This document shows, one piece after another, positions 1 through 64,000 of a DNA stretch of 64,000 nt. This DNA is from a virus (Duplodnaviria; Caudoviricetes). Below the pieces are notes generated by a model. It had not been told where the DNA came from and made no database searches. It was given only the letters and a program-made list of their open reading frames with translations. The stretch lies in the IMG/VR virus record IMGVR_UViG_3300021254_000027, positions 41,543-105,542 of that record; one strand, written 5' to 3'. Each line of letters opens with the position of its first letter. The stretch's first letter is position 1. The position numbers were made by a program, and so were the translations under genes.

Positions 1-760
1 CTGTACGCTCCGCTGCAATTAAATTAAGAACAGAACCTTCAGTATTTGCATCACCATCTAATTTGGTGAGGACTGTTGTATGTCCACTAACAGTATCTTG
101 TAAATTTTCAATATCATTCTCTATACCACTAACTTTGGTCTTTAAATTTCCAACGTCAGTTTTTAAAGTTCTGATTTCATCAGCAAGAGCTTTAAATGTA
201 GTATATTGTGTTTCAGATCCAAGCAACGCCGCAGTAGCTGTCGCAACAGCATTAAGAATAGAACCTGCTGTATTAGCATCGCCTTTAAACATCGCAATGT
301 CTGCCGCAGCGGAAGTTTTGAAATCTTCAAGATTTTCTACTCTTGTTTTTAATCTATCAAGCTCTTCTGTAGTAGCTACACTAGCTTTTGTAACAACAAG
401 ACGTAATGTACCATCGTCAGCAACAGTTGTCGTAATATCAGTCACAACATTACCTGTTGGGCTGCTATTAACTCCGACAACGCCGGCTTTATTAATCTGA
501 ACCCAAGAATTGCTAGTTGAATTCCAACGAGCTAAGATATTGCCTGTTTTTACATAATAAAGCGCAGTTTCATAAGCATGACCAGTGGCAGGTAAATCAT
601 TAACAGTATTAACTGGAATGAAATCACCAAGACGGATACGTTTTGTACCATTGTCTATATACATTGCACTTTCATCAGTGGTTACATATATAGTACCATC
701 TTGTACTTGCGCAGGCAAATTCGCTAATAAACCACGTTTAAACTGAATATTAGCTGGCAT
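1..760 (-). CDS. Tail fibre-like structural protein, partial (runs off left edge)
   Basis: ATG at 760 after AAAGGAG RBS; MPANIQFKRGLLANLPAQVQDGTIYVTTDESAMYID, an N-terminus typical of phage fibre proteins, then coiled-coil with repeated GDANTxGSxLN; open to base 1. Confidence 0.65.
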   Translation of the reverse strand, partial: MPANIQFKRGLLANLPAQVQDGTIYVTTDESAMYIDNGTKRIRLGDFIPVNTVNDLPATGHAYETALYYVKTGNILARWNSTSNSWVQINKAGVVGVNSSPTGNVVTDITTTVADDGTLRLVVTKASVATTEELDRLKTRVENLEDFKTSAAADIAMFKGDANTAGSILNAVATATAALLGSETQYTTFKALADEIRTLKTDVGNLKTKVSGIENDIENLQDTVSGHTTVLTKLDGDANTEGSVLNLIAAERT

Positions 761-781
761 TTATATTACTCCTTTCTTTAA

Positions 782-1717
782 TTATTCTTCTTCGTCAATA
801 GACTCCCAAACATACTAACCATAATTATTAATCATGTATGTTACATAATCTTCGACATTATTATAAGTATGGCCCTCTGGATCGGTATAGACAGATTGCC
901 CACCAGAAGAGGAAACTGTAACCCAACTTCCAGTTGCATTTAAGAACAATTGTGCCTTCTCTGCCGTAGTTAGCGTACTAGCAGCAACAGGAACAAGTCC
1001 AGAAACAGTTCCATTAAATAAAGGAATAATTGAGTCAGCATTATTTGCAAGCTCTGCATAAATACCCGTAGCGGGAACATTAACTAAATCACCAGTTTCA
1101 GGATCAGTTGTAGAACTTGCTTTATGTCCAATTAAACTTTCAAGATCGGCTGTAGTTGCATAACCATTTAAATCAACGAAAGGACCTAATTCAATCCAGT
1201 CAGTTCCATTCCAAGCGTATTCTTTATCACCTACTTGATAAACATCGCCCTCAGAAGGATTACTGATTAAATCTAAGTCTGTAGTCGTTCCCTAGAAGTG
1301 GAATGCACTAGCTGCGGCAGATTGTAAATTTGCAAGAGCAGTTTGTAAATTACTAACTGTTCCCTCTAATGTAGTTACTCGTGCCGCAATAGGATTAGAA
1401 GATGTGTCTCCAATGAGAACCCATCCATCTGTGCTTGAAGCATAAACAAAAGCTAAAGCACTACCATCACCATTTCTTACAACAGTAATGTCGCCCTTAA
1501 CCACTGGAGACGCTCCGACAATAGCAGCAATAGCATCAGCATCTGTCTATTCTGCTTGTCGTGTACCAATATATACATGAGCTTGTCCAAAAGGAGTTTC
1601 GCCACGATACAACTCATTTGTATCAAGCAAGAAATATAAAGCATTATTTTGTTTGGCTTCAAGAGCAGCATATTCCGCAGCGGAACCAAACTTAAATAAA
1701 ACTTTTTGATTCGGCAT
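782..1717 (-). CDS. Tail fibre-associated protein (~311 aa with TAG=Gln)
   Basis: Track ORFs 1547..1738 and 1292..1504 share a frame and are joined by TAG; continues through GDVYQVGDKEYAWNGTDWIELG to TAA at 782-784. Confidence 0.7.
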
Positions 1718-1764
1718 TATCTCTTCACTTCCTTTCAAACTAAGTATCTGTCTCTTTATAAGAT

Positions 1765-1798
1765 AAAAAATAAGCCCGAATACTTAACGCATTCGGGC
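1765..1798 (-). terminator. Intrinsic terminator
   Basis: GCCCGAAT...ATTCGGGC stem followed by T-run on the minus strand just after the gene ending at 1811. Confidence 0.6.
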
Positions 1799-1810
1799 CA
1801 ATAGTATTTA

Positions 1811-3811
1811 TTAAGTTGCTGTATAACTTCGAGTATCTTGTCCAGTTGTTACTAAACCATATTTAGTCTTTTCTATTGTTAAAGTATATGTCCCAGTTGC
1901 AGTTGGTCTATAGGTTGGAGTTGTTGAGCTCGTTAAATTGCTCCAGCCTTCACTGTTCCATCTATATCTATAAGTGGCTGCTGAATCCCAATTCTGAACA
2001 GACCCTTGTATTCCACCATCAAAAAGTGAAGTACTGACTGCCGGAGGGGTAAGTGCTGCGCTGACAGCAGTAGCAGCAGCTTCTATAATATCGTTAACAG
2101 TTGTACCACTATCTTGGACTGTATGCCCGTTATTACCCCAAGTAACAATATTGTTCGCTACAGCAGTTGCAATACTATCAATTTGTCTAGTATTAACAAC
2201 CTTATTTAAACCAATAGTCTCAGCAGTAATATTATGAGGGTTGCTTGCAGTAGTATGAGTATTAATCGCACTTTCAATTTTCGCAAAAGCACTATTAATG
2301 CTATCTGTTTCTTCTATCCCTGTTGTAGCCAATGCAGAGATCCCTGTTAATGCGAGAGATCCAACATTAGATCTTGATACAGTAAAAGCACCAGATGAAC
2401 TGCTTAATGTTAATCCAGTAATTACATTGCCTGTACCTGTATCTGAAAGTGAACAAGTTGGAATAGTTACTGTTGTAGCATCTAGCGCGGTGATATGACC
2501 AGCTTGATCTGTAGACATATAAGGGACATTAAACGTCATACCAAACTAACTTGTTGGAATTGAAGAGGTTCCTACATTAGTTTTAGTGCCAAGACCATTT
2601 AAAGCATGTCCAATAGTAATCTTTTTATCATTCGCTCCAGCGATATTAATCCACTTATTGCCGCCTTCAATAGCAAAACTATCGACATAATTTGCTGCTG
2701 AAAAACTACTAGTATTACCAGTTATAGCAGTAGCTGCAGAACTATTACCGGCTGTTACGGTTTTAAAACCATAAGGCAAAGTATAGGCAGTAGTAGATCG
2801 AGCAGTTATATGTCCTGCTTCATCCTAAGAAAAATTATAAATGATAAAAGTTCCTGTCGCGCTATTAAAATCGACTCCAGCATTTGGAGTAGTCTAAATA
2901 TTCTAAATTAAATGCGCTATAGTAATTGTATCATTTTCCGCATTGCCAGCGAATCTAATCCATTTATTGCCCGCTGCCAAAGTAGCAGTATCTACTTGCG
3001 TATCAGCTACAATAGAAGTGGTATTAGTAGTAATATCAGTTACAGCTGTCGCATTACTAATTGCAATGGTTTTAAAGTTATACGATAAAGTTAAAGTCCG
3101 TTTAGTCTAAGAACGAATATGCCCAGCTTCATCCCAGGTTAATTCATAAGTTACAAATGTTCCGCTATTATTTAAATCAGTTGTCACAGTTTTTGATGTA
3201 TCAATACTACGAACTAAATGCCCAATAGTTAATTTATCATCTGCAACATCTGATGTCCCACTCGCCGCAAGTTTAATCCAAGTATTGCCTGAATTAATAG
3301 TTAATGTGTCTTCATTATTATCTGCCACCATAGATCCATTTACGGCGTCTAAATTATTAACAGCATCAGAAGAGCCCGTAGTGACTTGAATGGTTTTAAA
3401 CATGCGCAAATCTTTAATGCGCTCATCAACAGTTTCAGTTCTATCATTTAAGATATAAGCTAAATCTGAAATTGAATCCATGTTTGCGGCTGGCGTTGAC
3501 TATGTAGAATGCCCATTTGTTGCAGAAGTTAATGCTGCTAATACGCTAGGATTACGACCATATAATTCACGTAAAATTGTATCATAAGATTCTAATTTAG
3601 TAGTTAAACGTTCGGTACCAGATTGGCCCAACTAAACATCTGCTGCATGAATCAAAGCAAATGTATTACCATTCTTTTGAGTTAAACCTGCCGCCAATAA
3701 TACTGTACCATCATAAGTACGAGGTTTTGCTCCGTCTACTCCTTGAACTTTACTGTAATCATAAGGAGTAGTATATAAATTTTTATTAAATACATTATTT
3801 AAAGTAGCCAT
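1811..3811 (-). CDS. Tail fibre protein with three ~100-aa repeats (~666 aa with TAG=Gln)
   Basis: ATG 3811 after TAAGGAGG; track ORFs 3107..3481, 2546..2779, 1811..2539 are in one frame; repeats FKT...GNxWI...ITIxH...DxAGHI. Confidence 0.75.
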
Positions 3812-3824
3812 TTATATATCCTCC

Positions 3825-6656
3825 TTAACTTAACACAACAGATGTAGATCCAAGATTCTTATTTGAACTCTGCCAAATAGTATATGAAGCAGTTTCATTA
3901 TATTCATTAGTAAAATTGATATTTCCTAAATTATCAAAACCGCCTTCAAAACCGCCAACCTTAAATATTGGACGCGCCCATGATGCAGGACACAAATAAT
4001 AAATATGCTCTGTAGCGCCAGCATTAACAGAAATAGTTTTACTTATTTTTGCAGTTGCAAGAATACTGCTGAATGAACTTAGATTAGTGCTCAACTTACT
4101 AAAACTATTTAAATTAGCAAGAGTATTATCATCACCGACGCCCCAATAGGCGCGATACGCCCAAGTTGCTTTTACACTTGCAGTTTTAGTTACATCTCTT
4201 TCGTCTGTTACACTCAATGTCCAAGTTATAACTGTGCTAACAGTTTTACCAGTAATTGCATTAGAATCTGTTACCGTATTAACCGCGCTTGCATCATATT
4301 CAGCTTTATTAGTAACATAATAATTTTTCTCAAAAACCGCTGAATTAGGAGTATAAACTGTTACTCCATCACTACGTGTAATTTTTAAATCTTGACGAGG
4401 ACCTTTATTTAAAGTATATGATAAAGAAATATTATTTAATCCTTTACCAGCTTCAATTAAAATATTATTACCACTCTATTCAGCATCAGAACTAGTGATC
4501 TTAAATGAATTAATCATCTGTTCAACATACTGGATATCTGCCATTTCATGTTGCATTTTTTTAATTGCTTCTCCTAAAGTATCTGTTGCAGTTACTGCAT
4601 GCAAACAACTATTTCCATAATAGCCCTGTTTTGCAGTTCCATTAACTGTATAATTAACATCAAAATATCTATCTGATGCAGTATTATTATAACTTAAGTC
4701 TAATGTATCAAGAGTATAAGAAACAGTATAACGCCAATTTCCTTTATTATCTAATAATAAGTTACCTAAATTATTATTAATAATTTGCGGTACAATATCA
4801 TTATATGGAAATTTAGTTTCTGCCATAGTAATTTTACCAGTGTCCGCAGTTGTAATGACAAAACGGTTTTTGGCAAGATTCATATCTACGTTTTCAATCA
4901 TATCACGCGCGCGATTAATCATACCAATCAAAGTACGATCATCGCGTGAGTCTTCATTACTTAAATTAAGACCGACGATACGATTTACTAATGCAATCGC
5001 TCCACGCACTGTAGATGGAGATCCAAAACTTAAATCATTTACTACTGCTTCTTGTCCAGTATTTGGACGACCAACAGGTTTTGTAGCTTGATATACTTTA
5101 GTAAAGCGGAAATGAGGAACTTCTGGATTATTATTATAATAAGCCTCTCTACGATAATACTGAGTCCCAGCAGGAAGAGCAGATTTATTTGCGACTTTAT
5201 ATGCGCCTACAGTATCATCAAACCAGTATTCGCCATTTGCGTCTTTAGTCCATATGTTTGTATAAGATGGTAAATAATAACTTCTTATATTGTCATCTCC
5301 ACCAGTATGAGAATCTTGGTAAAGCATCATTTTATTAAAGCGCATAGTATTACCTGCGCTAGTACCAATACCATAATAAATATCTTCATCCGCGGTATAT
5401 TGCAAATGATTCGCAATCGCATGAGCTTTTTCTATTGCAACAGTATTTTCACTTGTGCGCTAAGTTAATGCTTCATTACCTAAACTATAAGTGCGACCAA
5501 TTAATGCAGTCATCGTATTGGCGCGACCAAAAATACTATCAGAGTCAATAGTACAATTAGCTTGATTACCAAAATCTTCTTGCAATAATTGTAATAAACG
5601 CTATTCAGTAAACATTGCATTCCAAACTTTAGCAATAGCATTACCAATACCAGGTAAATGAATATACCAAGAATAAGTATCATTCGCAGTTACACCATTA
5701 GTTCCAACTGCTGCGTTTTGTTCTCCATAATATTTTTGCCCGCTTGATTTAAAAATGTAATTAATTGCATTTTTTGGCTCTTCTCCATTTTCAGCTTTGC
5801 GCAAATAGTTGCGGTCCATAGTAAAGCCTAAGTCATTCCAGAAAATATCTCCATGGCCTTCTTCTTCCCAAGTCTCCCAAGTAGTTCCACTATTTTTATA
5901 TTCGCCAGTTCGATAAGTAATATCGGCATCTGTCTCAATAGCATATTCTCTTTCAGGAGTTAATCTTGGTGCTGCAACGCTACTTCCTAAAGTATGAATT
6001 TCATGACCAAAAACCGCTGGAGTGTGCATATAATAATCTAATGTTGTGCTATTGCCATCAAAGTACGGAGAAATAGGCTTAGTATTTGGTGGATCAATTA
6101 CCAAATGGAAATTAGGAACTACTGTATTAAGTTCAGCTATCATAACATAACGATAGTTGCCAGTAGTAGTATCTACATGCTTCATCCAAACAGTAGAGTC
6201 ATATCCACGTCCATAATTAGTAACATCTGTATTATATGCCGCGGCAAATGGACTTGCATTTGCGGCAGTATATGGCTAATAATTTAATTCGTTAGATGAC
6301 CCAGTAGAAGTACAAATATAAAAGCTATTCGCGCTATTCTTCTAAAATAAATCTTGATAAATTTGGCCTTCGACTTTAGTTAATAAAGTACTAATATCAA
6401 CTTCTGTATTATCAACAATTGCACCAGAAGGAGTGGTTTCATGAGTAAAATGTACATCACCATAAAACTCGCCATCATAATAATAGCCAGTAATAGGTGG
6501 TTCATCATACTCAATTAAAACATAACGTCCGATAAATACTCCATCAGTAGCACATTGACTATCCATCATAGTGCGAGTTTTATAAACTCTATCGAAAGTG
6601 AATGCAGTTCGATTCGAAGCTGATATATTACCATAGAATCCTGCCATTGCACTCAC
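3825..6656 (-). CDS. Tail/baseplate-associated structural protein (~943 aa with TAG=Gln)
   Basis: Track ORFs 6342..6656, 5601..6185, 4476..5405, 3825..4217 are in one frame; the first three end at TAG and the last at TAA. Confidence 0.7.
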
Positions 6657-6985
6657 TCCGTTTCATATATAAAATCAATAATAATATAAGCATTTTGGTT
6701 ATTGCCTATTGTTTCAAGAGAACCATTATCAAACATGATACTGGTAATATTGGCAAGACCTTCAACACTTAATTCATAAATACCAGTAGCGCCTACTACA
6801 ATAGGAGTTTCACTAGCATTTAAATAAAATTTGGTTCCTGGTAAAGTCTACACACCAAGTTGTACAATGGGATATGTGCGCGGAAAGGCTGTGCCATTCC
6901 GCAACATATCCAAAGTCAAGGTGGCAGGATAATTGTTTTTTACGCCAGGACCAAACCAACGAATTTGACCAACTTGCTTCGCCAT
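6653..6985 (-). CDS. Small tail-associated protein (110 aa, one TAG)
   Basis: ATG 6985 after AAGGAGG; MAKQVGQIRWFG...QLGV[TAG]TLPGTKFYLN...YIIIDFIYETE-TGA. Absent from the track because the TAG splits it. Confidence 0.7.
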
Positions 6986-6999
6986 TATCCTTTTCCTCC

Positions 7000-9900
7000 T
7001 TAAATAATTCTATCAACTGCGCGATTTGCAGTAATAGACATCATTCCATCATGCTAAAGCTATATACTAAACGATTTAATTAAGTATTCTCCGTCAATAC
7101 CGCTTTGATTATCATGAACTCTAATACGAGTATTTGGTTCTAAATAATAAATTGGAATTGCTGAGATAGTAACTGTTTCTTGATAATATGTCGCATCATA
7201 TAACATAGAATCTAAAACTTCTTTAGCGCTTTTCCCCTACGCACTCATTTTAAAGTAATCTGAAAAAGGAGGTACAAGATTAATACGAGCATATGCAAGA
7301 TTTTCTTCTCCTTTAACAGGTTCATAATCTGTACTTACAAATAAGAGCTAAGGAGTCTCTCTAAAGTATATGGCTTTAACATCTTTATCATTAACAGATT
7401 TTGAACGACGACCAATCGCTTCTACCGAATATTGATAAAGATTCATATCTCCGCTATCCTAATCAAAGAAATCAATCCAGAAAAATAATGATTCTGGTTC
7501 GACAAAAGAGATTGTATTATTCGATGAGTTCCATTTTACATATTGCGGATTCCAATATCCATTTTGTTCCCATTCTGCATAATCATCTACTGTGTTATCT
7601 GTATACTCCATTCGCCCATCGTCGGTCTAATTCGTTGTCCCATTATCATTATAAACAGTTTTAACTGTTTTCTAAGTACGATATAAATGCGGCCAAAATT
7701 CTAACATATCGGTAAAATAAGCATCATAACCAGTATTAAAAGTATCTTGCCAAGCATCTAATTCACTTTGAGTTTTGTCTATATAATTTGATGATTTAAA
7801 TTCATTTAATAATGCTTCTTCCAACTCTTGATTACGAATAATCTCAGGAAGTGGCATATATTCATCTTCATCATAAGTTGTATCATCTGGGACTTCAATA
7901 ACTGTTGTAACATATTCATCCCAAGTACGAACCGTTTGTTTTGTAGTAGTATAATAAGTATGAAGTTGATTCCGAATTTCATCAATAATTACCAACAACT
8001 AATTTAATGATTGCGGCTATGTATAATGTTTACCAGGGAATAACATAATACTTATATCAAATAATGAACTAGATACTACACTAAACCCATATGAATCTCT
8101 ACGACCAGTAGTTATACCAGTTAATCCATAAGCACGACCGACTGCATTTAATACAGAGCGTTGCGCTCGACTTAATTGAACATCAAAATAATCATCATCC
8201 CAAGAAAAGTCAAATAGCTCTAATGTTTTACGTTTAATATTTTCATCATCTACATAATTTAAAGTGGTTAACATATTAAAAATCATACCATTATCATATG
8301 AATAGCCATTTCCATCATGTCGAATTGTAGAATCTGCCCATCCAGTTTGAGTAATCGCATAATTAGCTGCGGCATATTCTGGACGAGTGCCTTCTGGATA
8401 TTGCCCAGCCAAATCATTATTAACAATCTATGGATCTACTAAAGCCATTTGAGCTAATGCAATTTTAATATAACTACTAAACATTTCTAAAACGAATAAA
8501 TACTATTCAACTTCCTAAGCCGGCACATCCATTGGCTCATATTCATCTGTGCCTACAGTAATTTTTACTTCACTTTTTTCATAAGCTGGTGTTTCAACAA
8601 TTTCTGATCTCGTAACTTTTTGCACTACTGTTTCTAAATGTGTACCAACAGGAGGCTTAACACTATCATCAGGTTTTTCAATTTCACCAGAGATAACAGG
8701 ATAAGTTTGTGCCAATGAATAGTCATATCCTAATTTTGCATTCATTTCGGCTAATTGAGATTCTGTTAATTGTAAATTAATTTTATTTACATCTGGGCCA
8801 TATAAAAAACGCTTATTTAAAATAGCTTGCTCATATTCTTCTTCACTCGCTAATGCGACAAATTCCTATTTAAGATCATCATAATAATAATAGTCTTTAT
8901 AAGATGCCGCATTTAAAGAATCATAATCATAATGAAAACGTAATGCTTTTTCATAAGGAGCTAAAGCTTCACCAATAATGCCCTTTCCTATTGCTTGTAC
9001 ATAATTGGTTTGTGTTTTTAAAGCCTATATCAACCCAGCAATTTTTTCTCTCGCGGCAAGATTATCTCTTGCCATCTAATAGATTAATTCACGCCAATCA
9101 TATTGCCCGCCAACAGAATAAGACTAATATGGTTTTTGTTCTAACAAACTATAATAAACTTGCGGCTTATGGTCAATAGCATAACGTAAATGAATTGGAA
9201 GAGCTTTCCCCCCAACACCAGTTAAATTGCCCCAAACTGCAAAATCGTTTTTAATAACATTAATCTACGGTTTATTCTAAAAACTTTCAATTAAATAACC
9301 ATCAACAAAATCATAAATACTGTTACTACTATTAGCGACGCTATCATAATAAGTTTCATTATCATTTACAATAGCATTTGTCCAAGTTGAATTAAAATAA
9401 ATTCGTTTACGCTAAAAGATAAATCTACCGTTAATGTCATAAAAATATTCAAACTCTCCAAGCATTTTAACTATTTTATCAAGCATTTCTGTGATAGTAC
9501 CACCAATAGCAACAGTTAATTCTCCAGTATAAGTAATATCTGTCGCACGATAGCCAGCTGTAGTATTTATTTCATTAGGGTCTACCCGTTTTAATAATAC
9601 ATACCAAACGCCACCGTATAAGATTGGTGCTAAATTACTGGTTACTCCTTGTGCTTCACAAGCTGCTTCAAATAAACCTTCACGAGGATCTGAGCCAGAA
9701 CCAAAAAGTATTTGAGTAGATTCAGCTTCTGTAAATACTGGAGTTCGAGTTTGTTGTACACCAGAAAATGTACTTCCGCTACTACCAGTAAAATCCCAAC
9801 TAATGCCATCTAAATATTCTGTAACTTCACTATCTTCAAACTAATTAAAGATATATAAAATAGAGTCATCAGCAATATAATCTAATAATTCTACACCGCA

Positions 9901-10491
9901 AGTGTCTAAATCATTAATTACAATATTACGATACGGTTCTTGAGCATATTGATGGACAGCTTCTCTAATAATATCATAAATTGGGATTAAATCTTTAGTC
10001 ACACTACCATCAGAATGAGTTGTATAAATAGTACTAAATTCATGCGCCGCAAATAAATTACCAGATATATCTCCATTGATAAGACACATCTTATCTTTAC
10101 CCTAAATAGTGATAGTATATCCGCTATTATTTAAAGTAGAACTAAAACTACTAATAACATACATTCCCTGCGGGAACCATATTATATCTTCATATCTTGG
10201 ATCAATAGTATTCCGCAATCCAAGTTCAACAGTAAATTTAGTATTTAAACTCCAAGAGATTTCTTCAATTTGTACTTGATTTGTAATTAAAGTAATATTA
10301 CAAGTACGACGGACCTTAGAAGAACCATCTACATTAATCGAACCACTAACTACATTACCAGTAATTTCTGCTACAGATTCTTCGTCCCAGTTAAGAGAAA
10401 TGATTTTAGCAAATACTTCTTTATTACGATGCTAATCTAACTTAATTAAAAAATCTTTGTCTAACAAAGCAAAAGTATTACTTAAAGCCAT
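7000..10491 (-). CDS. Baseplate hub/tail-tip protein (~1163 aa with TAG=Gln)
   Basis: N-terminal GSINVDGSSKVRRTCNITL motif as in siphophage hub-type proteins; track ORFs starting at 10089, 8745, 8412, 7998 are all in frame; TAA at 7000-7002. Confidence 0.7.
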
Positions 10492-10495
10492 TTAC

Positions 10496-13400
10496 TCACC
10501 CCCCAAAACGAGGCTTACCCATTTTACCAGAATCTTCATAAATTACTCCTTCATTTTTAGAAGAAGTGGGCTTTGTAGTTGATGTTGAAGTTTGATTAAT
10601 TTTATTTATATCTACACCTTCAAGTTCTAATACTGCTTTTAACATTGATAAATAATTATCTCGCACAGAACTATATTCAGCATAAGTAACAAAAGGTCCA
10701 TTATAACTATGATCTTTACTATATGTACTATAACTATAAGGTACCCAAATATCCTATCCAGTAAAAGCAGTCCGCTCTTCACGAGTCAAACGATCAAAAT
10801 GCTGAGTGTTTTCATTCCAAACAAAATATGAATTATCTTCATACATTCCATCTGGCACATTATTTACTAAAGCTTTCGCGCCCTCAGTAATATTAATCAA
10901 CTATAACTAGTACGCTGCATAATCGCGCGCAATAGCGTTATATTGTTTCCAAGCATTATACAAACTTTCGTTAAGCCCAAGAGCAACCTATTTAGCTTTG
11001 TCTCCTTCTTCAACACCATACGTTAAAGTTAAGAGTTGATAAATAAAAATAGGTTGTACTTTAGTGCCCCAAGCCATATAAGTTGGTACCCAAGATGTTG
11101 TAGGAACATGATAAGAACCAGTTTCTGCGATATCAATAATCTCATTGTCTAAGCAAATTTGAGTAGGAGACAATCTATATAATGTTCCATCTGGCTATTG
11201 AACTGGGACATAAGGCCGTCCATTATTAAATTCATATAAAAGATTTGCATCTGCATCAAAGATATAATAAATATCTGTACCAGGGACAGTAAACATAGCA
11301 TTATTTACAAATAAGTCTCTACTACTTCTAGTGCCATATGGCAATACGCTTGAACTACTTTCAGTTTCTTTAGTATCTTTATCTTGTTCAAATTCAATAC
11401 TCCAAACTCGAACTGCTCTATCTAATAAATAAGTTGATACTCGCTCATTAAATTGATCAATCGCATTTTTTTCTCGTGGAGTCGCACTAAAATGGTAAGT
11501 CTCTCCAAAAGCTTGTAATGATCCAATTTCATATACCATATCACTTAAAGTAAAATCCATAGAAACAATACCACGTATCTAATCTTTTAAAGTAGAAATA
11601 GTATCCATATAATTATTACCAGTCATAGAAGAACTAACTCCTAAATATGATGGACAATGTACTACATCACGTTGTACAATTTTAGTTACCCCATCAAATA
11701 CAGTTGAGTCTCTAGTCCAAGTACCAACCGTAACCTATCCAGGCATATCCTTCCATACATTTAAAAGTTTAAGATTAGATACTGCACTATCTTCATCAAA
11801 CTAGATTTCATATTGACCAGTTGCGCCAACAAGATAATTAGTTACACCATCATAAGTAAACCAAACTTCGCGGCCAGACATTCCAGCGTCTCGATAATCT
11901 GTACTAACACAATCTTCAAATCGAATATACTAACATTTATTACCTTTAAGAAGATTGGTATTTTTAAATTCTTCAATAGCCTTATTTAAAGTTTCTTCTG
12001 ACACATTAGTTAAATCAGAAGAACCTTGAATAACAGAAATCAAAGTATTTAAATAGTCCGCAAAGTTAATAACGCCAAATCTAAAAGCAAGAGTCGCATC
12101 TTTATCAACAGATAAAAATCCATACTCTCCTAGCTTAGAAGGAGAATAAGCATCAATTTCATCAGCTGTACAAGAGAAAGTATGAATCATGCGCGAAAGC
12201 GTATCATTTGGAACTAATGAAACATTTGATAAACGCACAAGATAATTACCTTCTCCTGGACTTCTAAATAACTTAATATTACCGTCGTTAAGCCAATTCA
12301 GAACTTCTAATTTAAAACGACGTTCATAAGCAATATTATCATCAATAATATCAGTAGTATTGCTCCACCATTTATCCATTTTTAAATCTTCTGTGCGGCT
12401 AAGGAAAAATTCATTTTCATCACTTAAATAAGAAATTAATCCAGATATAGGAAACTCTTTATATTCTACATTACCATTTCTAAAGAAGAATGGATATTTA
12501 CTTCCTAATGTATTTTTCTTAGTATCTTGAATAACAGTTTTAAATGAAGTAATTTTAGGATTAAAACGAATTTTTAACTGCCGTTCACCGTCATATAAAA
12601 AAGCATCTTCAAATACTACATATACATCAGGCGCATACATGCGCGTAGAATAAATATCATAATTGTTAAATTGCTAGATAGAATAACGATATGTTTGTCC
12701 TTGTTCAACAGTAAAATCATGAAAAACTGCGTTAGCCGGTAACATACCAGTTAAATTAAAAGTAGCAATTTGAGTTTGAATAGTAAAATCTTCTGCGCTA
12801 GAACAGCGAGAAATCATAAACATACCATTATAAGTAAGTTCAGTTTTATTCGGATCATTTGGTTTTAAAAACAAGTCTACACAGCCATTATCATAATCTA
12901 ACTGCGCAATAAGATGCGCATCAATTTCAGGGACAACAGATGAACCACCTACAATAATATAAAGAGGTCCATTTACCTATAAACCATTCTAAGTAATAAC
13001 TGAATACTATAAACGATAGCGTTCATCATCTTGGCAATTATAATTTAATATAAAACTATCAGTAGATTCATATTGCGCATCATCGGTGTTAGCATTATGA
13101 ACTTGCCAATCTGTTGTAGTTAATACTTTTCCCGCAGTATCATATAATGTAAAACGGTATTGATAACATTTTTCAGAAGGATCATTAATATTAGAATAAT
13201 GTCCAACATAATATGTAACATCAATATTCGCACTATAACGATTTAATCCTAGACAAGAAACAGATGGATATGCAGTACATTTAACAATACTAATTGTAGA
13301 ATAATAGCCTATATTACTTGCATCTGCTGCATCAATATAGGCTAACTAAATTTTATAATATTTTCCGAGATTAATCCCTTTAATATTGGTTAAATCAAAT

Positions 13401-13630
13401 TCTGCATAACTATAACTTGTAGAAACGCTGTAAACAGTAGCATTTACTCTTCCCAATTCAATATCTGTTTCGCCATCACGGATTCGTAATTTTACTCCTC
13501 CAACTTCAGAAGCAGTAACTAATTTATTAAATGAGAAGGGGACTGTTAAAATATAGCTCCCTGTTTCTGAAACATAAAAAGGAGGAGTTGTACCCGCTAA
13601 AACTGGCGGGTACAACTTCATAGTAGCCAT
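10496..13630 (-). CDS. Baseplate/distal-tail-type protein (~1044 aa with TAG=Gln)
   Basis: Track ORFs starting at 13630, 12874, 12640, 11560, 11173 share one frame; TGA at 10496-10498; contains KNTLGSKYPFFFRNG...YKEFPISGLIS. Confidence 0.7.
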
Positions 13631-13632
13631 AA

Positions 13633-14019
13633 TTAGCCCTCCTCGTCAATAATAAGCTCCATAGCTTCAAGCTGCTTAGGCGTGAAATTCAAATCCTCAA
13701 TCAAAGATACAGGGATCATACGCAAGGCGACATCAGCAGTAAACTTATTAAGTTCTGCACGAGCCTCTTGACATTCCTGCTCTTTACCTTCAATAATCTT
13801 AAAGATGCCAGGCTCAGTTTGGATAAACTGGCCATTTTCATCTGTCTGTAAATACTTCTGCGCGAATGCGCGCTCTTGTTCAATATAAAACTCAGTTTCC
13901 TTAGCAAGCATTGCACTGTTTTTTGCAATCAAAAGGCTAAGCTTGAAAGGAAGTTCCTTATCCTTTAAAGTATCGAAAACCTCAGTAAGGTCATTAATCT
14001 GTCGAAAATTAAGTTCCAT
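13633..14019 (-). CDS. Small acidic protein, probable tail/fibre assembly chaperone (128 aa, TAG-free)
   Basis: Intact ORF with AAAAGGAG RBS directly downstream of the giant tail-tip gene; function inferred from position only. Confidence 0.55.
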   Translation of the reverse strand: MELNFRQINDLTEVFDTLKDKELPFKLSLLIAKNSAMLAKETEFYIEQERAFAQKYLQTDENGQFIQTEPGIFKIIEGKEQECQEARAELNKFTADVALRMIPVSLIEDLNFTPKQLEAMELIIDEEG

Positions 14020-14043
14020 AAAATAATCTCCTTTTTCTCTTTA

Positions 14044-17000
14044 TTAAGTTGATGGTGTTGTAGGAATAGCAGAAGTTTTAATTTTAATTGTTGTAGACCC
14101 ATTATTATTGGTTCTATCATAACCATCATATTTTTGTCCAACAGTACCATTATTAATAGTAAGAGTAAACGTACTGGTTGTTGAATTAATTTTTCGCTCT
14201 GCTAATATAATGCTACCATCATAAATACGAGCAGTAATATCTGCTCTAGTTACCGTACCATTACTCCAACTTAAAGCTCCACCAGTTAAAGTTAGTGTTA
14301 AAGTTTTAGTTTTAGTACCGGTAAAAGAAGTACCATTATCATCTAACGCAATAGTACAAGATGTACTCCCAGCAGTGCTTTTAAGCGAGAGGCCCTTAAA
14401 CCACGTCGTATCTTTCATATCAAAAGATGCCTCATCCGACGTGGTTTTATTAAAATCCGCATCACCTAGAGTTAATGATACTGTTGATCCACTTATATTG
14501 AATGTGGGTTTATGAGTATGCTTTAATGAAATATCCGCACTAGATGAACCAATCTTATAAGTTAAAGTTCCAGCACTAAATTTCATACCTGAAACTCTTG
14601 AATTGATACCGTCTACAAGATAAGACAATGCTTGATTTATACGTAAATTCGCACCCAAGCCTAATCCTGCAGCAACACCTGTTAAATTACCCATACCTCC
14701 ACTAATAGTACCAAAACTAGCTCCAACAGGAATATCAGTTCCATTAAATTCTAAAACTGTTGTTCCACTACCAGGAGTAGATTTTCCAGTAATGGTATTT
14801 CCACCATCACTATCTGCGCCACCAGTAACTCCAAAAGTAACATAAGGTAATTTTAATTGTAACTTAGTACCTATGCCTAAAAAACTATTACCAGCACTTG
14901 CAGTAACTCCAACACCACCGTATAAAGTATATCCATTTAATAAATTGCCCATAGCACCGCCAAGAGCGTTACCACCGCCATAGGCACCGCCAGAGCCTCC
15001 TGAAGATCCTCCACCAACAGATTTGATCTATGCGGCTAACATATTTACCATTTCCCAAACCCAAGATTTAGTCGCCAATTCATCGCCTTTTACTTTAATT
15101 TCATTACAATAAATTGTTCCAGAATTAATATTATTAGCAGAAATTAAATCGCCCCACATATTCCATCTACGAGTAGTAGTGCCTAATGTAGCACGAGTAA
15201 TATTCTAATCATGCAAAAAAGCAGTTCCTGTTGGGAAAAATACTAATCCATAATCATCAGAGGTTACTGGAGTTACTGACATTGTATCTGTATAAATGGT
15301 TTCTGCATTAAGATCTTGTATATGATTAATAATAGCAGTCAAAACATTTTCAATACAAGTAGTTAATCTATCAGTACTATATAAAGACAAAACAATATTT
15401 TGTAAAGTGGTTAAAGAAGTATTTAAAATACTTTCTGTTAATTGTATTAAATTAACAGATTGCATAATCTTAAAAACTTGCTATGCTAAATGTTCATGAT
15501 CATTTACTTTATCTAAATTTGTAATAAAAATAGTGCGTAAATTATTAATAGATGAAAGTTCTGCATCAATCTAATTATTAAATTGAGCTAAATGTAACTC
15601 ATTGACACTATTATCAATAATATCATTAGCAATTTCTATGCCATTATGATTAATCACTGTTGTTAATTGATTCTTTACATTAGTTAATAAAGTTTCTAAA
15701 TTATTATTATTATATGTTTCATATACTGTATTATACTAATCGTAATCATTTGCTGTTACTGTAATACTTCGAGTTTCTACTACAAGAGTATATTGAATAG
15801 TCGTTGTTTCTTCTCCATTATTATCAATTATTAATTCTTGTTCCATTTGAGGCAAAATAGCATAAGTAGAATTAATAGTATATGTATTTGTTCTAGTATT
15901 ATATTCAACATTATTGCGTGTAAATGTTTCAATCTAACTATCAGTAAAAGGTGTTGTTGATGTATATTCTTTACTTTCAGTTAATGTTGTACTTAAAGTG
16001 TTTGTCCAACTTAAATAAGCATCAGTAAATCTGATCCAATCATATCCAGCGTTATAAAAATCCATATAATCAGAATATAGTTTTGTAACCGCAGTTTGTA
16101 AATTCCTTACTGTATTATAATAATTCTAATATTCATCGATTTCTTCTTGATTAGGATTAGGCTAATCAGTGCTAATATCATAAACAGTACCTTTTTCAAC
16201 AGTTAAGCCATCATCTAATAAACCAGTTACAATAGAAATACCAATATTTTCATTATTACTATCATTACGACCCGAATCAAAAATTTTAAATTCATTTGGA
16301 TTTAATAATGACTATCCAACTACTTGAATATTAGAAGTCTAACTCCAAGTATCTTCAATACCAGTTAAAACAGCATCTGTTGCACTCTTATAATAATATT
16401 TATATCTTGCGCCACTAATTTTTTTAGTAATCTATTGATTTTCTGTATAAACACCAAGTAAATTACTAAAATTATCTTGTACATTTGTAATACCCTACAA
16501 CCAAAATCCGCCAAGATTTAAAGTTCCTCCAGCAGTTCCAGTTAAACCATTCACTGCCATTAAAGAGATAGTACCATCACCATTAATTACTGTTGCGCCC
16601 TTACCAAAAACTAATTTCTAATTTTTAGCATCAATTATAATAGAATGGTAAATATTTGCATTCGCGCCATCTGGTGGGTCAATATGCTCTGGATCATCAG
16701 GATCATAAGGTACAGTTCGCAATGAATTTTTATCAATTATCCATCCTCCGATATTACCTTTAGTAGATAATAAAGTACCATCCATCCGTACTCCAAATCG
16801 AATTTCAGCATCACCTGCATAAATTGCGAATCCACCACGAGATCCAATATATGCTTCATTATAAACAATTGGGCCATCATTAATACCATTTGGCAATAAC
16901 TAAATTGTTTTATTCTTAATAGGAATAATAGTAGATAAATCAGTATCATCAATTTGATTACTAAAAATCTAATTACTTATTCCCGGATCACCTAGATATA

Positions 17001-20000
17001 TTATACCAGAAGAATTTTTCTATGTCAAGCCAAAATCTCCAATATGCCAAGGTGAAGTTGAACCAATTGTGCCTGCGCGAGCAGTTAAATATCCTTGCCA
17101 ATTAACGCTAAATAAAGGTTTAGTATTCGGTGAATATCCAGCAAAAATAGCATATTTATTAGCATCATTCAAAATAACTTCATTAATTCGTTTATCTTTT
17201 ATCTAATCTAAAGAATTAGCAAGATCATCATATAAACTATTACAATCTTTTATATCTTGATTATATTTAGCATCTAATTGCTTTTTCTTTACATAATACT
17301 CATCATAATTACTATTTTCTTTTAACCAAAGAGCACCTGCGGCAAGCATTTCATCATACTGTCTGGTATAACCATCTAAATGATAATTATAATACGCTCG
17401 TGCCCATTGAGAAAAATCTGTTAACCAAGCAACAGACAAACACTCATCATGACTAGTATCTAAAACGGTATGCAGATATGAAGGAGCTCCAAAAGCTTGC
17501 CACTATGCCATCCAAGTTTCATTAGAATCTTTCCCGCCATCTGACGAACCATAATATGTATTAGCAATATAAGTACATTCTTCGCTAAATAAAAATGGCT
17601 GTGTATTAAATGATTCAATACGCATTCCCTTTCCAGAAGTATTATATTCTTGATGTACATGAAGTGTTGTTTTATCAGCGCTCTAAACATCTACGTAATA
17701 ATAAATCCGCGTGCTATTATCATTGCCATAAGAATCTGACCATAAAGCATTAATTACATAACGACAAGCAGTTTGAGCACCGCCTATATATGCGAGACTA
17801 GGCTACCCATTTCGCCAATGAAAATGCGTACCAGTTCGCTCTTCTTTTGAGAAATACTCAATTAATAAAGATTCTAATAATTCTTTAGATACCATATCTC
17901 CATCAGTTTTAGATATCGCTTCATTAATAGCTAAAGATACGTTATCTGCCCAAGCAGCTTGCATATAATAATGTTCAGGATCATACTAAAAAATATGCGT
18001 ATAATATGATCCTATAAGATTACGTAATTTTTGTAAATAATTTAAATATAAAAGGGTTAAATCCCGTTCACGTTCTCTATCTAATATGCTTTTTTTAATA
18101 TTAATTTCTGTATTTAACTATGTTAATTCACTTAGATCATTTGTAGAATACCCTAAATACATGTAACGACTATCTAATAAAGTATCACCAGTATGTTTTT
18201 GATATAATCCTTGATTGCTAATCATCCAATTACCAATTTTACCATATCGAGCAATAATTCCACCAGAAGTCAATACTCCATTATTGGGGTCAACAATAAA
18301 ATAATCTTTGGTTTCATCATTTAAAAATTTATTTGCCCAAGCTGTTGATAACTCTAAACTATCTACTCCCTCTAATGGAGCCTAAGAGCTTTTTTTAGCT
18401 TCTGCATATAAAAAATATTGTGAATAGCCTAAATGATTTGTTAAATCAATAGAACCATCAGAAGAAATATTATATGTAATTGGATCTAAATTAATATACG
18501 CGGTTTTATCAACATTACTAATTAATGATTGATTACCATTAAATACAATTTGTCCCCGTCCAGATTTACCAATAAATCCAGTGCCATTTGTACGGAATCC
18601 AAATACTTGTCCGCCTTTTTCTAATCCATATATTCCAGGAATATCAAGAGATGCATCACCATAATCAGACCAGTTACCCATAACTACGCCAGTAAAAGCA
18701 TTATTATTATCTTTCGCTCCGGCGCTAATCATTTGCGCAAGAACCGCATTTTGAGCCTCATCTATAGTTAATTTACCATCCCAAGAATTAAGTAATGATG
18801 AACTATAAAGATTGCGGCTAAATGGTATAGCCTATTTAAATGTAACACCATTTTCTGTCCATTTCAAAATGGTATAATAATATTTCATATTATCGTCCCA
18901 ATACCAAGGACTATCATTAGTAGTATTGTGCTTATATGGATCTAATGAATATTCAATATGTCCAGGCAAATAATTTGCTGCCGCTTTACTTAAATCAATA
19001 AAACGAGAATCTCTTAAGTTCGCTGCAGCAGCTCTAATACTATCTAAATCACCGACTATATCTTGCTCTAAAATATTAGCAATAGTAGCGTTATATTCAT
19101 TTTGAATCATTTGTTCTAATTCTACATAGGTAGAAGAACTGCTTCCAGAAAATGGGTTTTTATTAAAAATCCAAGTTTCACTTCCATCTTCTGCGGCTTC
19201 TTTTGCATAATAAAGTAAATAATTATTATTCGTTGTAATCGCTTGTGAAAAGATTGGAGTTTCTTTTAAAGCTAAATAATCTGGCGTGGTTAATTGATTC
19301 CACGTACCAGCATTGTTTTTATACTAAATTAACTCCCAAGTTGGATATACATCTACAAAATTTTGTCCAACAGTTTGAGTTACTGAAAAAGTACCAATAT
19401 TACTTAACGGCACTGATCCATCTGATTTAAACTCTACACGATTTGGACAGCTAACACTATATTCCGCCGCTGCATCCGCGTCTGAGATTATTTTAAATCC
19501 TGCGACATTAGATAATATATAATCTGCTGCGCCTAAAACAGTTACCTTAAAAACTGGCGGCATATCATTGCGTAAATAACCAGTGATTTTATTACCAATA
19601 AAGAACGATCCATTTCCAATTGTCCAATTCTATTTATTATTACCTTCTTCATCTTGGAGTTCTTCTTCAGCGCTCTCAGTAATAATAGTTGGAGAAAGAC
19701 ATTCCCAAGAAAAAATATATTTACTGTTCTAAGATTCTTCCGCAGTTTTTCCTTTTTCTACAACATTCGCTACAATAGAAAATTTTTGATTCTAAACTAA
19801 AAATTCTCCTTCTGGTGCGAGTTGAGCAAATACAATAGTATATTGACTACCCATACTACCAGCTTGTCCAAAATGTAACTCAATTTGTGGATGATAAGTT
19901 TTACCTTTACGAGTTACAATCGCACCAATTGTATTATTTAAATAAGCTAAATCTAAATAGCTTTTAATCTTAAATTTACGAGTAATCGCACGAATACGAT

Positions 20001-22566
20001 CATTATATAGAGAACTAGCTCCTTCTAAAATAGGCGCTAATACGCTATTTGATAATTCGGCATCGGTAGGGACTGCCCACTAATCAATCATACTTAATGA
20101 TGTAGGTGGTTGCCAATTAACTTCTACTCCATTATCATCTGGATCATAAGTCATTGGAGAATAATTGCCAGTATCATTATTACGAATCCAAACCTACACA
20201 TAATACCAATAATCATTATATCTTACATTGTCTTTATCTTTAAGAACATAATTATTTTCATCATAAACATAAAAATCTCGTAAGCTATTATCTTCTACTA
20301 TATTAGTAATACCATTTTCATCAGTTTGTGCCCGCAATAATCTAAATGTAATTTCATTTAAACTATCAAGACTGCTAGTTTCAATAGAAGAATCTACATT
20401 AGTAAAAATAAGAGGCTCGGTTTCATATGGCACATCATTTACAGTTACTATTGCTTTCCATTGTTCGCGTGCGCGAGAAGCATTAGGAGTTACTCTATAA
20501 GTATCAAAATCTTCTCCAGTAGTAGACTCTAAATATTTCCAATTTAATCCGCCTTGTCTCTCAGCTAAGACGCTAGTATCTTGCAAACATCCATACTCAT
20601 AATGATACCATTGAAGCTTAGCTCCTACAGCATCTTCCCAATATTCAAAAGAAGATAAATCGTTATCATTTTTCTTTGCATAATGAGTAATTAAAATTGC
20701 TCCAGCATCAGTTAAATGTACCCAAGCAAATTTTAAAGTTTTTTCAGTTAATAACCATTCATATCCAGGCTGTTCCGCATATTTATTTGTTATTTCTTTT
20801 ATTTTTGCACTTTTTTCTACTGTATTTAAAGTCGAATCATTCTAAATGCTTAATATAGCTTCTTGATAAGTGCTATATTCTTGGGTATAAGTCAAAGCAT
20901 CTGTACCGTATTTAATATCATCATAAGTATATAAAAATACTCGATCAGTAGTGCATTCATCTGTTGTTAATCCCAATAGTGCAGATAAATTACTTACTTG
21001 AATATTAGATGGAATATTTTCATAAGGTATTTTCTATCCATAGACGTCCCAAAAATCATGGTCTTGCCAAAAGAAAACTCTAATTGATTCAAGAGTAAGC
21101 ATATTAGAAATATCAAAAATCTTCTATTGAATTGTAGGCTCATAAAATCCATAAGTATTACCATACATATCTTCATTAGTAAAATAAAGAGTCTGAATTG
21201 TAGATACAGATTTTTCTTCTTCAGTTGGACGAGTTTTCCCTTTTAACTCAATACGTAATCCATATCTTCCTCGCGCAGGACGATATTTTGACAATAAGGT
21301 TTTAAAATTTGCCGAAATCCCTAATTTAGTTTCAGCTAATGGGATAGTAGGATTTTCATTATCCCACTTCCATAAAAAATTTTTATTGTCTACATCTAAA
21401 CTAGTCGCCTCATAATAATCATTGATTGATTGATTATATGCGGCGACAGTAGAAGAATATGCTTTGTTAATTGGATCAGTATATTTATCATATACAGATT
21501 GTTCATAAGTTTTTAATAAATTATATTCTTCTTCAGTCCAATAATAATCAGTATCAATATGAGCATCTTCTAAATACTAATCAAACATATTTTCAAATTC
21601 GATGCTCGTCGTATCTGCATTATTTAAAACTTGCCCCAAAGCATTTGTGTATAAAAAGTCTATTAAAGAAGTAAAAGCCTTTTCATAATTTGTTGGTTCT
21701 GATTCTGTGCCATCAAGAGAATTGTACTATAACTAAAGTTCATTAATTCTTTTATTATGCTATTCAATCAATTGATCTATCTGAGCCTTACGTTCTTCAG
21801 TCGTTAAAGATGTATCTTGAGCAATATCCTATAAAGAATTACGATATTGTTTTTCGGCATCTAAAATATTTTCTTCTAACTCTTTAACTTTTGCTACAGT
21901 TAAATACATTGCACTCTACTCAGGGCTATAAAAGTTTTTTGTCGTCCAAGAAGTAGTCACATCATTTAAATGAGAAGATGCAATGTAAACTCCTCCATAT
22001 CGATTATAATGAGATTCAATTGAACCCTATAGTCTTTGATGATATCTATTATACACACTTAAAATATTCTAATATGTTGAAATTAATGAATCATCATATA
22101 GATTTTTTAAAGAATCTAACTAATTTATATAATCTTGTTCATTTTCAGTCTTACATCCATGTTCTGGTTTATTGGCCAAATAACCTTTTGATGTAAAAGT
22201 CGAATCGTGTGTTAAATCTTCTAAGCCGACAAATCTATCAAAAGGCATTTTGAAATTAAAATTGTAAGTTGCTGCTTCGGTGCCAGCATCTACTTTTCTG
22301 CCAATTATATATTTTTGTTTAGTAAAATCTCCCATTGGAACCATTACGTAAACGACTTCGTTTTCATAATAAGTTGCAGTATCTTGAGTATACGCATCAA
22401 ATTTACCATTTTCATACTCTACTTTATAAATACCTTCACTCTTCCGAGCAGTAGAAATTACCTTTGCTTCAATAGTTTGGTCATACTTATATTTTTTAAC
22501 AATGTTCTCTGATACAATACTAATTGCATCAAGTAGATTATTAGTATTAATTGCCAAACTACTCAC
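14044..22566 (-). CDS. Giant tail-tip/central fibre protein (~2840 aa with TAG=Gln)
   Basis: Track ORFs starting at 22566, 20586, 19563, 19110, 18732, 17439, 16896, 15465, 14952 are in one frame and all end at TAG except the last (TAA 14044); contains GxIGxW beta-repeat motifs. Absence of internal TAA/TGA only spot-checked. Confidence 0.7.
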
Positions 22567-22634
22567 TCCTTTTTCTCTACTCTAAAAAATTTTCAAAAAT
22601 CCACCCAATAAATTAATAATTACTACCCATAAAT

Positions 22635-22669
22635 AAAAAAATAGGGCGAGCATTGCTCGCCCTATTTTT
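22635..22669 (-). terminator. Intrinsic terminator after the tape measure gene
   Basis: ATAGGGCGAGCA-A-TGCTCGCCCTAT stem flanked by A/T runs. Confidence 0.8.
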
Positions 22670-25600
22670 ATCGTCTCCAAGCATACTAAGTTGCTTGGTT
22701 AATTAGATCATTAAATGCCATTTCAATTTCATTATGATCAGTGACATTCGGGAATTCAGCAGAGATTGAAACATTCTATTCTAGCTCTTGTGGTTGCATA
22801 TGAACGGTTCTAACAGAAGCGAGACTACCAAGTCCATATAACATACCAAGTGCATTATCCATTACCGCGGATTGTAATAAATCAAATACACTAGAATCAA
22901 TAGAACGAACAAATTGAACCGCGCTTAAAATCTTAGAAGTATCATCTGCATTTAACATTAATTCTGGACTACTAGAACTACCATCTACCCAAGCTGGACC
23001 AGTATAATCTACTAAACCACCTGATAAATAAGTAGGAATATTATTAGTATAAATTGTATTATAGGCTGCTTTTGCTGCATCTTTAACCGCTTTCTATTCT
23101 GCGGCACTCATTTCATCAGTAATAAGATTTTGAAATTGTGCGTCAATATCAGTCATAGCTCCACTTAAAGCGGCTGCTTTAGTATGATAGCCATCACTCA
23201 TACCACTTAAAATAGCTCCATTATAATTATATTGCCATCCATAAGACCAATTTTTATTTTTTGCAATAGCACCGCCACCGCCTCCCTAAATAGCGGTATC
23301 TATCATTGTATCTGTGCCCGCTACTTGTTTAATCGCACCTGCAGCAGCATTAGCCAATTCTTCATACTCTTCAATAAGGGCATTAAGAATTTCTGCATGT
23401 GCAACCCAAGCATCAGTAGTGTCATTTATATTATATAAGGTTTCTTGTAATGTATTATTAATTTCTGTCATACCATCTTGAGCGTGCGCGACAGCTTCAT
23501 CATAATCATCAATAGAAGCGGTCATATCTTCCCAATTTAATCCACTTTCAGAAGAAATATTATTTAAATCTTCTGAATAGGCATGTAATGCTTCATAAAT
23601 TGAACCGCCAGGCTTCATTTGCTCTTCTAAATATGTCGCATAATCAGACAATCCAGATCCCATCATTAATTGACGTACTGATTCATTAAGCTAATCTTGC
23701 AGTTTGTTAGCATTATCATATATAGAAGTTCCATATCTCTATTGTACATATTGCTAGTTAGTTAATAAAGCATTAGTAGCATTTACATATTGTTCTTGTA
23801 AGAATTGCATTGTTTCATTATGCTGTCTAGTTAATTCTTCCATTTTCTATTGACGCTCTTCAATAGTTAAAGTGGTATCTTGAGCAATACTTTGTAAATT
23901 GTCTCTATAATCTTGTTCTACTTCTAATACTTTTTGCTCCAATTCAGAAGTACGATTCGCCGCAAGTTCATTAATCTATTGTAACATATCATCAACTTGT
24001 TGCCGTGCTTTATTAACATCATCTTCATTTGCCGTATACTGATAACCAAAATTACCATTTTCGTCGCGTGTTAATCGAACTGTAGATTTTGCATTTTGTG
24101 CTTCTTCTAATGCCTATAAAGCAAGAGCGTGTTTATATTGAAGCTCCATCATTTGTACATCATATTCTGTTAATTGATTCTTTTCTGCCATCGCATTAAT
24201 TTCTTGCTGCAATGCTCTTAAGCGTTCTTTACTACGCTTTGTTGTTGAATCAGCAATACTATCTTCAATATCACGATTTAATTTAGCTATATCATGTAAT
24301 TCTTTAGCTGTTGATAAATACCAAGACTATTGCTCTTGATAATAAGCGTATTCATCTTGTAAACTAGACCAAGAATCCTTTAATCCGCTAATAGCCTCAT
24401 CAAATGCTTCAACCGCTGCAGCAACAGCATTTTCAAATAGAGCTTGCGCATCAGTTAAGGCATTATTTGTATATTTAACTAATTGATCCTCTTGATCTCT
24501 AATATGCTCACTTAATTCATCCCACTATGTCTATAAAATTTTAGGAACCTCATTTTCTGCATAAACTGACATTTGCACACGTAAAATACGTTCTTGCTCT
24601 TTTAAAGTGTTAAGATATTCATGCGCAGAAGAAACATTAGCATTACTATAACGCAACTATGCTTCATACATTGTCGTTAACTCACGATAATTTTGTCCTC
24701 GTCCCATAAGCTGTTGCATTTCAATATAATTTGCAATCATATCTCGTGCATGACCTAATGTATCAATATGTTTTTGCATTTCTTCATCAGCTTTATCTAA
24801 AGTTTCACCATAAGTTTCTTCAATTTGTTTCTATAATTCATTAAGATTTTTAAGCTATTCTAAAATTTTGGAATTTACTTCATTCATGCCTGTTGCATAT
24901 TCATTGTCCTATAAAGTACCATCCGCTCTAAGATGAATAAGCTCTTGGTATTCTTCATTAAGTGCGGCTAAATTATCTTCATATAATAGACTTTGATTAG
25001 TTAAAGATACCATAATATCATCTTGTCGCGCCAAAAAATCTTGCCATTTATTTTGGAAATACTCTAATAATTTTATATCTCGTTCATTAATTTCTGCACG
25101 AATTTGAACTTTATACTGAATCCCTTCTAATGCAGTCTATGAAATTTTGTTTTCATTTTCTAGAATATCATTTTGAATAGTGTCTATTAAATCTAAATCT
25201 TCTTCGTAATTTTTAAGCAATTCTTCTGCGTCTTCTTTTGCTTTTTTGGCGGCATCTAATGCTAATTGATCTTTTGCTGACTAACTTGACTAATTAAATT
25301 TATCCACTGCTGCATTATACTGACGAATAATACGATCCATATATTCACTATAATTTACAGTACCATCGTCATTAAGTATTTCATTACCAAATTGTGAAAT
25401 AATCTAATTTTTATTAATACTAAAATTAGTCCGAGCTTGATTTAAATATTCTGCTTGTAATGCGTTTTCTTTTTGTAGCGCTTTAATTTCTGCATTAATA
25501 TTTTTAAGATGCTATGCGCCATAAGCACGACTTTTTAATTTGTCAATACGAGCTAATAAATTACTCTATTTTTCTAATTGATCACGAATCTCATGATAAC

Positions 25601-28600
25601 GTTCTTTTTTTGGAACTTCATATTTTTCGATTTTCTTTTTGCCACCTCCGCCGCCACCTCCGCCGCCTCCGGATCCTTTTTTACCACCGCCACCTTTGGC
25701 TGGAGCTCCTTTCTTACTTACGGATTCAATTCTTGGTACCCATAATTGTTCATTTGTATCTGACATAGAATCTGCTGAAACAGGATTATAACTACCATCA
25801 ATATTTAAAACATAACCAACTGTTCGCATTTCTGTAACTTGTTTAGCACTATAAGGGCCATCCCATACAATTCTAGGCTCCCAACCAATGCCATTTAAAG
25901 CAGCAGTAATCTAATCTGCTGTCATAGTGCCACTAGACAATAAATTATTAAGAGTTGTCATAATTTTGCCTTCGGCACTTTGAGTATCAGCGTCTACAGT
26001 TAAAGTAATATTATCCATGTTATCCCATTGATCAAAAGCGCGTTGGAAAAAAGAATCAACATTATTCAACTATTCAATAGTTCCTTCTTCATCAATAGGA
26101 ATTTCAATTGGATCAATAGGAGTATTTGTTAATTCTTGCGCCCGCATATAAGCCTCAATAAAATTATCTTCAATCGCATCTTGTGCTGCTTTAGCCTCTT
26201 CTTCTGTTCCTTCTGCCATAAGTCTAAAATTATCAATATTACTTTCAACAAAATTTTCAACTTCTTTTGTACTACCCTTAAAAGCTTTTTTTAAATCTTG
26301 TCCTAATAATTTTGTTGCTATTTTAGTTAAATCCTAAAGACCCTTTCTCCAAGTTGCGGTTCCTTTTTTACTGCTATCAGCCATTGTTTTCCAAGTTTCA
26401 TCTGAAATTTCTGCTAAATCTTCTAATGCCTATTGATATAATCCTATTTGTTTTATAAATTCTGCCAATTCAACTGCACGATCAGATAATTCTCCTGGCT
26501 CTACATCTTCAAAATTACCCATTTCTCGAGCTCGATTTTCATAATAATCCCAGTCTTCTTCAGATAATCCGGAATTTTCTTTAAGTGTATCAATGTTAGT
26601 TCGATAAGCCTCTTCTGTAAAATTTGTTTTTTGATCATCTGTTGGAGCGAATTCATCAGAATCTAAATTAGCAATATCTGCATTTTCAATTAAAGCAACT
26701 TCAATGGTATACTGACCAGAAGCATTTGTCCCAGTCATATGCGCTTCATAATAACTGCCATCTGGATTAATGCCCTAATCACTATTAATTAAATCAATAT
26801 AATTTTGAGCTGCTTCTGCAGAATCAAAAGTTGTTTGAATACTCATATTAGAGTCTTTACCGAAACGGACATGATCACCTTCAGTTAATAATGTTCTAGT
26901 CCCTCCCTATACTAATTGACCTCTTTCATTTAAAGTATATCCGGCATTTATTGCATTTGTAAAACGAGTTAAAGACTCTGCTGCTCTATCTGCGGATGTT
27001 GCTAAGTTAACATTTGCTTGTTGTAAAACCTCTTCGCCGACTTGATCTAAATTATCTAAAGTAACATTGGCAAAACCTGCATTATTTAATGCAGTTACAA
27101 GGTCTTGCCGATCTTCAATTTTCCACTATGAAAAATTTTCTTTCATTGCTCTCTAAACAATAGCTTGATCTTGATCAATTTGAGTTTTTTGAGCATTATA
27201 ACTACTTTCTCGTTCTGCTTTAAGATCTGATGAGTAACGCATCCAATTAACATTACTAGATAAAATGGCTTCAGAAATTTCATCAGCAATTGCTTCTCTA
27301 GTTCCTAATGCTTCAACGTCTGCTTCAACCAACTATTCAATTATTGATGCATTTAAGTCTCTTTGAGCAAATCCATATTTACCTTCATTTTGAACAATAG
27401 TGCCATTATTTAATAATCCCTAAGCAATTGTTACTAATGAATCAAAAGTATCAGCATTATAATCTTCACCAAGCTCTTTAGCAATGGCCTCTCGATTAAC
27501 GAATCCTTCTGAAATATTTCCTTGGCCTAAATCAGAAGCTATTTCTACAATTTTTAATAAAACATCAGGATCATCAAGAAATTCTATAGCATGTGGGTTA
27601 TTTTGATAAAATTCAGTTCTGCCTTCTTTAAATCTTGTTAAAAAATCATCTACTGTAACATTCTAAATTCTTCCATCCGCTGTAGCTGGTAAATATTGTA
27701 AAATTCCAGTATTTAAAGCCCCGCTATTTCGGAATGAACTATAACTAATTTCATCTAATACAGTAGATAAAAAATTTGGATCTAACATTTTTTGAGCTAT
27801 TACTTCAACTCCTAATTCTGGATGTTTTTGAACATAAGCTCTATAAATTTCTAATAATTCTTCATCAGATAAAGTATCAACAATAGATTTATTACTATCG
27901 CTATCAAATGCTTCTGCTCTTAATTTTCCAATGGCAGAAAAAATAGTTTTCCATCGACTTAACATCTATTGTGCCTGAGCTTCATCATGGGCATCAATCT
28001 AATCATACACCCCTATAATAATATCATAAATTTCCGCCCAAGTAGAATCAGCTTCATTTTTAAACTTTGTTAATGTTTTACTATATTGATTTTCAAATGC
28101 ATTTATAAAAACGTCTAAACTTCCACCCGAAGCGAGGTAATCAGAAACATTTTTATAATCTCCTAATTCTGATAGTGTTGATTTCACAATTTGATCAAAT
28201 ATTTCTCGCTAAGCATCATTTAAAGAAGGATCATCCCAAAATTCACCATCTAAGTATTCTGTTGTAAATTTTTCAGTAGCAATAAATAACGCAGCTTGAT
28301 TTAGAGCTTCATCAAGAGTTGAAAAACTTTCTTCCATTAATACTATACTATGATCTAAAGAATCAACTATCTTATATACAACTTGATTAGTTTCTTCATC
28401 AATAGTTGTAATAACATCCATACCTGCCATATGTAAAATATCTTTTTTTGTATTTTGTGAGTCCGCAGCAAACTATTGTCTACGATTAACATCATTCCAT
28501 CCAAATAAATTTTGGTCATTCTAATAAGCCTACCAAGCATCATCAAATGTTGCATACTAGTCTTCTTCAGAACGGCCTTCATTAGCCATAGATAATAATA

Positions 28601-31600
28601 CTGCTTTTTGTAAATTCGTCATTTTATTTGGGTCAAGTTCAAAAGCATCGTCAAATATGTCTTCTGTTAATCCTAAACTCGCCCATAAATCAGAGAAATC
28701 ATTATTTTTAACCAAATGAGCTATTTTATTTTTAATTACTTCAAGAATTTTAGATTCTAGGTCTCCTGCTTCAAATTCTGTTTCACTAAAACCTTTAGAT
28801 ATTCCTTCCATTAAATATCTACCTATTTCCATTGTACGTCTAGATGGAGATGCAATTCCAAAAGCCGCTTTAAATGCAGCAATAGTATCATCTGAAAACC
28901 CTAAAATACTAAAAAACATTGCTTGTTCTTCTGAATTCATCCCTCTAATAATACCAGCAATTAACTAAGCTCCAACACTATTAGTATCAAAAAGTTCATT
29001 ATTATTTTTTAAATATTCAACATATTTTTGAATAATCGCAACAGCTTCTTGCTCTATTTCATCAGTATTTTTTAATGTATGATCTTCATTAAATAAATAA
29101 CCCTACATTAAAGCATCCATAAATCCAACCATTGCATCATTATCATATTCAAAAGCGCTTCCAAAATTCCAGCCGCCTAAATTTGTCATCTATAGGATAT
29201 TACTCATTGCATATCTAAAAATGTCAGATTGAGCATAATCCTACATAGAATGATTTGCCGCAAAATCTAATTCTTCATAACTTAATGCATTTTCTAATAA
29301 TTCATCTATATTTAAATTCTATCCATCTTCATTTACTGCTTCAGTGATAACAGAAAATGTTATAGGAATTTTTAAGCCAAGCTAATTATTATCTCCTAAA
29401 GCATGCATCAATTCCCAACCATAGCCGTCCTCGCTTATCGCCTTTTGCACATCATCAATACTTTGAACATTAAAAGTATTTTTAAATGCTTGGAACATAC
29501 GTATTAAATCTTGACCACTCGTAATATAGCCGCTAAAATTATATTTTTCTAATAACGCTTCTGCCATAGCTAATTGATCATTACTATTTTCTACGGCGTC
29601 CATATCAAAAAGATCACTTAATACATCATTACCATAATTAAATTGATAAGTATCAAATTCGTCTGTATAGCCCCCTTCATTTGCATAAACTCTTTGCCAT
29701 TCTTTACTATATGGATTAAACCACTATAATGTTTCTCCAGCATTCTAATAATTTAAAGAAGCTATACCTTCTCCATTTGGATTTGACCCAAATAAATTTG
29801 TTCCACGAACATTGCCATTAAATGACTAACGATGTTGTTCTAATTCAGTAGGATCTACTAAATTTTTTAATTGCGTACTATAATCAGAAATTCTCTATGC
29901 TGCAAAATGTGTACCAGCGCCCATAATTTGCAATAAACTATGTTCTCCATCAACATTAGGATTCTAAAGTAATGCCTAGTCCCAACGTCCTCCATAATTA
30001 TCTAAAACATAATCAACGATATTAACATCTGTCATTTTACCCGCGCCGTATCTAGATCCTGAACCACCAACAAAATCTGCGGCCCAATAGCCATGAGAAT
30101 CCCAATTTAAAACATCATCCGCGGTTCCAGCGATAGATTCATTATAACGCTTATTACGTGTACTAAAACGAGATGCATCATAATGAATGGCATTTTCCAT
30201 AGCTTCATACTATATAGTAATAACTTTAGTTTCTGGATCTAGATCAATTACTGGTCTAAATGGATCCGTGGCAGTACCAGTTCCTGTTGTTCCCTCTCCA
30301 GCTTCGGATACAATAGTAATACCCAATTCATTTGCTTCTTCATCTGTAATTTTTTCAAATACAGGACCATTTTCGCCTTTTTTAATTAACCATGTCGCGC
30401 CATCAGTTCCAATTAAAATAGTATCACCGTTTACAGTTTTACCAGTGCCTTTGATTGACACTAAATTACCAGAAGAGTCTACCGCCCAAACTTCACCAGA
30501 TTTTGACATTAAAATTTGATAACCATTAACACTCTAATTAGTATTAGTTAATGCCTATAATTGTCCTTTATTATCCGCGAGCCACATCTATTTTTTATCA
30601 GGGCTCATATAAATATTGTAACCATTTACGCTAGTCCCATAAGGAACTAATGCTTGTAAATTACCACTATTATCTGCTAACCACATTTTGCCATCTTCTG
30701 GACTCATATATAAAGAATATCCTTCAATAGAACCATAAGGGTTTAGTGACTATAAATTGCCTTCTCCATCAGCAAGCCACATCTAATTTTCATCAGGGCT
30801 CATATATATATTATAACCATCAATACTTTGACCAATATTAGTTAACGACTATAAATTACCTTCTCCATCAGCTAACCACATTTTATCTTTATCAGGACTC
30901 ATATATATATTATAACCATTAACACTTTGACCAACATTAGTCAACTACTATAAATTACCTTCTTTATCAGCTAACCACATTTTGTTTTCATCTGGACTCA
31001 TATATACATTATAGCCATTTATTGATCCATAAGAAGTTAATTCTTGTAAATTGCCTTCATTATCAGCCAACCACATTTTACCATCTTCTGGACTCATATA
31101 TATATGATATCCATCAGTTGATTGACCAACATTTTCTAAAGGAACTAATTCATTATTGTCATCTTTTAAATAAGGACTATTAGAAGCATCTGTCCAAAGA
31201 GTATAACCACCTTGCCCACTTAATTCTTTTAATCCAGGTTCTCCTTCATTGCTTTCGACAAAATCTCCAATAGATTCATCTTCAATTATATACTAAGCAG
31301 AACTACCAGTAATAGGATGCAACGCATAATTATCCTAAACATAATGTACATCAGCTTCTTCAACAACTTTAATCTTAACTGTATTTCCGTTTAATCCCTA
31401 AGCTGCGTTAAATCGCTCTGTCTATATCTCTGCTCCCTATAACAAAGTAGCAATTTTTAAATTAGCTACCGCCCAAGCTTGGCTAATATCAGTTTCGTTT
31501 TCTGTTTTACCAATATTTTTAATTAATCGATCAGCTTCTTCCGCGGAATATCCTAAATCAATTAACTATTGTTTTAAAGCTTCTAACCCCGAAAAAGTTG

Positions 31601-34600
31601 ATAAAGAATCTAAATCTTCTAAGTCTGAAACCAAAGTTTCAATTTTTTTTAGCTATTCTTCATCTTTATCCCATTCAGCATCTGCTGATTTCGATGCATA
31701 ATCTTTAAGAGTATTATAATAATCTAAAGTTAAAGCCTATTTTTCTTGCTAAATTTCAATTAATTTTGCTTTATCTGTTGCATATAATTGTTCTAGAGCA
31801 GAATAATATTCCATTGCTTTAGTATAACTATACTTGGTCCATTCAACAGCATTCATATTAGTATATTTATCAAATACAGATTCATCAAAAATACTTAAAT
31901 TTGCCAATTCTTCACTAGTTAATGTTCCAAAACCTTTTAATCCCTTTTTAAATTCACTAATAGCTTTATTAGTATTAAAAATATCTTTGCCAATAGTTTT
32001 CCAATATTCTGCAGAAGATAATGTTTTTCCCGTAGAAGCAATAGTATCTTGTGTTTCTACTAAGTCTGCACTTAACTAATCACCAGTCATTAAATTTTCA
32101 TTAAGAACACCTATTTGCTCGTTTAAATCTGCCGCGCGAGAATACATTTCATCATAAGCTGAAGTTGCAGCCTCCCAATCTGAATAGTTATGCTCTCTAG
32201 CAAAAGTTGCTTGGTCTTCTTCTGACCCTTCTTTAGCTGCCTCATAAGCACTTAACCAATCATTTCGAGAAGATAATTCAGCCTACAATGTTGCTCGACG
32301 ATTACTTGCATCTGCATAAGATTCTCCATAATTATTTTCAAATTCTGCTATCCATGTATTATATTCATTCAAAATTTCTTCATATTTTTCTTCCGCCGCG
32401 ATTCGTTCATTTTCTAAGGCTTCCATTTCTGCAGTTAAAACTTCTGCTTCCATCTATTCATATAAAGCAATTCTAGTACTTGCACTTTGACGAACAAAAT
32501 TTTGTAAATCTCCTTGAGTTTTAAATAATCCAGATTCCCATAGCTGCTCATATTCCTCACGGCTTATCGTATCTTGAGTCATTATTTTTTTATTTGCTTC
32601 TAAAGATTTCTCTTTTTGTACCTATTTTTCAGCTTCAATTTCTGCCAAAGCCAATTTTTTTGCAGAATTACGAATCCCAACAGCATTTCCTTGTTTATCA
32701 AAAATAATATCACTTGGCTTAATTCTTAATGCTGCTTCAATTGTTAATCCATTATTTTTATCTAATAATAAATTTTCGATCTACTTCTAAACATTTTCTT
32801 TTATATCAGGATTATTAATACTACCAATTGAAGCTCCCTTTTGAGCTATTTCTTGAATAGCCTATAACTACAAAGCTCCTTCACTATACTGGTCAAAACC
32901 TGAAATATAATCTAATAAATTAGCTCTATTAACTCCAGTATTTTTATTTCCAGGCTCTAATGTTTGAGTAATTAATTCATTGATTTCTCGAGCAGTTGCC
33001 GCAGATTTTCCATGTCGAACTACATCAAAATTACCGCTTTCAAATAAATCATTAATCAATGATGCATATTCAAAATTATCTATCGCATCAGCTAAAACAT
33101 TAATATTATTATTTTTTAATGATGTTAAAACTGAACCTGTAAAAGTTCCAGAACCAGTATTAATACCTGTAAATCTATCTCCAGTTAATAGACGGTATAA
33201 TCCCAAAGGATCCTATTCAACATTTTCACCTTTTAATGTAGTAAACTGCCCATCAACGAAATTATATCCTAAAGATCGTAATTCATATAAGAAATCTTCA
33301 TTCGCCCAAACCTGTCCTTCGTCGCTCCAGTGCTAAGCACGCCACTAATTATCAGTATCATCCCATAAAGATTCTGTATCTCCTAAATCCTAATAAAACT
33401 AACTATCTTCTCCGTAATAATCTATCCAAGCTGCATCATTAAATAAACTAAGTGTGCCCTCATCACGTTTTGGCATATCACTAAAAAAGGATTTCCCCTA
33501 ATAAGTCTAACGAGTTTCAACAGTCTATGCAACTAATTGCTCAGCCTCTTCAACTTCTCGCTAAGCTTCATCTAATAAATAATTAGTTTTTCCTCTTGTT
33601 AATTCCTAAATCTAATTAGTTAAACCAGCATAACTACCAGTCAAAATATCTACTGCATTGGCTTGAATACCATATTTTTCAGTAATTTCATTAATTTTAT
33701 CTAACTACTCCTAATAAGTAAGAGTAGTATCATTCATAATACTACTTAAATTTTGTAAATCAATTTTTAAATCATCTGAAGCTTTTTTATTTCGTTTAAT
33801 GGCTGCTGTTGTTGCATCTGCTTTAGTTTTTAATTCCTCTTCTGCTTTAATTTGAGCCTTTCGTTGAGCATTATAGGCAATAAGCGCAGTTCCAGCTATA
33901 GCAATTGCTGCACCAATAGCAATCCAACCAGCAGGGCCTTGTAATGCTTTTAAAGCCATTTCTATAATAAACTAAGTTATTTTTAATCCATTAAAAATAC
34001 CCTATTGGGCAATAGTTCCTCCCATAGCAACGGTTTCAGCTTGCTATAATTTAATGCTAATAACTCTCTATACATTCTATAGTTTATCTATTGCTACTTG
34101 CTTTAATTTTAAAGTATTATGTAAAGTTGTTAATCCATTTAAAAGGGTTGTAGATCCAATTAATATCGATAAGATTCCAGCAAAACGTTCTCCTGCTGAA
34201 GCGCCACTATCAAAAGCTGCTTTAAATCCAGAAGAAATACTAGCAATACCAGCACCCAATTGAACAATTCCACCAAGCGCAATACTTAATGAATCGCTAA
34301 ATTTTCTGCCACTATTATTAGCTGTATCTTCCATTTGTCTTCCAATTGATTCTGTTTCTTCATCAAGACTTTCTGCATTGGTCTAAGCATTTTGAAGTTC
34401 ATTATTTAATTCTGTAACACCATCAGCACTATCTCCAGTAGCTTCAACTAATCTTTCTCCATCAGCAATAATTTCCTCTTGAGCATCACGTATTTCTTTT
34501 AATTTTGCTTTAATTTTTTCTAAAGTTTCGTTTGCAGCATCTAAAGATTCAAAACTCTTAGTGTCTCCCATAATTTCTGAAATACCTTCATTTTGAGCTA

Positions 34601-36935
34601 AATCAGAATCTTGTCCTCCTATTGCTTCTGTAATTGAAGCTCTTGCAGTATCTGCATCATATTCTCCATCTTTCATAAATCTTTGAGATTCTTGACCAGC
34701 AAAACCTTCTTCTAATTTTTTAGTAGCTGTATCTACATCGGTCTAAGTTTGTAATCCTTGAGACATTAATTTTTTACCTAAACGATCTAATTCTTCAGCT
34801 ACCTAAGCACCTGCTTCAGTAATTTCAGGAGAAACAACACTACTACTATTTTTTAATTTTCTACCCTATTCTGTTAAAGCTTTTTCTACATCACTTAATC
34901 CTAGATCCTAAGCAACAATTTTACTTTGTTCACTTAATCGAGCAGTAGCTGTTTGCATTGTTGCAATAGCAGCTCTTTGCTCTTTACCAGACTCTAAAGA
35001 TTTATATGCTTGATTTGCTTGAGTTCCACTTTCTACTTCTTTACCATATTTAACTTTTAAACCAGTAACAGTGCCTTTTGCCGCAGCAGCTTCACGAGCT
35101 TTATTTTGATACTAAGTCTACAAACTATTATACTATTCTATTTGAGCATTGGTCATTCTATGAGCATTTTGCGCTTGAACGGCATTAATACGATATAATT
35201 CACTATTATATCCATATTCTGCACTTCGAGTTGCATTAGTTGCTGCTCTATTTGAATTACCCATTTTCGCAGCAGCATTAGAATTCATTTGAGCAGACCA
35301 AGCATTTTCTCGACTTAACTATGCAGATTCTGTCATTGTTGCAATATTCTTTTTATTTGCGGCACCACTTAAAATGGCAATATTATCTACCATTTTAGAA
35401 ATGCCCTAACCTACTAATCCAGTAGTGCCTAATTTAGTTGCAAATACTCCACCAATTGTAGTTAAAATTGGTACAATACCACCTAATTTATCTATTAATG
35501 TTGTCACACCATTAATAACACCAGTAATACCATCTTGCATAGTAATAAATACTTTATCATTTAAAATTTCAGAGTATAAACCTTGCATAGCATTTTTAGC
35601 TCGTCCAGCGGCAGCTTCCCAACTTTTCGCCCAAATTGCCTATTGTTCTTCTAATTCTCCATCAGAATTAAGCGCAACATCAACATTAATTTTATATTGA
35701 TCCCAATTCTCAAACAATGCCATCAAAGAAGTATACTGACGAGCACCACCAATTGTTTGAGCAACTGCACTTTTTTGTGCTTTACTTAATGTAGACCATT
35801 TATTACCTAATTCTTCAATAACAGTGCCCATGTCGCGCAATTCGCCTGTAGCGTCAAGAACTTGAACACCAACAGTTTGCAACGCTTTAGAATATTTATT
35901 AAGATCAACACCATCTTCAAGAGTTTCGCCTAATTTTAAGCCGCCCATACGACTTAAAATAGTATTCATAGATGTACCAACTGTTTCTGCTGACTAACGA
36001 GTAACACTTGCAACAGTAGCAATCATTGAAGACATTTGTTCCATTTTTACACCAACAGTATTAGCAGTTGCACCAACTTTTTGCATTGCAGTTGCAATTT
36101 CTTCCATACTAGAAGCAGTATTAGCACCAAGAGCAGCCATAATATCAACATAATGTTCCATTTGATCTGCTCCAACTTGATAAGCGTTCCATACCGCGGT
36201 TAAGTATTGAGACATTTCTTTTGTGCTACTACTAAAAGCAATATTCGCAGCTTTCATAGTAATTGTAGCTTTATTTATAGCTTCAGCTGTTTTATCACCC
36301 TATTGGTAGAAAATTAATGCAGCATCTGAAAATGCTAATGTAGATGCACTTAATCCCTTTGCAGCAGACTAAGCTTTTTGAGCAAAATCTGCAATTTCAG
36401 CATTACTCATTTTTGTAACTACTTGAATACTCGTTAAAGATTCATTTAAATCTTTCGTATAACGAATTGCATTATTTACTGCACTAATAGTGCCATGAAT
36501 AATACTTGAAGAAATTTGCCACTATGCAGTTTTCTTTAAATTAGTTAATAAATTCGTAAAAGCGCCATTTAAAGTAACTGTTTGCTACCGCATCTAAGCC
36601 ATACTAGATAAAACTTGATTAAAAGCAGCTTGTCCTTCCGCACCAAACCCCATCATCTAATCACGAATGGTAGTTAAATTAGTTTTAGATTCCTTTAAAC
36701 TTCTATTAAAAGCTGAAAAATTAATTTTCCCAGTGTCAACATTAACTGCCGCAGTTAAAGCTTTCTATAAATCTCTTGCACCCTAAACTCCATTTTTTAA
36801 TTCCAAAGTATCAAATTTTAAAGGCTATACTTTAGTAATAGAATTTAAAGTATTTTGTAAATTCTACAATTCTGAACGAGCAGCTTGAGTTTCGGCAGTA
36901 ACTTTTAAAGTCGATACAACAGTATTAGCCGCCAT
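22668..36935 (-). CDS. Tape measure protein, ~4755 aa with TAG=Gln
   Basis: ATG 36935 after AAAGGAG; 18 track fragments (starts 36257 down to 22958) lie in this frame; TP901-type TMP core (AALGANTASSMEEIATAMQKVGATA...GTSMNTILSRM), Gly-rich linker, coiled coils; TAA 22668-22670 followed by a terminator. Confidence 0.85.
30450..31140 (-). repeat. About seven tandem 32-33-aa coding repeats inside the tape measure gene
   Basis: Consensus GYNIYMSPDxxKMWLADxxGNLQxLxxxGxS read directly from the sequence. Confidence 0.9.
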
Positions 36936-36956
36936 ATTTTAAACTCCTTTCTCTCC

Positions 36957-36984
36957 AAAAAAAATAAGCGCATTAAGCGCTTAT
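36957..36984 (-). terminator. Terminator-like hairpin between chaperone and tape measure genes
   Basis: ATAAGCGC-TTAAT-GCGCTTAT followed by T-run on the minus strand. Confidence 0.55.
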
Positions 36985-37505
36985 CCTAATTTTTCTACAA
37001 CATCAGAAATTAATGAATTTGTTTCCAATTTACGTAGATCATCTAACATTTCATCTACTTCTTTTGTATCAGCAATTTGATTAGTTTGTAAATATTCTAA
37101 CAATCCAGCAGCAGAAGTTCTATAATTCACTAATACAGCTATTGTTTGATGCATTAAAGTGAATATTTGATTCCACTCTTCCTTCGGGATTATTTCTTTT
37201 ACTTTATCATTTATTCCATTTATCTATAAAATATCATAAGTTTTAACTGCATTGTTAATCATTGTCTCAGTGATATTAATATTCGTATAATATTTTATAA
37301 TATAAATCATTCCATATAATTCTTCACGAATTGGTGAAGTGGTACCATTTTCTGCAAGTACATCACCAATATAATCATTTAATAATGCTGCTTTCTATTC
37401 CATAGGTAAATACTGTAATACCTAAATGGTCTAATCACCAATCTGTACATTAATCGGCACAATAGATTTAACAGTATTTATTTTACTTAAAGCGATTTTC
37501 GCCAT
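36981..37505 (-). CDS. Probable tail assembly chaperone (174 aa with TAG=Gln)
   Basis: ATG 37505 after AAGGAG; ...I[TAG]VLQYLPME[TAG]KA...; TAA 36981; lies directly upstream of the TMP. Not in track. Confidence 0.6.
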
Positions 37506-37542
37506 TATAAATCTCTCCTTTTACTCAAACTTTCTATATAAT

Positions 37543-37571
37543 ATTATATAGAAAAAAAATAACCTTGTCAA
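37543..37571 (-). promoter_or_regulatory. Consensus sigmaA/sigma70 promoter upstream of chaperone-TMP genes
   Basis: TTGACA (37571-37566), 17-nt spacer, TATAAT (37548-37543). Confidence 0.8.
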
Positions 37572-37575
37572 ATTT

Positions 37576-38697
37576 TTATTTATTTAATCCTCTAATAAGA
37601 TTTTTACTAAGACGGACTTCTCCGAATAAATTATTTCTATTATACTATTGCTAAGTAATAGCTTCATAAATTAACTATCCAGTACTAACAACATAGATAT
37701 CTTGTCCAGTAGGATCATTATAAATTAAAAAACGAGCTACCATATCAACTCGTTGTCCATCTATTTCTAAAAATTGACCAGTACCGCTAATTTCATACAT
37801 TAACCGCAAATGGGAAAAAACTTCTTGCGCGAATGTTCCTCTTGGACTTCCACTACCAATAGCATTTAATCCACCAAAAACAGCTCGCGCAGCCTCACGA
37901 TCACCAAGACCTAAATATTTAATTGATGAAAATAATGCTTTAAATAAATTTGTAGCTCCAAAACCGATGTCTGATTCATATTTATTTCGAGAAACAAGCA
38001 TACCATCCTGCCAAGAACGACTCGTATAGTTTTTGGCAGTAAATTTTGCTTGACTTAATAGCGAAGCTATCTCTATTAATTCTGGTGAAGCAGATGTATT
38101 ATATGTAATTGTTACGCCTTGGTTATCTACTTTTAATGCACGATTTTGAATTACTAATTGTTGATCTAAATTTGCGTTTCCTCTAAATACATCCGCCACT
38201 CTTTTCATAGTTCTTTTAGCATAATCATCGGCCAAAGCCGTCATCGTTAAATTGGATCCAAGAGTCTAAGCTGTAACTGCACCAGTATGTGTTAAACCAT
38301 TTTCAACAACAGAAGGATCTGCCGCGGCATTGGATAATATTGTAGTAAGCATTGTATCTAATTGATGCTCAAATGCTGTACCGCCTATTGTAAAAAATAA
38401 ATTAGAAATATTCCCTTGAGCATTTTTAGGAAGCATATTCCAAATAACTTCCATAGCTTGCTATGAAAAAATACCAGATTCATCAAATTGAATATCTGCT
38501 TTAGCAACAGATCCATTACGATAACCAATTTCTTTATCTGACATTTTATTAATAGACATCTATTTTAATATCTAAAAAAAACGAGATAATTTAGCTGCAT
38601 CATCAACATCTCGTTGACCAACTTTAAATGCTTCATATCTAGCTTTTATTCCATCTTCAATCTATTGTAAATACGATGTATAATGCTATAAAGCCAT
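37576..38697 (-). CDS. Hypothetical protein (373 aa with TAG=Gln)
   Basis: Joins track ORFs 38266..38454 and 37675..38244; TAG already at codon 4; TAA at 37576-37578. Confidence 0.65.
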
Positions 38698-38713
38698 ATC
38701 ACATCACCACAAC

Positions 38714-38751
38714 AAAAAAATAGGGGAGATACGATTTCGTATCTCCCCTAT
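38714..38751 (-). terminator. Intrinsic terminator after the tail tube gene
   Basis: TAGGGGAGATACGA..TCGTATCTCCCCTA stem followed by T7 on the minus strand. Confidence 0.85.
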
Positions 38752-38768
38752 TGTCAATATTTAATCAA

Positions 38769-39884
38769 TTAAATACTCTCGGTAAAACGACCAGGAGCCT
38801 GCTTACCAGAGTCTTCATAAATTGTACCAGGAATGACTTCACCAGCAACAGTAGCAGCAGCGCCACCATCATAAAGGTTAACATCTTCAACAATCTGAAG
38901 TGCAGCAATTACCTTCTTGGTCTTATCAAACTTAGTATAATCTGGGAATGCATCCATAGTAAAGGTGAAGGTAGAAGGATCACCAGTAGGAGCCATTGTA
39001 AATGTGAAGTTAGACTGAATCTTGCAGTTTGGAATTACAAACTCAGCAGGATAATCTTCGCCAGTACCCTGATCACGGAACAAGGTAGAAGCCTCAAGAT
39101 AGTAAGATCCACCAAATTTACCAGCTTCAATATCAATCTGCTTTACATATTGAGTACTCTTTACATAGTAATCAACATACATAATAGAGCCAGGATTATC
39201 TGGATCAGTACCATCAACATAGTCAACAATTTCCTCTGCAGATGCAGCATTCTTATACTTATCAAGTTCAGACTGGAACTGAGTAGCTACAGGAGCAGTA
39301 GCATTCATGATCTTGCCTGCATTAATAAGTTCAGTGTGACTCTCATTATAATTGTCACGCCATGCAGAGAAAGCATCAGCCAAAGTAATGGTCGCGCCAC
39401 TCATATAGGCAGGATCAGCACCATCAGAACCTTGAAGTGGGATATCCATAGGAACACGATTAGTATTAATAGAACCATCATCATTCTTTAACATGATATA
39501 CAAAGAACCAGCCTTCGCAGGAACATGAGAAAGAGTTAACTGACCATTCTTAACCTGGACTTCTTCAGTAGTATGAATAAAAATTGGATGATCTTCATCA
39601 GCATCCATAAATCCAGCACCAGAAAGAATAGAGAAGCTTTCTGGAGAAATCAAAGCATCTTCCATTGTAAAGGTAACAGTACGGTCACCTTCCCAAGCAA
39701 CCAAACGAGGGTTACCGCGTCCACCCTGAGCATAAACAGTGGTACTCTGGCCTTCAAGAGATGAAGTCTTCAAAGTATCAAAATACATAACAGGCATATC
39801 CTTATCGAGATAAAGCTTGCCGAAATAACCGCCAGTCTTTCTCTTAAGAACGACGTCGCAAATTTCGCGTACACCAAATTTCAT
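38769..39884 (-). CDS. Major tail (tube) protein, 371 aa, TAG-free
   Basis: MKFGVREICDVV...LKTSSLEGQSTTVYAQGGRGNPRLVAWEG...IPNCKIQSNFTFTMAPTGDPSTFTFTMDAF; strong RBS; lies between neck and TMP genes. Confidence 0.85.
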   Translation of the reverse strand: MKFGVREICDVVLKRKTGGYFGKLYLDKDMPVMYFDTLKTSSLEGQSTTVYAQGGRGNPRLVAWEGDRTVTFTMEDALISPESFSILSGAGFMDADEDHPIFIHTTEEVQVKNGQLTLSHVPAKAGSLYIMLKNDDGSINTNRVPMDIPLQGSDGADPAYMSGATITLADAFSAWRDNYNESHTELINAGKIMNATAPVATQFQSELDKYKNAASAEEIVDYVDGTDPDNPGSIMYVDYYVKSTQYVKQIDIEAGKFGGSYYLEASTLFRDQGTGEDYPAEFVIPNCKIQSNFTFTMAPTGDPSTFTFTMDAFPDYTKFDKTKKVIAALQIVEDVNLYDGGAAATVAGEVIPGTIYEDSGKQAPGRFTESI

Positions 39885-39902
39885 AGGTTATTTCCTCCTT
39901 AT

Positions 39903-40661
39903 TTAATGTAAGTCTTTCATCCAATCGTCTGGTTTATCATCGGGCTTACCACCTGCCAGACGAGATCGAATATCTAAATCCCACCCAATATATAAGCCAT
40001 ATCTTTCAACTAAATCATATAACTAATATACTGTTAAATTTAAACAATCATCTAAGCTCATAGATGATAGCCCGACAGTGAGAATAGAAACATAGCGTCC
40101 AAGGACTCCATCTGCGGAATGTCCTTTTTCAGCTGCTGCACGGGCTCGCCCGCGCATAAGTTTTGCCGCAATCGCGGCAGCTTTTTGTCCCTTCGGATTA
40201 TAGTTTGAATTCTATCCACCAGTACTGTTATTTACTCCTGTGATGTCATTAAGAGCACTCTTAAATACATCAAAGTTTGTATCATTTATCATAACATTAT
40301 GTTTCGTGGCTGGATTATTCAAATATAATCCCATACCATTGGGTAAAAGCTAGATCCCATATCCAGGAAACAAAATGGTCAAAGTAGAAATCATATTATT
40401 CTGCACTTTTAATTTTGCTTCCTCTTCCGGAGGATTCATCAATGTCATAAATATCTGAAAATCACTCATAGCAGATAAACTAGATGCGCCCTTGGGATTA
40501 GAAGCTAAAATAGTCGCTTTATTAAAACATAAAGTCTATAATGCAGAAAAGTATTCTAATTCACCCATATAAGAAATTTCACGAATTTTAGGCTGGTGCA
40601 AAGTAAGCTATAAATCAGGAATGGGAATATCTACTCCAGTTAATAATGATAATTTATTCAT
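39903..40661 (-). CDS. Tail/neck-region protein (252 aa with TAG=Gln)
   Basis: TAATG overlap at 40661; MNKLSLLTGVDIPIPDL[TAG]LTLHQPKIREISYMGE...KPDDWMKDLH-TAA. Not in track. Confidence 0.65.
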
Positions 40662-41194
40662 TATTTTCTAGGAATTATATCATCAGAACCATGAACTGCT
40701 TCATACGCCATTGTTAAACCAATGAGCTATTCATTCATAACAATATTGTCAGCACCAGCAAAATGCAATTCACCAATTCCAGTAAATTTTTGATTTTGAA
40801 GTGAAGCATCAATTTCTCCTGCAATACGATATGGTCGTAAAGCAAAATTTCCTAAATGCCAATGATCTGGATGGCATAAAATATGAAAATAAATATAATT
40901 ATCTCTAAATTCTGGATTATTAGCATTTGGTTTAAAATCTCTAAAACTAATACAAATATAAATAGGACATTCTGTAGAAATATCAATTTCAGGAATAATC
41001 CTAATCTATTTATCAATTAAAGACAACAACTATTCAGAAGTTAATTTTGGCTTCTATAAACAATCTCTTTCATGATAATATAATAATTTTACCAATCTAT
41101 CATTTTTTAATAATTTTTTAATAATAATTTCTAAATCCTTTTCTACGGAATAAAAACTACTATCTGGCTTAGTAAAATTTTCTCCTACCTTCAT
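40661..41194 (-). CDS. Probable tail terminator/completion protein (177 aa with TAG=Gln)
   Basis: ATG 41194 after AAGGTGG; MKVGENF...LVKLLYYHERDCL[TAG]KP...; TAA 40661-40663. Function inferred from position. Confidence 0.6.
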
Positions 41195-41206
41195 ATTTTC
41201 ACCACC

Positions 41207-42160
41207 TTAAAATAAAGATTCAACCAATATTGTTTTAGATAGATCACCGCAATGGATAATAAAAGACCCACTAATCATACTGGTCCAAGTAATCTTTAAT
41301 CGATTGCCAACAATCGTATATTCTAAAACATCGTCGATTTCTTTATTTTTATCAGCAGGTAAAGAAATTGACCAATTCATTTCAGTATCATTCATTTTTA
41401 ATCTATAATAAACAGATTCTAAAGGTTTTATAGATTTTGGTCCGATAATTTCATTAACATCTTCTGGAACAAAATCTTCTATGTCATCTGCTACTTGAAT
41501 AAACATTTCATCAGCATGACACTCATAATCTTCTTCTACCTAAATATCAAATACTCCAGGGGTACTAATAAAATCAGGCGCCTAGACTTTCCAATAGCGA
41601 TCATCAAATTTAAAACGCTTATATCGCTCAAAAGTTCGACGATTCTATTCAGTATCTGTCATATAAATCTCTAAAGTTAAATTCGGTACATGTGCAACCA
41701 ATCCATCTTTTTGAATTGTATTAATTTTAGTTTCAACAGGTCCACGAATTGCAGCCCATTGACTAAATTCTTCATGAGTTTCAGGATCAATCGCAGTTAA
41801 ATATTTACATCTACGACAATTAGCTCGTAAATAAGCGAGTTCTGTATCTTCTGGCTTTAAAATAATCCAATGACTTCCAGTCCCTTTTCCCCATTCAAAA
41901 GTATCTCCAGGCTAATATCCATGTTCAAAATCAATGGAAATAATTTTCTCATCATAATCAAATTTAACTTTATCAGGATTCATTAAGGCTCTTACCCAAG
42001 TTGCATTTTCATCAGTATCTTTTTTCACCCAAGCAGCCTAGTATGAATACAATAATGCGCGATGCATAGAGCGTAAACGATCCATAATCATGCGGTTATG
42101 TTGACGATCATTATCCGCCGCATGAGCGCGCTTTTTCATTAATGCTAAATTCTCAAGCAT
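41207..42160 (-). CDS. Head closure/neck protein (317 aa with TAG=Gln)
   Basis: TAATG overlap at 42160; in frame with track ORF 41207..41506; ALLYSY[TAG]AAW. Function inferred from position. Confidence 0.6.
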
Positions 42161-42456
42161 TATAATTTATTTACCAATTCTGTCAACATCGAAATAACAC
42201 TAAAAATAGTAGTTCGATATGACATAAAATTGCGGACATCATACAATCCATTTAATTTACTTAATAAAATAAGAAAATCAAGTTGGTCGCCAAACATTGC
42301 ATGAAGTCCTCGTAATTCTATTAAAACAGAGTCTAACTGCTTTTGCCAATCTTCTTCGTTTTCTCTCATTGGCAACAACTTCCAAATCTAATTTATCAAT
42401 CTCCGCAAATCTTTTTCAACCACAGAATTTGCAATATCAATCTCTTGATAAATCAT
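42160..42456 (-). CDS. Small neck-region protein (98 aa with TAG=Gln)
   Basis: ATGA overlap with upstream stop; extends track ORF 42160..42378 through one TAG (LIN[TAG]IWKLLPMRE). Confidence 0.65.
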
Positions 42457-43061
42457 GATTCTTTATCTCCTATAGGCTCCCAATTTGCGACAACACCATC
42501 ATCATCTACTTCTCCAGTTCTATTATCAACATAAATAATAGTAGATGGATTAGCAGGATTGCTGAAGTTACTCTGTGGTTCAGTATCTACATACTGTTGA
42601 GGTACTGCCGACTGATTTAGTACGGACCAATTAGACATTACTCTACCATCATGTCCATATCTGCGACGCTTATATAAACGCTACGCATGAATATTTTCAC
42701 GATGATTTTCAGTCTTTAAATTTAATAACTTCGCAAGATGATTTGCTTGCGAAGTCATTTTAAAATCTGAGCCAGAATATTTCATCCGAGTCATTTCAAC
42801 TGAGTTAATCTAACGATCTAACCAAGCCTATTTCATTAACAAAGCAAAAATGTTGATCTCTTCTTTAGTGAGATCAACATTATATACTCCCTATTCAGCA
42901 TCATAATCATATAATGCGAATCGAGGAAACTCGAAGTAAGGAATGGCATCAAGCAGATACTATTTAGCATCACGGATGGTATCTTCTTCAGTAAGCTCTA
43001 AATACATATCATCAGTGATCTTACTCAAGAAGGCATCTATAATAGTATCAAATGATGTCAT
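42453..43061 (-). CDS. Head-tail adaptor-like protein (202 aa with TAG=Gln)
   Basis: ATG 43061 after GAGGAGG; MTSFDTIIDAFLSKITDDMYLEL...DFKMTSQANHLAKLL; in frame with track ORF 42453..42638. Confidence 0.65.
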
Positions 43062-43063
43062 AA

Positions 43064-43672
43064 TTAACCCTCCTCATTAGAGGTTTTCTTTACAACATTA
43101 TACTTCGGAGAAGTTCTGCGCCCAGAAGTTTCCTTAGCTGCAGCTGGCTGTACTCGACGACCAGTAGGAGTCTCAACTTTCATTCCACTGGATGTTTCTT
43201 CTGCAGCAGCAGCTGCTTCTGCTTCAAGTTCAGCCTTATGCTTAAGCGCAAGAGATATATCAAATCCAGTTTTCTCCTTAATCGCACTAATCTTACGAGT
43301 ATCAGTCACTGGAAGCTCAAGCGCATACTTCTGAACCAAATCAATAACGCCGCCAGGTGCAAAATCAAGACAGTCTAATAGGGCATCAACTGAGCCATTC
43401 TTTAGAAGATCAATAACTCCCTTGTCGTCTAAATAATACTCAGGTTCTACGTGAGATGTAGTCTCATTCACCGTTTCGGCATCTTCAATAAATAATTCAT
43501 CGCGCAAAATAGAGAGCCCACCGCTCTTTTGAGCTAGCGCAATCAATTCTGCCGCAGGCAGCATCTTAGTCTCACCGGGTGCGAATTCTCGGCGTACGCC
43601 CAAGTCTGGCACTCTATAGATTACGATGGAATTACTTCTATTGCGAACCTTTACCTTCTTGTTAGTATCCAT
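43064..43672 (-). CDS. Head-module protein (202 aa, TAG-free)
   Basis: Likely true start MDTNKKVKVRN at 43672 after AAAAGGAG; directly downstream of the capsid gene. Confidence 0.65.
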   Translation of the reverse strand: MDTNKKVKVRNRSNSIVIYRVPDLGVRREFAPGETKMLPAAELIALAQKSGGLSILRDELFIEDAETVNETTSHVEPEYYLDDKGVIDLLKNGSVDALLDCLDFAPGGVIDLVQKYALELPVTDTRKISAIKEKTGFDISLALKHKAELEAEAAAAAEETSSGMKVETPTGRRVQPAAAKETSGRRTSPKYNVVKKTSNEEG

Positions 43673-43700
43673 ATTTTTTAAACTCCTTTTTCTCTTACGC

Positions 43701-43724
43701 GCGGGCGCGTATATACGCGCCCGC
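43701..43724. other. Perfect palindrome/hairpin downstream of the capsid gene (stabiliser, processing site or terminator)
   Basis: GCGGGCGCGTATATACGCGCCCGC; no clear U-tract. Confidence 0.55.
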
Positions 43725-43738
43725 ACAATTTATATTAA

Positions 43739-43895
43739 TTAAGCTTTAACTACGTAATAAGTCTTTCCTTCAACAAGTTCAGAATCAGAGGTCTTTACGT
43801 AATTATTATCAACCTTTTCATAGTAAGTTCCAATGTTAGCAACATCAGGATTAGTTACAACTTCATACTCAGGCTCAGTTACCGCCGGGCTAGGG
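43739..43895 (-). CDS. Putative +1 frameshift extension (50 aa) of the major capsid protein
   Basis: CCC-TAG at 43895-43890; the +1 frame reads SPAVTEPEYEVVTNPDVANIGTYYEKVDNNYVKTSDSELVEGKTYYVVKA-TAA and has no plausible independent RBS/start. Confidence 0.7.
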
Positions 43896-44960
43896 AGATA
43901 CCGACTGCTGATCGCCGGTATATACTCCAAACTGACCTTCAAGGTCCTTATTTACATAGATACAAATGTCAGGAGTCATAACTACACCGACACCGACCTT
44001 CTTGTATACCTGGATCTCACGAGAACGGTCCTTGTTAACATATTCATCAACAATAGTAGAACCTTCCATGACAATCTTAACAGGCTTTACATTTCCAGGA
44101 AGAATGTAACAATAGCCAGGATCAATAACCTTAGTAGTATGAGTTGCATCAGTGAATCCCTGAGGGAGAATGTTAATAATATGGTTACGATAAGATGCGA
44201 AACGTCCATTGTTCCACAAAGTATCCTTCATATTATCAGACCAACGTACATAAGTACCATTATCAGTTTCAGGAAGAATAGTTGCGGCAAACTCTTCAGT
44301 GCAATAGATGGTAGGAGTACCATAAGCAGAAGAGATAGCGAGCAAGCGATCAAAAGCCTGCTGATCAAAACCATTTACCTTAACAGTATTAAGAGCAGGG
44401 AGCTGAGTCAAACCTTCCTTAAGAGCAGCACCGACTTCCCACTGAATGAGCTCTTCGATACCCTCCATAACAATCTGAGTAACCTCAGCAAAATCAGCAC
44501 GTCCATCCAAGAACTCTTCAAGACCAATCTGCGCGGCTCCGCCGATAGCACTGGTCTGAACTTCGATTGGAGTATCCTTACCAAGCTTAAATACTTCGTA
44601 GATACCAGCCAAACCAACCTTGGTAATGAACTGCTTTGCACGCTGACGATCATGCTTACGCCAGAACATAGTAGAATTGCCCTGAGCGATGGTCTTTACT
44701 TCAGCAAACTTCATATATTCTTCTTCAACCTTCTTAGGAAGAATATCGTCCATAGTCTCCTCAATGATGGAGAAGATAGTATTCTTATTCTCACGATAAA
44801 GTGCGAATGTACCAGCGAGCTCGTTCAATTCCTTACGAAGAGTCTCATTAAGAGCATCATAAGACAAATTCTCGCCATTGAATGAGTAAGCAACAGGAGC
44901 AGAGCGATCAGCCTTAGCAGTTGCTTTCATTAACTTAACAAGTTCATTTCTTTCCAACAT
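43875..44960 (-). CDS. Major capsid protein (356 aa to TAG at 43890; 361 aa to TGA if TAG is read as Gln)
   Basis: Size, position after protease/scaffold, strong RBS and optimised codons; LNELAG...YRENKNTIFSIIEETMDDILPKKV. Confidence 0.85.
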
Positions 44961-44981
44961 AGCTTTTCTCTCCTTTCCTTA

Positions 44982-45821
44982 TTACTTTACACGCATTACC
45001 TTAACGGCCGGCTGCATGTCACCTAAATTATAAATCTTAACAACCTGCCACTGGAATGGGGAATTGGTAGCGCCAGTTGCACTCAAATAACCATGAGCAT
45101 TAGGAGCAAGAACAGAACCTAAAGTCACAGTAGCATCAGCAATAGTATTAGTAGTGAAAATATCGCCTTCGTGAGTCTTAAATACACGAGGAACCATCAA
45201 ACCAGCCCTATTGTTAGCATTAAAACCATCAGCACCAGGAGCCTTACCAGTACGGTCAGGCTGTGCATACTCAGCCATCTGAGGAACATTCAAGCGCTCT
45301 ACCTCATAGCTATTACCAATAGCATAATGATTACGACCATAATCAGGAGCTACACCAGCTGCATTATCATGAGCATCTGGATAAATCTCAACCTGAGCCT
45401 GAATCTTCTTCATCATATCCCAATCAGCAGAAGTCTGATAACCATTAATACGAACGCCATTAGGACCAAAAGCCTGACCAACGCCCATACCAGTAGCCTG
45501 AGCACCAACACCAACTGGAGAATAAACACGACCATTATAGTCACGACGAATCATTGCGAAGTCCTGATCGGTTTCGTGATCACGATAAACCTTAACTTCA
45601 TTGAAAACAAGCATCCATTCACCGATGCCAGAGAAATTAACTACGCCATTAGCATAGTCGTACTTTACGAACTGACCATTCTCAAGAATATCAATATCTG
45701 CGGCAACAGGCAACTGAGCGTAAATTTCGCCAGTACGCTGAGCACTGAGATGGTTTGGCTCGACCTGACCGAAGCCATAGGTTACGAATTTAGCTTCGGG
45801 AGATAAACGTGTAAAAGCCAT
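44982..45821 (-). CDS. Capsid-associated (decoration/cement-like) protein, 279 aa, TAG-free
   Basis: Between scaffold and MCP; FGQVEPNHLSAQRTGEIYAQLP; strong AAGGAGG RBS. Confidence 0.65.
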   Translation of the reverse strand: MAFTRLSPEAKFVTYGFGQVEPNHLSAQRTGEIYAQLPVAADIDILENGQFVKYDYANGVVNFSGIGEWMLVFNEVKVYRDHETDQDFAMIRRDYNGRVYSPVGVGAQATGMGVGQAFGPNGVRINGYQTSADWDMMKKIQAQVEIYPDAHDNAAGVAPDYGRNHYAIGNSYEVERLNVPQMAEYAQPDRTGKAPGADGFNANNRAGLMVPRVFKTHEGDIFTTNTIADATVTLGSVLAPNAHGYLSATGATNSPFQWQVVKIYNLGDMQPAVKVMRVK

Positions 45822-45844
45822 ACGTAATTTCCTCCTTTTTTTAA

Positions 45845-47173
45845 TTAGTTCATTTCTTTGGCGGTCTCACGTACAGCCTTAATCCAGGCAGGAGCCGTGT
45901 CGCCATCATCATTGTCGCCCAACTGATATACAAGTGGGTCAGCAGGAGTTTTTTCCTCTTGCTTGTTATCGTCATCAAGGTTAAATGAGACCTTGTTACG
46001 AACACAAATAATAGAAAGCTTTGCTTCAATATCATCAAGTGAATACTTGTCAATATTTTCAATGCAATCCTTCTTATCTTCATCAGAAAGCATATAGAAG
46101 CTATTGATCATATCTTCCTTAGCCTTCTTATCAGAGTCAGCCTTGAACTGACGCAATGGAGCCACCTCAGCTTCAAGATTTTCGACCTTAGTCTGCAAAT
46201 CCTTAAACTGTGCGAAAAGAGTCTTATAAAGATCAGAGCTAGCAACTTCTTCATCAGTTAAAGTGTGCTTTGCAGGAGCCTTCTTCTTCTTTTCGTCTTC
46301 GTCCTCTTCATCCTTATCTTCAGAACCGGAATCAGAGTCCTCGCTCTTATCATCATCCTTCTTAGGTGGGAACGGATTATTTCCACCCTTCTTGTCGTCC
46401 TTCTGTTCCTCTTCCTCTTCGTCCTTCTTCTTAAACTCGAGTTCAGGATCAGTTGGCTCCAAAGCAGGATCGATGACCTTCTTATCATCATTCATGGGAT
46501 CTAATCCTCCTTTACTTAAAGCAGTTTTAATGTCGTTCATTAATGAGAACAACTAGTTCTTGAAGTCTCCATCAAAGGAGAATTGTGCTGCTATGCCGGC
46601 ACCCTCGAAGCAAGGCTCGACATTTTCTCCAAGAATACATAATTTTTGTATCATTGCTTCATTGATTATAAAAAACTTTGGAAGACCTTTATCATCAAAT
46701 GTCCAAGCGCCGTCCAAATTCTTTTCATCTAATTCCATAGATTGATTTTTTGGACGTTCAATAATTTGTTGCGCTTCTTCATAAATACTGGTCCAAAGAT
46801 AGCCCTCAGTCATTAAATACTCATGCTCAATGCCATCATCCATAAATTTTTGGAACCAAATCTTAGCTGTTGAATCAACATAGCCATAAGCTTTTGTTTT
46901 ATCAATAACTTTAAATTTACCATTACCAATTTCAATGCTGCGCTGATGACCTTCAAAGTCACCTTCGGCTTCGTTATAAAAGCCTACAATAGGGCAACCG
47001 GGCAAGCTTGCCGCCATTTTAATCGCAGTTTCCTTAGTAATTATAGAACCGTTACGATTTGGTTCGTCACCCACATAACAAACTTTAATCTCGCACTTAG
47101 ATACAAGTTTATTGAGAGGAGTGACGTTAAGCAATTCAACAGTATTTTCGAGTGGAATACTTATATGAGCCAC
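45845..47173 (-). CDS. Prohead protease/scaffold fusion (442 aa via a single TAG at 46553-46555)
   Basis: N-terminal protease-like region (NRNGSII...PIVG...GYLWT...QSMEL...LCILG..VEPCFEGA) abuts in frame an acidic/coiled-coil scaffold ending APAWIKAVRETAKEMN. Confidence 0.8.
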
Positions 47174-47178
47174 TCAAA

Positions 47179-48801
47179 TCACTCCTTTCCAGCAGATTCT
47201 CTATTAGCGATAGTTTTATCTGACTTTTGGCTGTCAGCCTTCTCAGGTCTGCCGCCTTTTTTTTCATCGCCAGCCGCGGCTTGTTTTATTGCACCAGCTG
47301 CTTGTTTATTTCCAACCTATTGATTTCCACCGCCACGATTACCAAGTACATCTTGACTACTCATAGTAGAAGACATAAGAGGCGGGATCATGATTTCAGA
47401 CAACTTCAATACCTCATTCTCAAAATGCGCCATTGCAATAATAGAAGATTGAGAATGCCCAAGAGCAATTTGTGGTAACATCTTGGAATAACCAAGTTGT
47501 GTATGCTCTTTATACATTTTAGACATTTCCTTATAATTATTTATAGTAGTTTCAAGCATATTAAAATGTAAACAATACTTTTTATTACCAGGAAATTTAT
47601 TGCGCAAGACACGACTATAAAGTTCATCAAAACTTAAAATTAAATCACGAATACTTGCTTCATCAACAAGAGCCGCTTTTTCAAGAGCTAAGTTACTATC
47701 TGCATTAAATAAACTATGTGAAACACCAGCTTCATTGTAAACAGTACGCTCAACTTTTTCAAGTTCATCTGTTGTAGTCGTTGTACGAGTATCGGCTAAG
47801 TCTGCAACATCTACTTCCGCAAATGTTGTCATAACATCAACGCCAACAGCTCGCCGCAACATCTAAACTGTATTATTGTGAATATCTTTTGCTTCATCGA
47901 CGTCGAAGATTAAATCACCATTTTTATCAAGTGGCAATTTTTGAATAATAATTTTTAATAACTATTGCATCATCTTACGACGGTCTAAATCTTGTGCTTC
48001 ATCCAAATCAAGGATTTTAATACAAGTGTTAATCAATAGTGGAACATCACTACCGTTAAGATTAATCTTAAATGCATGGTCAGGATCAAGTACCCACCAA
48101 GTCCCATCATGTTCCTTGGTATTAAGTTTACCTTTCTTATATGCTATATAAGCTTCCGCAAACTCTTTTGGATACATTTTTAAAACACGCATTCGCATTT
48201 CTACATCTGCGAATTTATCATCAAAAAACTTCGGATTAAATTCAACTGCTGGAACAGTACCAACTTTAAACCGAGTGCGGCAATAAGCAATGGGTAATTC
48301 CTAAAAAGTGAATCCTCGCTTAGTTTCAACAACATAGCCATAATAGCAACCATTAACAATTACTTTTAAAGCTATTTCACCGCATTGTTTCTTGACATAA
48401 CTTTCATCCATATAATCTAAGGCTTTTGAAAAATCAGCTAGAACTTTTTCATCTTTGACTTTTTCATCAATGATGTAAGGAGTAATATACCAGTCATAAC
48501 GATAAAGAGTAGCAAAATATTTGCACAAACGTTCATACAAACCACTTACTTCAAAAAAGTAATTTGATATTGCACGCATTGCTTCATAATCTTTACGTGC
48601 CATTGCTCTAAGAATGACTGCCTTATTTCCATAACTGCGGTTTTCTTTCTTCAAGCTACCTAGATCAAGGATCGCATCATCTAATGTCTATAGATTAACC
48701 TTAATCTTTCCGTAATCTACTACACTACCATATGGGTCATGGACTTCTGGACGACCAATGATTGAAAAACCTTTGGCATGAATTGCCTCTTGATTTACCA
48801 A
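47179..48801 (-). CDS. Portal protein (540 aa with TAG=Gln)
   Basis: TTG start at 48801; track ORFs starting at 48654, 48198, 47862 are in one frame; C-terminal GGRPEK...SDKTIANRES; TGA 47179-47181; lies between terminase and protease. Confidence 0.8.
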
Positions 48802-48813
48802 TTCAATCACCCC

Positions 48814-49170
48814 TTAATATCCAGCTTTTTCCATAATATAGTCATAAGAAATTAAATTTTCTTCTGTGTAAGGAATTTCAATTAACTTATAACCATTAAG
48901 CGCGCAGAAGCGACGCTTTTTATTGTCGTTAAATTGCTATTGATAGAAACCTTTCTTCCCGCCAAATTTAGCGGAAGGCTCATAATGCTATTTACCCTAA
49001 TATTCGATTAGAAAATCTATATTACCATCATCATCAAATACACAAAAGTCAAACTTTAGCGGGCGACCATTCGGACTATTTAATCCTTCGAACGATTGCT
49101 CCATTGTAAATCGCATTTCGTTATCGCGCAAGATTTCTTCAATTTTAATTTCTCCTCTTGAAGCACGCAT
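48814..49170 (-). CDS. Small PD-(D/E)XK (Vsr/DUF559-like) endonuclease (118 aa with TAG=Gln)
   Basis: MRASRGEIKIEEIL...LKFDFCVF...LIEY[TAG]GK[TAG]HYE...NDNKKRRFC...YKLIEIPY; matches the IEYQGxQHY motif. Not in track. Confidence 0.75.
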
Positions 49171-49179
49171 TTTGTCACC

Positions 49180-50910
49180 TCAGTTCATAAATAACATTTC
49201 ACTAAATCTCTTTTTACGCTTTTTCCGTTTACGATCTTCTTCTTGCTTAATATAATATAATCCATATTCAAACGCAGAAAATTTATCTTTTTTAATACTT
49301 TTATTTGCTTGCTTCAATATAATGTTGACACCTTCATTTTCTTCACGAAGATTCATCATTTCCTCTTTTAATATGGAAGTTAAGGTAAATGGTTTAAGAT
49401 ATTCCGCCCGTTCTTCAGGTTTCATTTCTTGACCACGTTTTGTACCAAGTAATTTAATCTTAGCTACACGTTCATCAATAAGCATTTTTACATGCCCAGA
49501 AGACATTTGAGATTGTGCATTCGCATGAGCTTCAGTATTAATTGGCGCATTTGCCTTTATTATCCAAAGCGCATTTTCTTCACAATTCTCACTACGGTAT
49601 TTCTTATATTCACCATCTTCATCATTTTCCACACCAAAATCAGGAAGTAGCTCATTCGTATCTGGATCTGTTTGTCCTTTAACCATATAGTCAACAAGAC
49701 CAATACCAAGACCATTACCATCAATTACAATCTTTTTTGCTTTATACTTATAATAAAGTTTCTTTAATTTAATAGCTTGATCTTCAAAATGAGTATCACT
49801 CATAGTATCAATATTAACTAATGAAATAAAGGCTAATCCATTTATTTGAGGTGTTACTTTAAAAATACAACTGACAGTATCACAGCCTTTACGACCAACG
49901 TCTGTCGCGATTACATAATAAGCATTCTTTGTACTTCTACCAGAATACTCATATTCAGGTTGTTTTAATATTCTATTGTGATCAAATTGTTCCCCATTAA
50001 AGAAAGCATCTTCAATAGTACCGGACCATCTACTTTCATATTCTCGATCAAAAGAAGCTTCATTAAACGTACCATCCATTTTAAGATCTCGAATAAATGT
50101 TTTATCCAAAAGTCCCATCAAAACAGGAATACGCCAAGTACCGCCTAATACGCATGCGCGATCCGGTTTTACAATTTCCCAAACTAAAATCTATATAAGT
50201 TTATCATAAGCAAATGTATTTTTCCAGCCAGCTGTTGTGACATAGATTTGAGATTTATTCAAAACCTCATTATCGTCTTTATCACCCCAAGGTCCACGTC
50301 TGGAAACGTTCATTGTTGGAATAATAACTTCATTAAGTATTGTTCCGTCAACTCCTACGCATTCTTCTACCAAGCCGCCGTGACGACGTTGACCTCTCGA
50401 AGTTTCGCGCGCAGCGATGTTATCCAAGACCGAACCATTTTTAAACATGTATCGAACATAATCTTTACCCTCCATAGTTTTGCCACGACTCCAATCGATC
50501 TCTTCACGCAGAGGGGGAATCAAATGACATAATTCCTACACTTTAGCTTTAAGAATACTTGAAGCCTATTCTTTACCACCAGAAGTAACAAACAACTTAG
50601 CCCCAGGATAAAGTATGCATCGAATCATTAAAATTAATGCCGCTAGGAATGATTTAGAATAAGCACGAGGAAAAACCGCATACGTATATTTATAACGCAT
50701 TGCGGCTCTTAAAAATACTCTCTAATAAAAGAATAAATGGAAATTCTCTGGATTATTTTTCTAAATTAAAAAATCTACAAATAAATCTGGATATTCTCGC
50801 CAAAATGCAACATACTAACGCGCTACAGGCATCGCTGCCCGCACACGCTCTTCAGACAAACCTATTTTATCAACATTACTTTTTAAGTTAAGTAAATCTT
50901 GTAGTGCCAT
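49180..50910 (-). CDS. terL: Terminase large subunit (576 aa with TAG=Gln)
   Basis: LFFY[TAG]R (Q motif), FPRAYSKS (Walker A variant), SGGKE[TAG]A, LVEE (Walker B), VTTAG, IATDVGR nuclease motif, IDGNGLGIG, KDKFSA. Confidence 0.92.
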
Positions 50911-52085
50911 TATTCTTCATCCTCTCCTAAGAGTTCTCGAATAGTGGCGGCATCTTCATCAGCTTCTTGTTCTACTTGATTATAGTGTTCCAAAAAATCA
51001 CCATCAGAAAGCACTTCAGATTCAAGCTCTTCCATATCTAAGCCAAGAGAATCAGTAGTATCTTCATCTTCTTCTTTACTCTCTTCTCGTGCCATGGTAC
51101 GTACTGCATTTTCAATCAAGTTACCAAGATTCATTTCTTCAGTAACGAGACGATATGTATAATTGCGCAAATCGGCAAGAGTCTCATCAGGCTTATCTTT
51201 TGGCTCACTTACATAGTAACGAGGAATAAAGCCTTCACGCTCACAGAGAAGAATAAATTCATCAATAGCAGAAACATATTCACCAGATTCTGCTTTATTC
51301 TAAGCTGCGGTGAATTTCGCAGATTTCATCAAAGTATCATAAACTTTAGAAATCTTTTGAAAGCCTTCAATATCTCCAAGGTCAATAAGCTAATGTGCCT
51401 TAAGTGAAGTCTTACAGATTAATTTCAGATAATCCTCATGCGCGGGAGTTACAATATCAAAAGCCGCCATCATCTCTTGATATAGCTTTTCTAATTGAAC
51501 CCATTCATAAGGACGATACGCCTTACCCCATTTGATAGTAAGGTATTTCTTATCTTCATCAGTAAGATCATCATCAAAAAACTCTGGTTCATTTAAATCA
51601 ATGGGTGCCGTAGTCTCTTCAGTTTCTACAGGCTCTAGCGCAGGACGATCGGGCATACTACCTTCCGCAATCGCTTTTTCAATCTCTTCACCAGTGTATC
51701 CCTATCTCGCCATTGTTTCAGCTTTATGCGCATCCGCTTCAGCTTTAAGCCGTTCAGTATCATCCCAACCATAATCACGATACTGCTTTAACTTCATTTT
51801 AGACAAATAGCGGCCCAAGATTGTCATACCAGTAAGTTTTTTCTTATTTTGTCCATATCTATTGAGAAGAGTGGTCCATTCATCTTCAATATATGGAACA
51901 TCAATTTCTTCAAGAATCCAAGTATAAGTTTTCGGATCCCAGTTATCAACATGTCGAGTTAAACACTTTTTACATTCGGGCATCTTACCATCAGGAGGAT
52001 ACCTATCTATTCGTTTAGAAGTATAAAACTCATCTGCGTCCATTGTTCGTTTACAAGTTTTGCAATAACAAGTTGTATCAGCCAT
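50910..52085 (-). CDS. Zn-finger protein, putative terminase small subunit (391 aa with TAG=Gln)
   Basis: Joins track ORFs 51702..52085, 51390..51656, 50910..51170 in one frame (checked); CxxC...CxxC N-terminus; TAATG-coupled to TerL. Confidence 0.6.
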
Positions 52086-53164
52086 TATTTAGCCTCCTTC
52101 TTACGACCTTTGGCATTGCGGCATTTCTTACATATGCTATAGAAGCCATCTTTTGATGTCTTGTTGACTGAGAAGAACCTAGTATGAGCTAACTTAATTT
52201 CTCCGCAGCGCGAACATCTCTTCCATTTTCCCTTCTCTTGATATGTAAAGTACCACATTAGAAACTCGTCTTGCGCCTTTTGCGCAATGAGTTTCGGAAT
52301 CTTATTTCGCCAAAGACTACTAATATATTCTATAGAGTGTGTAAAAGCGAACTCCTTCTACAATAAAGCCTAAATTTCTGTATTAGGAATTCTTTCCATT
52401 TTGTACTCTACGATGCGTTTATACATAGGGTATTCGGCAAGTGCCCTATCCATTAATGCCCCAAAATCTAAACAACAATACCAAGAATCACCAAGAAAAT
52501 TTCCTTGGCTACGATTTTTCATAGCTAGATATACTTGCATTAATTCACTACATACTTTTGCATCACAAAAGGATAGTCCAGAATACTTAATCGTTGCGTT
52601 GCCTTGATTATCATATTCAATCCACTCATCCCACAAGAGCGGCATTGAATAAGGACCACTTCTTGTTAATCTTGTAAAAATAATAGGACGACGATAAGAA
52701 TTCTTAATAACATATTGATCTTTGCGCATTTCGATTAGAGTGCGTTTAATTATAAACGCTTCTCGTCCGGAGGCTTGTTTTAACAGTTCTTCCCAGCGTT
52801 CTATGCTTTCGCGCAACTGTCTTAATGGCGGAATTTCTTCAATATCTTTTTTAGTAATAGTAACTTTAGGTTGAAATATAATGTTTTTACCGTTTTCCGC
52901 AATTAAATTATAAATACCATCTTCGCCATTTTCTAGCTAGCCTACCAGACCCTCGTAAGAAGTTTCTCGCTTATTAATCGTAGCCATACGATTATCAGTA
53001 AGAATCTTTCTCTCCTTTTTCTCTTGCTTCTCCATACAAAGCACTAGATAGTCACCGAGAATTTCAAGATACTACTCGCTTGGGTCGGGAGTTTCTTCTA
53101 AAATTAAATTTACTAACTTTAAGCGCTCTTCGGGAGAATCGATTGTATAATCTAATTTAATTAT
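52085..53164 (-). CDS. Putative transcription regulator: HTH-like segment plus C-terminal Zn ribbon (~359 aa with TAG=Gln; ATA/ATT start)
   Basis: AAAGGAGGAG RBS followed 6 nt later by ATA-ATT-AAA-TTA-GAT-TAT; ...EI[TAG]ALL[TAG]KEFAFTHSIEYISSLWRNKIPKLIA...CSRC...CKKC; TAA 52085-52087. Confidence 0.6.
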
Positions 53165-53215
53165 ACTAATCTCCTCCTTTAAGTTGACGTTTGGGCTCGT
53201 CTTTACTACACTCTC

Positions 53216-53292
53216 ATTATACTAAAAAAAATTGGGTGAGTCAAGTTAAGATTTACACCCAATTTGAAAAAAAGCAAAAAATATATTATAAT
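53216..53292. promoter_or_regulatory. Back-to-back divergent sigmaA promoters
   Basis: Minus: TTGACT(53244-39)-N17-TATAAT(53221-16). Plus: TTGAAA(53264-69)-N17-TATAAT(53287-92). Inverted repeat AAATTGGGTG/CACCCAATTT at 53229-38/53256-65. Confidence 0.8.
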
Positions 53293-53313
53293 ATTTATAG
53301 AAGGTGAAGAGAA

Positions 53314-53913
53314 ATGAAACTATGGACACTAAAAAGGGGCCCCATTGGAGAAATTCCCGAAAATGCTGAATGGTATGACAAAGCAGTTGCAGCGTTGAAA
53401 AAGGAGATGGCTAAACGCATGAAAATTTATATCGCGGCACCAGTAGTCGGCAATAGCGCAGATGTGCAGAATCAAATTTATAATGTTGCTAATTTGTTGA
53501 CTTCTTGGGAAGACGAAGAGCATTATAAGCATAATCGAGGATATGATATTTATTTGCCAAGCCAGCTTAAAGTGCCCAATGCTTGGGGCATGACTATGAA
53601 TGAGTGGGGCCGATGTGTTTTCACTCTTGATGTCGTGGAATTAGATCGCGCCGATTGGGTGGTCGTTTGCGATTTCGGGCGCCAGAACACAGCTGGAACT
53701 AGCTGGGAGGCAGGATATGCATTTGGCAAGGGGAAGAAGATTCTCCTTATAAAAATGCCCGAGGTACAAGAGCAAAGTTTAATGGTCGCATGTTGCGCGG
53801 CAAATAGTATAGATTACGCGGACTTAATGAAATTAAAGGAGATGAAAGATATTGGCTACTTGTTTACAGAGCGAGGCCGCAACCAAAAAGAAGGCGGAAC
53901 AGTCCTTAATTAA
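53314..53913 (+). CDS. Nucleoside 2-deoxyribosyltransferase family protein
   Basis: KIYIAAP...DVVELDRADWVVV...AGTSWEAGYAFGKGKKILL, the NDT family signature. Confidence 0.8.
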   Translation: MKLWTLKRGPIGEIPENAEWYDKAVAALKKEMAKRMKIYIAAPVVGNSADVQNQIYNVANLLTSWEDEEHYKHNRGYDIYLPSQLKVPNAWGMTMNEWGRCVFTLDVVELDRADWVVVCDFGRQNTAGTSWEAGYAFGKGKKILLIKMPEVQEQSLMVACCAANSIDYADLMKLKEMKDIGYLFTERGRNQKEGGTVLN

Positions 53914-54115
53914 GTGTAAGTATTGCGGCGATGGTGAGCCAAGTGTGTTAACATCTTCTGAATATAGCGGGGTTGAGTTGATGTTTTTCCCCAAATTGGG
54001 GTATTTGCGCGCGAGGGTTTATTTAAATAGTGATGAAATTTTTGATACGCAAGATGTTGCGCTGATTAAATATTGTCCTTTTTGCGGAAGAGAATTGGAG
54101 GTAGCACATGAGTAA
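53852..54115 (+). CDS. Small Zn-ribbon protein; true start probably near 53909
   Basis: CKYC and IKYCPFCGREL motifs. Confidence 0.55.
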   Translation: MATCLQSEAATKKKAEQSLIKCKYCGDGEPSVLTSSEYSGVELMFFPKLGYLRARVYLNSDEIFDTQDVALIKYCPFCGRELEVAHE

Positions 54116-54323
54116 GTTGGAAGGTTGGTTTACACTTGCGGCGATAGTAATTTTTGTTGGTTTATTATTGATTTTGCCGATTCCCCTGTTGCTTGCGTGG
54201 AAGGGTATTGCTGTGGCAATGTTTGGTTTGCCCATGCTTGGATATTGGCCGGCGTTTTGGGCTAATCTTACTATAGCTATTTGGTTTGGCGGTATTGGAT
54301 ACCATTCGCGTGGTAAGGAGTAA
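54108..54323 (+). CDS. Small membrane protein
   Basis: 71 aa, two hydrophobic segments, GGAGG RBS. Confidence 0.65.
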   Translation: MSKLEGWFTLAAIVIFVGLLLILPIPLLLAWKGIAVAMFGLPMLGYWPAFWANLTIAIWFGGIGYHSRGKE

Positions 54324-54325
54324 TT

Positions 54326-54565
54326 ATGATTTATAAATGTACTACTGTTTATAATGGAGAAGTAAAGACTGTAAGGGGAAATTGGGCAGGGGTGGTAACT
54401 GCTATATATTCCCATATTAATGATGAAGAAAACGCGCGAAAAGTTTCTATTTTAATTGGGCCTGTGCAAGCAGAAATGTTTTTCGGGCAAGAAGTAAATA
54501 TTGAGCTTGGCGATATACAGAATAAATTTAAGATTAAAATAGAAACCATTAAGCCAACAGCTTAG
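54326..54565 (+). CDS. Hypothetical protein ending in TAG
   Basis: 79-aa ORF, AAGGAG RBS, TAG 54563-54565. Confidence 0.6.
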   Translation: MIYKCTTVYNGEVKTVRGNWAGVVTAIYSHINDEENARKVSILIGPVQAEMFFGQEVNIELGDIQNKFKIKIETIKPTA

Positions 54566-54576
54566 GGGATGTTAGA

Positions 54577-54777
54577 ATGGCTAAACGAGGATGGTATTTA
54601 AAATGTAGAACTTGCGGCGGATATAGGGAAGGTGGGATAGATATATTAACACCTTGTCCGTATTGCTGTCAAGTGACTCAATGGGAGAAGGCTTTTGAAG
54701 TAGAATATGTAATTGGCCCGACACCCGAAATTCAAAAGAGGTTTAGAAAGAGAAAAAGCCAGACCAAAGCGATTTAA
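54577..54777 (+). CDS. Small Zn-ribbon protein
   Basis: CRTC...CPYC. Confidence 0.6.
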   Translation: MAKRGWYLKCRTCGGYREGGIDILTPCPYCCQVTQWEKAFEVEYVIGPTPEIQKRFRKRKSQTKAI

Positions 54778-55100
54778 CAAAATCAAAATAATTTTCTCCC
54801 GAAACCTACCCCGGGGTTGATATTTTTTATTCGGTAAAAAAAACAGCGGGTAGTCTGGGGTATAAAAAAATTCGACGGGGCGCCCACGGCCAAGGCGCCC
54901 CGATTTTCCGTGTTAAATTTCTGTTAAAAAAATTTAACAGAGATGTCATAGAAATTTAACACACGACCCCAGCCCCGAAACCTGGCACCCCAATGTTAAG
55001 AGTTTGTTAAACCGTCGATCACGCGCGCAAAAGGGGCTTGACAAATGCACCTGGCGGGTGTATAATAGTGACAACGAAAGGGACAAGAGAGGTGCTAACG

Positions 55101-55502
55101 ATGACTTACTACTTCGACATGGACGGCGTGCTGGCGAACTTCCACAAGGCTTATGCTGCTGACAAGGCTACTGCTCTTAAGCGTAACGCTATGGCGAACC
55201 TGGAGCCCTTCCAGCACAACGTTGACCTGCTGAACAACCTGATCGCCGCTGGCGTGACCTGCTACATCCTGACCAAGGCGGCGAACGCAGACGCCATGCA
55301 GGGCAAGATCGACTGGCTGGCTAAGTACGTTCCTGCCATGGACGCTGAGCACTTCATCTGCATCATGAAGGGACGCAAGGTGGACAGCATCCGCGAGGCT
55401 GGTGTGTTGGTGGACGACGACAAGACCAACTGCAACCAGTGGAACAAAGCAGGCTACACCAGCATCTACCTTGAGACCAAGGGACAGGACATTGTTCTGT
55501 AA
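55101..55502 (+). CDS. HAD-family 5'(3')-deoxyribonucleotidase-like protein
   Basis: YFDMDGVLANF, ILT, K..WL, GVLVDD motifs; ATG 55101 after GAGGTG. Confidence 0.8.
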   Translation: MTYYFDMDGVLANFHKAYAADKATALKRNAMANLEPFQHNVDLLNNLIAAGVTCYILTKAANADAMQGKIDWLAKYVPAMDAEHFICIMKGRKVDSIREAGVLVDDDKTNCNQWNKAGYTSIYLETKGQDIVL

Positions 55503-55584
55503 TAAACTCTTAACAATCGAAGGGCTTGACAATCAAGCCCTTTGGTGGTATAATAAATACATCAAAAGCAAGGAGGTCACTTCC

Positions 55585-55746
55585 ATGAAGTACATCATCG
55601 TCAGCATCAACACCGGCAAGCAGGTTCCCGCGATCGACATCTGCGGCGAGGAGCATTGGGAGCCGCTGGAGCTCAAAGCGGCGGCAAAGGCAGTCGCCAC
55701 CATGAACCGCGAAAGCGGCAAGGCTTATAGGCTAGAGCGCCTGTAA
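55585..55746 (+). CDS. Hypothetical early protein (53 aa)
   Basis: Own promoter, AAGGAGG RBS, MKYIIVSINTGK. Confidence 0.7.
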   Translation: MKYIIVSINTGKQVPAIDICGEEHWEPLELKAAAKAVATMNRESGKAYRLERL

Positions 55747-55963
55747 GCCGCTTCTTTTGCACCAGGTTCCCCCGTTTGCACGCGCGCTGGCGGCCGCTTC
55801 GCAGTCGCCAGCGCCGAGTTTGCGCGATGTATAGGTATGCAGAAAAAATGGATCAACATGCATGTGTTAAGCATTTGTTAAACCTCTCCTGAAACGCTTG
55901 ACAACCTGGCGAAGCTGTGCTATAATTAGTACAACGAAAGGGACAAGAGAGGAGATCATCACA

Positions 55964-56179
55964 ATGACTAAGACCTATTGCATTATCAGCGAGCGCAACA
56001 ACGTAACCATCAAGAGCATGGACTTTGGCAAAGCTGTCCGCGTGACCGAGTATTTCGCAGCTATGCAGCTTGACCTGACGATCTTGACCTGGCACATCAG
56101 CGATAATGGCGACTATGTGCTGGATACCATGACCAAGGAACACAAGCGTTACGCCTTCATCGTAAGGGAGGAGGCGTAA
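55964..56179 (+). CDS. Hypothetical early protein (71 aa)
   Basis: Own promoter, GAGGAG RBS, MTKTYCIISERN. Confidence 0.7.
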   Translation: MTKTYCIISERNNVTIKSMDFGKAVRVTEYFAAMQLDLTILTWHISDNGDYVLDTMTKEHKRYAFIVREEA

Positions 56180-56252
56180 CGGAAACTTAACTTGACACCT
56201 AACACAGTATGTGTTATACTATAGGTACAAACAAGAGAGGAGCTGATACGTA

Positions 56253-56570
56253 ATGCGTAAGGCGATGGTTCTGATGGTGCTCATGGTAGTGATGGGAATG
56301 TTCTTTTCTTCGGCGTGCGCAGAGACCTACCCGGCGGCTTTCGTGGTCGTAGACACTGACGCAAATAACGACCTCCTGGTGCTCGTTGACTTCAATGGCA
56401 ATGAGTGGACATGGGAAGGCGTAGAAGATTGGGCGATCGGTGACATGGCCGCGGCCGTAATGGATGACGCCGGAACGTCGATCATCTATGATGACGCCAT
56501 TATCACCCTGCGCTATGTGGGCTGGCTGGATGGATGGGCAGAGAGAGCTAACGAGTGGTGTGAGCGCTAA
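56253..56570 (+). CDS. Secreted/membrane-anchored small protein
   Basis: Signal-peptide-like N-terminus (MRKAMVLMVLMVVMGMFFSSACA); own promoter. Confidence 0.7.
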   Translation: MRKAMVLMVLMVVMGMFFSSACAETYPAAFVVVDTDANNDLLVLVDFNGNEWTWEGVEDWAIGDMAAAVMDDAGTSIIYDDAIITLRYVGWLDGWAERANEWCER

Positions 56571-56680
56571 GCGCTTACACCATACCAGGACGTAACAAAT
56601 ACTTAACATACACAAGTCTTGACAAGCTGCTGATCGTGTGGTATACTATACACACAAGCAAGAGAGAGGAGCTACACACT

Positions 56681-56827
56681 ATGTACACCATCATGATCAG
56701 CAGCAACACCAGCGACATGGTCTATCACTACAGCATGCAGGACATCGACAAGGCAAGGATCTCACTAGAATACCTCAACATCATGACCGAAGACAAGTGG
56801 ACGATGACCATCGACAAACAGTCTTGA
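56681..56827 (+). CDS. Hypothetical early protein (48 aa)
   Basis: Own promoter, GAGGAG RBS, MYTIMISS. Confidence 0.65.
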   Translation: MYTIMISSNTSDMVYHYSMQDIDKARISLEYLNIMTEDKWTMTIDKQS

Positions 56828-57083
56828 CCAACCAGGTCAAGGCTGTTTCTTCATCTCTCGCAGGCGCGCGGGCGGGCGTCAGGTCGCCCTTCGCGCCGAG
56901 TTCGCGCTTAACAGAGCCTTCACAATATTGTCACACAAAAACAACATGTTAAATATGTGTTAAATCTTTCCTACAACCTGGCGCATGGCACAATGATGTC
57001 ACAGTGTTGTCGTGTGCTTGTCCTTGCTTGTGTGTCTGTTGTATGATACAATAGATACATCAAGAGGCAAGGAGATGTTAACC

Positions 57084-57221
57084 ATGTTGGAGCTGATCGC
57101 ATTTGTGTTGTTGATCTATTGGGCGTTAGCTTTTGTCCTGGTGGCGTTTGGGGCGTGGTCGATTTGGACTTTGATAATTGGTTTGATAATGGGATTTGTT
57201 TACGTAATGTTTACAGAATAG
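57084..57221 (+). CDS. Small membrane protein (45 aa) ending in TAG
   Basis: AAGGAG RBS, two hydrophobic segments. Confidence 0.6.
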   Translation: MLELIAFVLLIYWALAFVLVAFGAWSIWTLIIGLIMGFVYVMFTE

Positions 57222-57284
57222 GGGCTTGACAAATCAAGCCCCATCCTGTATAATAATATTAGATCAAAGAGAGGAGCGAACACC

Positions 57285-57632
57285 ATGACTAATCTGAAAT
57301 CCATCAAAGTTTCCTACCACTTCCAGAACGACAGGCAGGGGCGCAAAGAGCGCATCGACAGGGTTGTTAATGGGAATTGGGGTTCCGTGGTCAAAGAGGA
57401 ATTCCGCAAGGACGCCTGGCGCATGTTGACTGATACTGGATTGATTTTCATTTTGACCCCTAACAAGGAACTGATTTTGACTTATTACTTTGCTACCGGC
57501 AAGACGGTTAATGAAATGTATCACGGCAAAGCGCCCAAGGCGATCACGAACCGCATTAACAAGAACGCGCGCGCCTACGCTGAAATTTACAACGAAGGAA
57601 TCAGCACCGAGCGCGTTTACCACAAGATTTAA
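57285..57632 (+). CDS. Hypothetical early protein (115 aa)
   Basis: Own promoter and GAGGAG RBS. Confidence 0.75.
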   Translation: MTNLKSIKVSYHFQNDRQGRKERIDRVVNGNWGSVVKEEFRKDAWRMLTDTGLIFILTPNKELILTYYFATGKTVNEMYHGKAPKAITNRINKNARAYAEIYNEGISTERVYHKI

Positions 57633-57703
57633 CAATCGAAGGGGTTGACAAAACCCCTTCTCCATGGTATAATAGTTACATCAAAGAGAGAGAGGCGATC
57701 CCA

Positions 57704-58180
57704 ATGAAGAAGATTTTCACCAACACCCTGAGCGTCAAGGAAGCCCGCGAACTGATTAACGAAGGTTACAAGTTCTTTGTAAAGTGCGACTTCGTCACCT
57801 GCGGCACGATCGATCCCTGGAGCGGAATGCCGAACATTGACAACAATGTGGCGGTGTTCACGAACAAGGCCGAAGCCGAAGCCTGCGCGGCCGAACAGGT
57901 TTGGCCCTTCAATCCCAATGTGCACGGCACCGTGGAAGAACTCCGCTGGGGCGAGACGTGGGACGAAATGGAAGAACGTCTGGCGCGTGAGAAGGCCGAA
58001 CGCAAAGCGAAGCGCGAAGCCAAGGAAGCCGAGAAGGCCGCCGCCGCTGGTATGACGGTTGCCGAATACAAGGCCGCAAAAGCCAAAGCCGCCAAGCGTG
58101 CGAAGCTGAAAAAAGAGATCGCCGAGCTTGAAGCGGAACTCGCCGCTAAGCGTGCGGAACTCGCCGAAGTGGACGCCTGA
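57704..58180 (+). CDS. Hypothetical early protein with Ala/Lys/Glu coiled-coil tail
   Basis: 158 aa, own promoter and RBS. Confidence 0.75.
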   Translation: MKKIFTNTLSVKEARELINEGYKFFVKCDFVTCGTIDPWSGMPNIDNNVAVFTNKAEAEACAAEQVWPFNPNVHGTVEELRWGETWDEMEERLAREKAERKAKREAKEAEKAAAAGMTVAEYKAAKAKAAKRAKLKKEIAELEAELAAKRAELAEVDA

Positions 58181-58279
58181 AAAGGCGTCCAAGTCTTTGT
58201 TAAGATTTAAAAAACCTATTGACAACTACTCCAGCTTGTGTTATAATTAGTACATCAAAGAGAGAGAGGAAGTAATCAA

Positions 58280-58477
58280 ATGTTCTACATGATCGCCTAC
58301 ACCATCCGCTACGACGAAGAGACCTACGAAGAGAAGTTCGTCAACGCCGACGACATGCGCGACTACTACGAGGAGAGCGGCATGGCTGACAGCGACCTCG
58401 TCGAGGACGTCTGGTTCTACCGCAAGGACGAGCACGGCGTCTGGGTTGAGTTCAAACCCGCCTGGCTCTGGGACTAA
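58280..58477 (+). CDS. Small highly acidic protein (65 aa)
   Basis: Own promoter and RBS; rich in Asp/Glu and aromatic residues. Confidence 0.7.
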   Translation: MFYMIAYTIRYDEETYEEKFVNADDMRDYYEESGMADSDLVEDVWFYRKDEHGVWVEFKPAWLWD

Positions 58478-58667
58478 TCCCAGAGCCTTTTCATTTGGCG
58501 GCGCGCGCACGGCTGTTTGCGCGCCGAAATCGCACCATAACATGATCTCCATAATTTATTAACACAAAAGTCGCATGTTAAGTATGTGTTAAATGATCCC
58601 AATACCTATTGACAACCTGGTGCAAAGGATGTATAATAGATACATCAAGAGCGAGGGGGACAAAAAA

Positions 58668-58796
58668 ATGTTCGAGATCTACAATGTTTACACTGGCGTA
58701 ACAATCCTGTCGGGTCTGACCTTTAAGCAGGCGTTTAACCTGCGGATGATGCAGGCCGACCGCCTGGACCTGGCGATCCGCGAAACAAAATCTTAA
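58668..58796 (+). CDS. Hypothetical early protein (42 aa)
   Basis: Own promoter, GAGGGG RBS, MFEIYNVYTG. Confidence 0.65.
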   Translation: MFEIYNVYTGVTILSGLTFKQAFNLRMMQADRLDLAIRETKS

Positions 58797-58852
58797 CTTG
58801 ACAAATTCGACTGAACCCGCTATAATAGAATCATCGAAGGGAGCTGATCAGA

Positions 58853-59317
58853 ATGAATAAAGAGATTATCAAGGCTATGCAGGGCAAGAAGGAACACAAG
58901 GTGCGCAAGTGGTGGCGCAAGAATGGTTACAAGGTCTGGCGCGTAGTGCTGTTCCCGCTGTGGGCTTGCGTAAAAGCGAAAGAGAAAATCACCGAACAAC
59001 TGGACAATCGGCAAGAGTGGGACGAAGAACGCGCTAACGAAATTCTCAACTACTACATTCCGCGCCGTGCCCACTGGAACGAAAAAGACCAGTGCTTCTA
59101 CTTCTTCGATAATGGTATGGGGTGGAACCTGGCGCTTGCTAAAAAGTATTTGAAGCGGAAAGATCGTCGCTTCTGGCAAATCCACACCGGTTTCTTTGGT
59201 GGAAAAATTCGGGAATACTTGATCGACAAATTCCAGCTTGAAGGCTTTACCAAAGAAGTTGGACCCTATGACGACTGGACCGAAGTTACCTTCAATCTTA
59301 ACACGGAAAGGGCTTGA
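58853..59317 (+). CDS. Hypothetical early protein (154 aa)
   Basis: Own promoter and RBS; its TGA lies inside the next -35 box. Confidence 0.75.
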   Translation: MNKEIIKAMQGKKEHKVRKWWRKNGYKVWRVVLFPLWACVKAKEKITEQLDNRQEWDEERANEILNYYIPRRAHWNEKDQCFYFFDNGMGWNLALAKKYLKRKDRRFWQIHTGFFGGKIREYLIDKFQLEGFTKEVGPYDDWTEVTFNLNTERA

Positions 59318-59365
59318 CAAAAGCCCTTCCGGATGGTATAATAGACTCATCAACAAGAGAGGAAA

Positions 59366-59605
59366 GTGATAAAAATGGAAATCAATTGGACTGTGGAATA
59401 TTCTCTGAATATTGGCGACGGCGATCTGGAAAACATGGCCGAAGTCGCCAACGACTACATCCGCGCAGGCTATGAGCGCAAAGAAGCGATCCACGAAGCG
59501 GTGAATGACTATCTGATGGGCCTGGATGATTGCATCTACTACAGCATCACCGAAGAGGCCGGTCAGCAGATCGAGGATACACTTAACGAACACTTAACCG
59601 AGTAA
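59366..59605 (+). CDS. Small acidic protein (79 aa)
   Basis: Own promoter and RBS. Confidence 0.7.
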   Translation: MIKMEINWTVEYSLNIGDGDLENMAEVANDYIRAGYERKEAIHEAVNDYLMGLDDCIYYSITEEAGQQIEDTLNEHLTE

Positions 59606-59662
59606 GGGGTTGACAAATCCCCTACTCGGGAGTATAATAAGAGCATGAAAGGGGTTGAGAGT

Positions 59663-59854
59663 ATGAAAGAGTTTAACTACATCAACGATTTAGGAGCACG
59701 GAAAAAATTGGTGGTTTATCCACTGAATGAAAGCGGTAAACACCCCGTTACCCTCTGGTGTATGGAAAATGGAGAACTCGCGGGGACTGGAGAACTGACG
59801 CCCGAGGAAGTCAAAGATTGGCTTGCACACTATGGCATCACAGATACACTGTGA
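59663..59854 (+). CDS. Hypothetical early protein (63 aa)
   Basis: Own promoter, AAAGGGG RBS, MKEFNYIND. Confidence 0.65.
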   Translation: MKEFNYINDLGARKKLVVYPLNESGKHPVTLWCMENGELAGTGELTPEEVKDWLAHYGITDTL

Positions 59855-60036
59855 TGCTTTCATTCGGCCGCGCGCTCCTGGTCGTTGCGCGCGGTTTTTA
59901 CGCCTTAACACACCCTTCACATTTTTGTAACACGATCGCCGCATGTTAACTGTAGGTTAAATGATCCTGAAACCTCTTGACAGCCTGGCGCAGATGATGT
60001 ATAATAGTCTTACAAACAAGAGAGGAGCTGACAAAA

Positions 60037-60327
60037 ATGATTAGCACTGGAATCGTTCGCCGCATTGATGAATTGGGCCGCGTTGTTATCCCGAAGGAGA
60101 TTCGCCGTTCTCTGAAAATAAAGGATGGCGACCCGCTGGAGATTTTCCGCGACAAGGACAAGCTGGTCCTGGTCAAGTATGCGCCCGAAGATGACAAGCA
60201 GGACGCAGTAGACACTTTGAACGAATGGCTGAAAGATACGGAACAGTCCGCGGCGCTGACTGATATTGAGCGCACGACCTTTAAGATGCTGCTGGATAAG
60301 GTGGCGGGTGTTAAGACTGGTGAATAA
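60037..60327 (+). CDS. AbrB/SpoVT-family transcriptional regulator
   Basis: MISTGIVRRIDELGRVVIPKEIRRSLKIKDGDPLEIF, the AbrB/SpoVT N-terminal DNA-binding domain. Confidence 0.9.
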   Translation: MISTGIVRRIDELGRVVIPKEIRRSLKIKDGDPLEIFRDKDKLVLVKYAPEDDKQDAVDTLNEWLKDTEQSAALTDIERTTFKMLLDKVAGVKTGE

Positions 60328-60440
60328 CCAGTTCTTAACATCCTGGCCTGGCGGCCAATGTTAAGATTTGAAGAACCTCTTGACAAACTGACTAACCTAT
60401 GATACAATAGTATCAGATCAAAGAAAGGAAGTTGATTCAA

Positions 60441-60623
60441 ATGACGAACAACAACAACACTACTTCTTGCAGCATTTCCCTCTCCACTCTGCTGGGCGTT
60501 ACCTTCATCATTCTCAAGCTGTGCGGCGTGATCGCGTGGTCCTGGTGGTGGGTCCTGGCTCCCTTCTGGATTCCGGTCGCCATCGCTGTGATCTTCTGCG
60601 TTATCATCCTGCTTATCAGGTGA
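60441..60623 (+). CDS. Small two-helix membrane protein
   Basis: LLGVTFIILKLCGVIAWSWWWVLAPFWIP, a motif common in phage small membrane proteins. Confidence 0.75.
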   Translation: MTNNNNTTSCSISLSTLLGVTFIILKLCGVIAWSWWWVLAPFWIPVAIAVIFCVIILLIR

Positions 60624-60693
60624 TAACAAACTCTTAACTTGACAATCTCGGCTGACTATGATACAATAGATACATCGAAAGGGGATAAACAAA

Positions 60694-60717
60694 ATGCCAA
60701 ATGCTCCGCCCACCTAA
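60694..60717 (+). CDS. 7-aa minigene MPNAPPT
   Basis: Own promoter (60639-60667), leader and GAAAGGGG RBS, ATG CCA AAT GCT CCG CCC ACC TAA. Confidence 0.5.
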   Translation: MPNAPPT

Positions 60718-60820
60718 AACCTGGTTAACAAACTCTTAACTTGACAAACCGAACCTGATGTGATATAATAAGTCCAGAAAGTGAAGGAAAACACTAAAAA
60801 ACCAGAAAGGAATTGATACT

Positions 60821-61168
60821 ATGACCAATAAGATGACTTACGCCGTTGCTCTGAACAATGCCATCAACCTGACCGAAGGTGAGACCCGTGAGACGCTGGA
60901 GCGCCTGCTGGAATCCATCAACAAGCGCAACGCCAGCAAGTCCAGCACTGGCAAGCCCACTAAGACCCAGCGTGAGAACATGGAAGTCAAGGCCCAGATC
61001 GTGGAGTTCCTGCGCGGCTCCGAGCCTGTCCAGTGTGGCGCGATTGCCACGGAGCTGGGCCTGTCCGGCCAGAAGGTTTCCGCTCTGCTCAAGCAGCTGT
61101 GCGAGAGCGGCGAGGTGGTCAAGACCGAAGGCCCCAAGCACGTCTCCCTGTTCGCCATCAAGGCGTAA
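60821..61168 (+). CDS. Winged-helix DNA-binding protein, paralog 1
   Basis: KPTKTQ...IVEFL...IATELGLSGQKVSALLKQL..GEVVK. Confidence 0.7.
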   Translation: MTNKMTYAVALNNAINLTEGETRETLERLLESINKRNASKSSTGKPTKTQRENMEVKAQIVEFLRGSEPVQCGAIATELGLSGQKVSALLKQLCESGEVVKTEGPKHVSLFAIKA

Positions 61169-61245
61169 CAAACAATTAACTTGGGCGGGGCTTGACAAAA
61201 GCCCCAGCCCATGGTATAATAGATACATCAAGAGACGAAAGGTAG

Positions 61246-61452
61246 TTGATCTTAATGGCAATGAACTCTCTGTTGGGTAAGACCATGGCAATCTGGATGC
61301 TGGCGGGTCGTCCGCTTGTCGCGTGCGTTTTCTTCCTCGCTGGTTTCCTGCCCGACCTCATCCGCAACTATCTGAAACGGCGTCGCCGTCTGATCATCCA
61401 GTGCGACGAAACGGTAGTGAAACCGGTGGGCAAGTACAGGCTGCACGATTAG
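61246..61452 (+). CDS. Small membrane-associated protein ending in TAG
   Basis: Own promoter, hydrophobic segment then basic tail. Confidence 0.6.
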   Translation: MILMAMNSLLGKTMAIWMLAGRPLVACVFFLAGFLPDLIRNYLKRRRRLIIQCDETVVKPVGKYRLHD

Positions 61453-61501
61453 TGCAGCCTTTTTGGCGGCCCGGTCGCGAGCGCGACCTGGCCGAAATTC
61501 C

Positions 61502-61530
61502 ATTATAACATGCCGCCAGCAATTTGTCAA
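61502..61530 (-). promoter_or_regulatory. Perfect antisense sigmaA promoter
   Basis: TTGACA(61530-25)-N17 with extended -10 TG-TATAAT(61507-02), firing leftwards into a GC hairpin. Confidence 0.8.
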
Positions 61531-61775
61531 GAGAAAAAGTGTTAAATCTATGTTAAGTTTCTGATCCCGAAACGAGCCTGGCGCGCCTGCATAATTATGC
61601 AGGCGCATTGCATAAATATTCATGTATAATCATGCAAGAGAATGAATAAAAGTTTACAATCTCTCAACACGAAATACGTTGAACCTTAACAGTCGTTTGT
61701 GCTATACTATAATTGTTCCAAGGGGAACGGAAATCACGCGGGCGCGGCGATACGGCGCGGAAAGGGATTGATACT

Positions 61776-62462
61776 ATGCGCAAGAATTACACCATCGTTA
61801 TGGACACTGAAACCTGCAACATCGTCAAGATGGATGCGGTAAAGCCTGGCAATAATCTGACCTATGACATCGGCTTTTCTGTTGTGTGCCCCAGCACCGG
61901 CGAAGTCGTCCTGGAGCGTTCCTACGTCGTGCGGGAAATCTTCTTTGGCGAAGTGGAGCGCATGAAGTCCAGCTACTACGCGGCGAAGCTGCCCCAGTAT
62001 TACAAGGACATCGCCGAAGGTAAGCGCGTCGTTAAGTCGTTCTTTGAAATCATGAACGAAGTGCAGGACATTTGCGATAACATGAACATTGTCGCAATCG
62101 TCGCCCACAATGCGCGGTTTGATGTGGACGCGCTGAACACTACCGCGCGCTGGCTGACTGACCTGTACAGCGTCCGCGCCCTGCCTAACGTCGAAGTGTG
62201 GGACACTATGCGGATGTGGAACGCGGTCAAGCCTGCGAAGTATGACAAGTGGTGTGCGGAAAATGGTTACATGACTAACCACAAGCCGCCGCGTGCGCGT
62301 CTGACCGCTGAAATTATTTACCGTTTCATTACGGAAGATGTGGAATTTGTGGAATCCCACACCGCGCTGGAAGATGTACAGATTGAACGTGAAATCATGT
62401 TCAAAGTGTACAAGATGCACAAGAGTGTTAAGGAAGTTCGCGTCCTCTACTATGCCGAGTAG
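61776..62462 (+). CDS. DEDDh (DnaQ-like) 3'-5' exonuclease, ending in TAG
   Basis: IVMDTET (ExoI), AHNARFD (ExoII), HTALED (ExoIII). Confidence 0.85.
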   Translation: MRKNYTIVMDTETCNIVKMDAVKPGNNLTYDIGFSVVCPSTGEVVLERSYVVREIFFGEVERMKSSYYAAKLPQYYKDIAEGKRVVKSFFEIMNEVQDICDNMNIVAIVAHNARFDVDALNTTARWLTDLYSVRALPNVEVWDTMRMWNAVKPAKYDKWCAENGYMTNHKPPRARLTAEIIYRFITEDVEFVESHTALEDVQIEREIMFKVYKMHKSVKEVRVLYYAE

Positions 62463-62548
62463 AGGACGCCTGGAACCCAAAAATTAACAGAAACGTGCAT
62501 GTGGATTTAACAATCAGTCACTATAATAGATAATGTCGAAAGGAGCTG

Positions 62549-62932
62549 ATGATAATGACGCAAGCCGAACGGATGCGCAAGGCAGGATTCACGGACGCGG
62601 AAATTGCGGACATGCTGGAAGCGGATGCGCGGATTGACAAGGGCGAAAAGCTCTTTGAACAGACCGCGGAGCAAAAAGCGGTCACGCGCAAGATGACGCA
62701 AGCGCGAAGCGCGGTTAATGCCTACGGGAAAAAGGTCACGCGGGAACGCAAGCCGAACGAAATCAAGCGCAAAATCATGCAATTCGTTTTTGATGCTCTC
62801 CGCATTAATTCCGGATGCCAGCCGCTTGCCCCTAACGCAGAATTAACAAACCCCGAACGCACGATTGACTTTGAGATTGACGGACGCGCGTTCACGCTGA
62901 CACTGACCGAACATCGGAAGCCGAAAACTTAA
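62549..62932 (+). CDS. Hypothetical early protein (127 aa)
   Basis: AAGGAG RBS, intact ORF. Confidence 0.7.
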   Translation: MIMTQAERMRKAGFTDAEIADMLEADARIDKGEKLFEQTAEQKAVTRKMTQARSAVNAYGKKVTRERKPNEIKRKIMQFVFDALRINSGCQPLAPNAELTNPERTIDFEIDGRAFTLTLTEHRKPKT

Positions 62933-63038
62933 CATTCGGCTTCCACGAAAAACTCTTGACAAGCCCGCCTGGATGTGCTATAATAATCACGTAATCAAGA
63001 GAAGGAAAACTCTTAAAAACCGGAAAGGAATTGATACT

Positions 63039-63389
63039 ATGACTAAGAACATCACCCGCGTTGACGCCCTGAACACCGCCATCGAAGCCCTGTCTGATAA
63101 CACCGCCGTTGTCGAAGTCCTGACCGCGATCCGTGACAGCATTGCGAAGGCCAACAGTCGCCGGTCTGACAAGCCCACGAAGGCACAGATCGAAGCCGCC
63201 GCGCTCCGTGCGAAGGTTGTCGCCCTGCTGACCGACACGCCGCACAGCGTGACCGAAATGCTTGCCATGTCGCCGGACTTCGCCGGCATGAGCAATCAGA
63301 AGATGTCCGCCCTGCTTAACAAGGCCGTAACCGAGGGCGAAGCCCTCAAGGTTTCGGAAAAGCGCGTGACGAAGTTCCTGCGCGCCTGA
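63039..63389 (+). CDS. Winged-helix DNA-binding protein, paralog 2
   Basis: KPTKAQ...SNQKMSALLNKAVTEGE; shares the leader AAAAACC(A/G)GAAAGGAATTGATACTATGAC with 60821. Confidence 0.7.
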   Translation: MTKNITRVDALNTAIEALSDNTAVVEVLTAIRDSIAKANSRRSDKPTKAQIEAAALRAKVVALLTDTPHSVTEMLAMSPDFAGMSNQKMSALLNKAVTEGEALKVSEKRVTKFLRA

Positions 63390-63397
63390 CCGAAAAA

Positions 63398-63485
63398 TGC
63401 AGGATGGGGCAACCCATCCTGCAAATCCCTTCACACTTTACCACGCGAAAGTAAATGCAGGATTGCGCCCGCAATCCTGCATTTT
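63398..63485 (+). terminator. Two tandem related hairpins; the second has a U-tract
   Basis: TGCAGGATGG-GGCAAC-CCATCCTGCA and AAATGCAGGATTGC-GCCC-GCAATCCTGCATTTTT. Confidence 0.6.
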
Positions 63486-63732
63486 TACACAATCTTAACT
63501 TAACGCCAGGTTCTTCGAATGTTAACCAACATTTAACATTCGGCGGCCCGGCGGCGGACGTTGCGCCGCCGCCTGGGCCGAATTCGCATGTTAAGTTTGT
63601 GTTAAACTTTTATGCAGCAAAATGGCACAATTGTTACAGATCTATTGCAATCCCAGAACCTGGTGTAACAAACTGTTAACTTGACTTTTGAACCCTTATT
63701 TGTTATAATAGTTACAGAAAGAGGAAAGGAAA

Positions 63733-63921
63733 GTGGCCACAATGATGAACAAACGCGCGTTTTACAAGAGGGTTGATGAGCTGAGCGCCTGGGATCTGGA
63801 TAGCGGTTGCCGCCACTTTGTCAATCAGGACAGCGCCGCGAATCGCAAGTTGAAAAAGCGCTTGCGCAGGCAGGCCCGCCGCCGCATTAACGCGGCGGCG
63901 ATGGACGAAGCTCAAGAGTAG
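63733..63921 (+). CDS. Small basic protein (62 aa) ending in TAG
   Basis: Own promoter and RBS; Arg/Lys-rich. Confidence 0.65.
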   Translation: MATMMNKRAFYKRVDELSAWDLDSGCRHFVNQDSAANRKLKKRLRRQARRRINAAAMDEAQE

Positions 63922-64000
63922 TTAACAAACTCTTAACTTGACAAACAGCCTGGAATCGGTTATAATAATTACAGAAACAAGAGAGGAGCAAACAAAAATG

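Follow-up and report, generated by a model that had tools for sequence, protein, structure and literature searches.

In the phage genome analysed here UAG very probably carries two meanings, glutamine in the late gene block and stop in the early genes, with a phage tRNA(CUA) as the most likely driver of the switch. The window (the whole stretch of DNA analysed, 64 000 nucleotides) covers the arm of a siphophage genome that contains the late genes, and part of the arm with the early genes. The 105.5 kb contig to which it belongs is a fragment (61% complete as estimated by CheckV) with no terminal repeat and no convincing open reading frame (ORF) spanning the junction of a circle; the full genome is about 170 kb in size and the host is probably a rumen or gut Firmicute (Bacillota). 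The recoding is a well-supported new example of a kind already described in related phages, and an especially clear case of one codon with two meanings in one genome: an early stop versus 322 late glutamine codons (the TAG codons of 41 late genes, counted across the contig).

Under translation table 11 the minus-strand ORFs at 1-53044 are broken up into numerous short pieces. With TAG as a sense codon they join into 27 abutting ORFs, and all 27 end in TAA or TGA, as the original prediction held. The coupled overlaps that it described are also present (TAATG at 40661, 42160, 50910 and 52085; ATGA at 6653-6656 and 42453-42456), gene coupling is intact and a GGAGG-like ribosome-binding site precedes most starts. 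Read-through of TAG restores the large terminase (TerL), portal and tape-measure genes to their full length. The comparison of coding density between tables 15 and 11 that had been called for beforehand gives a TAG-specific gain: over the whole contig the greedy ORF density rises from 0.682 with table 11 to 0.964 with TAG as sense, and the mean ORF length from 166 to 424 aa, compared with control densities of 0.718 for TGA as sense and 0.847 for TAA as sense without a gain in ORF length. The 25 ORFs that were tallied, 17 145 codons in all, contain 268 in-frame TAG codons and neither TAA nor TGA, and none of the breakpoints holds either of the latter; the two off-frames of the same genes contain hundreds of TAA and TGA codons, of which 602 are in the +2 frame of the 4755-aa ORF. 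A decayed phage or prophage, its TAGs being inactivating nonsense mutations, would also appear as ORFs fragmented under table 11, but this explanation is hardly credible, as it is refuted by the stop-codon asymmetry, there are no frameshifts, coupling and ribosome-binding sites are intact, the TAG positions are common to relatives or are CAA or CAG there, and public assemblies contain hundreds of almost identical TerL genes that require the same reading of TAG as sense.

The features are listed below in window positions.

2-760, minus strand: late ORF, first 253 codons of 506 aa; extends past the window start, with two TAGs outside the window.
782-1738, minus strand: 318-aa ORF; 3 TAG; weak tail-fibre PHROG match.
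1811-3811, minus strand: 666-aa ORF; 7 TAG; no family match.
3825-6656, minus strand: 943-aa ORF; 5 TAG; ATGA overlap with the upstream gene.
6653-6985, minus strand: 110-aa ORF; 1 TAG.
7000-10491, minus strand: 1163-aa tail protein; 22 TAG; phrog_32343, phrog_1887.
10496-13630, minus strand: 1044-aa ORF; 14 TAG.
13633-14019, minus strand: 128-aa late gene; TAG-free; GC3 0.40; CAG favoured over CAA.
14044-22680, minus strand: 2878-aa ORF directly downstream of the tape measure; 43 TAG; no family match.
22668-36935, minus strand: 4755-aa tape measure protein; 119 TAG; PF10145 at residues 190-397.
36981-37505, minus strand: 174-aa ORF; 4 TAG.
37576-38697, minus strand: 373-aa ORF; 9 TAG.
38769-39884, minus strand: 371-aa tail tube; TAG-free; 11 CAG versus 2 CAA; orthologue with Pfam YomU_Tube; phrog_2729.
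39903-42160, minus strand: three tail/neck genes of 252, 177 and 317 aa; 5, 4 and 5 TAG; orthologues with YomV, YomW and YomX.
42160-43061, minus strand: two small ORFs of 98 and 202 aa; 1 and 5 TAG; coupled by TAATG and ATGA overlaps.
43064-43726, minus strand: 220-aa gene; TAG-free.
43875-44960, minus strand: major capsid protein; orthologue with Pfam YonB; 15 CAG, 0 CAA; one TAG.
44982-45821, minus strand: 279-aa head gene; TAG-free; 15 CAG, 0 CAA.
45845-47173, minus strand: 442-aa head protein; 1 TAG; orthologue with YonD_N.
47179-48810, minus strand: portal protein; 5 TAG; phrog_2739.
48814-49170, minus strand: 118-aa HNH/homing-type endonuclease; 3 TAG (48997-99, 48988-90, 48937-39).
49180-50910, minus strand: large terminase, YonF-like; 6 TAG, of which 50722-24 and 50566-68 lie on invariant Gln.
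50910-52085, minus strand: 391-aa ORF; 3 TAG; orthologue with YonG_N.
52085-53044, minus strand: 319-aa ORF, first gene of the late block; 3 TAG; phrog_5767.
53314-64000, plus strand: early region of small standard-code genes; GC-rich (about 0.49); no gene needs TAG read through.

The claim that the whole virion morphogenesis region is recoded stands for most of the block, with the exception of the most abundant virion proteins, which avoid TAG; similarly, the expected figure of about 27 genes agrees with the number of ORFs, but only 22 of the 27 have an internal TAG. Five genes need no TAG, among them those for the major capsid and the tail tube, and four are wholly TAG-free (13633-14019, 38769-39884, 43064-43726 and 44982-45821); the single TAG of the capsid gene (43890-92) follows CCC, five codons ahead of TGA. 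The late block does not consist solely of morphogenesis genes, and the recoding runs 27 kb past the window, to contig position 14692. Of the Gln codons in the minus-strand late block, UAG accounts for ∼30%. Standard-code gene callers shred more than half of the late region of this phage, and code 15 must therefore be recognized for its annotation, which then brings to light the tape measure of 4755 aa and a virion module resembling that of SPbeta.

Comparison with related phages indicates, at the level of sequence, that the residue inserted at TAG is glutamine, in agreement with translation table 15. Among 844 pairs of TAG with a sense codon from three related phages, 24% are with Gln, against a background of 3%. 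The partners of TAG in these relatives are mainly CAA, TAG and CAG; the commonest sense partner is CAA, which is two mutations away from TAG, and the non-Gln partners (E, K, A, S, T, N) fit the substitution spectrum of Gln. In likelihood terms the margin of Gln over the second-best residue is 132-171 log units for each relative and 432 in total, and the codon pairs thus speak against TAG columns that align mostly with other residues. The TAG coordinates quoted originally are exact (TerL 50722-24, LFFY_R, and 50566-68, GGKE_A; nuclease 48997-99 and 48988-90), the nuclease gene having a third TAG at 48937-39, and both of the TerL sites singled out for checking are Gln in five of five standard-code homologues.

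The tRNA-CUA, RF2 and GlnRS genes that had been suggested as companions of the recoding are all absent from the contig, and the first of them is present in relatives. No tRNA was detected on the 105.5 kb contig with ARAGORN or Rfam, which at ∼61% completeness is uninformative for tRNA; neither a release factor (including RF2) nor GlnRS or GluRS was found on the contig or in this lineage, nor was an RF1-lowering function such as an RF1 inhibitor. A 172 kb relative with 94% TerL identity carries 34 tRNAs including one tRNA-CUA, in a cluster on the early strand 24-38 kb beyond TerL. Four more distant IMG/VR relatives (149-166 kb, one with terminal repeats) have exactly one tRNA-CUA each.

The tRNA-CUA genes of the relatives combine the ends of one tRNA type with the outline of another. 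They share G73 (30 of 30 unique family members), a U:A, A:U or mismatched 1:72 position (26 of 30) and U35 within the CUA anticodon; weak 1:72, G73 and U35 are the acceptor and anticodon features of bacterial tRNA-Gln. Their D stem of 4 bp is as in class I tRNAs. The genes are 88-95 nt in length, and instead of the class I variable loop of 4-5 nt they have a variable region of 15-25 nt that forms an extra hairpin, with a covarying stem of 4-5 bp and a conserved UGAAG loop. By itself this long arm, which is class II-like, would suggest that the only tRNA-CUA of the lineage delivers Ser, Leu or Tyr. The discriminator base A73 is required for Leu and Tyr identity, whereas G73 is also the discriminator base of tRNA-Ser. 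Decoding of TAG as any of these three residues is nevertheless highly improbable and was rejected on the codon-pair likelihood and the TerL columns: the log-likelihood of Ser is 133-191 units below that of Gln in each relative, neither Leu nor Tyr ranks in the first six residues, CAA is the commonest partner of TAG and the TerL TAGs stand on invariant Gln. The class I-like D stem is a further argument against all three, and the lack of A73 in all 30 family members one against Leu and Tyr. The long form with one exact anticodon-arm sequence occurs on at least 46 IMG/VR contigs, the form is also found in phAss-1, and no description of a long-variable-arm Gln suppressor was found in the literature on recoding. 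We tentatively suggest that the suppressor of this clade could be an undescribed kind of tRNA, in which a Gln-type end and a class I D arm are combined with a UGAAG hairpin inserted on single-stranded linkers as a handle. Such a handle might serve the phage or the host in charging control, as a shield from host tRNA nucleases or as help against RF1, and would then set when and how strongly UAG turns from a stop into Gln. The conserved and odd shape is a testable lead to how such phages change what a codon means in a host that uses the standard code.

The early genes retain TAG as a stop. The early ORFs of the plus strand have conserved counterparts in relatives, and five of these genes end in TAG (54563-65, 57219-21, 61450-52, 62460-62 and 63919-21). 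For one of them the orthologue stops at the same residue with TAA, and for another the sequence after the TAG holds a promoter resembling TTGACA/TATAAT together with the ribosome-binding site that serves the following gene. The plus-strand early and replication genes are almost free of in-frame TAG; recoding is thus confined to late and structural genes, and the early genes can be read in the standard code. Host DNA or chimerism was ruled out as the source of the GC-rich right end: the genes there are conserved in relatives, and the GC content of a close relative rises in the same way. Were the TAG-terminated early genes still translated after the tRNA appears, all five would gain an extension, which in one case would amount to a fusion with the adjacent gene.

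These early stops also bear on where the suppression originates. The contig without a tRNA could reflect suppression supplied by the host, either an amber-suppressor strain or one that uses code 15, with no need of a phage tRNA and no switch. This is very unlikely: the contig is only ∼61% complete, every larger relative carries a tRNA-CUA, and the last codon of conserved early genes is TAG at sites where the orthologues have TAA, which fits a host that reads TAG as a stop. A search for the host through bacterial genomes that contain the 16-mer of the tRNA anticodon arm was abandoned, as it returned mostly unrelated sequences in very diverse metagenome-assembled genomes, with only one family match.

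For a phage-encoded driver the proposed mechanism leans on the relatives because the contig itself holds no suppressor tRNA. We infer that the phage carries the tRNA of its relatives and that this tRNA is charged with Gln. The gene for the amber-suppressor tRNA(CUA) would belong to a cluster of tRNA genes in the missing part of the genome, on the early/middle strand, and the cluster, being written in the standard code, could be expressed by the host. As the tRNA accumulates it would out-compete RF1 and thereby allow translation of the late genes, in which the UAGs number up to 119 per gene. Since the late proteins would become translatable only at this stage, the recoding could act as a translational lock on the late genes; recoding has been proposed as a regulator of late genes before (Borges et al., bioRxiv 10.1101/2021.08.26.457843).

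Among the late genes the TAG share of Gln codons drops with rising GC3 (ρ = -0.46), and the most abundant virion proteins have a share of zero, so that those of highest copy number opt out of the recoding; for the capsid, a head protein and the tail tube, CAG in place of UAG would make the yield independent of the efficiency of suppression. This trend is what might be expected if TAG were Gln without any on/off timing, with partial suppression throughout infection and TAG density tuning late-protein yield against RF1. The missing RF1 inhibitor and RF2 genes are in keeping with such tuning, as is the even placement of TAG within genes, with no bias toward gene starts; the base at +4 after TAG differs only modestly from that after CAA. 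We consider this alternative possible but unlikely. A protein with 119 TAGs would be completed only if suppression were nearly complete at each site, and the near-absence of in-frame TAG from the early and replication modules fits a temporal partition.

The virion module is of the SPbeta type and the phage is related to phAss-1, a published code-15 phage. The Yon/Yom families occur in conserved order together with a YonF-like terminase: collinear orthologues with 76-77% nucleotide identity to the window carry precomputed Pfam hits to YonG, YonD, YonB, YomX, YomW, YomV and YomU. The proteins of the window itself gave no Yon/Yom match in a copy of Pfam searched without these newer families, and Pfam family searches returned nothing usable for most tail proteins or the 319-aa protein. 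The latter also had no match in a PDB sequence search; its PHROG, phrog_5767, is labelled `sigma factor', which we treat as a candidate function. TerL searches match SPbeta-group phages, with 25-50% identity to standard-code relatives and 25-28% to the SPbeta phages themselves. The early region has no megablast match among GenBank phages. The giant ORFs and the TAG recoding suggested a crAss-like phage, but this affiliation was rejected because the relatives of the portal and TerL are phAss-1 and Enterococcus, Bacillus, Lactococcus and SPbeta-type phages.

phAss-1 (OQ749652; `Caudoviricetes code 15 clade' in NCBI; Babkin et al., 2023, PMC10607447) has the same recoding with a tRNA-Sup-CTA. As in the window, its TerL, portal, tape-measure and tail genes use TAG for Gln, and it shares with this clade a very long tape measure, large tRNA arrays and the lack of a dedicated synthetase. 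Its 88-nt tRNA-CUA (62445-62532) has the same long variable arm as those of the relatives of the window, although phAss-1 has an additional 72-nt class I Sup-CTA beside it, whereas the closer relatives have the long form only. The two phages are only distant kin: the portal is 38% identical over 86% of its length, too little for membership of the genus Phassvirus, and the tape measures differ in length (4755 aa versus 3149 aa in phAss-1). Code 15 is also used by crAss-like and Lak phages (Borges et al., bioRxiv 10.1101/2021.08.26.457843; Peters et al., 2022, PMC9523058), in which TAG as Gln is likewise concentrated in structural and late genes, the early genes are compatible with the standard code, and a suppressor tRNA is the proposed driver with a proposed role in the timing of late expression. 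The phage described here differs from them in its unrelated lineage, SPbeta-type siphovirus module and Firmicute-type rather than Bacteroidota host, in having no RF2 gene and in the unusual shape of the suppressor tRNA of its relatives. Conversely, SPbeta and large siphoviruses such as Enterococcus EF1/EF5, Geobacillus E3 and Lactococcus 949 have the same head-to-tail gene order but use the standard code, with no in-frame TAG in these genes. A lineage of Firmicute phages thus joins the recoded phages, and its members come mostly from large-scale gut and rumen-type metagenomes.

The 105,542 bp IMG/VR contig, of which the window covers positions 41543–105542, is classed as linear and 61% complete as estimated by CheckV, and consists of two arms as judged by GC skew and ORF layout. 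A block of minus-strand genes (the late block) spans contig positions 14692–94586, with its right edge at window position 53044, and is flanked on both sides by plus-strand genes. The G+C content is ~0.49 in the early region at 53.3–64 kb of the window versus 0.31–0.38 in the late block. The original prediction assigned recoding to the whole virion morphogenesis region. The block also contains non-structural genes and reaches 27 kb past the window.

Under table 11, minus-strand positions 1–53044 yield a run of short ORFs; with TAG as a sense codon they yield 27 abutting ORFs, including ones of 4755, 2878, 1163 and 1044 residues. Of the 17,145 codons in the 25 ORFs counted, 268 are TAG and none is TAA or TGA, and hundreds of both TAA and TGA occur in the off-frames of the same genes. 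All late-block genes terminate at TAA or TGA, with TAATG overlaps at four junctions and ATGA overlaps at two, and a GGAGG-type ribosome-binding site is present at most starts. In the proposed comparison of codes, the density of greedy ORFs over the whole contig rises from 0.682 (table 11) to 0.964 with TAG as sense, and the mean ORF length from 166 to 424 residues. The corresponding density with TGA as sense is 0.718. With TAA as sense it is 0.847 but the ORFs do not lengthen, as expected of an artefact in AT-rich DNA. The TAG codons predicted in the TerL and nuclease genes lie exactly where they had been placed.

To identify the residue encoded, orthologous ORFs from three related IMG/VR genomes (G001, G002 and G003; portal identity of 89, 73 and 67%, respectively) were aligned with TAG masked as X, and the codon facing each TAG was counted. 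TAG most often faces CAA, another TAG or CAG, with GAA and AAA next. Two mutations separate CAA from TAG, so the CAA partners are not accounted for by mutational proximity. With substitution frequencies taken from these alignments, Gln is the best assignment, leading the next residue by 132–171 log-likelihood units per relative and by 432 overall (844 pairs). Gln makes up 24% of TAG partners versus a background of 3%; when TAG–TAG pairs are scored as conserved, conservation is ~35%, matching that of ordinary Gln codons (37%). Further, TerL TAG codons 63 and 115 face Gln in all five standard-code TerLs compared (Geobacillus E3, Bacillus PJN02, vB_BcoS-136, Skywalker and Lactococcus 949). The likelihood ranking and the TerL columns reject both a decayed prophage, for which 268 in-frame TAG codons against no TAA or TGA are also decisive, and a residue other than Gln. 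The finding is real and its interpretation as Gln is correct, although the recoding phenomenon, and even the clade, are already published. Four points deserve to be kept: TAG has two uses in one genome, abundant proteins are free of it, the suppressor tRNA of relatives is unusual, and the capsid gene has a CCC-TAG site.

Across the contig, the late block comprises 41 genes and 25,793 codons, with 322 TAG, 585 CAA and 148 CAG, so that TAG accounts for ~30% of Gln codons. This use is uneven. The genes for the capsid (43875–44960), a head protein (44982–45821) and the tail tube (38769–39884), together with 43064–43726 and 13633–14019, have no internal TAG, apart from one close to the end of the capsid gene; GC3 is raised in these genes, and CAG is their favoured Gln codon (for example, 15 CAG versus 0 CAA). 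The TAG share drops as GC3 rises (rho −0.46, p 0.004). The claim that the whole region is recoded was thus overstated; the highest-copy virion proteins avoid the recoded codon.

The capsid gene's only TAG directly follows CCC, five codons upstream of TGA. The +1 frame entered there (43739–43892) runs for 50 residues and ends at 43739, just ahead of a GC-rich hairpin. The G002 capsid protein has, in frame at its C-terminus, an extension with 48% identity (E 2e-7) to these residues, which points to a +1 frameshift yielding a longer capsid form; a comparable CCC-stop shift is reportedly found in Listeria phage PSA. Identity between the capsid protein and its G001 counterpart is 98.6%, against a mean of 52% over all aligned genes, which suggests recent gene exchange or very strong constraint.

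The plus-strand ORFs of 53.3–64 kb tile the strand, and 18 have translated matches in relatives and are therefore real genes. None of the ORFs needs read-through of TAG, and five of the 18 end in it. The ORF at 61713–62462 ends in TAG and its G001 orthologue stops at the same residue with TAA. That at 57012–57221 ends in TAG in its orthologue too, followed in both phages by what resembles a TTGACA/TATAAT promoter and a ribosome-binding site for the gene after it. These observations fit a host in which TAG is a stop codon, with the meaning of TAG depending on the stage of infection. Read-through of the TAG at 57219–21 would join this 69-residue ORF in frame to the next gene (57285–57632) as a 206-residue fusion (57012–57632), but only if early mRNA were still translated once the suppressor appears. 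The GC step at 53314–64000 is also seen in the relative with 94% TerL identity. Taken together, the GC-richer early region and the capsid and tube genes, rich in CAG and free of TAG, suggest that codon usage follows two regimes. Early and highest-copy genes would have host-like usage, and late genes an AT-rich usage for which the phage's own ~34 tRNAs provide.

No tRNA was found on the contig with ARAGORN or the Rfam tRNA model, and no release-factor or GlnRS/GluRS domain on it or in the relatives searched; the suggested search for tRNA-CUA, RF2 and GlnRS thus came up empty on this fragment. As the contig is incomplete, larger relatives were searched for tRNAs. Genomes G002–G005 (149–166 kb, one with terminal repeats) have 13–26 Rfam tRNA matches each, including exactly one tRNA-CUA, the putative amber suppressor. 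A 172 kb ENA scaffold (TerL protein 94% identical; collinear at 76–77% nucleotide identity) was walked along in four steps to a 34-tRNA cluster, 24–38 kb beyond TerL on the early-gene strand, that includes one tRNA-CUA, tRNA-Gln(CUG), tRNA-Gln(UUG) and a PTH2 peptidyl-tRNA hydrolase. The missing part of our contig would span the equivalent of this cluster. In the published model, which is the best supported here, a suppressor tRNA made from standard-code DNA would render the TAG-laden late genes translatable. The PTH2-type gene (L081:19646–20053, on the 172 kb relative) adjoins the suppressor tRNA as well as both tRNA-Gln genes.

The tRNA-CUA genes, known from relatives and lying outside the window, are all 88–95 nt long:

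Long tRNA-CUA genes in relatives
L081:18232–18324, long tRNA-CUA (172 kb relative)
L049:3516–3606, long tRNA-CUA
L050:10186–10280, long tRNA-CUA
L052:6763–6849, long tRNA-CUA
L053:12626–12714, long tRNA-CUA (G005)
L082:23343–23430, minus strand, long tRNA-CUA

Each has a normal 7/5 cloverleaf fold and a 4 bp D stem. The variable region of 15–25 nt forms a 4–5 bp hairpin whose UGAAG loop is conserved, and compensatory changes occur in the stems. An IMG/VR scan for the shared anticodon arm returned 75 contigs and 62 tRNA-CUA, of which 46, with 34 unique sequences, are the long form; at least 46 contigs have it. Among the 30 parsable unique long tRNAs, all have discriminator G73 and 26 have U:A, A:U or a mismatch at 1:72, which is the established acceptor signature of bacterial tRNA-Gln. 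The TAG–Gln pairing holds in both comparison directions in these very relatives' genomes. Since TAG behaves as Gln where the long tRNA is carried, this tRNA appears to be a Gln suppressor bearing an extra arm, of which we found no description in the literature. The published code-15 gut phage phAss-1 has the same long tRNA beside a 72 nt one. In G005, a very AT-rich 72 nt tRNA-like gene with anticodon UUA (L053:12843–12914) lies beside the tRNA-CUA and may be an ochre suppressor or a pseudogene.

A crAss-like phage was rejected, as the portal and TerL relatives lie elsewhere. The nearest GenBank relatives of the portal are a 12 kb faecal contig, phAss-1 (38% identical; placed in the 'Caudoviricetes code 15 clade') and large siphoviruses infecting Enterococcus, Bacillus, Brevibacillus and Lactococcus. 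TerL is YonF-like, and orthologues on the 172 kb scaffold have precomputed Pfam matches to YonG, YonD, YonB, YomX, YomW, YomV and the YomU tube, structural families shared with SPbeta. The window's own proteins gave no matches in a Pfam copy that does not contain those families; PHROGs confirmed portal, terminase, HNH endonuclease and tail proteins. The two longest genes are as follows.

22668–36935, minus strand, tape measure of 4755 residues with domain PF10145
14044–22680, minus strand, 2878-residue protein after the tape measure, no family match

At the usual ~1.5 Å of tail length per tape-measure residue, the former implies a predicted tail of roughly 700 nm. The first late-block gene (52085–53044) contains three TAG codons, and its product has a zinc-finger-like C-terminus. 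Pfam and PDB sequence searches returned nothing for it, and a PHROG match is labelled 'sigma factor' (E 3e-46). Should it truly be what drives the transcription of late genes, that step would also need suppression.

Follow-up and report, generated by a model that had tools for sequence, protein, structure and literature searches.

A candidate programmed +1 frameshift at a recoded TAG codon near the end of a phage major capsid gene

Why does a phage that reads TAG as glutamine carry a single TAG in its major capsid gene, a few codons before the stop, directly behind a rare CCC codon and at the entrance to an open +1 frame? The window analysed here, a stretch of 64,000 nucleotides, is part of a 105.5-kb phage contig that is 61% complete, and the same capsid protein is also encoded on a 170.8-kb contig. 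The features in question are as follows.

44960..43875, minus strand: major capsid protein gene, YonB-like with HK97 fold; 361 aa with TAG read as Gln, 356 aa if TAG stops
43928..43930, minus strand: TTG in the +1 frame at the base of the hairpin, taken by gene callers as the start of a 62-63-aa ORF
43894..43928, minus strand: predicted mRNA hairpin of 12 bp (4 bp and 8 bp with a 3-nt bulge between), whose 3′ arm extends over the E-site codon and into the CCC codon up to its second base
43890..43895, minus strand: candidate +1 shift site CCC-TAG, with tRNA-Pro re-pairing from CCC to CCU; identical in loci L048, L102, L202 and L203
43875..43892, minus strand: frame-0 tail QPGGN followed by TGA, a backup stop if TAG is read as Gln; invariant at the protein level in five loci
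43739..43891, minus strand: +1 frame with a 7-aa linker and a 43-aa Tyr-rich module, ending in TAA
43701..43724, minus strand: GC-rich inverted repeat 3′ of the +1 stop, with no U-run

The phage clearly reads TAG as Gln (code 15). Its late genes on the minus strand are open only under this reading and are ended by TAA or TGA, and its replication genes are nearly free of TAG. Two long open reading frames (22668-36935 with 119 TAG in 4755 codons and 14044-22680 with 43 TAG in 2878 codons) set a lower bound on the efficiency of read-through. For the former the computed yield of full-length protein is 9% at 98% read-through and 0.2% at 95%, so that about 98% is needed and RF1 termination at TAG should be minor while virions assemble. 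Genes for probable abundant virion proteins (window 13633-14019, 38769-39884, 43064-43672 and 44982-45821) are TAG-free and mostly prefer CAG, and their neighbours contain many TAG codons and prefer CAA. The lack of TAG in abundant virion genes other than that of the capsid marks it as a probably costly codon. TTT-TAG (8 cases) and CTT-TAG (5 cases) occur in the late genes at the expected frequency; UAG is a sense codon late in infection that is avoided in abundant genes, yet not after slippery codons. Phage-encoded amber suppressor tRNAs are present in about 40% of code-15 genomes; tRNA searches of the 105.5-kb contig, which represents 61% of the genome, were empty, and a release factor was not seen there either. 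Relatives use codes 11, 4 and 15, and within the same capsid family L033-L036 apparently use code 4 while L028-L031 and L038-L041 apparently use the standard code. Judging from a genome size of about 170 kb, the origin from cattle samples and the mixed codes, this is probably an Agate-like stop-codon-recoded gut phage.

The assignment as major capsid gene made in an earlier note on this DNA is backed by several lines of evidence. The protein family matches Pfam YonB, an annotated Bacillus phage major capsid protein is weakly similar, and a model of a relative with an in-frame fusion (P0032) matched HK97-fold shells in a Foldseek search (E 1.7e-7). In relatives PF27364 and an upstream YonD_N are present, which corresponds to a head-module position. 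The TAG is codon 357 and the sole TAG of the gene, the remaining 15 Gln codons all being CAG, and it is flanked by the gene's only two CCC codons (the other Pro codons are ten CCT and one CCA). In-frame CCC-TAG occurs once in the 105.5-kb contig, in the capsid gene only, and CCC precedes the stop at no other gene end of the contig. Termination at TAG, reading as Gln and a +1 shift give products of 356, 361 and 406 aa with computed masses of 39.9, 40.4 and 45.5 kDa; these lengths and the TAG count, as given earlier, were verified in the sequence. Some relatives carry TAG elsewhere in the capsid gene (L042 at codon 30, L051 in the tail, L037 at codons 68, 84 and 146), and a single capsid TAG is thus not unique to the lineage with the candidate frameshift. 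The GC-rich repeat behind the +1 stop was not predicted as a terminator. Similar repeats follow the capsid stop in relatives, where the hairpin is kept with differing sequences, and a role as mRNA stability or processing element is probable.

By its sequence the +1 frame encodes a bona fide module. The module comprises its last 43 residues, and in relatives it is fused in frame to the same capsid protein. It was modelled as short strands plus one helix (pLDDT 94), and the linker ahead of it is disordered, with low confidence, in the model of an in-frame fusion. A profile search recovered 849 cluster representatives, among which repeats are frequent; the module was also found in SLH surface proteins, Dit, tail proteins and an unrelated capsid protein. 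Widespread as it is, the module is without a family entry in the libraries searched: Pfam, PHROGs and a protein atlas gave no match and the PDB no clear fold match, by which a new fold is not shown. It is not an Ig-like or FN3 domain, as it has 43 aa compared to the about 80-100 residues of such a beta-sandwich. Secreted SLH-domain proteins of about 1900 aa (P0172-P0176) contain several copies each, and the sequences suggest an exchange of the module between bacterial surface proteins and virions. In an unrelated major head protein (phrog_544; L204:1676-2737) the module is inserted internally, showing that it decorates capsids in more than one way. One internal copy (residues 347-391) is also found in a 665-aa, TAG-free and CAG-rich gene of the same phage outside the window (G000:C1:31139-33136, minus strand). 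From these occurrences we infer that the module is probably displayed on the virion surface via a flexible linker and aids adhesion. Adenine-directed variation of the module, as in DGR-like systems, was rejected, as the changes are mixed transitions.

Among 43 distinct capsid genes the module is in frame in 16, absent from 24 and out of frame in three. Capsid genes that are nearly identical thus exist with the display module in any of the three states, and since these are scattered over the capsid tree, the tails appear to be swapped by recombination. Its absence from more than half of the genes marks the module as dispensable. The CCC-TAG-CCC junction with the +1 frame was also found in L048 and L102 (JGI), L202 (ENA) and L203 (Logan). 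Including the phage studied here, three DNA variants are known whose capsid genes are about 20-25% diverged at synonymous sites; a fourth variant with the same gene layout and overlap is known at the protein level. Across the variants the +1 frame contains zero stops and zero indels, and the cassette sits on two non-sister capsid backgrounds. No further junction was found in a DNA pattern search of viral contigs, no second case of the CCC-TAG motif occurred in about 200 loci, and no in-frame version of this cassette was found in searches that were incomplete. CCC-TAG and the +1 ORF, whose conservation in relatives had been named earlier as a check, are kept in three DNA variants, and the gene layout in one protein variant, but within one small lineage only.

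Is the +1 frame under selection? About 10 nonsynonymous and 6 synonymous changes were counted, giving a pN/pS of about 0.6 that is not distinguishable from neutral; pairs of in-frame modules range from 0.20 to 0.66 and span the out-of-frame value. We then scored the module changes against a profile of about 400 homologous stretches and compared them to random nonsynonymous transitions. Nine changes cost 5 nats where 17 +/- 6 were expected (P 0.006; with a profile lacking this capsid family 0.008, and at worst 0.033), a result that is based on few changes and that might possibly be affected by exchange with in-frame copies. The conserved aromatic core is spared by the changes. Two changes in one lineage are costly, and L048 has a damaging Thr to Ile replacement where the residue is otherwise almost invariant. 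At synonymous sites the module is half as diverged as the capsid gene body, which might indicate that the cassette is young and was spread by recombination.

A feature that the earlier note did not contain and that was added by this analysis is the predicted hairpin directly upstream of the shift site. With -16 kcal/mol it ties for the strongest 39-nt window of the capsid gene, the window having been picked post hoc; a second hairpin of about -16 kcal/mol lies within the gene (window 44520-44560, minus strand, capsid nt about 400-440). The hairpin is stronger than shuffled sequences (z -3.2) and synonymous resamplings (P 0.001-0.02), and it outdoes the same position in 30 of 30 other relatives. 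All variants retain it: one C-G pair is replaced by U-A in a double change, C-A being the intermediate, one G-U pair is replaced by G-C, and a 3-nt indel is confined to the loop, a covariation count that comprises four distinct sequences. The hairpin is partly made of synonymous changes unique to this lineage, and its 5′ arm contains GGA and ACC codons that are absent from all 24 other tails compared. For 70S ribosomes (PMC6321510) and for yeast (PMC3639245) it has been described that upstream hairpins promote +1 shifts. Downstream of the shift site no stable 3′ stimulatory structure was predicted. An internal Shine-Dalgarno of the RF2 type was rejected, since the GGAG about 30 nt upstream of CCC is too far away.

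Taken together, a functional +1 frameshift at this site, whether as a fixed leak or linked to the genetic code, appears likely to us, and we somewhat favour the specific reading that a fixed, leaky programmed +1 frameshift puts the surface module on a minority of capsid subunits. With UAG occupying the A site, peptidyl-tRNA-Pro would be paired to the rare CCC codon and might re-pair on CCU while the A site awaits the UAG-reading Gln-tRNA (or RF1 before the code change); refolding of the hairpin against the E site would favour the forward slip. The majority of ribosomes would keep the frame and produce the 361-aa form, and the ratio of decorated to undecorated subunits would probably be roughly fixed in late infection. 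As inferred from known +1 sites, a slip in the P site competes with decoding in the A site, and therefore the slip, if real, would depend to some extent on how fast UAG is read; this would be a mechanical dependence as at any such site and would imply no selected switch. The +1 slip proposed earlier finds indirect support in the in-frame fusions, the retention in multiple strains, the conservative changes and the hairpin abutting the site. A -2 slip was rejected on sequence as there is no re-pairing codon, and so was transcriptional slippage as there is no long run.

The strongest alternative is a vestige, in which an in-frame linker with CCT-AGC-CCG gained one C to become CCC-TAG-CCC, harmlessly switching the module off and leaving a drifting +1 frame and incidental slips. 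A single insertion would account for the TAG together with the two rare CCC codons, the linker in the +1 frame is like the in-frame linkers of relatives, loss of the module is tolerated among these, and neither a pN/pS not significantly below 1 nor a lineage with two costly changes would be out of place. This reading, however, leaves the lineage-specific hairpin and its compensating changes unexplained, and the sparing of the aromatic core, the two non-sister backgrounds and the lack of an in-frame version of the cassette in the incomplete searches also speak against it; we consider it possible but rather unlikely. The predicted hairpin would be the feature that a plain insertion explains least well, but it was compared in few sequences and in a window picked post hoc. 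It also appears doubtful that the site is a selected switch in which the extent or the timing of decoration is governed by suppressor tRNA as opposed to RF1 activity. Such a switch would fit the probably costly nature of TAG in abundant virion genes, the TAG-free capsid body that yields a complete protein under either code, and the A-site competition that governs known +1 sites (PMC6321510). The 119-TAG gene, however, demands that termination be nearly off at virion assembly, TTT-TAG and CTT-TAG occur freely in late genes, the 356-aa and 361-aa forms are both undecorated, about 200 loci held no second case, and the sequenced 61% of the genome yielded no suppressor tRNA or release factor. It is correspondingly improbable that the decorated share tracks the state of the code switch, with more slipping or termination early and mostly Gln read-through late. 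The three-way switch between RF1, suppressor tRNA and slip suggested in the earlier note is thus not upheld, considering the near-complete late read-through, the slippery TAG contexts that are not avoided, the restriction to one lineage and the single inserted C that suffices to create the motif.

The remaining explanations have, even jointly, only a small share of probability. Contrary to the earlier statement that the +1 segment has no start of its own, gene callers use the upstream TTG (43930-43928), a few bases downstream of a GAAGG, and a separate 62-63-aa module protein might be translated from it, possibly unmasked when ribosomes translating the capsid gene open the hairpin. Yet module-less relatives get a TTG or ATG at this place from Phe-Gly or Tyr-Gly codons, the first 12 residues would be off-frame capsid codons, and a free module would have no evident anchor. 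The sequence indicates that the TTG is probably a by-product of Phe-Gly codons, and a separate protein is distinctly improbable. The matched CCC codons on both sides of the TAG had been noted earlier to fit stop-hopping as well, and hops are known on synthetic constructs (PMC5009743). The second CCC is, however, explained by AGC-CCG, which encodes Ser-Pro in the +1 frame, and hopping thereby loses its support; it would yield 360 aa without decoration and with no evident use, and a natural case was not known to the review (PMC5009743), so that we regard stop-hopping as the purpose of the motif as highly improbable. Finally, the frames differ by a single base and one extra C might stem from sequencing or assembly, but the junction recurs unchanged in diverged strains that were assembled separately at JGI, ENA and Logan, which makes such an error very unlikely, indeed nearly negligible.

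The site bears on the efficiency of TAG read-through and the timing of the code switch in recoded phages. One very abundant protein would have three distinguishable C-termini, from which rumen metaproteomes could directly tell how often ribosomes terminate, read through or slip. An active hairpin would mean that bacterial ribosomes are stimulated to a +1 slip by 5′ refolding in a natural setting; if the slip is linked to the code, the site would amount to a natural readout of the balance of suppressor-tRNA and RF1 activity in a recoded phage.

Structural proteins of SPP1 and Listeria phages are extended by CCC-stop and CCC-U +1 shifts (PMC6316719, PMC5009743). As in these extensions of the SPP1/PSA type, the capsid gene described here has a rare CCC followed by U near its 3′ end and an open +1 frame with a folded accessory domain. 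The earlier note had cited CCC-stop shifts in the SPP1 tail tube and the PSA capsid, which is correct for SPP1; in PSA, however, the capsid gene has CCC before a sense codon together with a pseudoknot, and CCC-stop is found in tail genes only (PMC5009743). The tail genes, namely SPP1 gp17.1/gp17.1* (CCC-UAA) and the tsh genes of Listeria phages PSA, A118 and A500 (CCC-UGA), share the rare CCC before the stop, the re-pairing on CCU and an optional surface domain on some of the subunits (3:1 in SPP1) (PMC6316719, PMC5009743). They differ in that the product is a tail tube protein, the A-site codon is a true stop, the domain is FN3 in SPP1, and the structure upstream of the site has -4.6 to -9.1 kcal/mol compared to -16 here. 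The closest match to the recoded state, where TAG is sense, is cps of Listeria phage PSA (AJ312240; PMC5009743), likewise a major capsid gene with a CCC-U +1 slip few codons before the frame-0 stop and a C-terminal extension of similar size. There, UCC is in the A site and a pseudoknot follows, whereas here it is UAG with a predicted 5′ hairpin as the candidate stimulator and no predicted stable 3′ structure.

Mobile Ig-like display domains recombine into phage structural proteins in or out of frame, and out-of-frame copies are rescued by frameshifting (PMC5009743). The scatter of the three module states over the capsid tree resembles this pattern, but the unit is a 43-aa Tyr-rich repeat without Pfam or PHROG match and too small for an Ig fold. 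As with refolding upstream hairpins (PMC3639245, PMC6321510), the predicted hairpin is located next to the E site and precedes a candidate +1 site whose A-site codon may be slow; the published +1 data are from reporter constructs, and here the predicted stem extends into the P-site codon. Recoded gut phages (10.1101/2021.08.26.457843) and phAss-1 (PMC10607447), whose capsid protein is 51% identical to the one described here, also have TAG as Gln in structural genes and TAG-free replication genes. The text of these two publications does not mention frameshifting, and literature searches, of incomplete coverage, returned no phage described to frameshift at a reassigned stop. By analogy, the mechanism would belong to the known type of CCC +1 capsid and tail extensions; what would set it apart are the reassigned codon in the A site, the hairpin 5′ of the site and a module that is not Ig-like.

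What the first reader, a model, noticed from the sequence alone, without database searches (positions are those of the whole stretch)
53314..64000. Dual genetic code in one genome: early genes are standard-code and five appear to stop at TAG
Seen: no plus-strand gene needs TAG readthrough, and TAG closes the ORFs at 54563-65, 57219-21, 61450-52, 62460-62 and 63919-21. Each is followed by the next gene or by promoter/hairpin DNA with no immediate backup stop. Inference: TAG means stop early and Gln late, so a code switch could time late-protein synthesis and also alter early proteins by C-terminal extension.
Basis: partly seen in the sequence, partly recalled or inferred. Interest (0 to 1): 0.8.

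Follow-up and report, generated by a model that had tools for sequence, protein, structure and literature searches.

The report
Phage early genes stop at TAG
In this gut phage fragment the codon TAG ends five small early genes but codes for glutamine in the neighbouring virion genes, a well-supported example of a two-code arrangement already described for related phages.

Summary
Window 53314-64000 is a plus-strand block of about 26 small genes. None needs TAG read-through, and five end at the stated TAGs. The block is real phage DNA, not a chimera: two independent contigs, the 97%-complete relative G003 and phAss-1 show the same AT-rich late / GC-rich early layout. Relatives end the five genes at or near the same residue, with TAG, TGA or TAA. 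No relative has a sense codon there, and no protein-like extension is conserved. The exonuclease gene gives 65 homologous ends: TAA 44, TGA 20, TAG 1. Three of the five TAGs lie in or against strong hairpins. About 300 bases away, on the other strand, TAG swaps with Gln codons between close relatives.

The temporal switch is inferred, not shown. The contig is 61% complete and has no tRNA. G003 and phAss-1 carry a tRNA(CUA) in a tRNA array just downstream of the early block. Borges, Pfennig and Peters already published the two-code model, including extended "isoforms". This is a new member of a known kind. The scan had already noted it on this genome. The GC-rich, promoter-dense early block at double read depth is the more unusual feature.

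The parts
52085..53044 (-). First late-strand gene beside the early block. It has 3 in-frame TAGs. PHROG labels it 'sigma factor'; Pfam finds no sigma domain.
   Evidence: TAG and Gln codons swap between W and L001 at 5 of 6 sites.
53264..53292 (+). First plus-strand promoter match, TTGAAA-17-TATAAT.
   Evidence: The same TTGAAA variant recurs in the middle region of G003.
53314..54777 (+). Five plus-strand genes at about 40% GC: a nucleoside 2-deoxyribosyltransferase-like gene, a zinc-ribbon gene, a membrane peptide and two unknowns.
   Evidence: GC3 is 0.38.
54326..54565 (+). 79-aa ORF ending at TAG 54563-65. The next gene's ATG is at 54577.
   Evidence: The L001/L010 homologue is 64% identical, 9 aa longer and ends in TAA; its tail is unlike the read-through tail of W.
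54780..55037 (.). Non-coding spacer with GC hairpin 54876-54902. GC content and read depth both step up just after it.
55038..63966 (+). GC-rich early block (GC 0.46-0.51, GC3 0.70). It holds 21 promoter matches with at most 1 mismatch, each before a small ORF with a Shine-Dalgarno site. Genes include a 5'-deoxyribonucleotidase-like gene, an AbrB/MazE-like gene, two winged-helix paralogues and an exonuclease.
57075..57221 (+). 48-aa membrane peptide ORF ending at TAG 57219-21.
   Evidence: L001/L010 also have TAG here. Read-through is in frame with 57285-57632 in W but out of frame in L001.
57221..57242 (+). Hairpin GGGGCTTGA-CAAA-TCAAGCCCC. It starts at the G of the TAG and contains the -35 box of the next promoter.
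   Evidence: -20.7 kcal/mol, z -5.4.
61255..61452 (+). 65-aa ORF (68 aa from TTG 61246) ending at TAG 61450-52.
   Evidence: TAG in L001 (91% identical) and L010 (46%); TAA two residues earlier in L013. A contig from sheep-gut run X2 spanning 61107-61618 shows no listed change at the TAG.
61438..61464 (+). Intrinsic-terminator-like hairpin followed by TTTT(T). The TAG spans the end of the loop and the first base of the 3' arm.
   Evidence: -19.3 kcal/mol, z -4.0; conserved in L001 and L010.
61453..61712 (.). Conserved non-coding control region before the exonuclease gene. It holds a second GC palindrome, a consensus promoter on the minus strand (61530 to 61502), TGTTAA boxes and the palindrome CTGCATAATTATGCAG.
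   Evidence: 92% mean column identity, no codon periodicity; better conserved than the coding part in L010.
61776..62462 (+). DnaQ-like exonuclease gene (228 aa from ATG 61776) ending at TAG 62460-62.
   Evidence: The 65 homologous gene ends use TAA 44, TGA 20, TAG 1. All copies at least 41% identical end within -6 to +1 residues.
62440..62469 (+). Hairpin over the last codons of the exonuclease gene, with the TAG in the 3' arm. From the letters printed, the L001 copy appears to form a different hairpin that holds its TGA.
   Evidence: -23.1 kcal/mol, z -5.7. The L001 hairpin is read by eye and was not folded.
63733..63921 (+). 62-aa basic ORF ending at TAG 63919-21.
   Evidence: Five homologues end at TGA +2 (L001 and L010, same sequence), TGA +5 (L014), TAA +12 (L018) and TAA +1 (L050).
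63938..64000 (+). Last promoter, Shine-Dalgarno site and an ATG at 63998-64000, cut by the contig end.
   Evidence: A contig of source run X1 runs 2,032 nt beyond 64000.

Best explanation
The window is part of a large (about 170 kb expected) phAss-1-like phage of a Firmicute from a ruminant or other animal gut. Its plus-strand block 53314-64000 is an early, host-transcribed module: many monocistronic small genes, each behind a near-consensus sigma-A/sigma-70 promoter and a strong ribosome-binding site.

Shown:
- These genes are written in the standard code.
- TAG is one of their three working terminators, used in 5 of about 26 genes.
- The late genes on the other strand use TAG for about 31% of their glutamine codons.

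Inferred: early mRNAs are translated by the unmodified host machinery, so host release factor 1 ends them at TAG. A phage tRNA(CUA) then accumulates, is charged by the host Gln-tRNA synthetase, and makes the late genes readable. In complete relatives this tRNA lies in a roughly 34-tRNA array just downstream of the early block, on the same strand and behind its own near-consensus promoter. In this contig that part is missing.

The read-through tails of the five TAG-ended genes are by-products, not functional extensions.
For: Layout and code:
- Under TAG=Q the minus strand gives long ORFs, for example 4755 aa with 119 TAGs, with portal, terminase and virion hits.
- Late Gln codons are CAA 573, CAG 141, TAG 318. 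Late stops are TAA 29, TGA 6.
- TAG aligns to Q in 37 of 160 cases and at 5 of 6 direct swaps.

Early block:
- 22 of the contig's 25 plus-strand promoter matches lie here. The scan found 43 sites against 12.9 +/- 3.3 in shuffles.
- 0 in-frame stops in 2494 codons, against 30 out-of-frame TAGs.

TAG as a stop:
- Homologue ends match.
- TAG also closes heuristic early ORFs in relatives: L001 3 of 34, phAss-1 3 of 28, G003 2 of 30, and 27 of 538 in 70 metagenome loci.
- Three of the five TAGs sit in or against strong hairpins.

Not a chimera: L001, L010, G003 and phAss-1 share the layout. The exonuclease and portal both have homologues in phAss-1 and in Enterococcus phages.

Switch parts in relatives:
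- phAss-1 has tRNA-Sup-CTA at 105747-105820, in an array downstream of the early block.
- G003 has a tRNA(CTA) at 116104-116196 with TTGACT-17-TATAAT at 116243.
- No RF-1 domain in 5 of 5 records searched.

Published model.
Against: - No tRNA of any kind is in this contig (ARAGORN; Rfam), so the suppressor is assumed from relatives. The contig is 61% complete and lacks about 67 kb that G003 has between the early block and the primase gene.
- No expression or timing data. No RNA run holds the stretch.
- The G003 tRNA(CTA) has its own host-type promoter, so suppression may start early and be gradual.
- TAG stops are not conserved as TAG beyond the closest relatives (1 of 65 exonuclease ends), so nothing shows that TAG is selected here.
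- The early ORF calls are mine, or heuristic. At least one heuristic call in W was wrong: 60888-61280 was called instead of 60821-61168.
- Many of the 65 exonuclease ends are near-duplicates, for example L001 and L010.
Confidence: 0.8

Rival explanations
1. Soft or ambiguous decoding. The suppressor tRNA is made from the start, TAG is partly stop and partly Gln throughout infection, and the early TAG-ended genes always give a mixture of short and extended products. There is no sharp switch.
For: In G003 the tRNA(CTA) sits behind a TTGACT-17-TATAAT promoter of the same host type as the early genes. No release-factor gene was found in 5 of 5 records, so host RF1 should keep competing. Pfennig et al. 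propose a 'soft' switch.
Against: A 4755-aa late protein with 119 TAGs needs very efficient suppression, which would also abolish TAG termination. The early block lies upstream of the tRNA array in G003 and phAss-1. Early-gene tails are not conserved, so selection ignores the extended forms.
Confidence: 0.3
2. Programmed extension or shut-off. After the switch, read-through of the five TAGs alters or inactivates chosen early proteins by fusion, extension or non-stop decay, so the TAG stops are selected as a timer.
For: In W, TAG 57219 reads in frame into the next gene. TAG 61450 lies inside a terminator, so read-through would reach the mRNA end. W has more TAG stops (5 of 25) than relatives (27 of 538). 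TAGs 57219 and 61450 are kept in L001 and L010.
Against: The fusion is out of frame in L001. Three of five TAGs are TGA or TAA in the closest relatives. Only 1 of 65 exonuclease ends uses TAG. The conserved 'extension' at 61450 is non-coding control DNA. L001 and L010 are too close to W for the two shared TAGs to prove selection.
Confidence: 0.1
3. Assembly chimera or foreign insert. The GC-rich block belongs to another element, so the two codes never meet in one genome.
For: GC jumps from about 0.36 to 0.50 near 54950. Contig depth in the source run rises from 20.6 to 40.2. The block ends at the contig end.
Against: The same late/early junction occurs in L001, L010, G003 and phAss-1. Source-run contigs overlap across 53691-55575. 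Plus-strand genes 53314-54777, which include one TAG-ended gene, are at the late-region depth and are syntenic in L001.
Confidence: 0.02
4. Recoded host. The host itself reads TAG as Gln, and the five ORFs really run on to the next TAA or TGA.
For: None found. Only the absence of a phage suppressor tRNA in this incomplete contig.
Against: Homologues stop at the TAG position with TGA or TAA. 0 in-frame TAGs in 2494 early codons against 318 in 25,499 late codons. Relatives carry their own tRNA(CUA). I recall no bacterial TAG=Gln code; I ran no search for one.
Confidence: 0.02

Closest known systems
Stop-codon recoding as a regulator of late genes in gut phages (Borges et al., preprint 10.1101/2021.08.26.457843; I read passages)
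   Same: TAG is read as Gln in structural genes. Early genes are compatible with the standard code. The model has a suppressor tRNA made early that opens the late genes. The host is a standard-code Firmicute or Bacteroidete.
   Different: Their evolutionary model starts from loss of TAG as a stop in low-GC phages. Here a GC-rich early block still uses TAG as a terminator in 5 of about 26 genes. No suppressor tRNA, release factor or aminoacyl-tRNA synthetase is present in this fragment.
Dual-coded early blocks and isoforms, 'soft switch' (Pfennig, Lomsadze and Borodovsky, Mgcod preprint 10.1101/2022.06.29.495998; I read passages and the Discussion)
   Same: A genome split into blocks with different codes. 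Early genes lack in-frame reassigned stops. Slightly longer products under the alternative code are treated as isoforms.
   Different: Described for crAss-like phages of Bacteroidetes. Here 21 of 26 early genes are dual-coded, but five are specific to code 11. Their tails are 4, 11, 15, 30 and 136 codons, and only the first falls within Mgcod's 30-nt tolerance.
phAss-1 and the proposed Phassvirus group, 'Caudoviricetes code 15 clade' (Babkin et al. 2023, PMC10607447; I read the abstract, section 2.1 and the Discussion)
   Same: Homologous portal (38% identity) and exonuclease (30%). TAG=Gln in virion genes. A GC-rich, promoter-dense block on one strand followed by a tRNA array with Sup-CTA.
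   Different: The paper does not mention early TAG stops, the GC split or the promoter array. The GenBank record calls a wrong-strand CDS over the exonuclease homologue. This contig is a distant relative and lacks the tRNA region.
Metaproteomic validation of code 15 in crAss-like phages (Peters et al. 2022, PMC9523058; I read passages)
   Same: One genome with regions assigned to code 11 and to code 15. No peptide evidence of TAG recoding in the code-11 regions.
   Different: A different phage order and host phylum. No proteomics exists for this phage.
Host-takeover or pre-early modules of Bacillus phage SPO1 and coliphage T5 (recalled, from no call)
   Same: A terminal block of many small genes, each with a strong host-type promoter. 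In those phages the block lies in a long terminal repeat. Here the block shows about twice the contig depth.
   Different: No sequence homology was tested. A terminal repeat is not shown here, and GC bias could give the same depth step. Those phages use one genetic code.

Membership tests
TAG-to-Gln (code 15) recoded Caudoviricetes, phAss-1-like | In-frame TAGs break virion genes under code 11, and reading them through restores full-length ORFs with phage structural homology | tested here: met
TAG-to-Gln (code 15) recoded Caudoviricetes, phAss-1-like | In-frame TAG aligns with Gln in homologues | tested here: met
   Q at 37 of 160 aligned TAGs, the commonest residue. 5 of 6 direct swaps with L001 are Q.
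TAG-to-Gln (code 15) recoded Caudoviricetes, phAss-1-like | Phage-encoded suppressor tRNA with anticodon CUA | tested here: inconclusive
   None in the 105.5-kb contig, but the contig is 61% complete. Present in G003 and phAss-1. The fragment G007, 68% complete, also lacks tRNAs.
TAG-to-Gln (code 15) recoded Caudoviricetes, phAss-1-like | Sequence homology of hallmark genes to phAss-1 | tested here: met
   Portal 38% identity over 86% of the query, E 1e-86. Exonuclease 30% identity, E 9e-17.
Dual-coded early block (Pfennig et al.) | Early genes give nearly identical proteins under code 11 and code 15: no in-frame TAG and no TAG stop, or a stop shift under 30 nt | tested here: not met
   Met for 21 of 26 genes plus the one with a 4-codon tail. 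Four genes would gain 11, 15, 30 or 136 residues.
Programmed stop-codon read-through with a functional extension | The stop codon and a protein-like extension are conserved in homologues | tested here: not met
Temporal code switch (early = stop, late = Gln) | The suppressor is absent or inactive while early genes are translated and active when late genes are translated | not testable with these tools
   No RNA holder was listed. Only gene order and promoters in relatives bear on it.
Long terminal repeat carrying early genes (SPO1/T5 type) | Double read depth with sharp edges and read ends piling up at the repeat boundaries | tested here: inconclusive
   Contig depth is 20.6 and 24.5 against 40.1 and 40.2. 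These are means per contig, GC bias is not excluded, and read ends are not available.

The most novel reading that the evidence does not exclude
The phage runs two complete translation regimes from one genome.

The first is a terminal early block, possibly duplicated as a long terminal repeat. It is written in host-like GC-rich codons (GC3 0.70) and the standard code, with TAG as a live terminator that is often built into terminator hairpins.

The second is an AT-rich remainder (GC3 0.20-0.30). In complete relatives it is decoded with the phage's own array of about 34 tRNAs, including an unusual long-arm tRNA(CUA).

On this reading the code switch also works backwards. Once suppression is on, the TAG-ended early genes are read through into a fusion, into control DNA, or to the end of a terminated transcript. 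That would shut off or mark for decay a chosen subset of early proteins.
Probability: 0.12. Interest if true: 0.65.

Novelty: new member of a known kind. Interest (0 to 1): 0.35.

Why it matters
This is clean, comparative evidence that one phage genome gives TAG two meanings within about 300 bases: a terminator in host-read early genes and glutamine in late genes. It comes from a Firmicute-phage lineage in which only the recoding itself had been reported.

It has a practical consequence for annotation. One translation table per genome mis-annotates this lineage. The phAss-1 GenBank record calls a wrong-strand CDS over the exonuclease homologue.

It also qualifies the idea that a stop codon must first fall out of use before it is reassigned. 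Here a GC-rich early block keeps TAG stops.

The five genes give concrete targets for proteomic or ribosome-profiling tests of the published switch model. Each has a TAG-terminated and a Gln-extended C-terminus to look for.

Tried and rejected
Suppressor tRNA in the contig. ARAGORN default found 0. With introns allowed it found 0, and at lowered thresholds it gave only noise with no plain CTA anticodon at ps80. Rfam gathering found 0. RF00005 at E up to 1 found 0.

tRNAs near the primase gene of relatives. 0 in 69 loci. The array lies elsewhere in complete relatives.

Release factor gene (PF00472). 0 of 5 records.

Near-identical phage records. Megablast of 53000-64000 gave no match.

Whole-record tRNA search in metagenome contigs. 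Four of the five handles were not held.

Circular closure. The contig ends share no repeat. A 31-codon ORF crosses a hypothetical end-to-start join. I rejected this as a real junction because a source-run contig continues 2,032 nt past 64000 and G003 has about 67 kb there.

Sigma-factor reading of 52085-53044. Only a PHROG label supports it; Pfam gives nothing. I did not build on it.

RNA evidence. No RNA holder was listed. The two RNA runs from the source sample gave only 20-40-nt matches to conserved leaders that run on unlike the window. I draw nothing from this.

A slip. In one search one early gene was entered one base out of frame (55584 instead of 55585), which gave one false in-frame TAG. 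I corrected it. The GC3 figures include that 54-codon error.

Rows dropped. In one search, of 87 tblastn rows I dropped minus-strand rows and rows not reaching query residue 215. That left 68 rows, 3 of which run off their contig. In one search, loci with identical starts were counted once and L001 and L005 were left out.

Literature. Searches, plus the papers read, gave no explicit statement that TAG terminates early genes in phAss-like phages. The general idea is in print. For the paper on early versus late codon usage (PMC5683454) I saw only the search listing and the start of its abstract.

Full report
WHAT THE WINDOW IS

The window is bases 41543-105542 of a 105,542-base IMG/VR virus record. 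The record is linear and CheckV rates it 61% complete. With TAG read as Gln, the minus strand from the window start to 53044 becomes a continuous run of large ORFs, for example 4755 aa with 119 TAGs and 2878 aa with 43. These ORFs hit PHROG families for portal, terminase and virion protein. The nearest named relatives are phage phAss-1 (portal 38% identity) and Enterococcus phages of about 140 kb. The scan had already reported the recoding on this genome. Those notes gave me the phAss-1 and Borges leads, which I then checked myself.

THE OBSERVATION

From 53314 to the contig end all convincing genes are on the plus strand. I list 27 candidate ORFs: 16 end in TAA, 6 in TGA and 5 in TAG. In the 26 ORFs I kept there is no in-frame stop in 2494 codons, while the other two frames hold 19 and 11 TAG triplets. 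Because the ORFs were drawn with code 11, that count alone is circular. Two things make it meaningful.

- The block is tiled by promoter, Shine-Dalgarno site, ATG, ORF and the next promoter. The consensus scan finds 43 promoter-like sites against 12.9 +/- 3.3 in shuffles. Sixteen are perfect 12-of-12 matches, 15 of them on the plus strand. In the whole contig, 22 of the 25 plus-strand sites with at most one mismatch lie in 53264-63966.
- 21 of the 27 ORFs have a homologue in the independent contig L001.

IS THE BLOCK PART OF THE SAME GENOME?

This needed checking, because GC rises from about 0.36 to about 0.50 near 54950 and the block runs to the contig end. Four lines say it belongs.

- L001 (IMGVR_UViG_3300031853_000306) has the same AT-rich late gene, 84.5% identical over 1.48 kb. 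It is followed by the same plus-strand genes and a GC-rich block.
- The metagenome contig behind L010 carries homologues of all five TAG-ended genes.
- G003 is 173,283 bases and 97% complete, with a 150-base end overlap. It has a block of 46-50% GC at about 135-147.5 kb in a genome that is otherwise 26-42% GC.
- In phAss-1 the record end 118968-135976 is 50% GC, with 23 near-consensus promoters on one strand. The structural region at 1-26000 is 38% GC.

The chimera reading is therefore rejected. Codon usage differs sharply. GC3 is 0.63 in the early genes (0.70 for 55101-63921), 0.30 in the replication genes and 0.195 in the late genes. CTG makes up 48% of early Leu codons against 1% of late ones.

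DO THE FIVE TAGS REALLY END THE PROTEINS?

- Exonuclease, 62460. A profile scan of metagenomes gave 73 loci. After dropping rows without C-terminal cover, 65 homologous gene ends remain, many of them near-duplicates. They use TAA 44, TGA 20 and TAG 1. Every copy at least 41% identical ends within -6 to +1 residues of the window's end, and none has an in-frame TAG. The two L001 paralogues end one codon later in TGA.
- 63919. Five homologues end at TGA +2 (L001 and L010, same sequence), TGA +5, TAA +12 and TAA +1.
- 61450. L001 and L010 have TAG; L013 has TAA two residues earlier.
- 57219. L001 and L010 have TAG.
- 54563. The L001/L010 protein is 9 residues longer and ends in TAA. Its tail is unlike the window's read-through tail.

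A search with read-through versions of 13 TAG-ended ORFs (X at the TAG) found some alignments that cross the TAG. Each has an explanation that does not involve coding.

- At 57219 the 'tail' is the conserved promoter and leader. The fusion with the next gene is in frame in W, where TAG and ATG are 66 nt apart. It is out of frame in L001, where they are 67 nt apart.
- At 61450 the 'tail' is a 260-nt control region. It is 92% conserved with no codon periodicity, and in L010 it is better conserved than the gene itself.
- At 62460 the alignment in L014 runs past a TAA.

That test is not met.

ANATOMY AROUND THE STOPS

Three of the five TAGs are part of strong hairpins.

- 61450 lies at the loop/3'-arm border of a -19.3 kcal/mol hairpin followed by UUUUU, an intrinsic-terminator shape.
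- 57219 abuts a -20.7 kcal/mol hairpin that also contains the next -35 box.
- 62460 lies in the 3' arm of a -23.1 kcal/mol hairpin. From the letters printed, the L001 copy appears to form a different hairpin that holds its TGA. I did not fold it.

The other two stretches fold no better than shuffles.

TAG AS GLUTAMINE NEXT DOOR

The gene at 52085-53044 on the minus strand starts 270 nt from the first early gene and has three in-frame TAGs. Between W and L001, TAG and a Gln codon swap at 5 of 6 variable sites; the sixth pairs TAG with Glu. Across all late proteins, W's TAGs align to Q in G003 in 37 of 160 cases. The next commonest are G003's own stops (19), N (14) and E (13). Late genes use TAG for 318 of 1032 Gln-type codons and stop only at TAA (29) or TGA (6).

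THE SWITCH

This part is inference. The contig has no tRNA by three methods. Relatives at 86-97% completeness carry 20-37 tRNAs, while the fragments G006 and G007 carry none.

In G003 the order along one strand is: GC-rich early block, standard-code genes, a 34-tRNA array at 109.2-122.8 kb that includes a tRNA with anticodon CTA, a few recoded genes, then the replication genes. The contig here breaks at the end of the early block and resumes 375 nt before the primase gene. It therefore lacks about 67 kb, which agrees with CheckV's 61%. A source-run contig runs 2,032 nt past 64000 into more early-type leader sequence.

phAss-1 has the same order, with tRNA-Sup-CTA at 105747-105820. No release-factor domain was found in 5 of 5 records. 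The G003 tRNA(CTA) has its own TTGACT-17-TATAAT promoter 47 nt upstream. The onset of suppression may therefore be gradual rather than sharp, which is why I give the 'soft' rival 0.3.

HOW COMMON ARE TAG STOPS IN THE EARLY BLOCKS OF RELATIVES?

Heuristic ORF calls (RBS plus start codon, at least 35-40 aa, plus strand) give TAG stops as follows.

| Source | TAG stops / ORFs |
|---|---|
| W | 5 / 25 |
| L001 | 3 / 34 |
| phAss-1 | 3 / 28 |
| G003, GC-rich part | 2 / 30 |
| 17 loci with GC at least 0.47 | 7 / 110 |
| 9 loci with GC 0.42-0.47 | 2 / 57 |
| 44 loci with GC below 0.42 | 18 / 371 |

TAG is a minority terminator throughout the clade, and W sits at the high end. These calls are rough: one W ORF was called in the wrong frame. 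Some of these relatives may not be recoded at all.

COMPARISON WITH WHAT IS KNOWN

Borges et al. propose exactly this life-cycle model: standard-code-compatible early genes, then suppressor tRNA, then recoded late genes (passages). Pfennig et al. describe block-wise codes, dual-coded early genes, extended 'isoforms' and a soft switch. Peters et al. found no recoded peptides in the code-11 regions of two crAss-like phages. Babkin et al. describe phAss-1 but say nothing about early TAG stops, the GC split or the promoters.

What this window adds is a Firmicute-phage example in which TAG is positively shown, by comparison, to terminate early genes. The early block is not merely TAG-free. That sits slightly against the 'stop codon first falls out of use' picture. 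The idea of functional C-terminal extension finds no support.

VERDICT

This is a new member of a known kind, with interest 0.35. The features I would follow up first are side observations: the extreme early/late codon split, the promoter array, and the twofold contig depth over the GC-rich block (20.6 and 24.5 against 40.1 and 40.2). The depth step could mean a long terminal repeat of the SPO1/T5 kind (recalled, not tested), or only GC bias.

Noticed in passing
window 55127-64000 against 52001-55154: Logan contigs of the source run have mean depth 40.1-40.2 over the GC-rich early block but 20.6 and 24.5 over the adjoining AT-rich DNA. This could be a long terminal repeat carrying the early genes, or GC bias.
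   Followed up: partly
window 55038-63966 against the rest of the contig: Extreme codon split inside one phage: GC3 is 0.70 in the early block, 0.30 in replication genes and 0.195 in late genes. G003 and phAss-1 show a similar split. Other relatives have AT-rich exonuclease genes, with GC 0.30-0.44.
   Followed up: partly
window 55033-63985: The repeated promoter unit often has the -35 box TTGACA inside a GC-rich hairpin (GGGGCTTGACAAA..GCCCC) placed right after the previous gene's stop. The hairpin and the next promoter overlap.
   Followed up: partly
window 61453-61712: A 260-nt spacer before the exonuclease gene is more conserved than the flanking genes. It holds a perfect extended -10 consensus promoter on the minus strand (61530 to 61502), antisense to gene 61255-61452, and the palindrome CTGCATAATTATGCAG.
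   Followed up: partly
window 54910-63607: Direct-repeat boxes of the form TGTTAA-N6-TGTTAA recur at 54910, 55864, 56946, 58575, 61539 and 63588 (families D9, D14, D18). Another finding of the scan covers them (e1-5884971).
   Followed up: no
L157 16104-16196 (G003 116104-116196, minus strand): The CTA-anticodon tRNA of G003 is 93 nt with a long variable arm, a U.U pair at the top of the acceptor stem and G before CCA. This is unusual for a Gln-type suppressor. The same array holds a 72-nt tRNA with anticodon TCA.
   Followed up: partly
L005 4335-5279 (OQ749652.1 130698-131642): The phAss-1 GenBank record annotates a CDS on the strand opposite to the exonuclease homologue, which lies at locus 4347-5009 on the plus strand. 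This is probably a shadow ORF of the GC-rich block.
   Followed up: partly
window 53264; G003 109-134 kb: There are two promoter variants. TTGACA-17-TATAAT is used in the GC-rich block. TTGAAA-17-TATAAT is used in the AT-richer genes that follow it in G003, including the tRNA array, and before window gene 53314.
   Followed up: no
window 60779-60865, 61758-61799, 62997-63083: The two winged-helix paralogues (60821-61168 and 63039-63389) and the exonuclease gene share a conserved 5' leader ending GGAAAGGAATTGATACTATG (families D17 and D19). L001 has three copies of the winged-helix gene and two of the exonuclease gene.
   Followed up: no
window 63998-64000 and genome 1-375: The contig ends on the ATG of a gene behind the last promoter. 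The source-run contig continues 2,032 nt further, so the record's two ends are not neighbours in the genome.
   Followed up: partly
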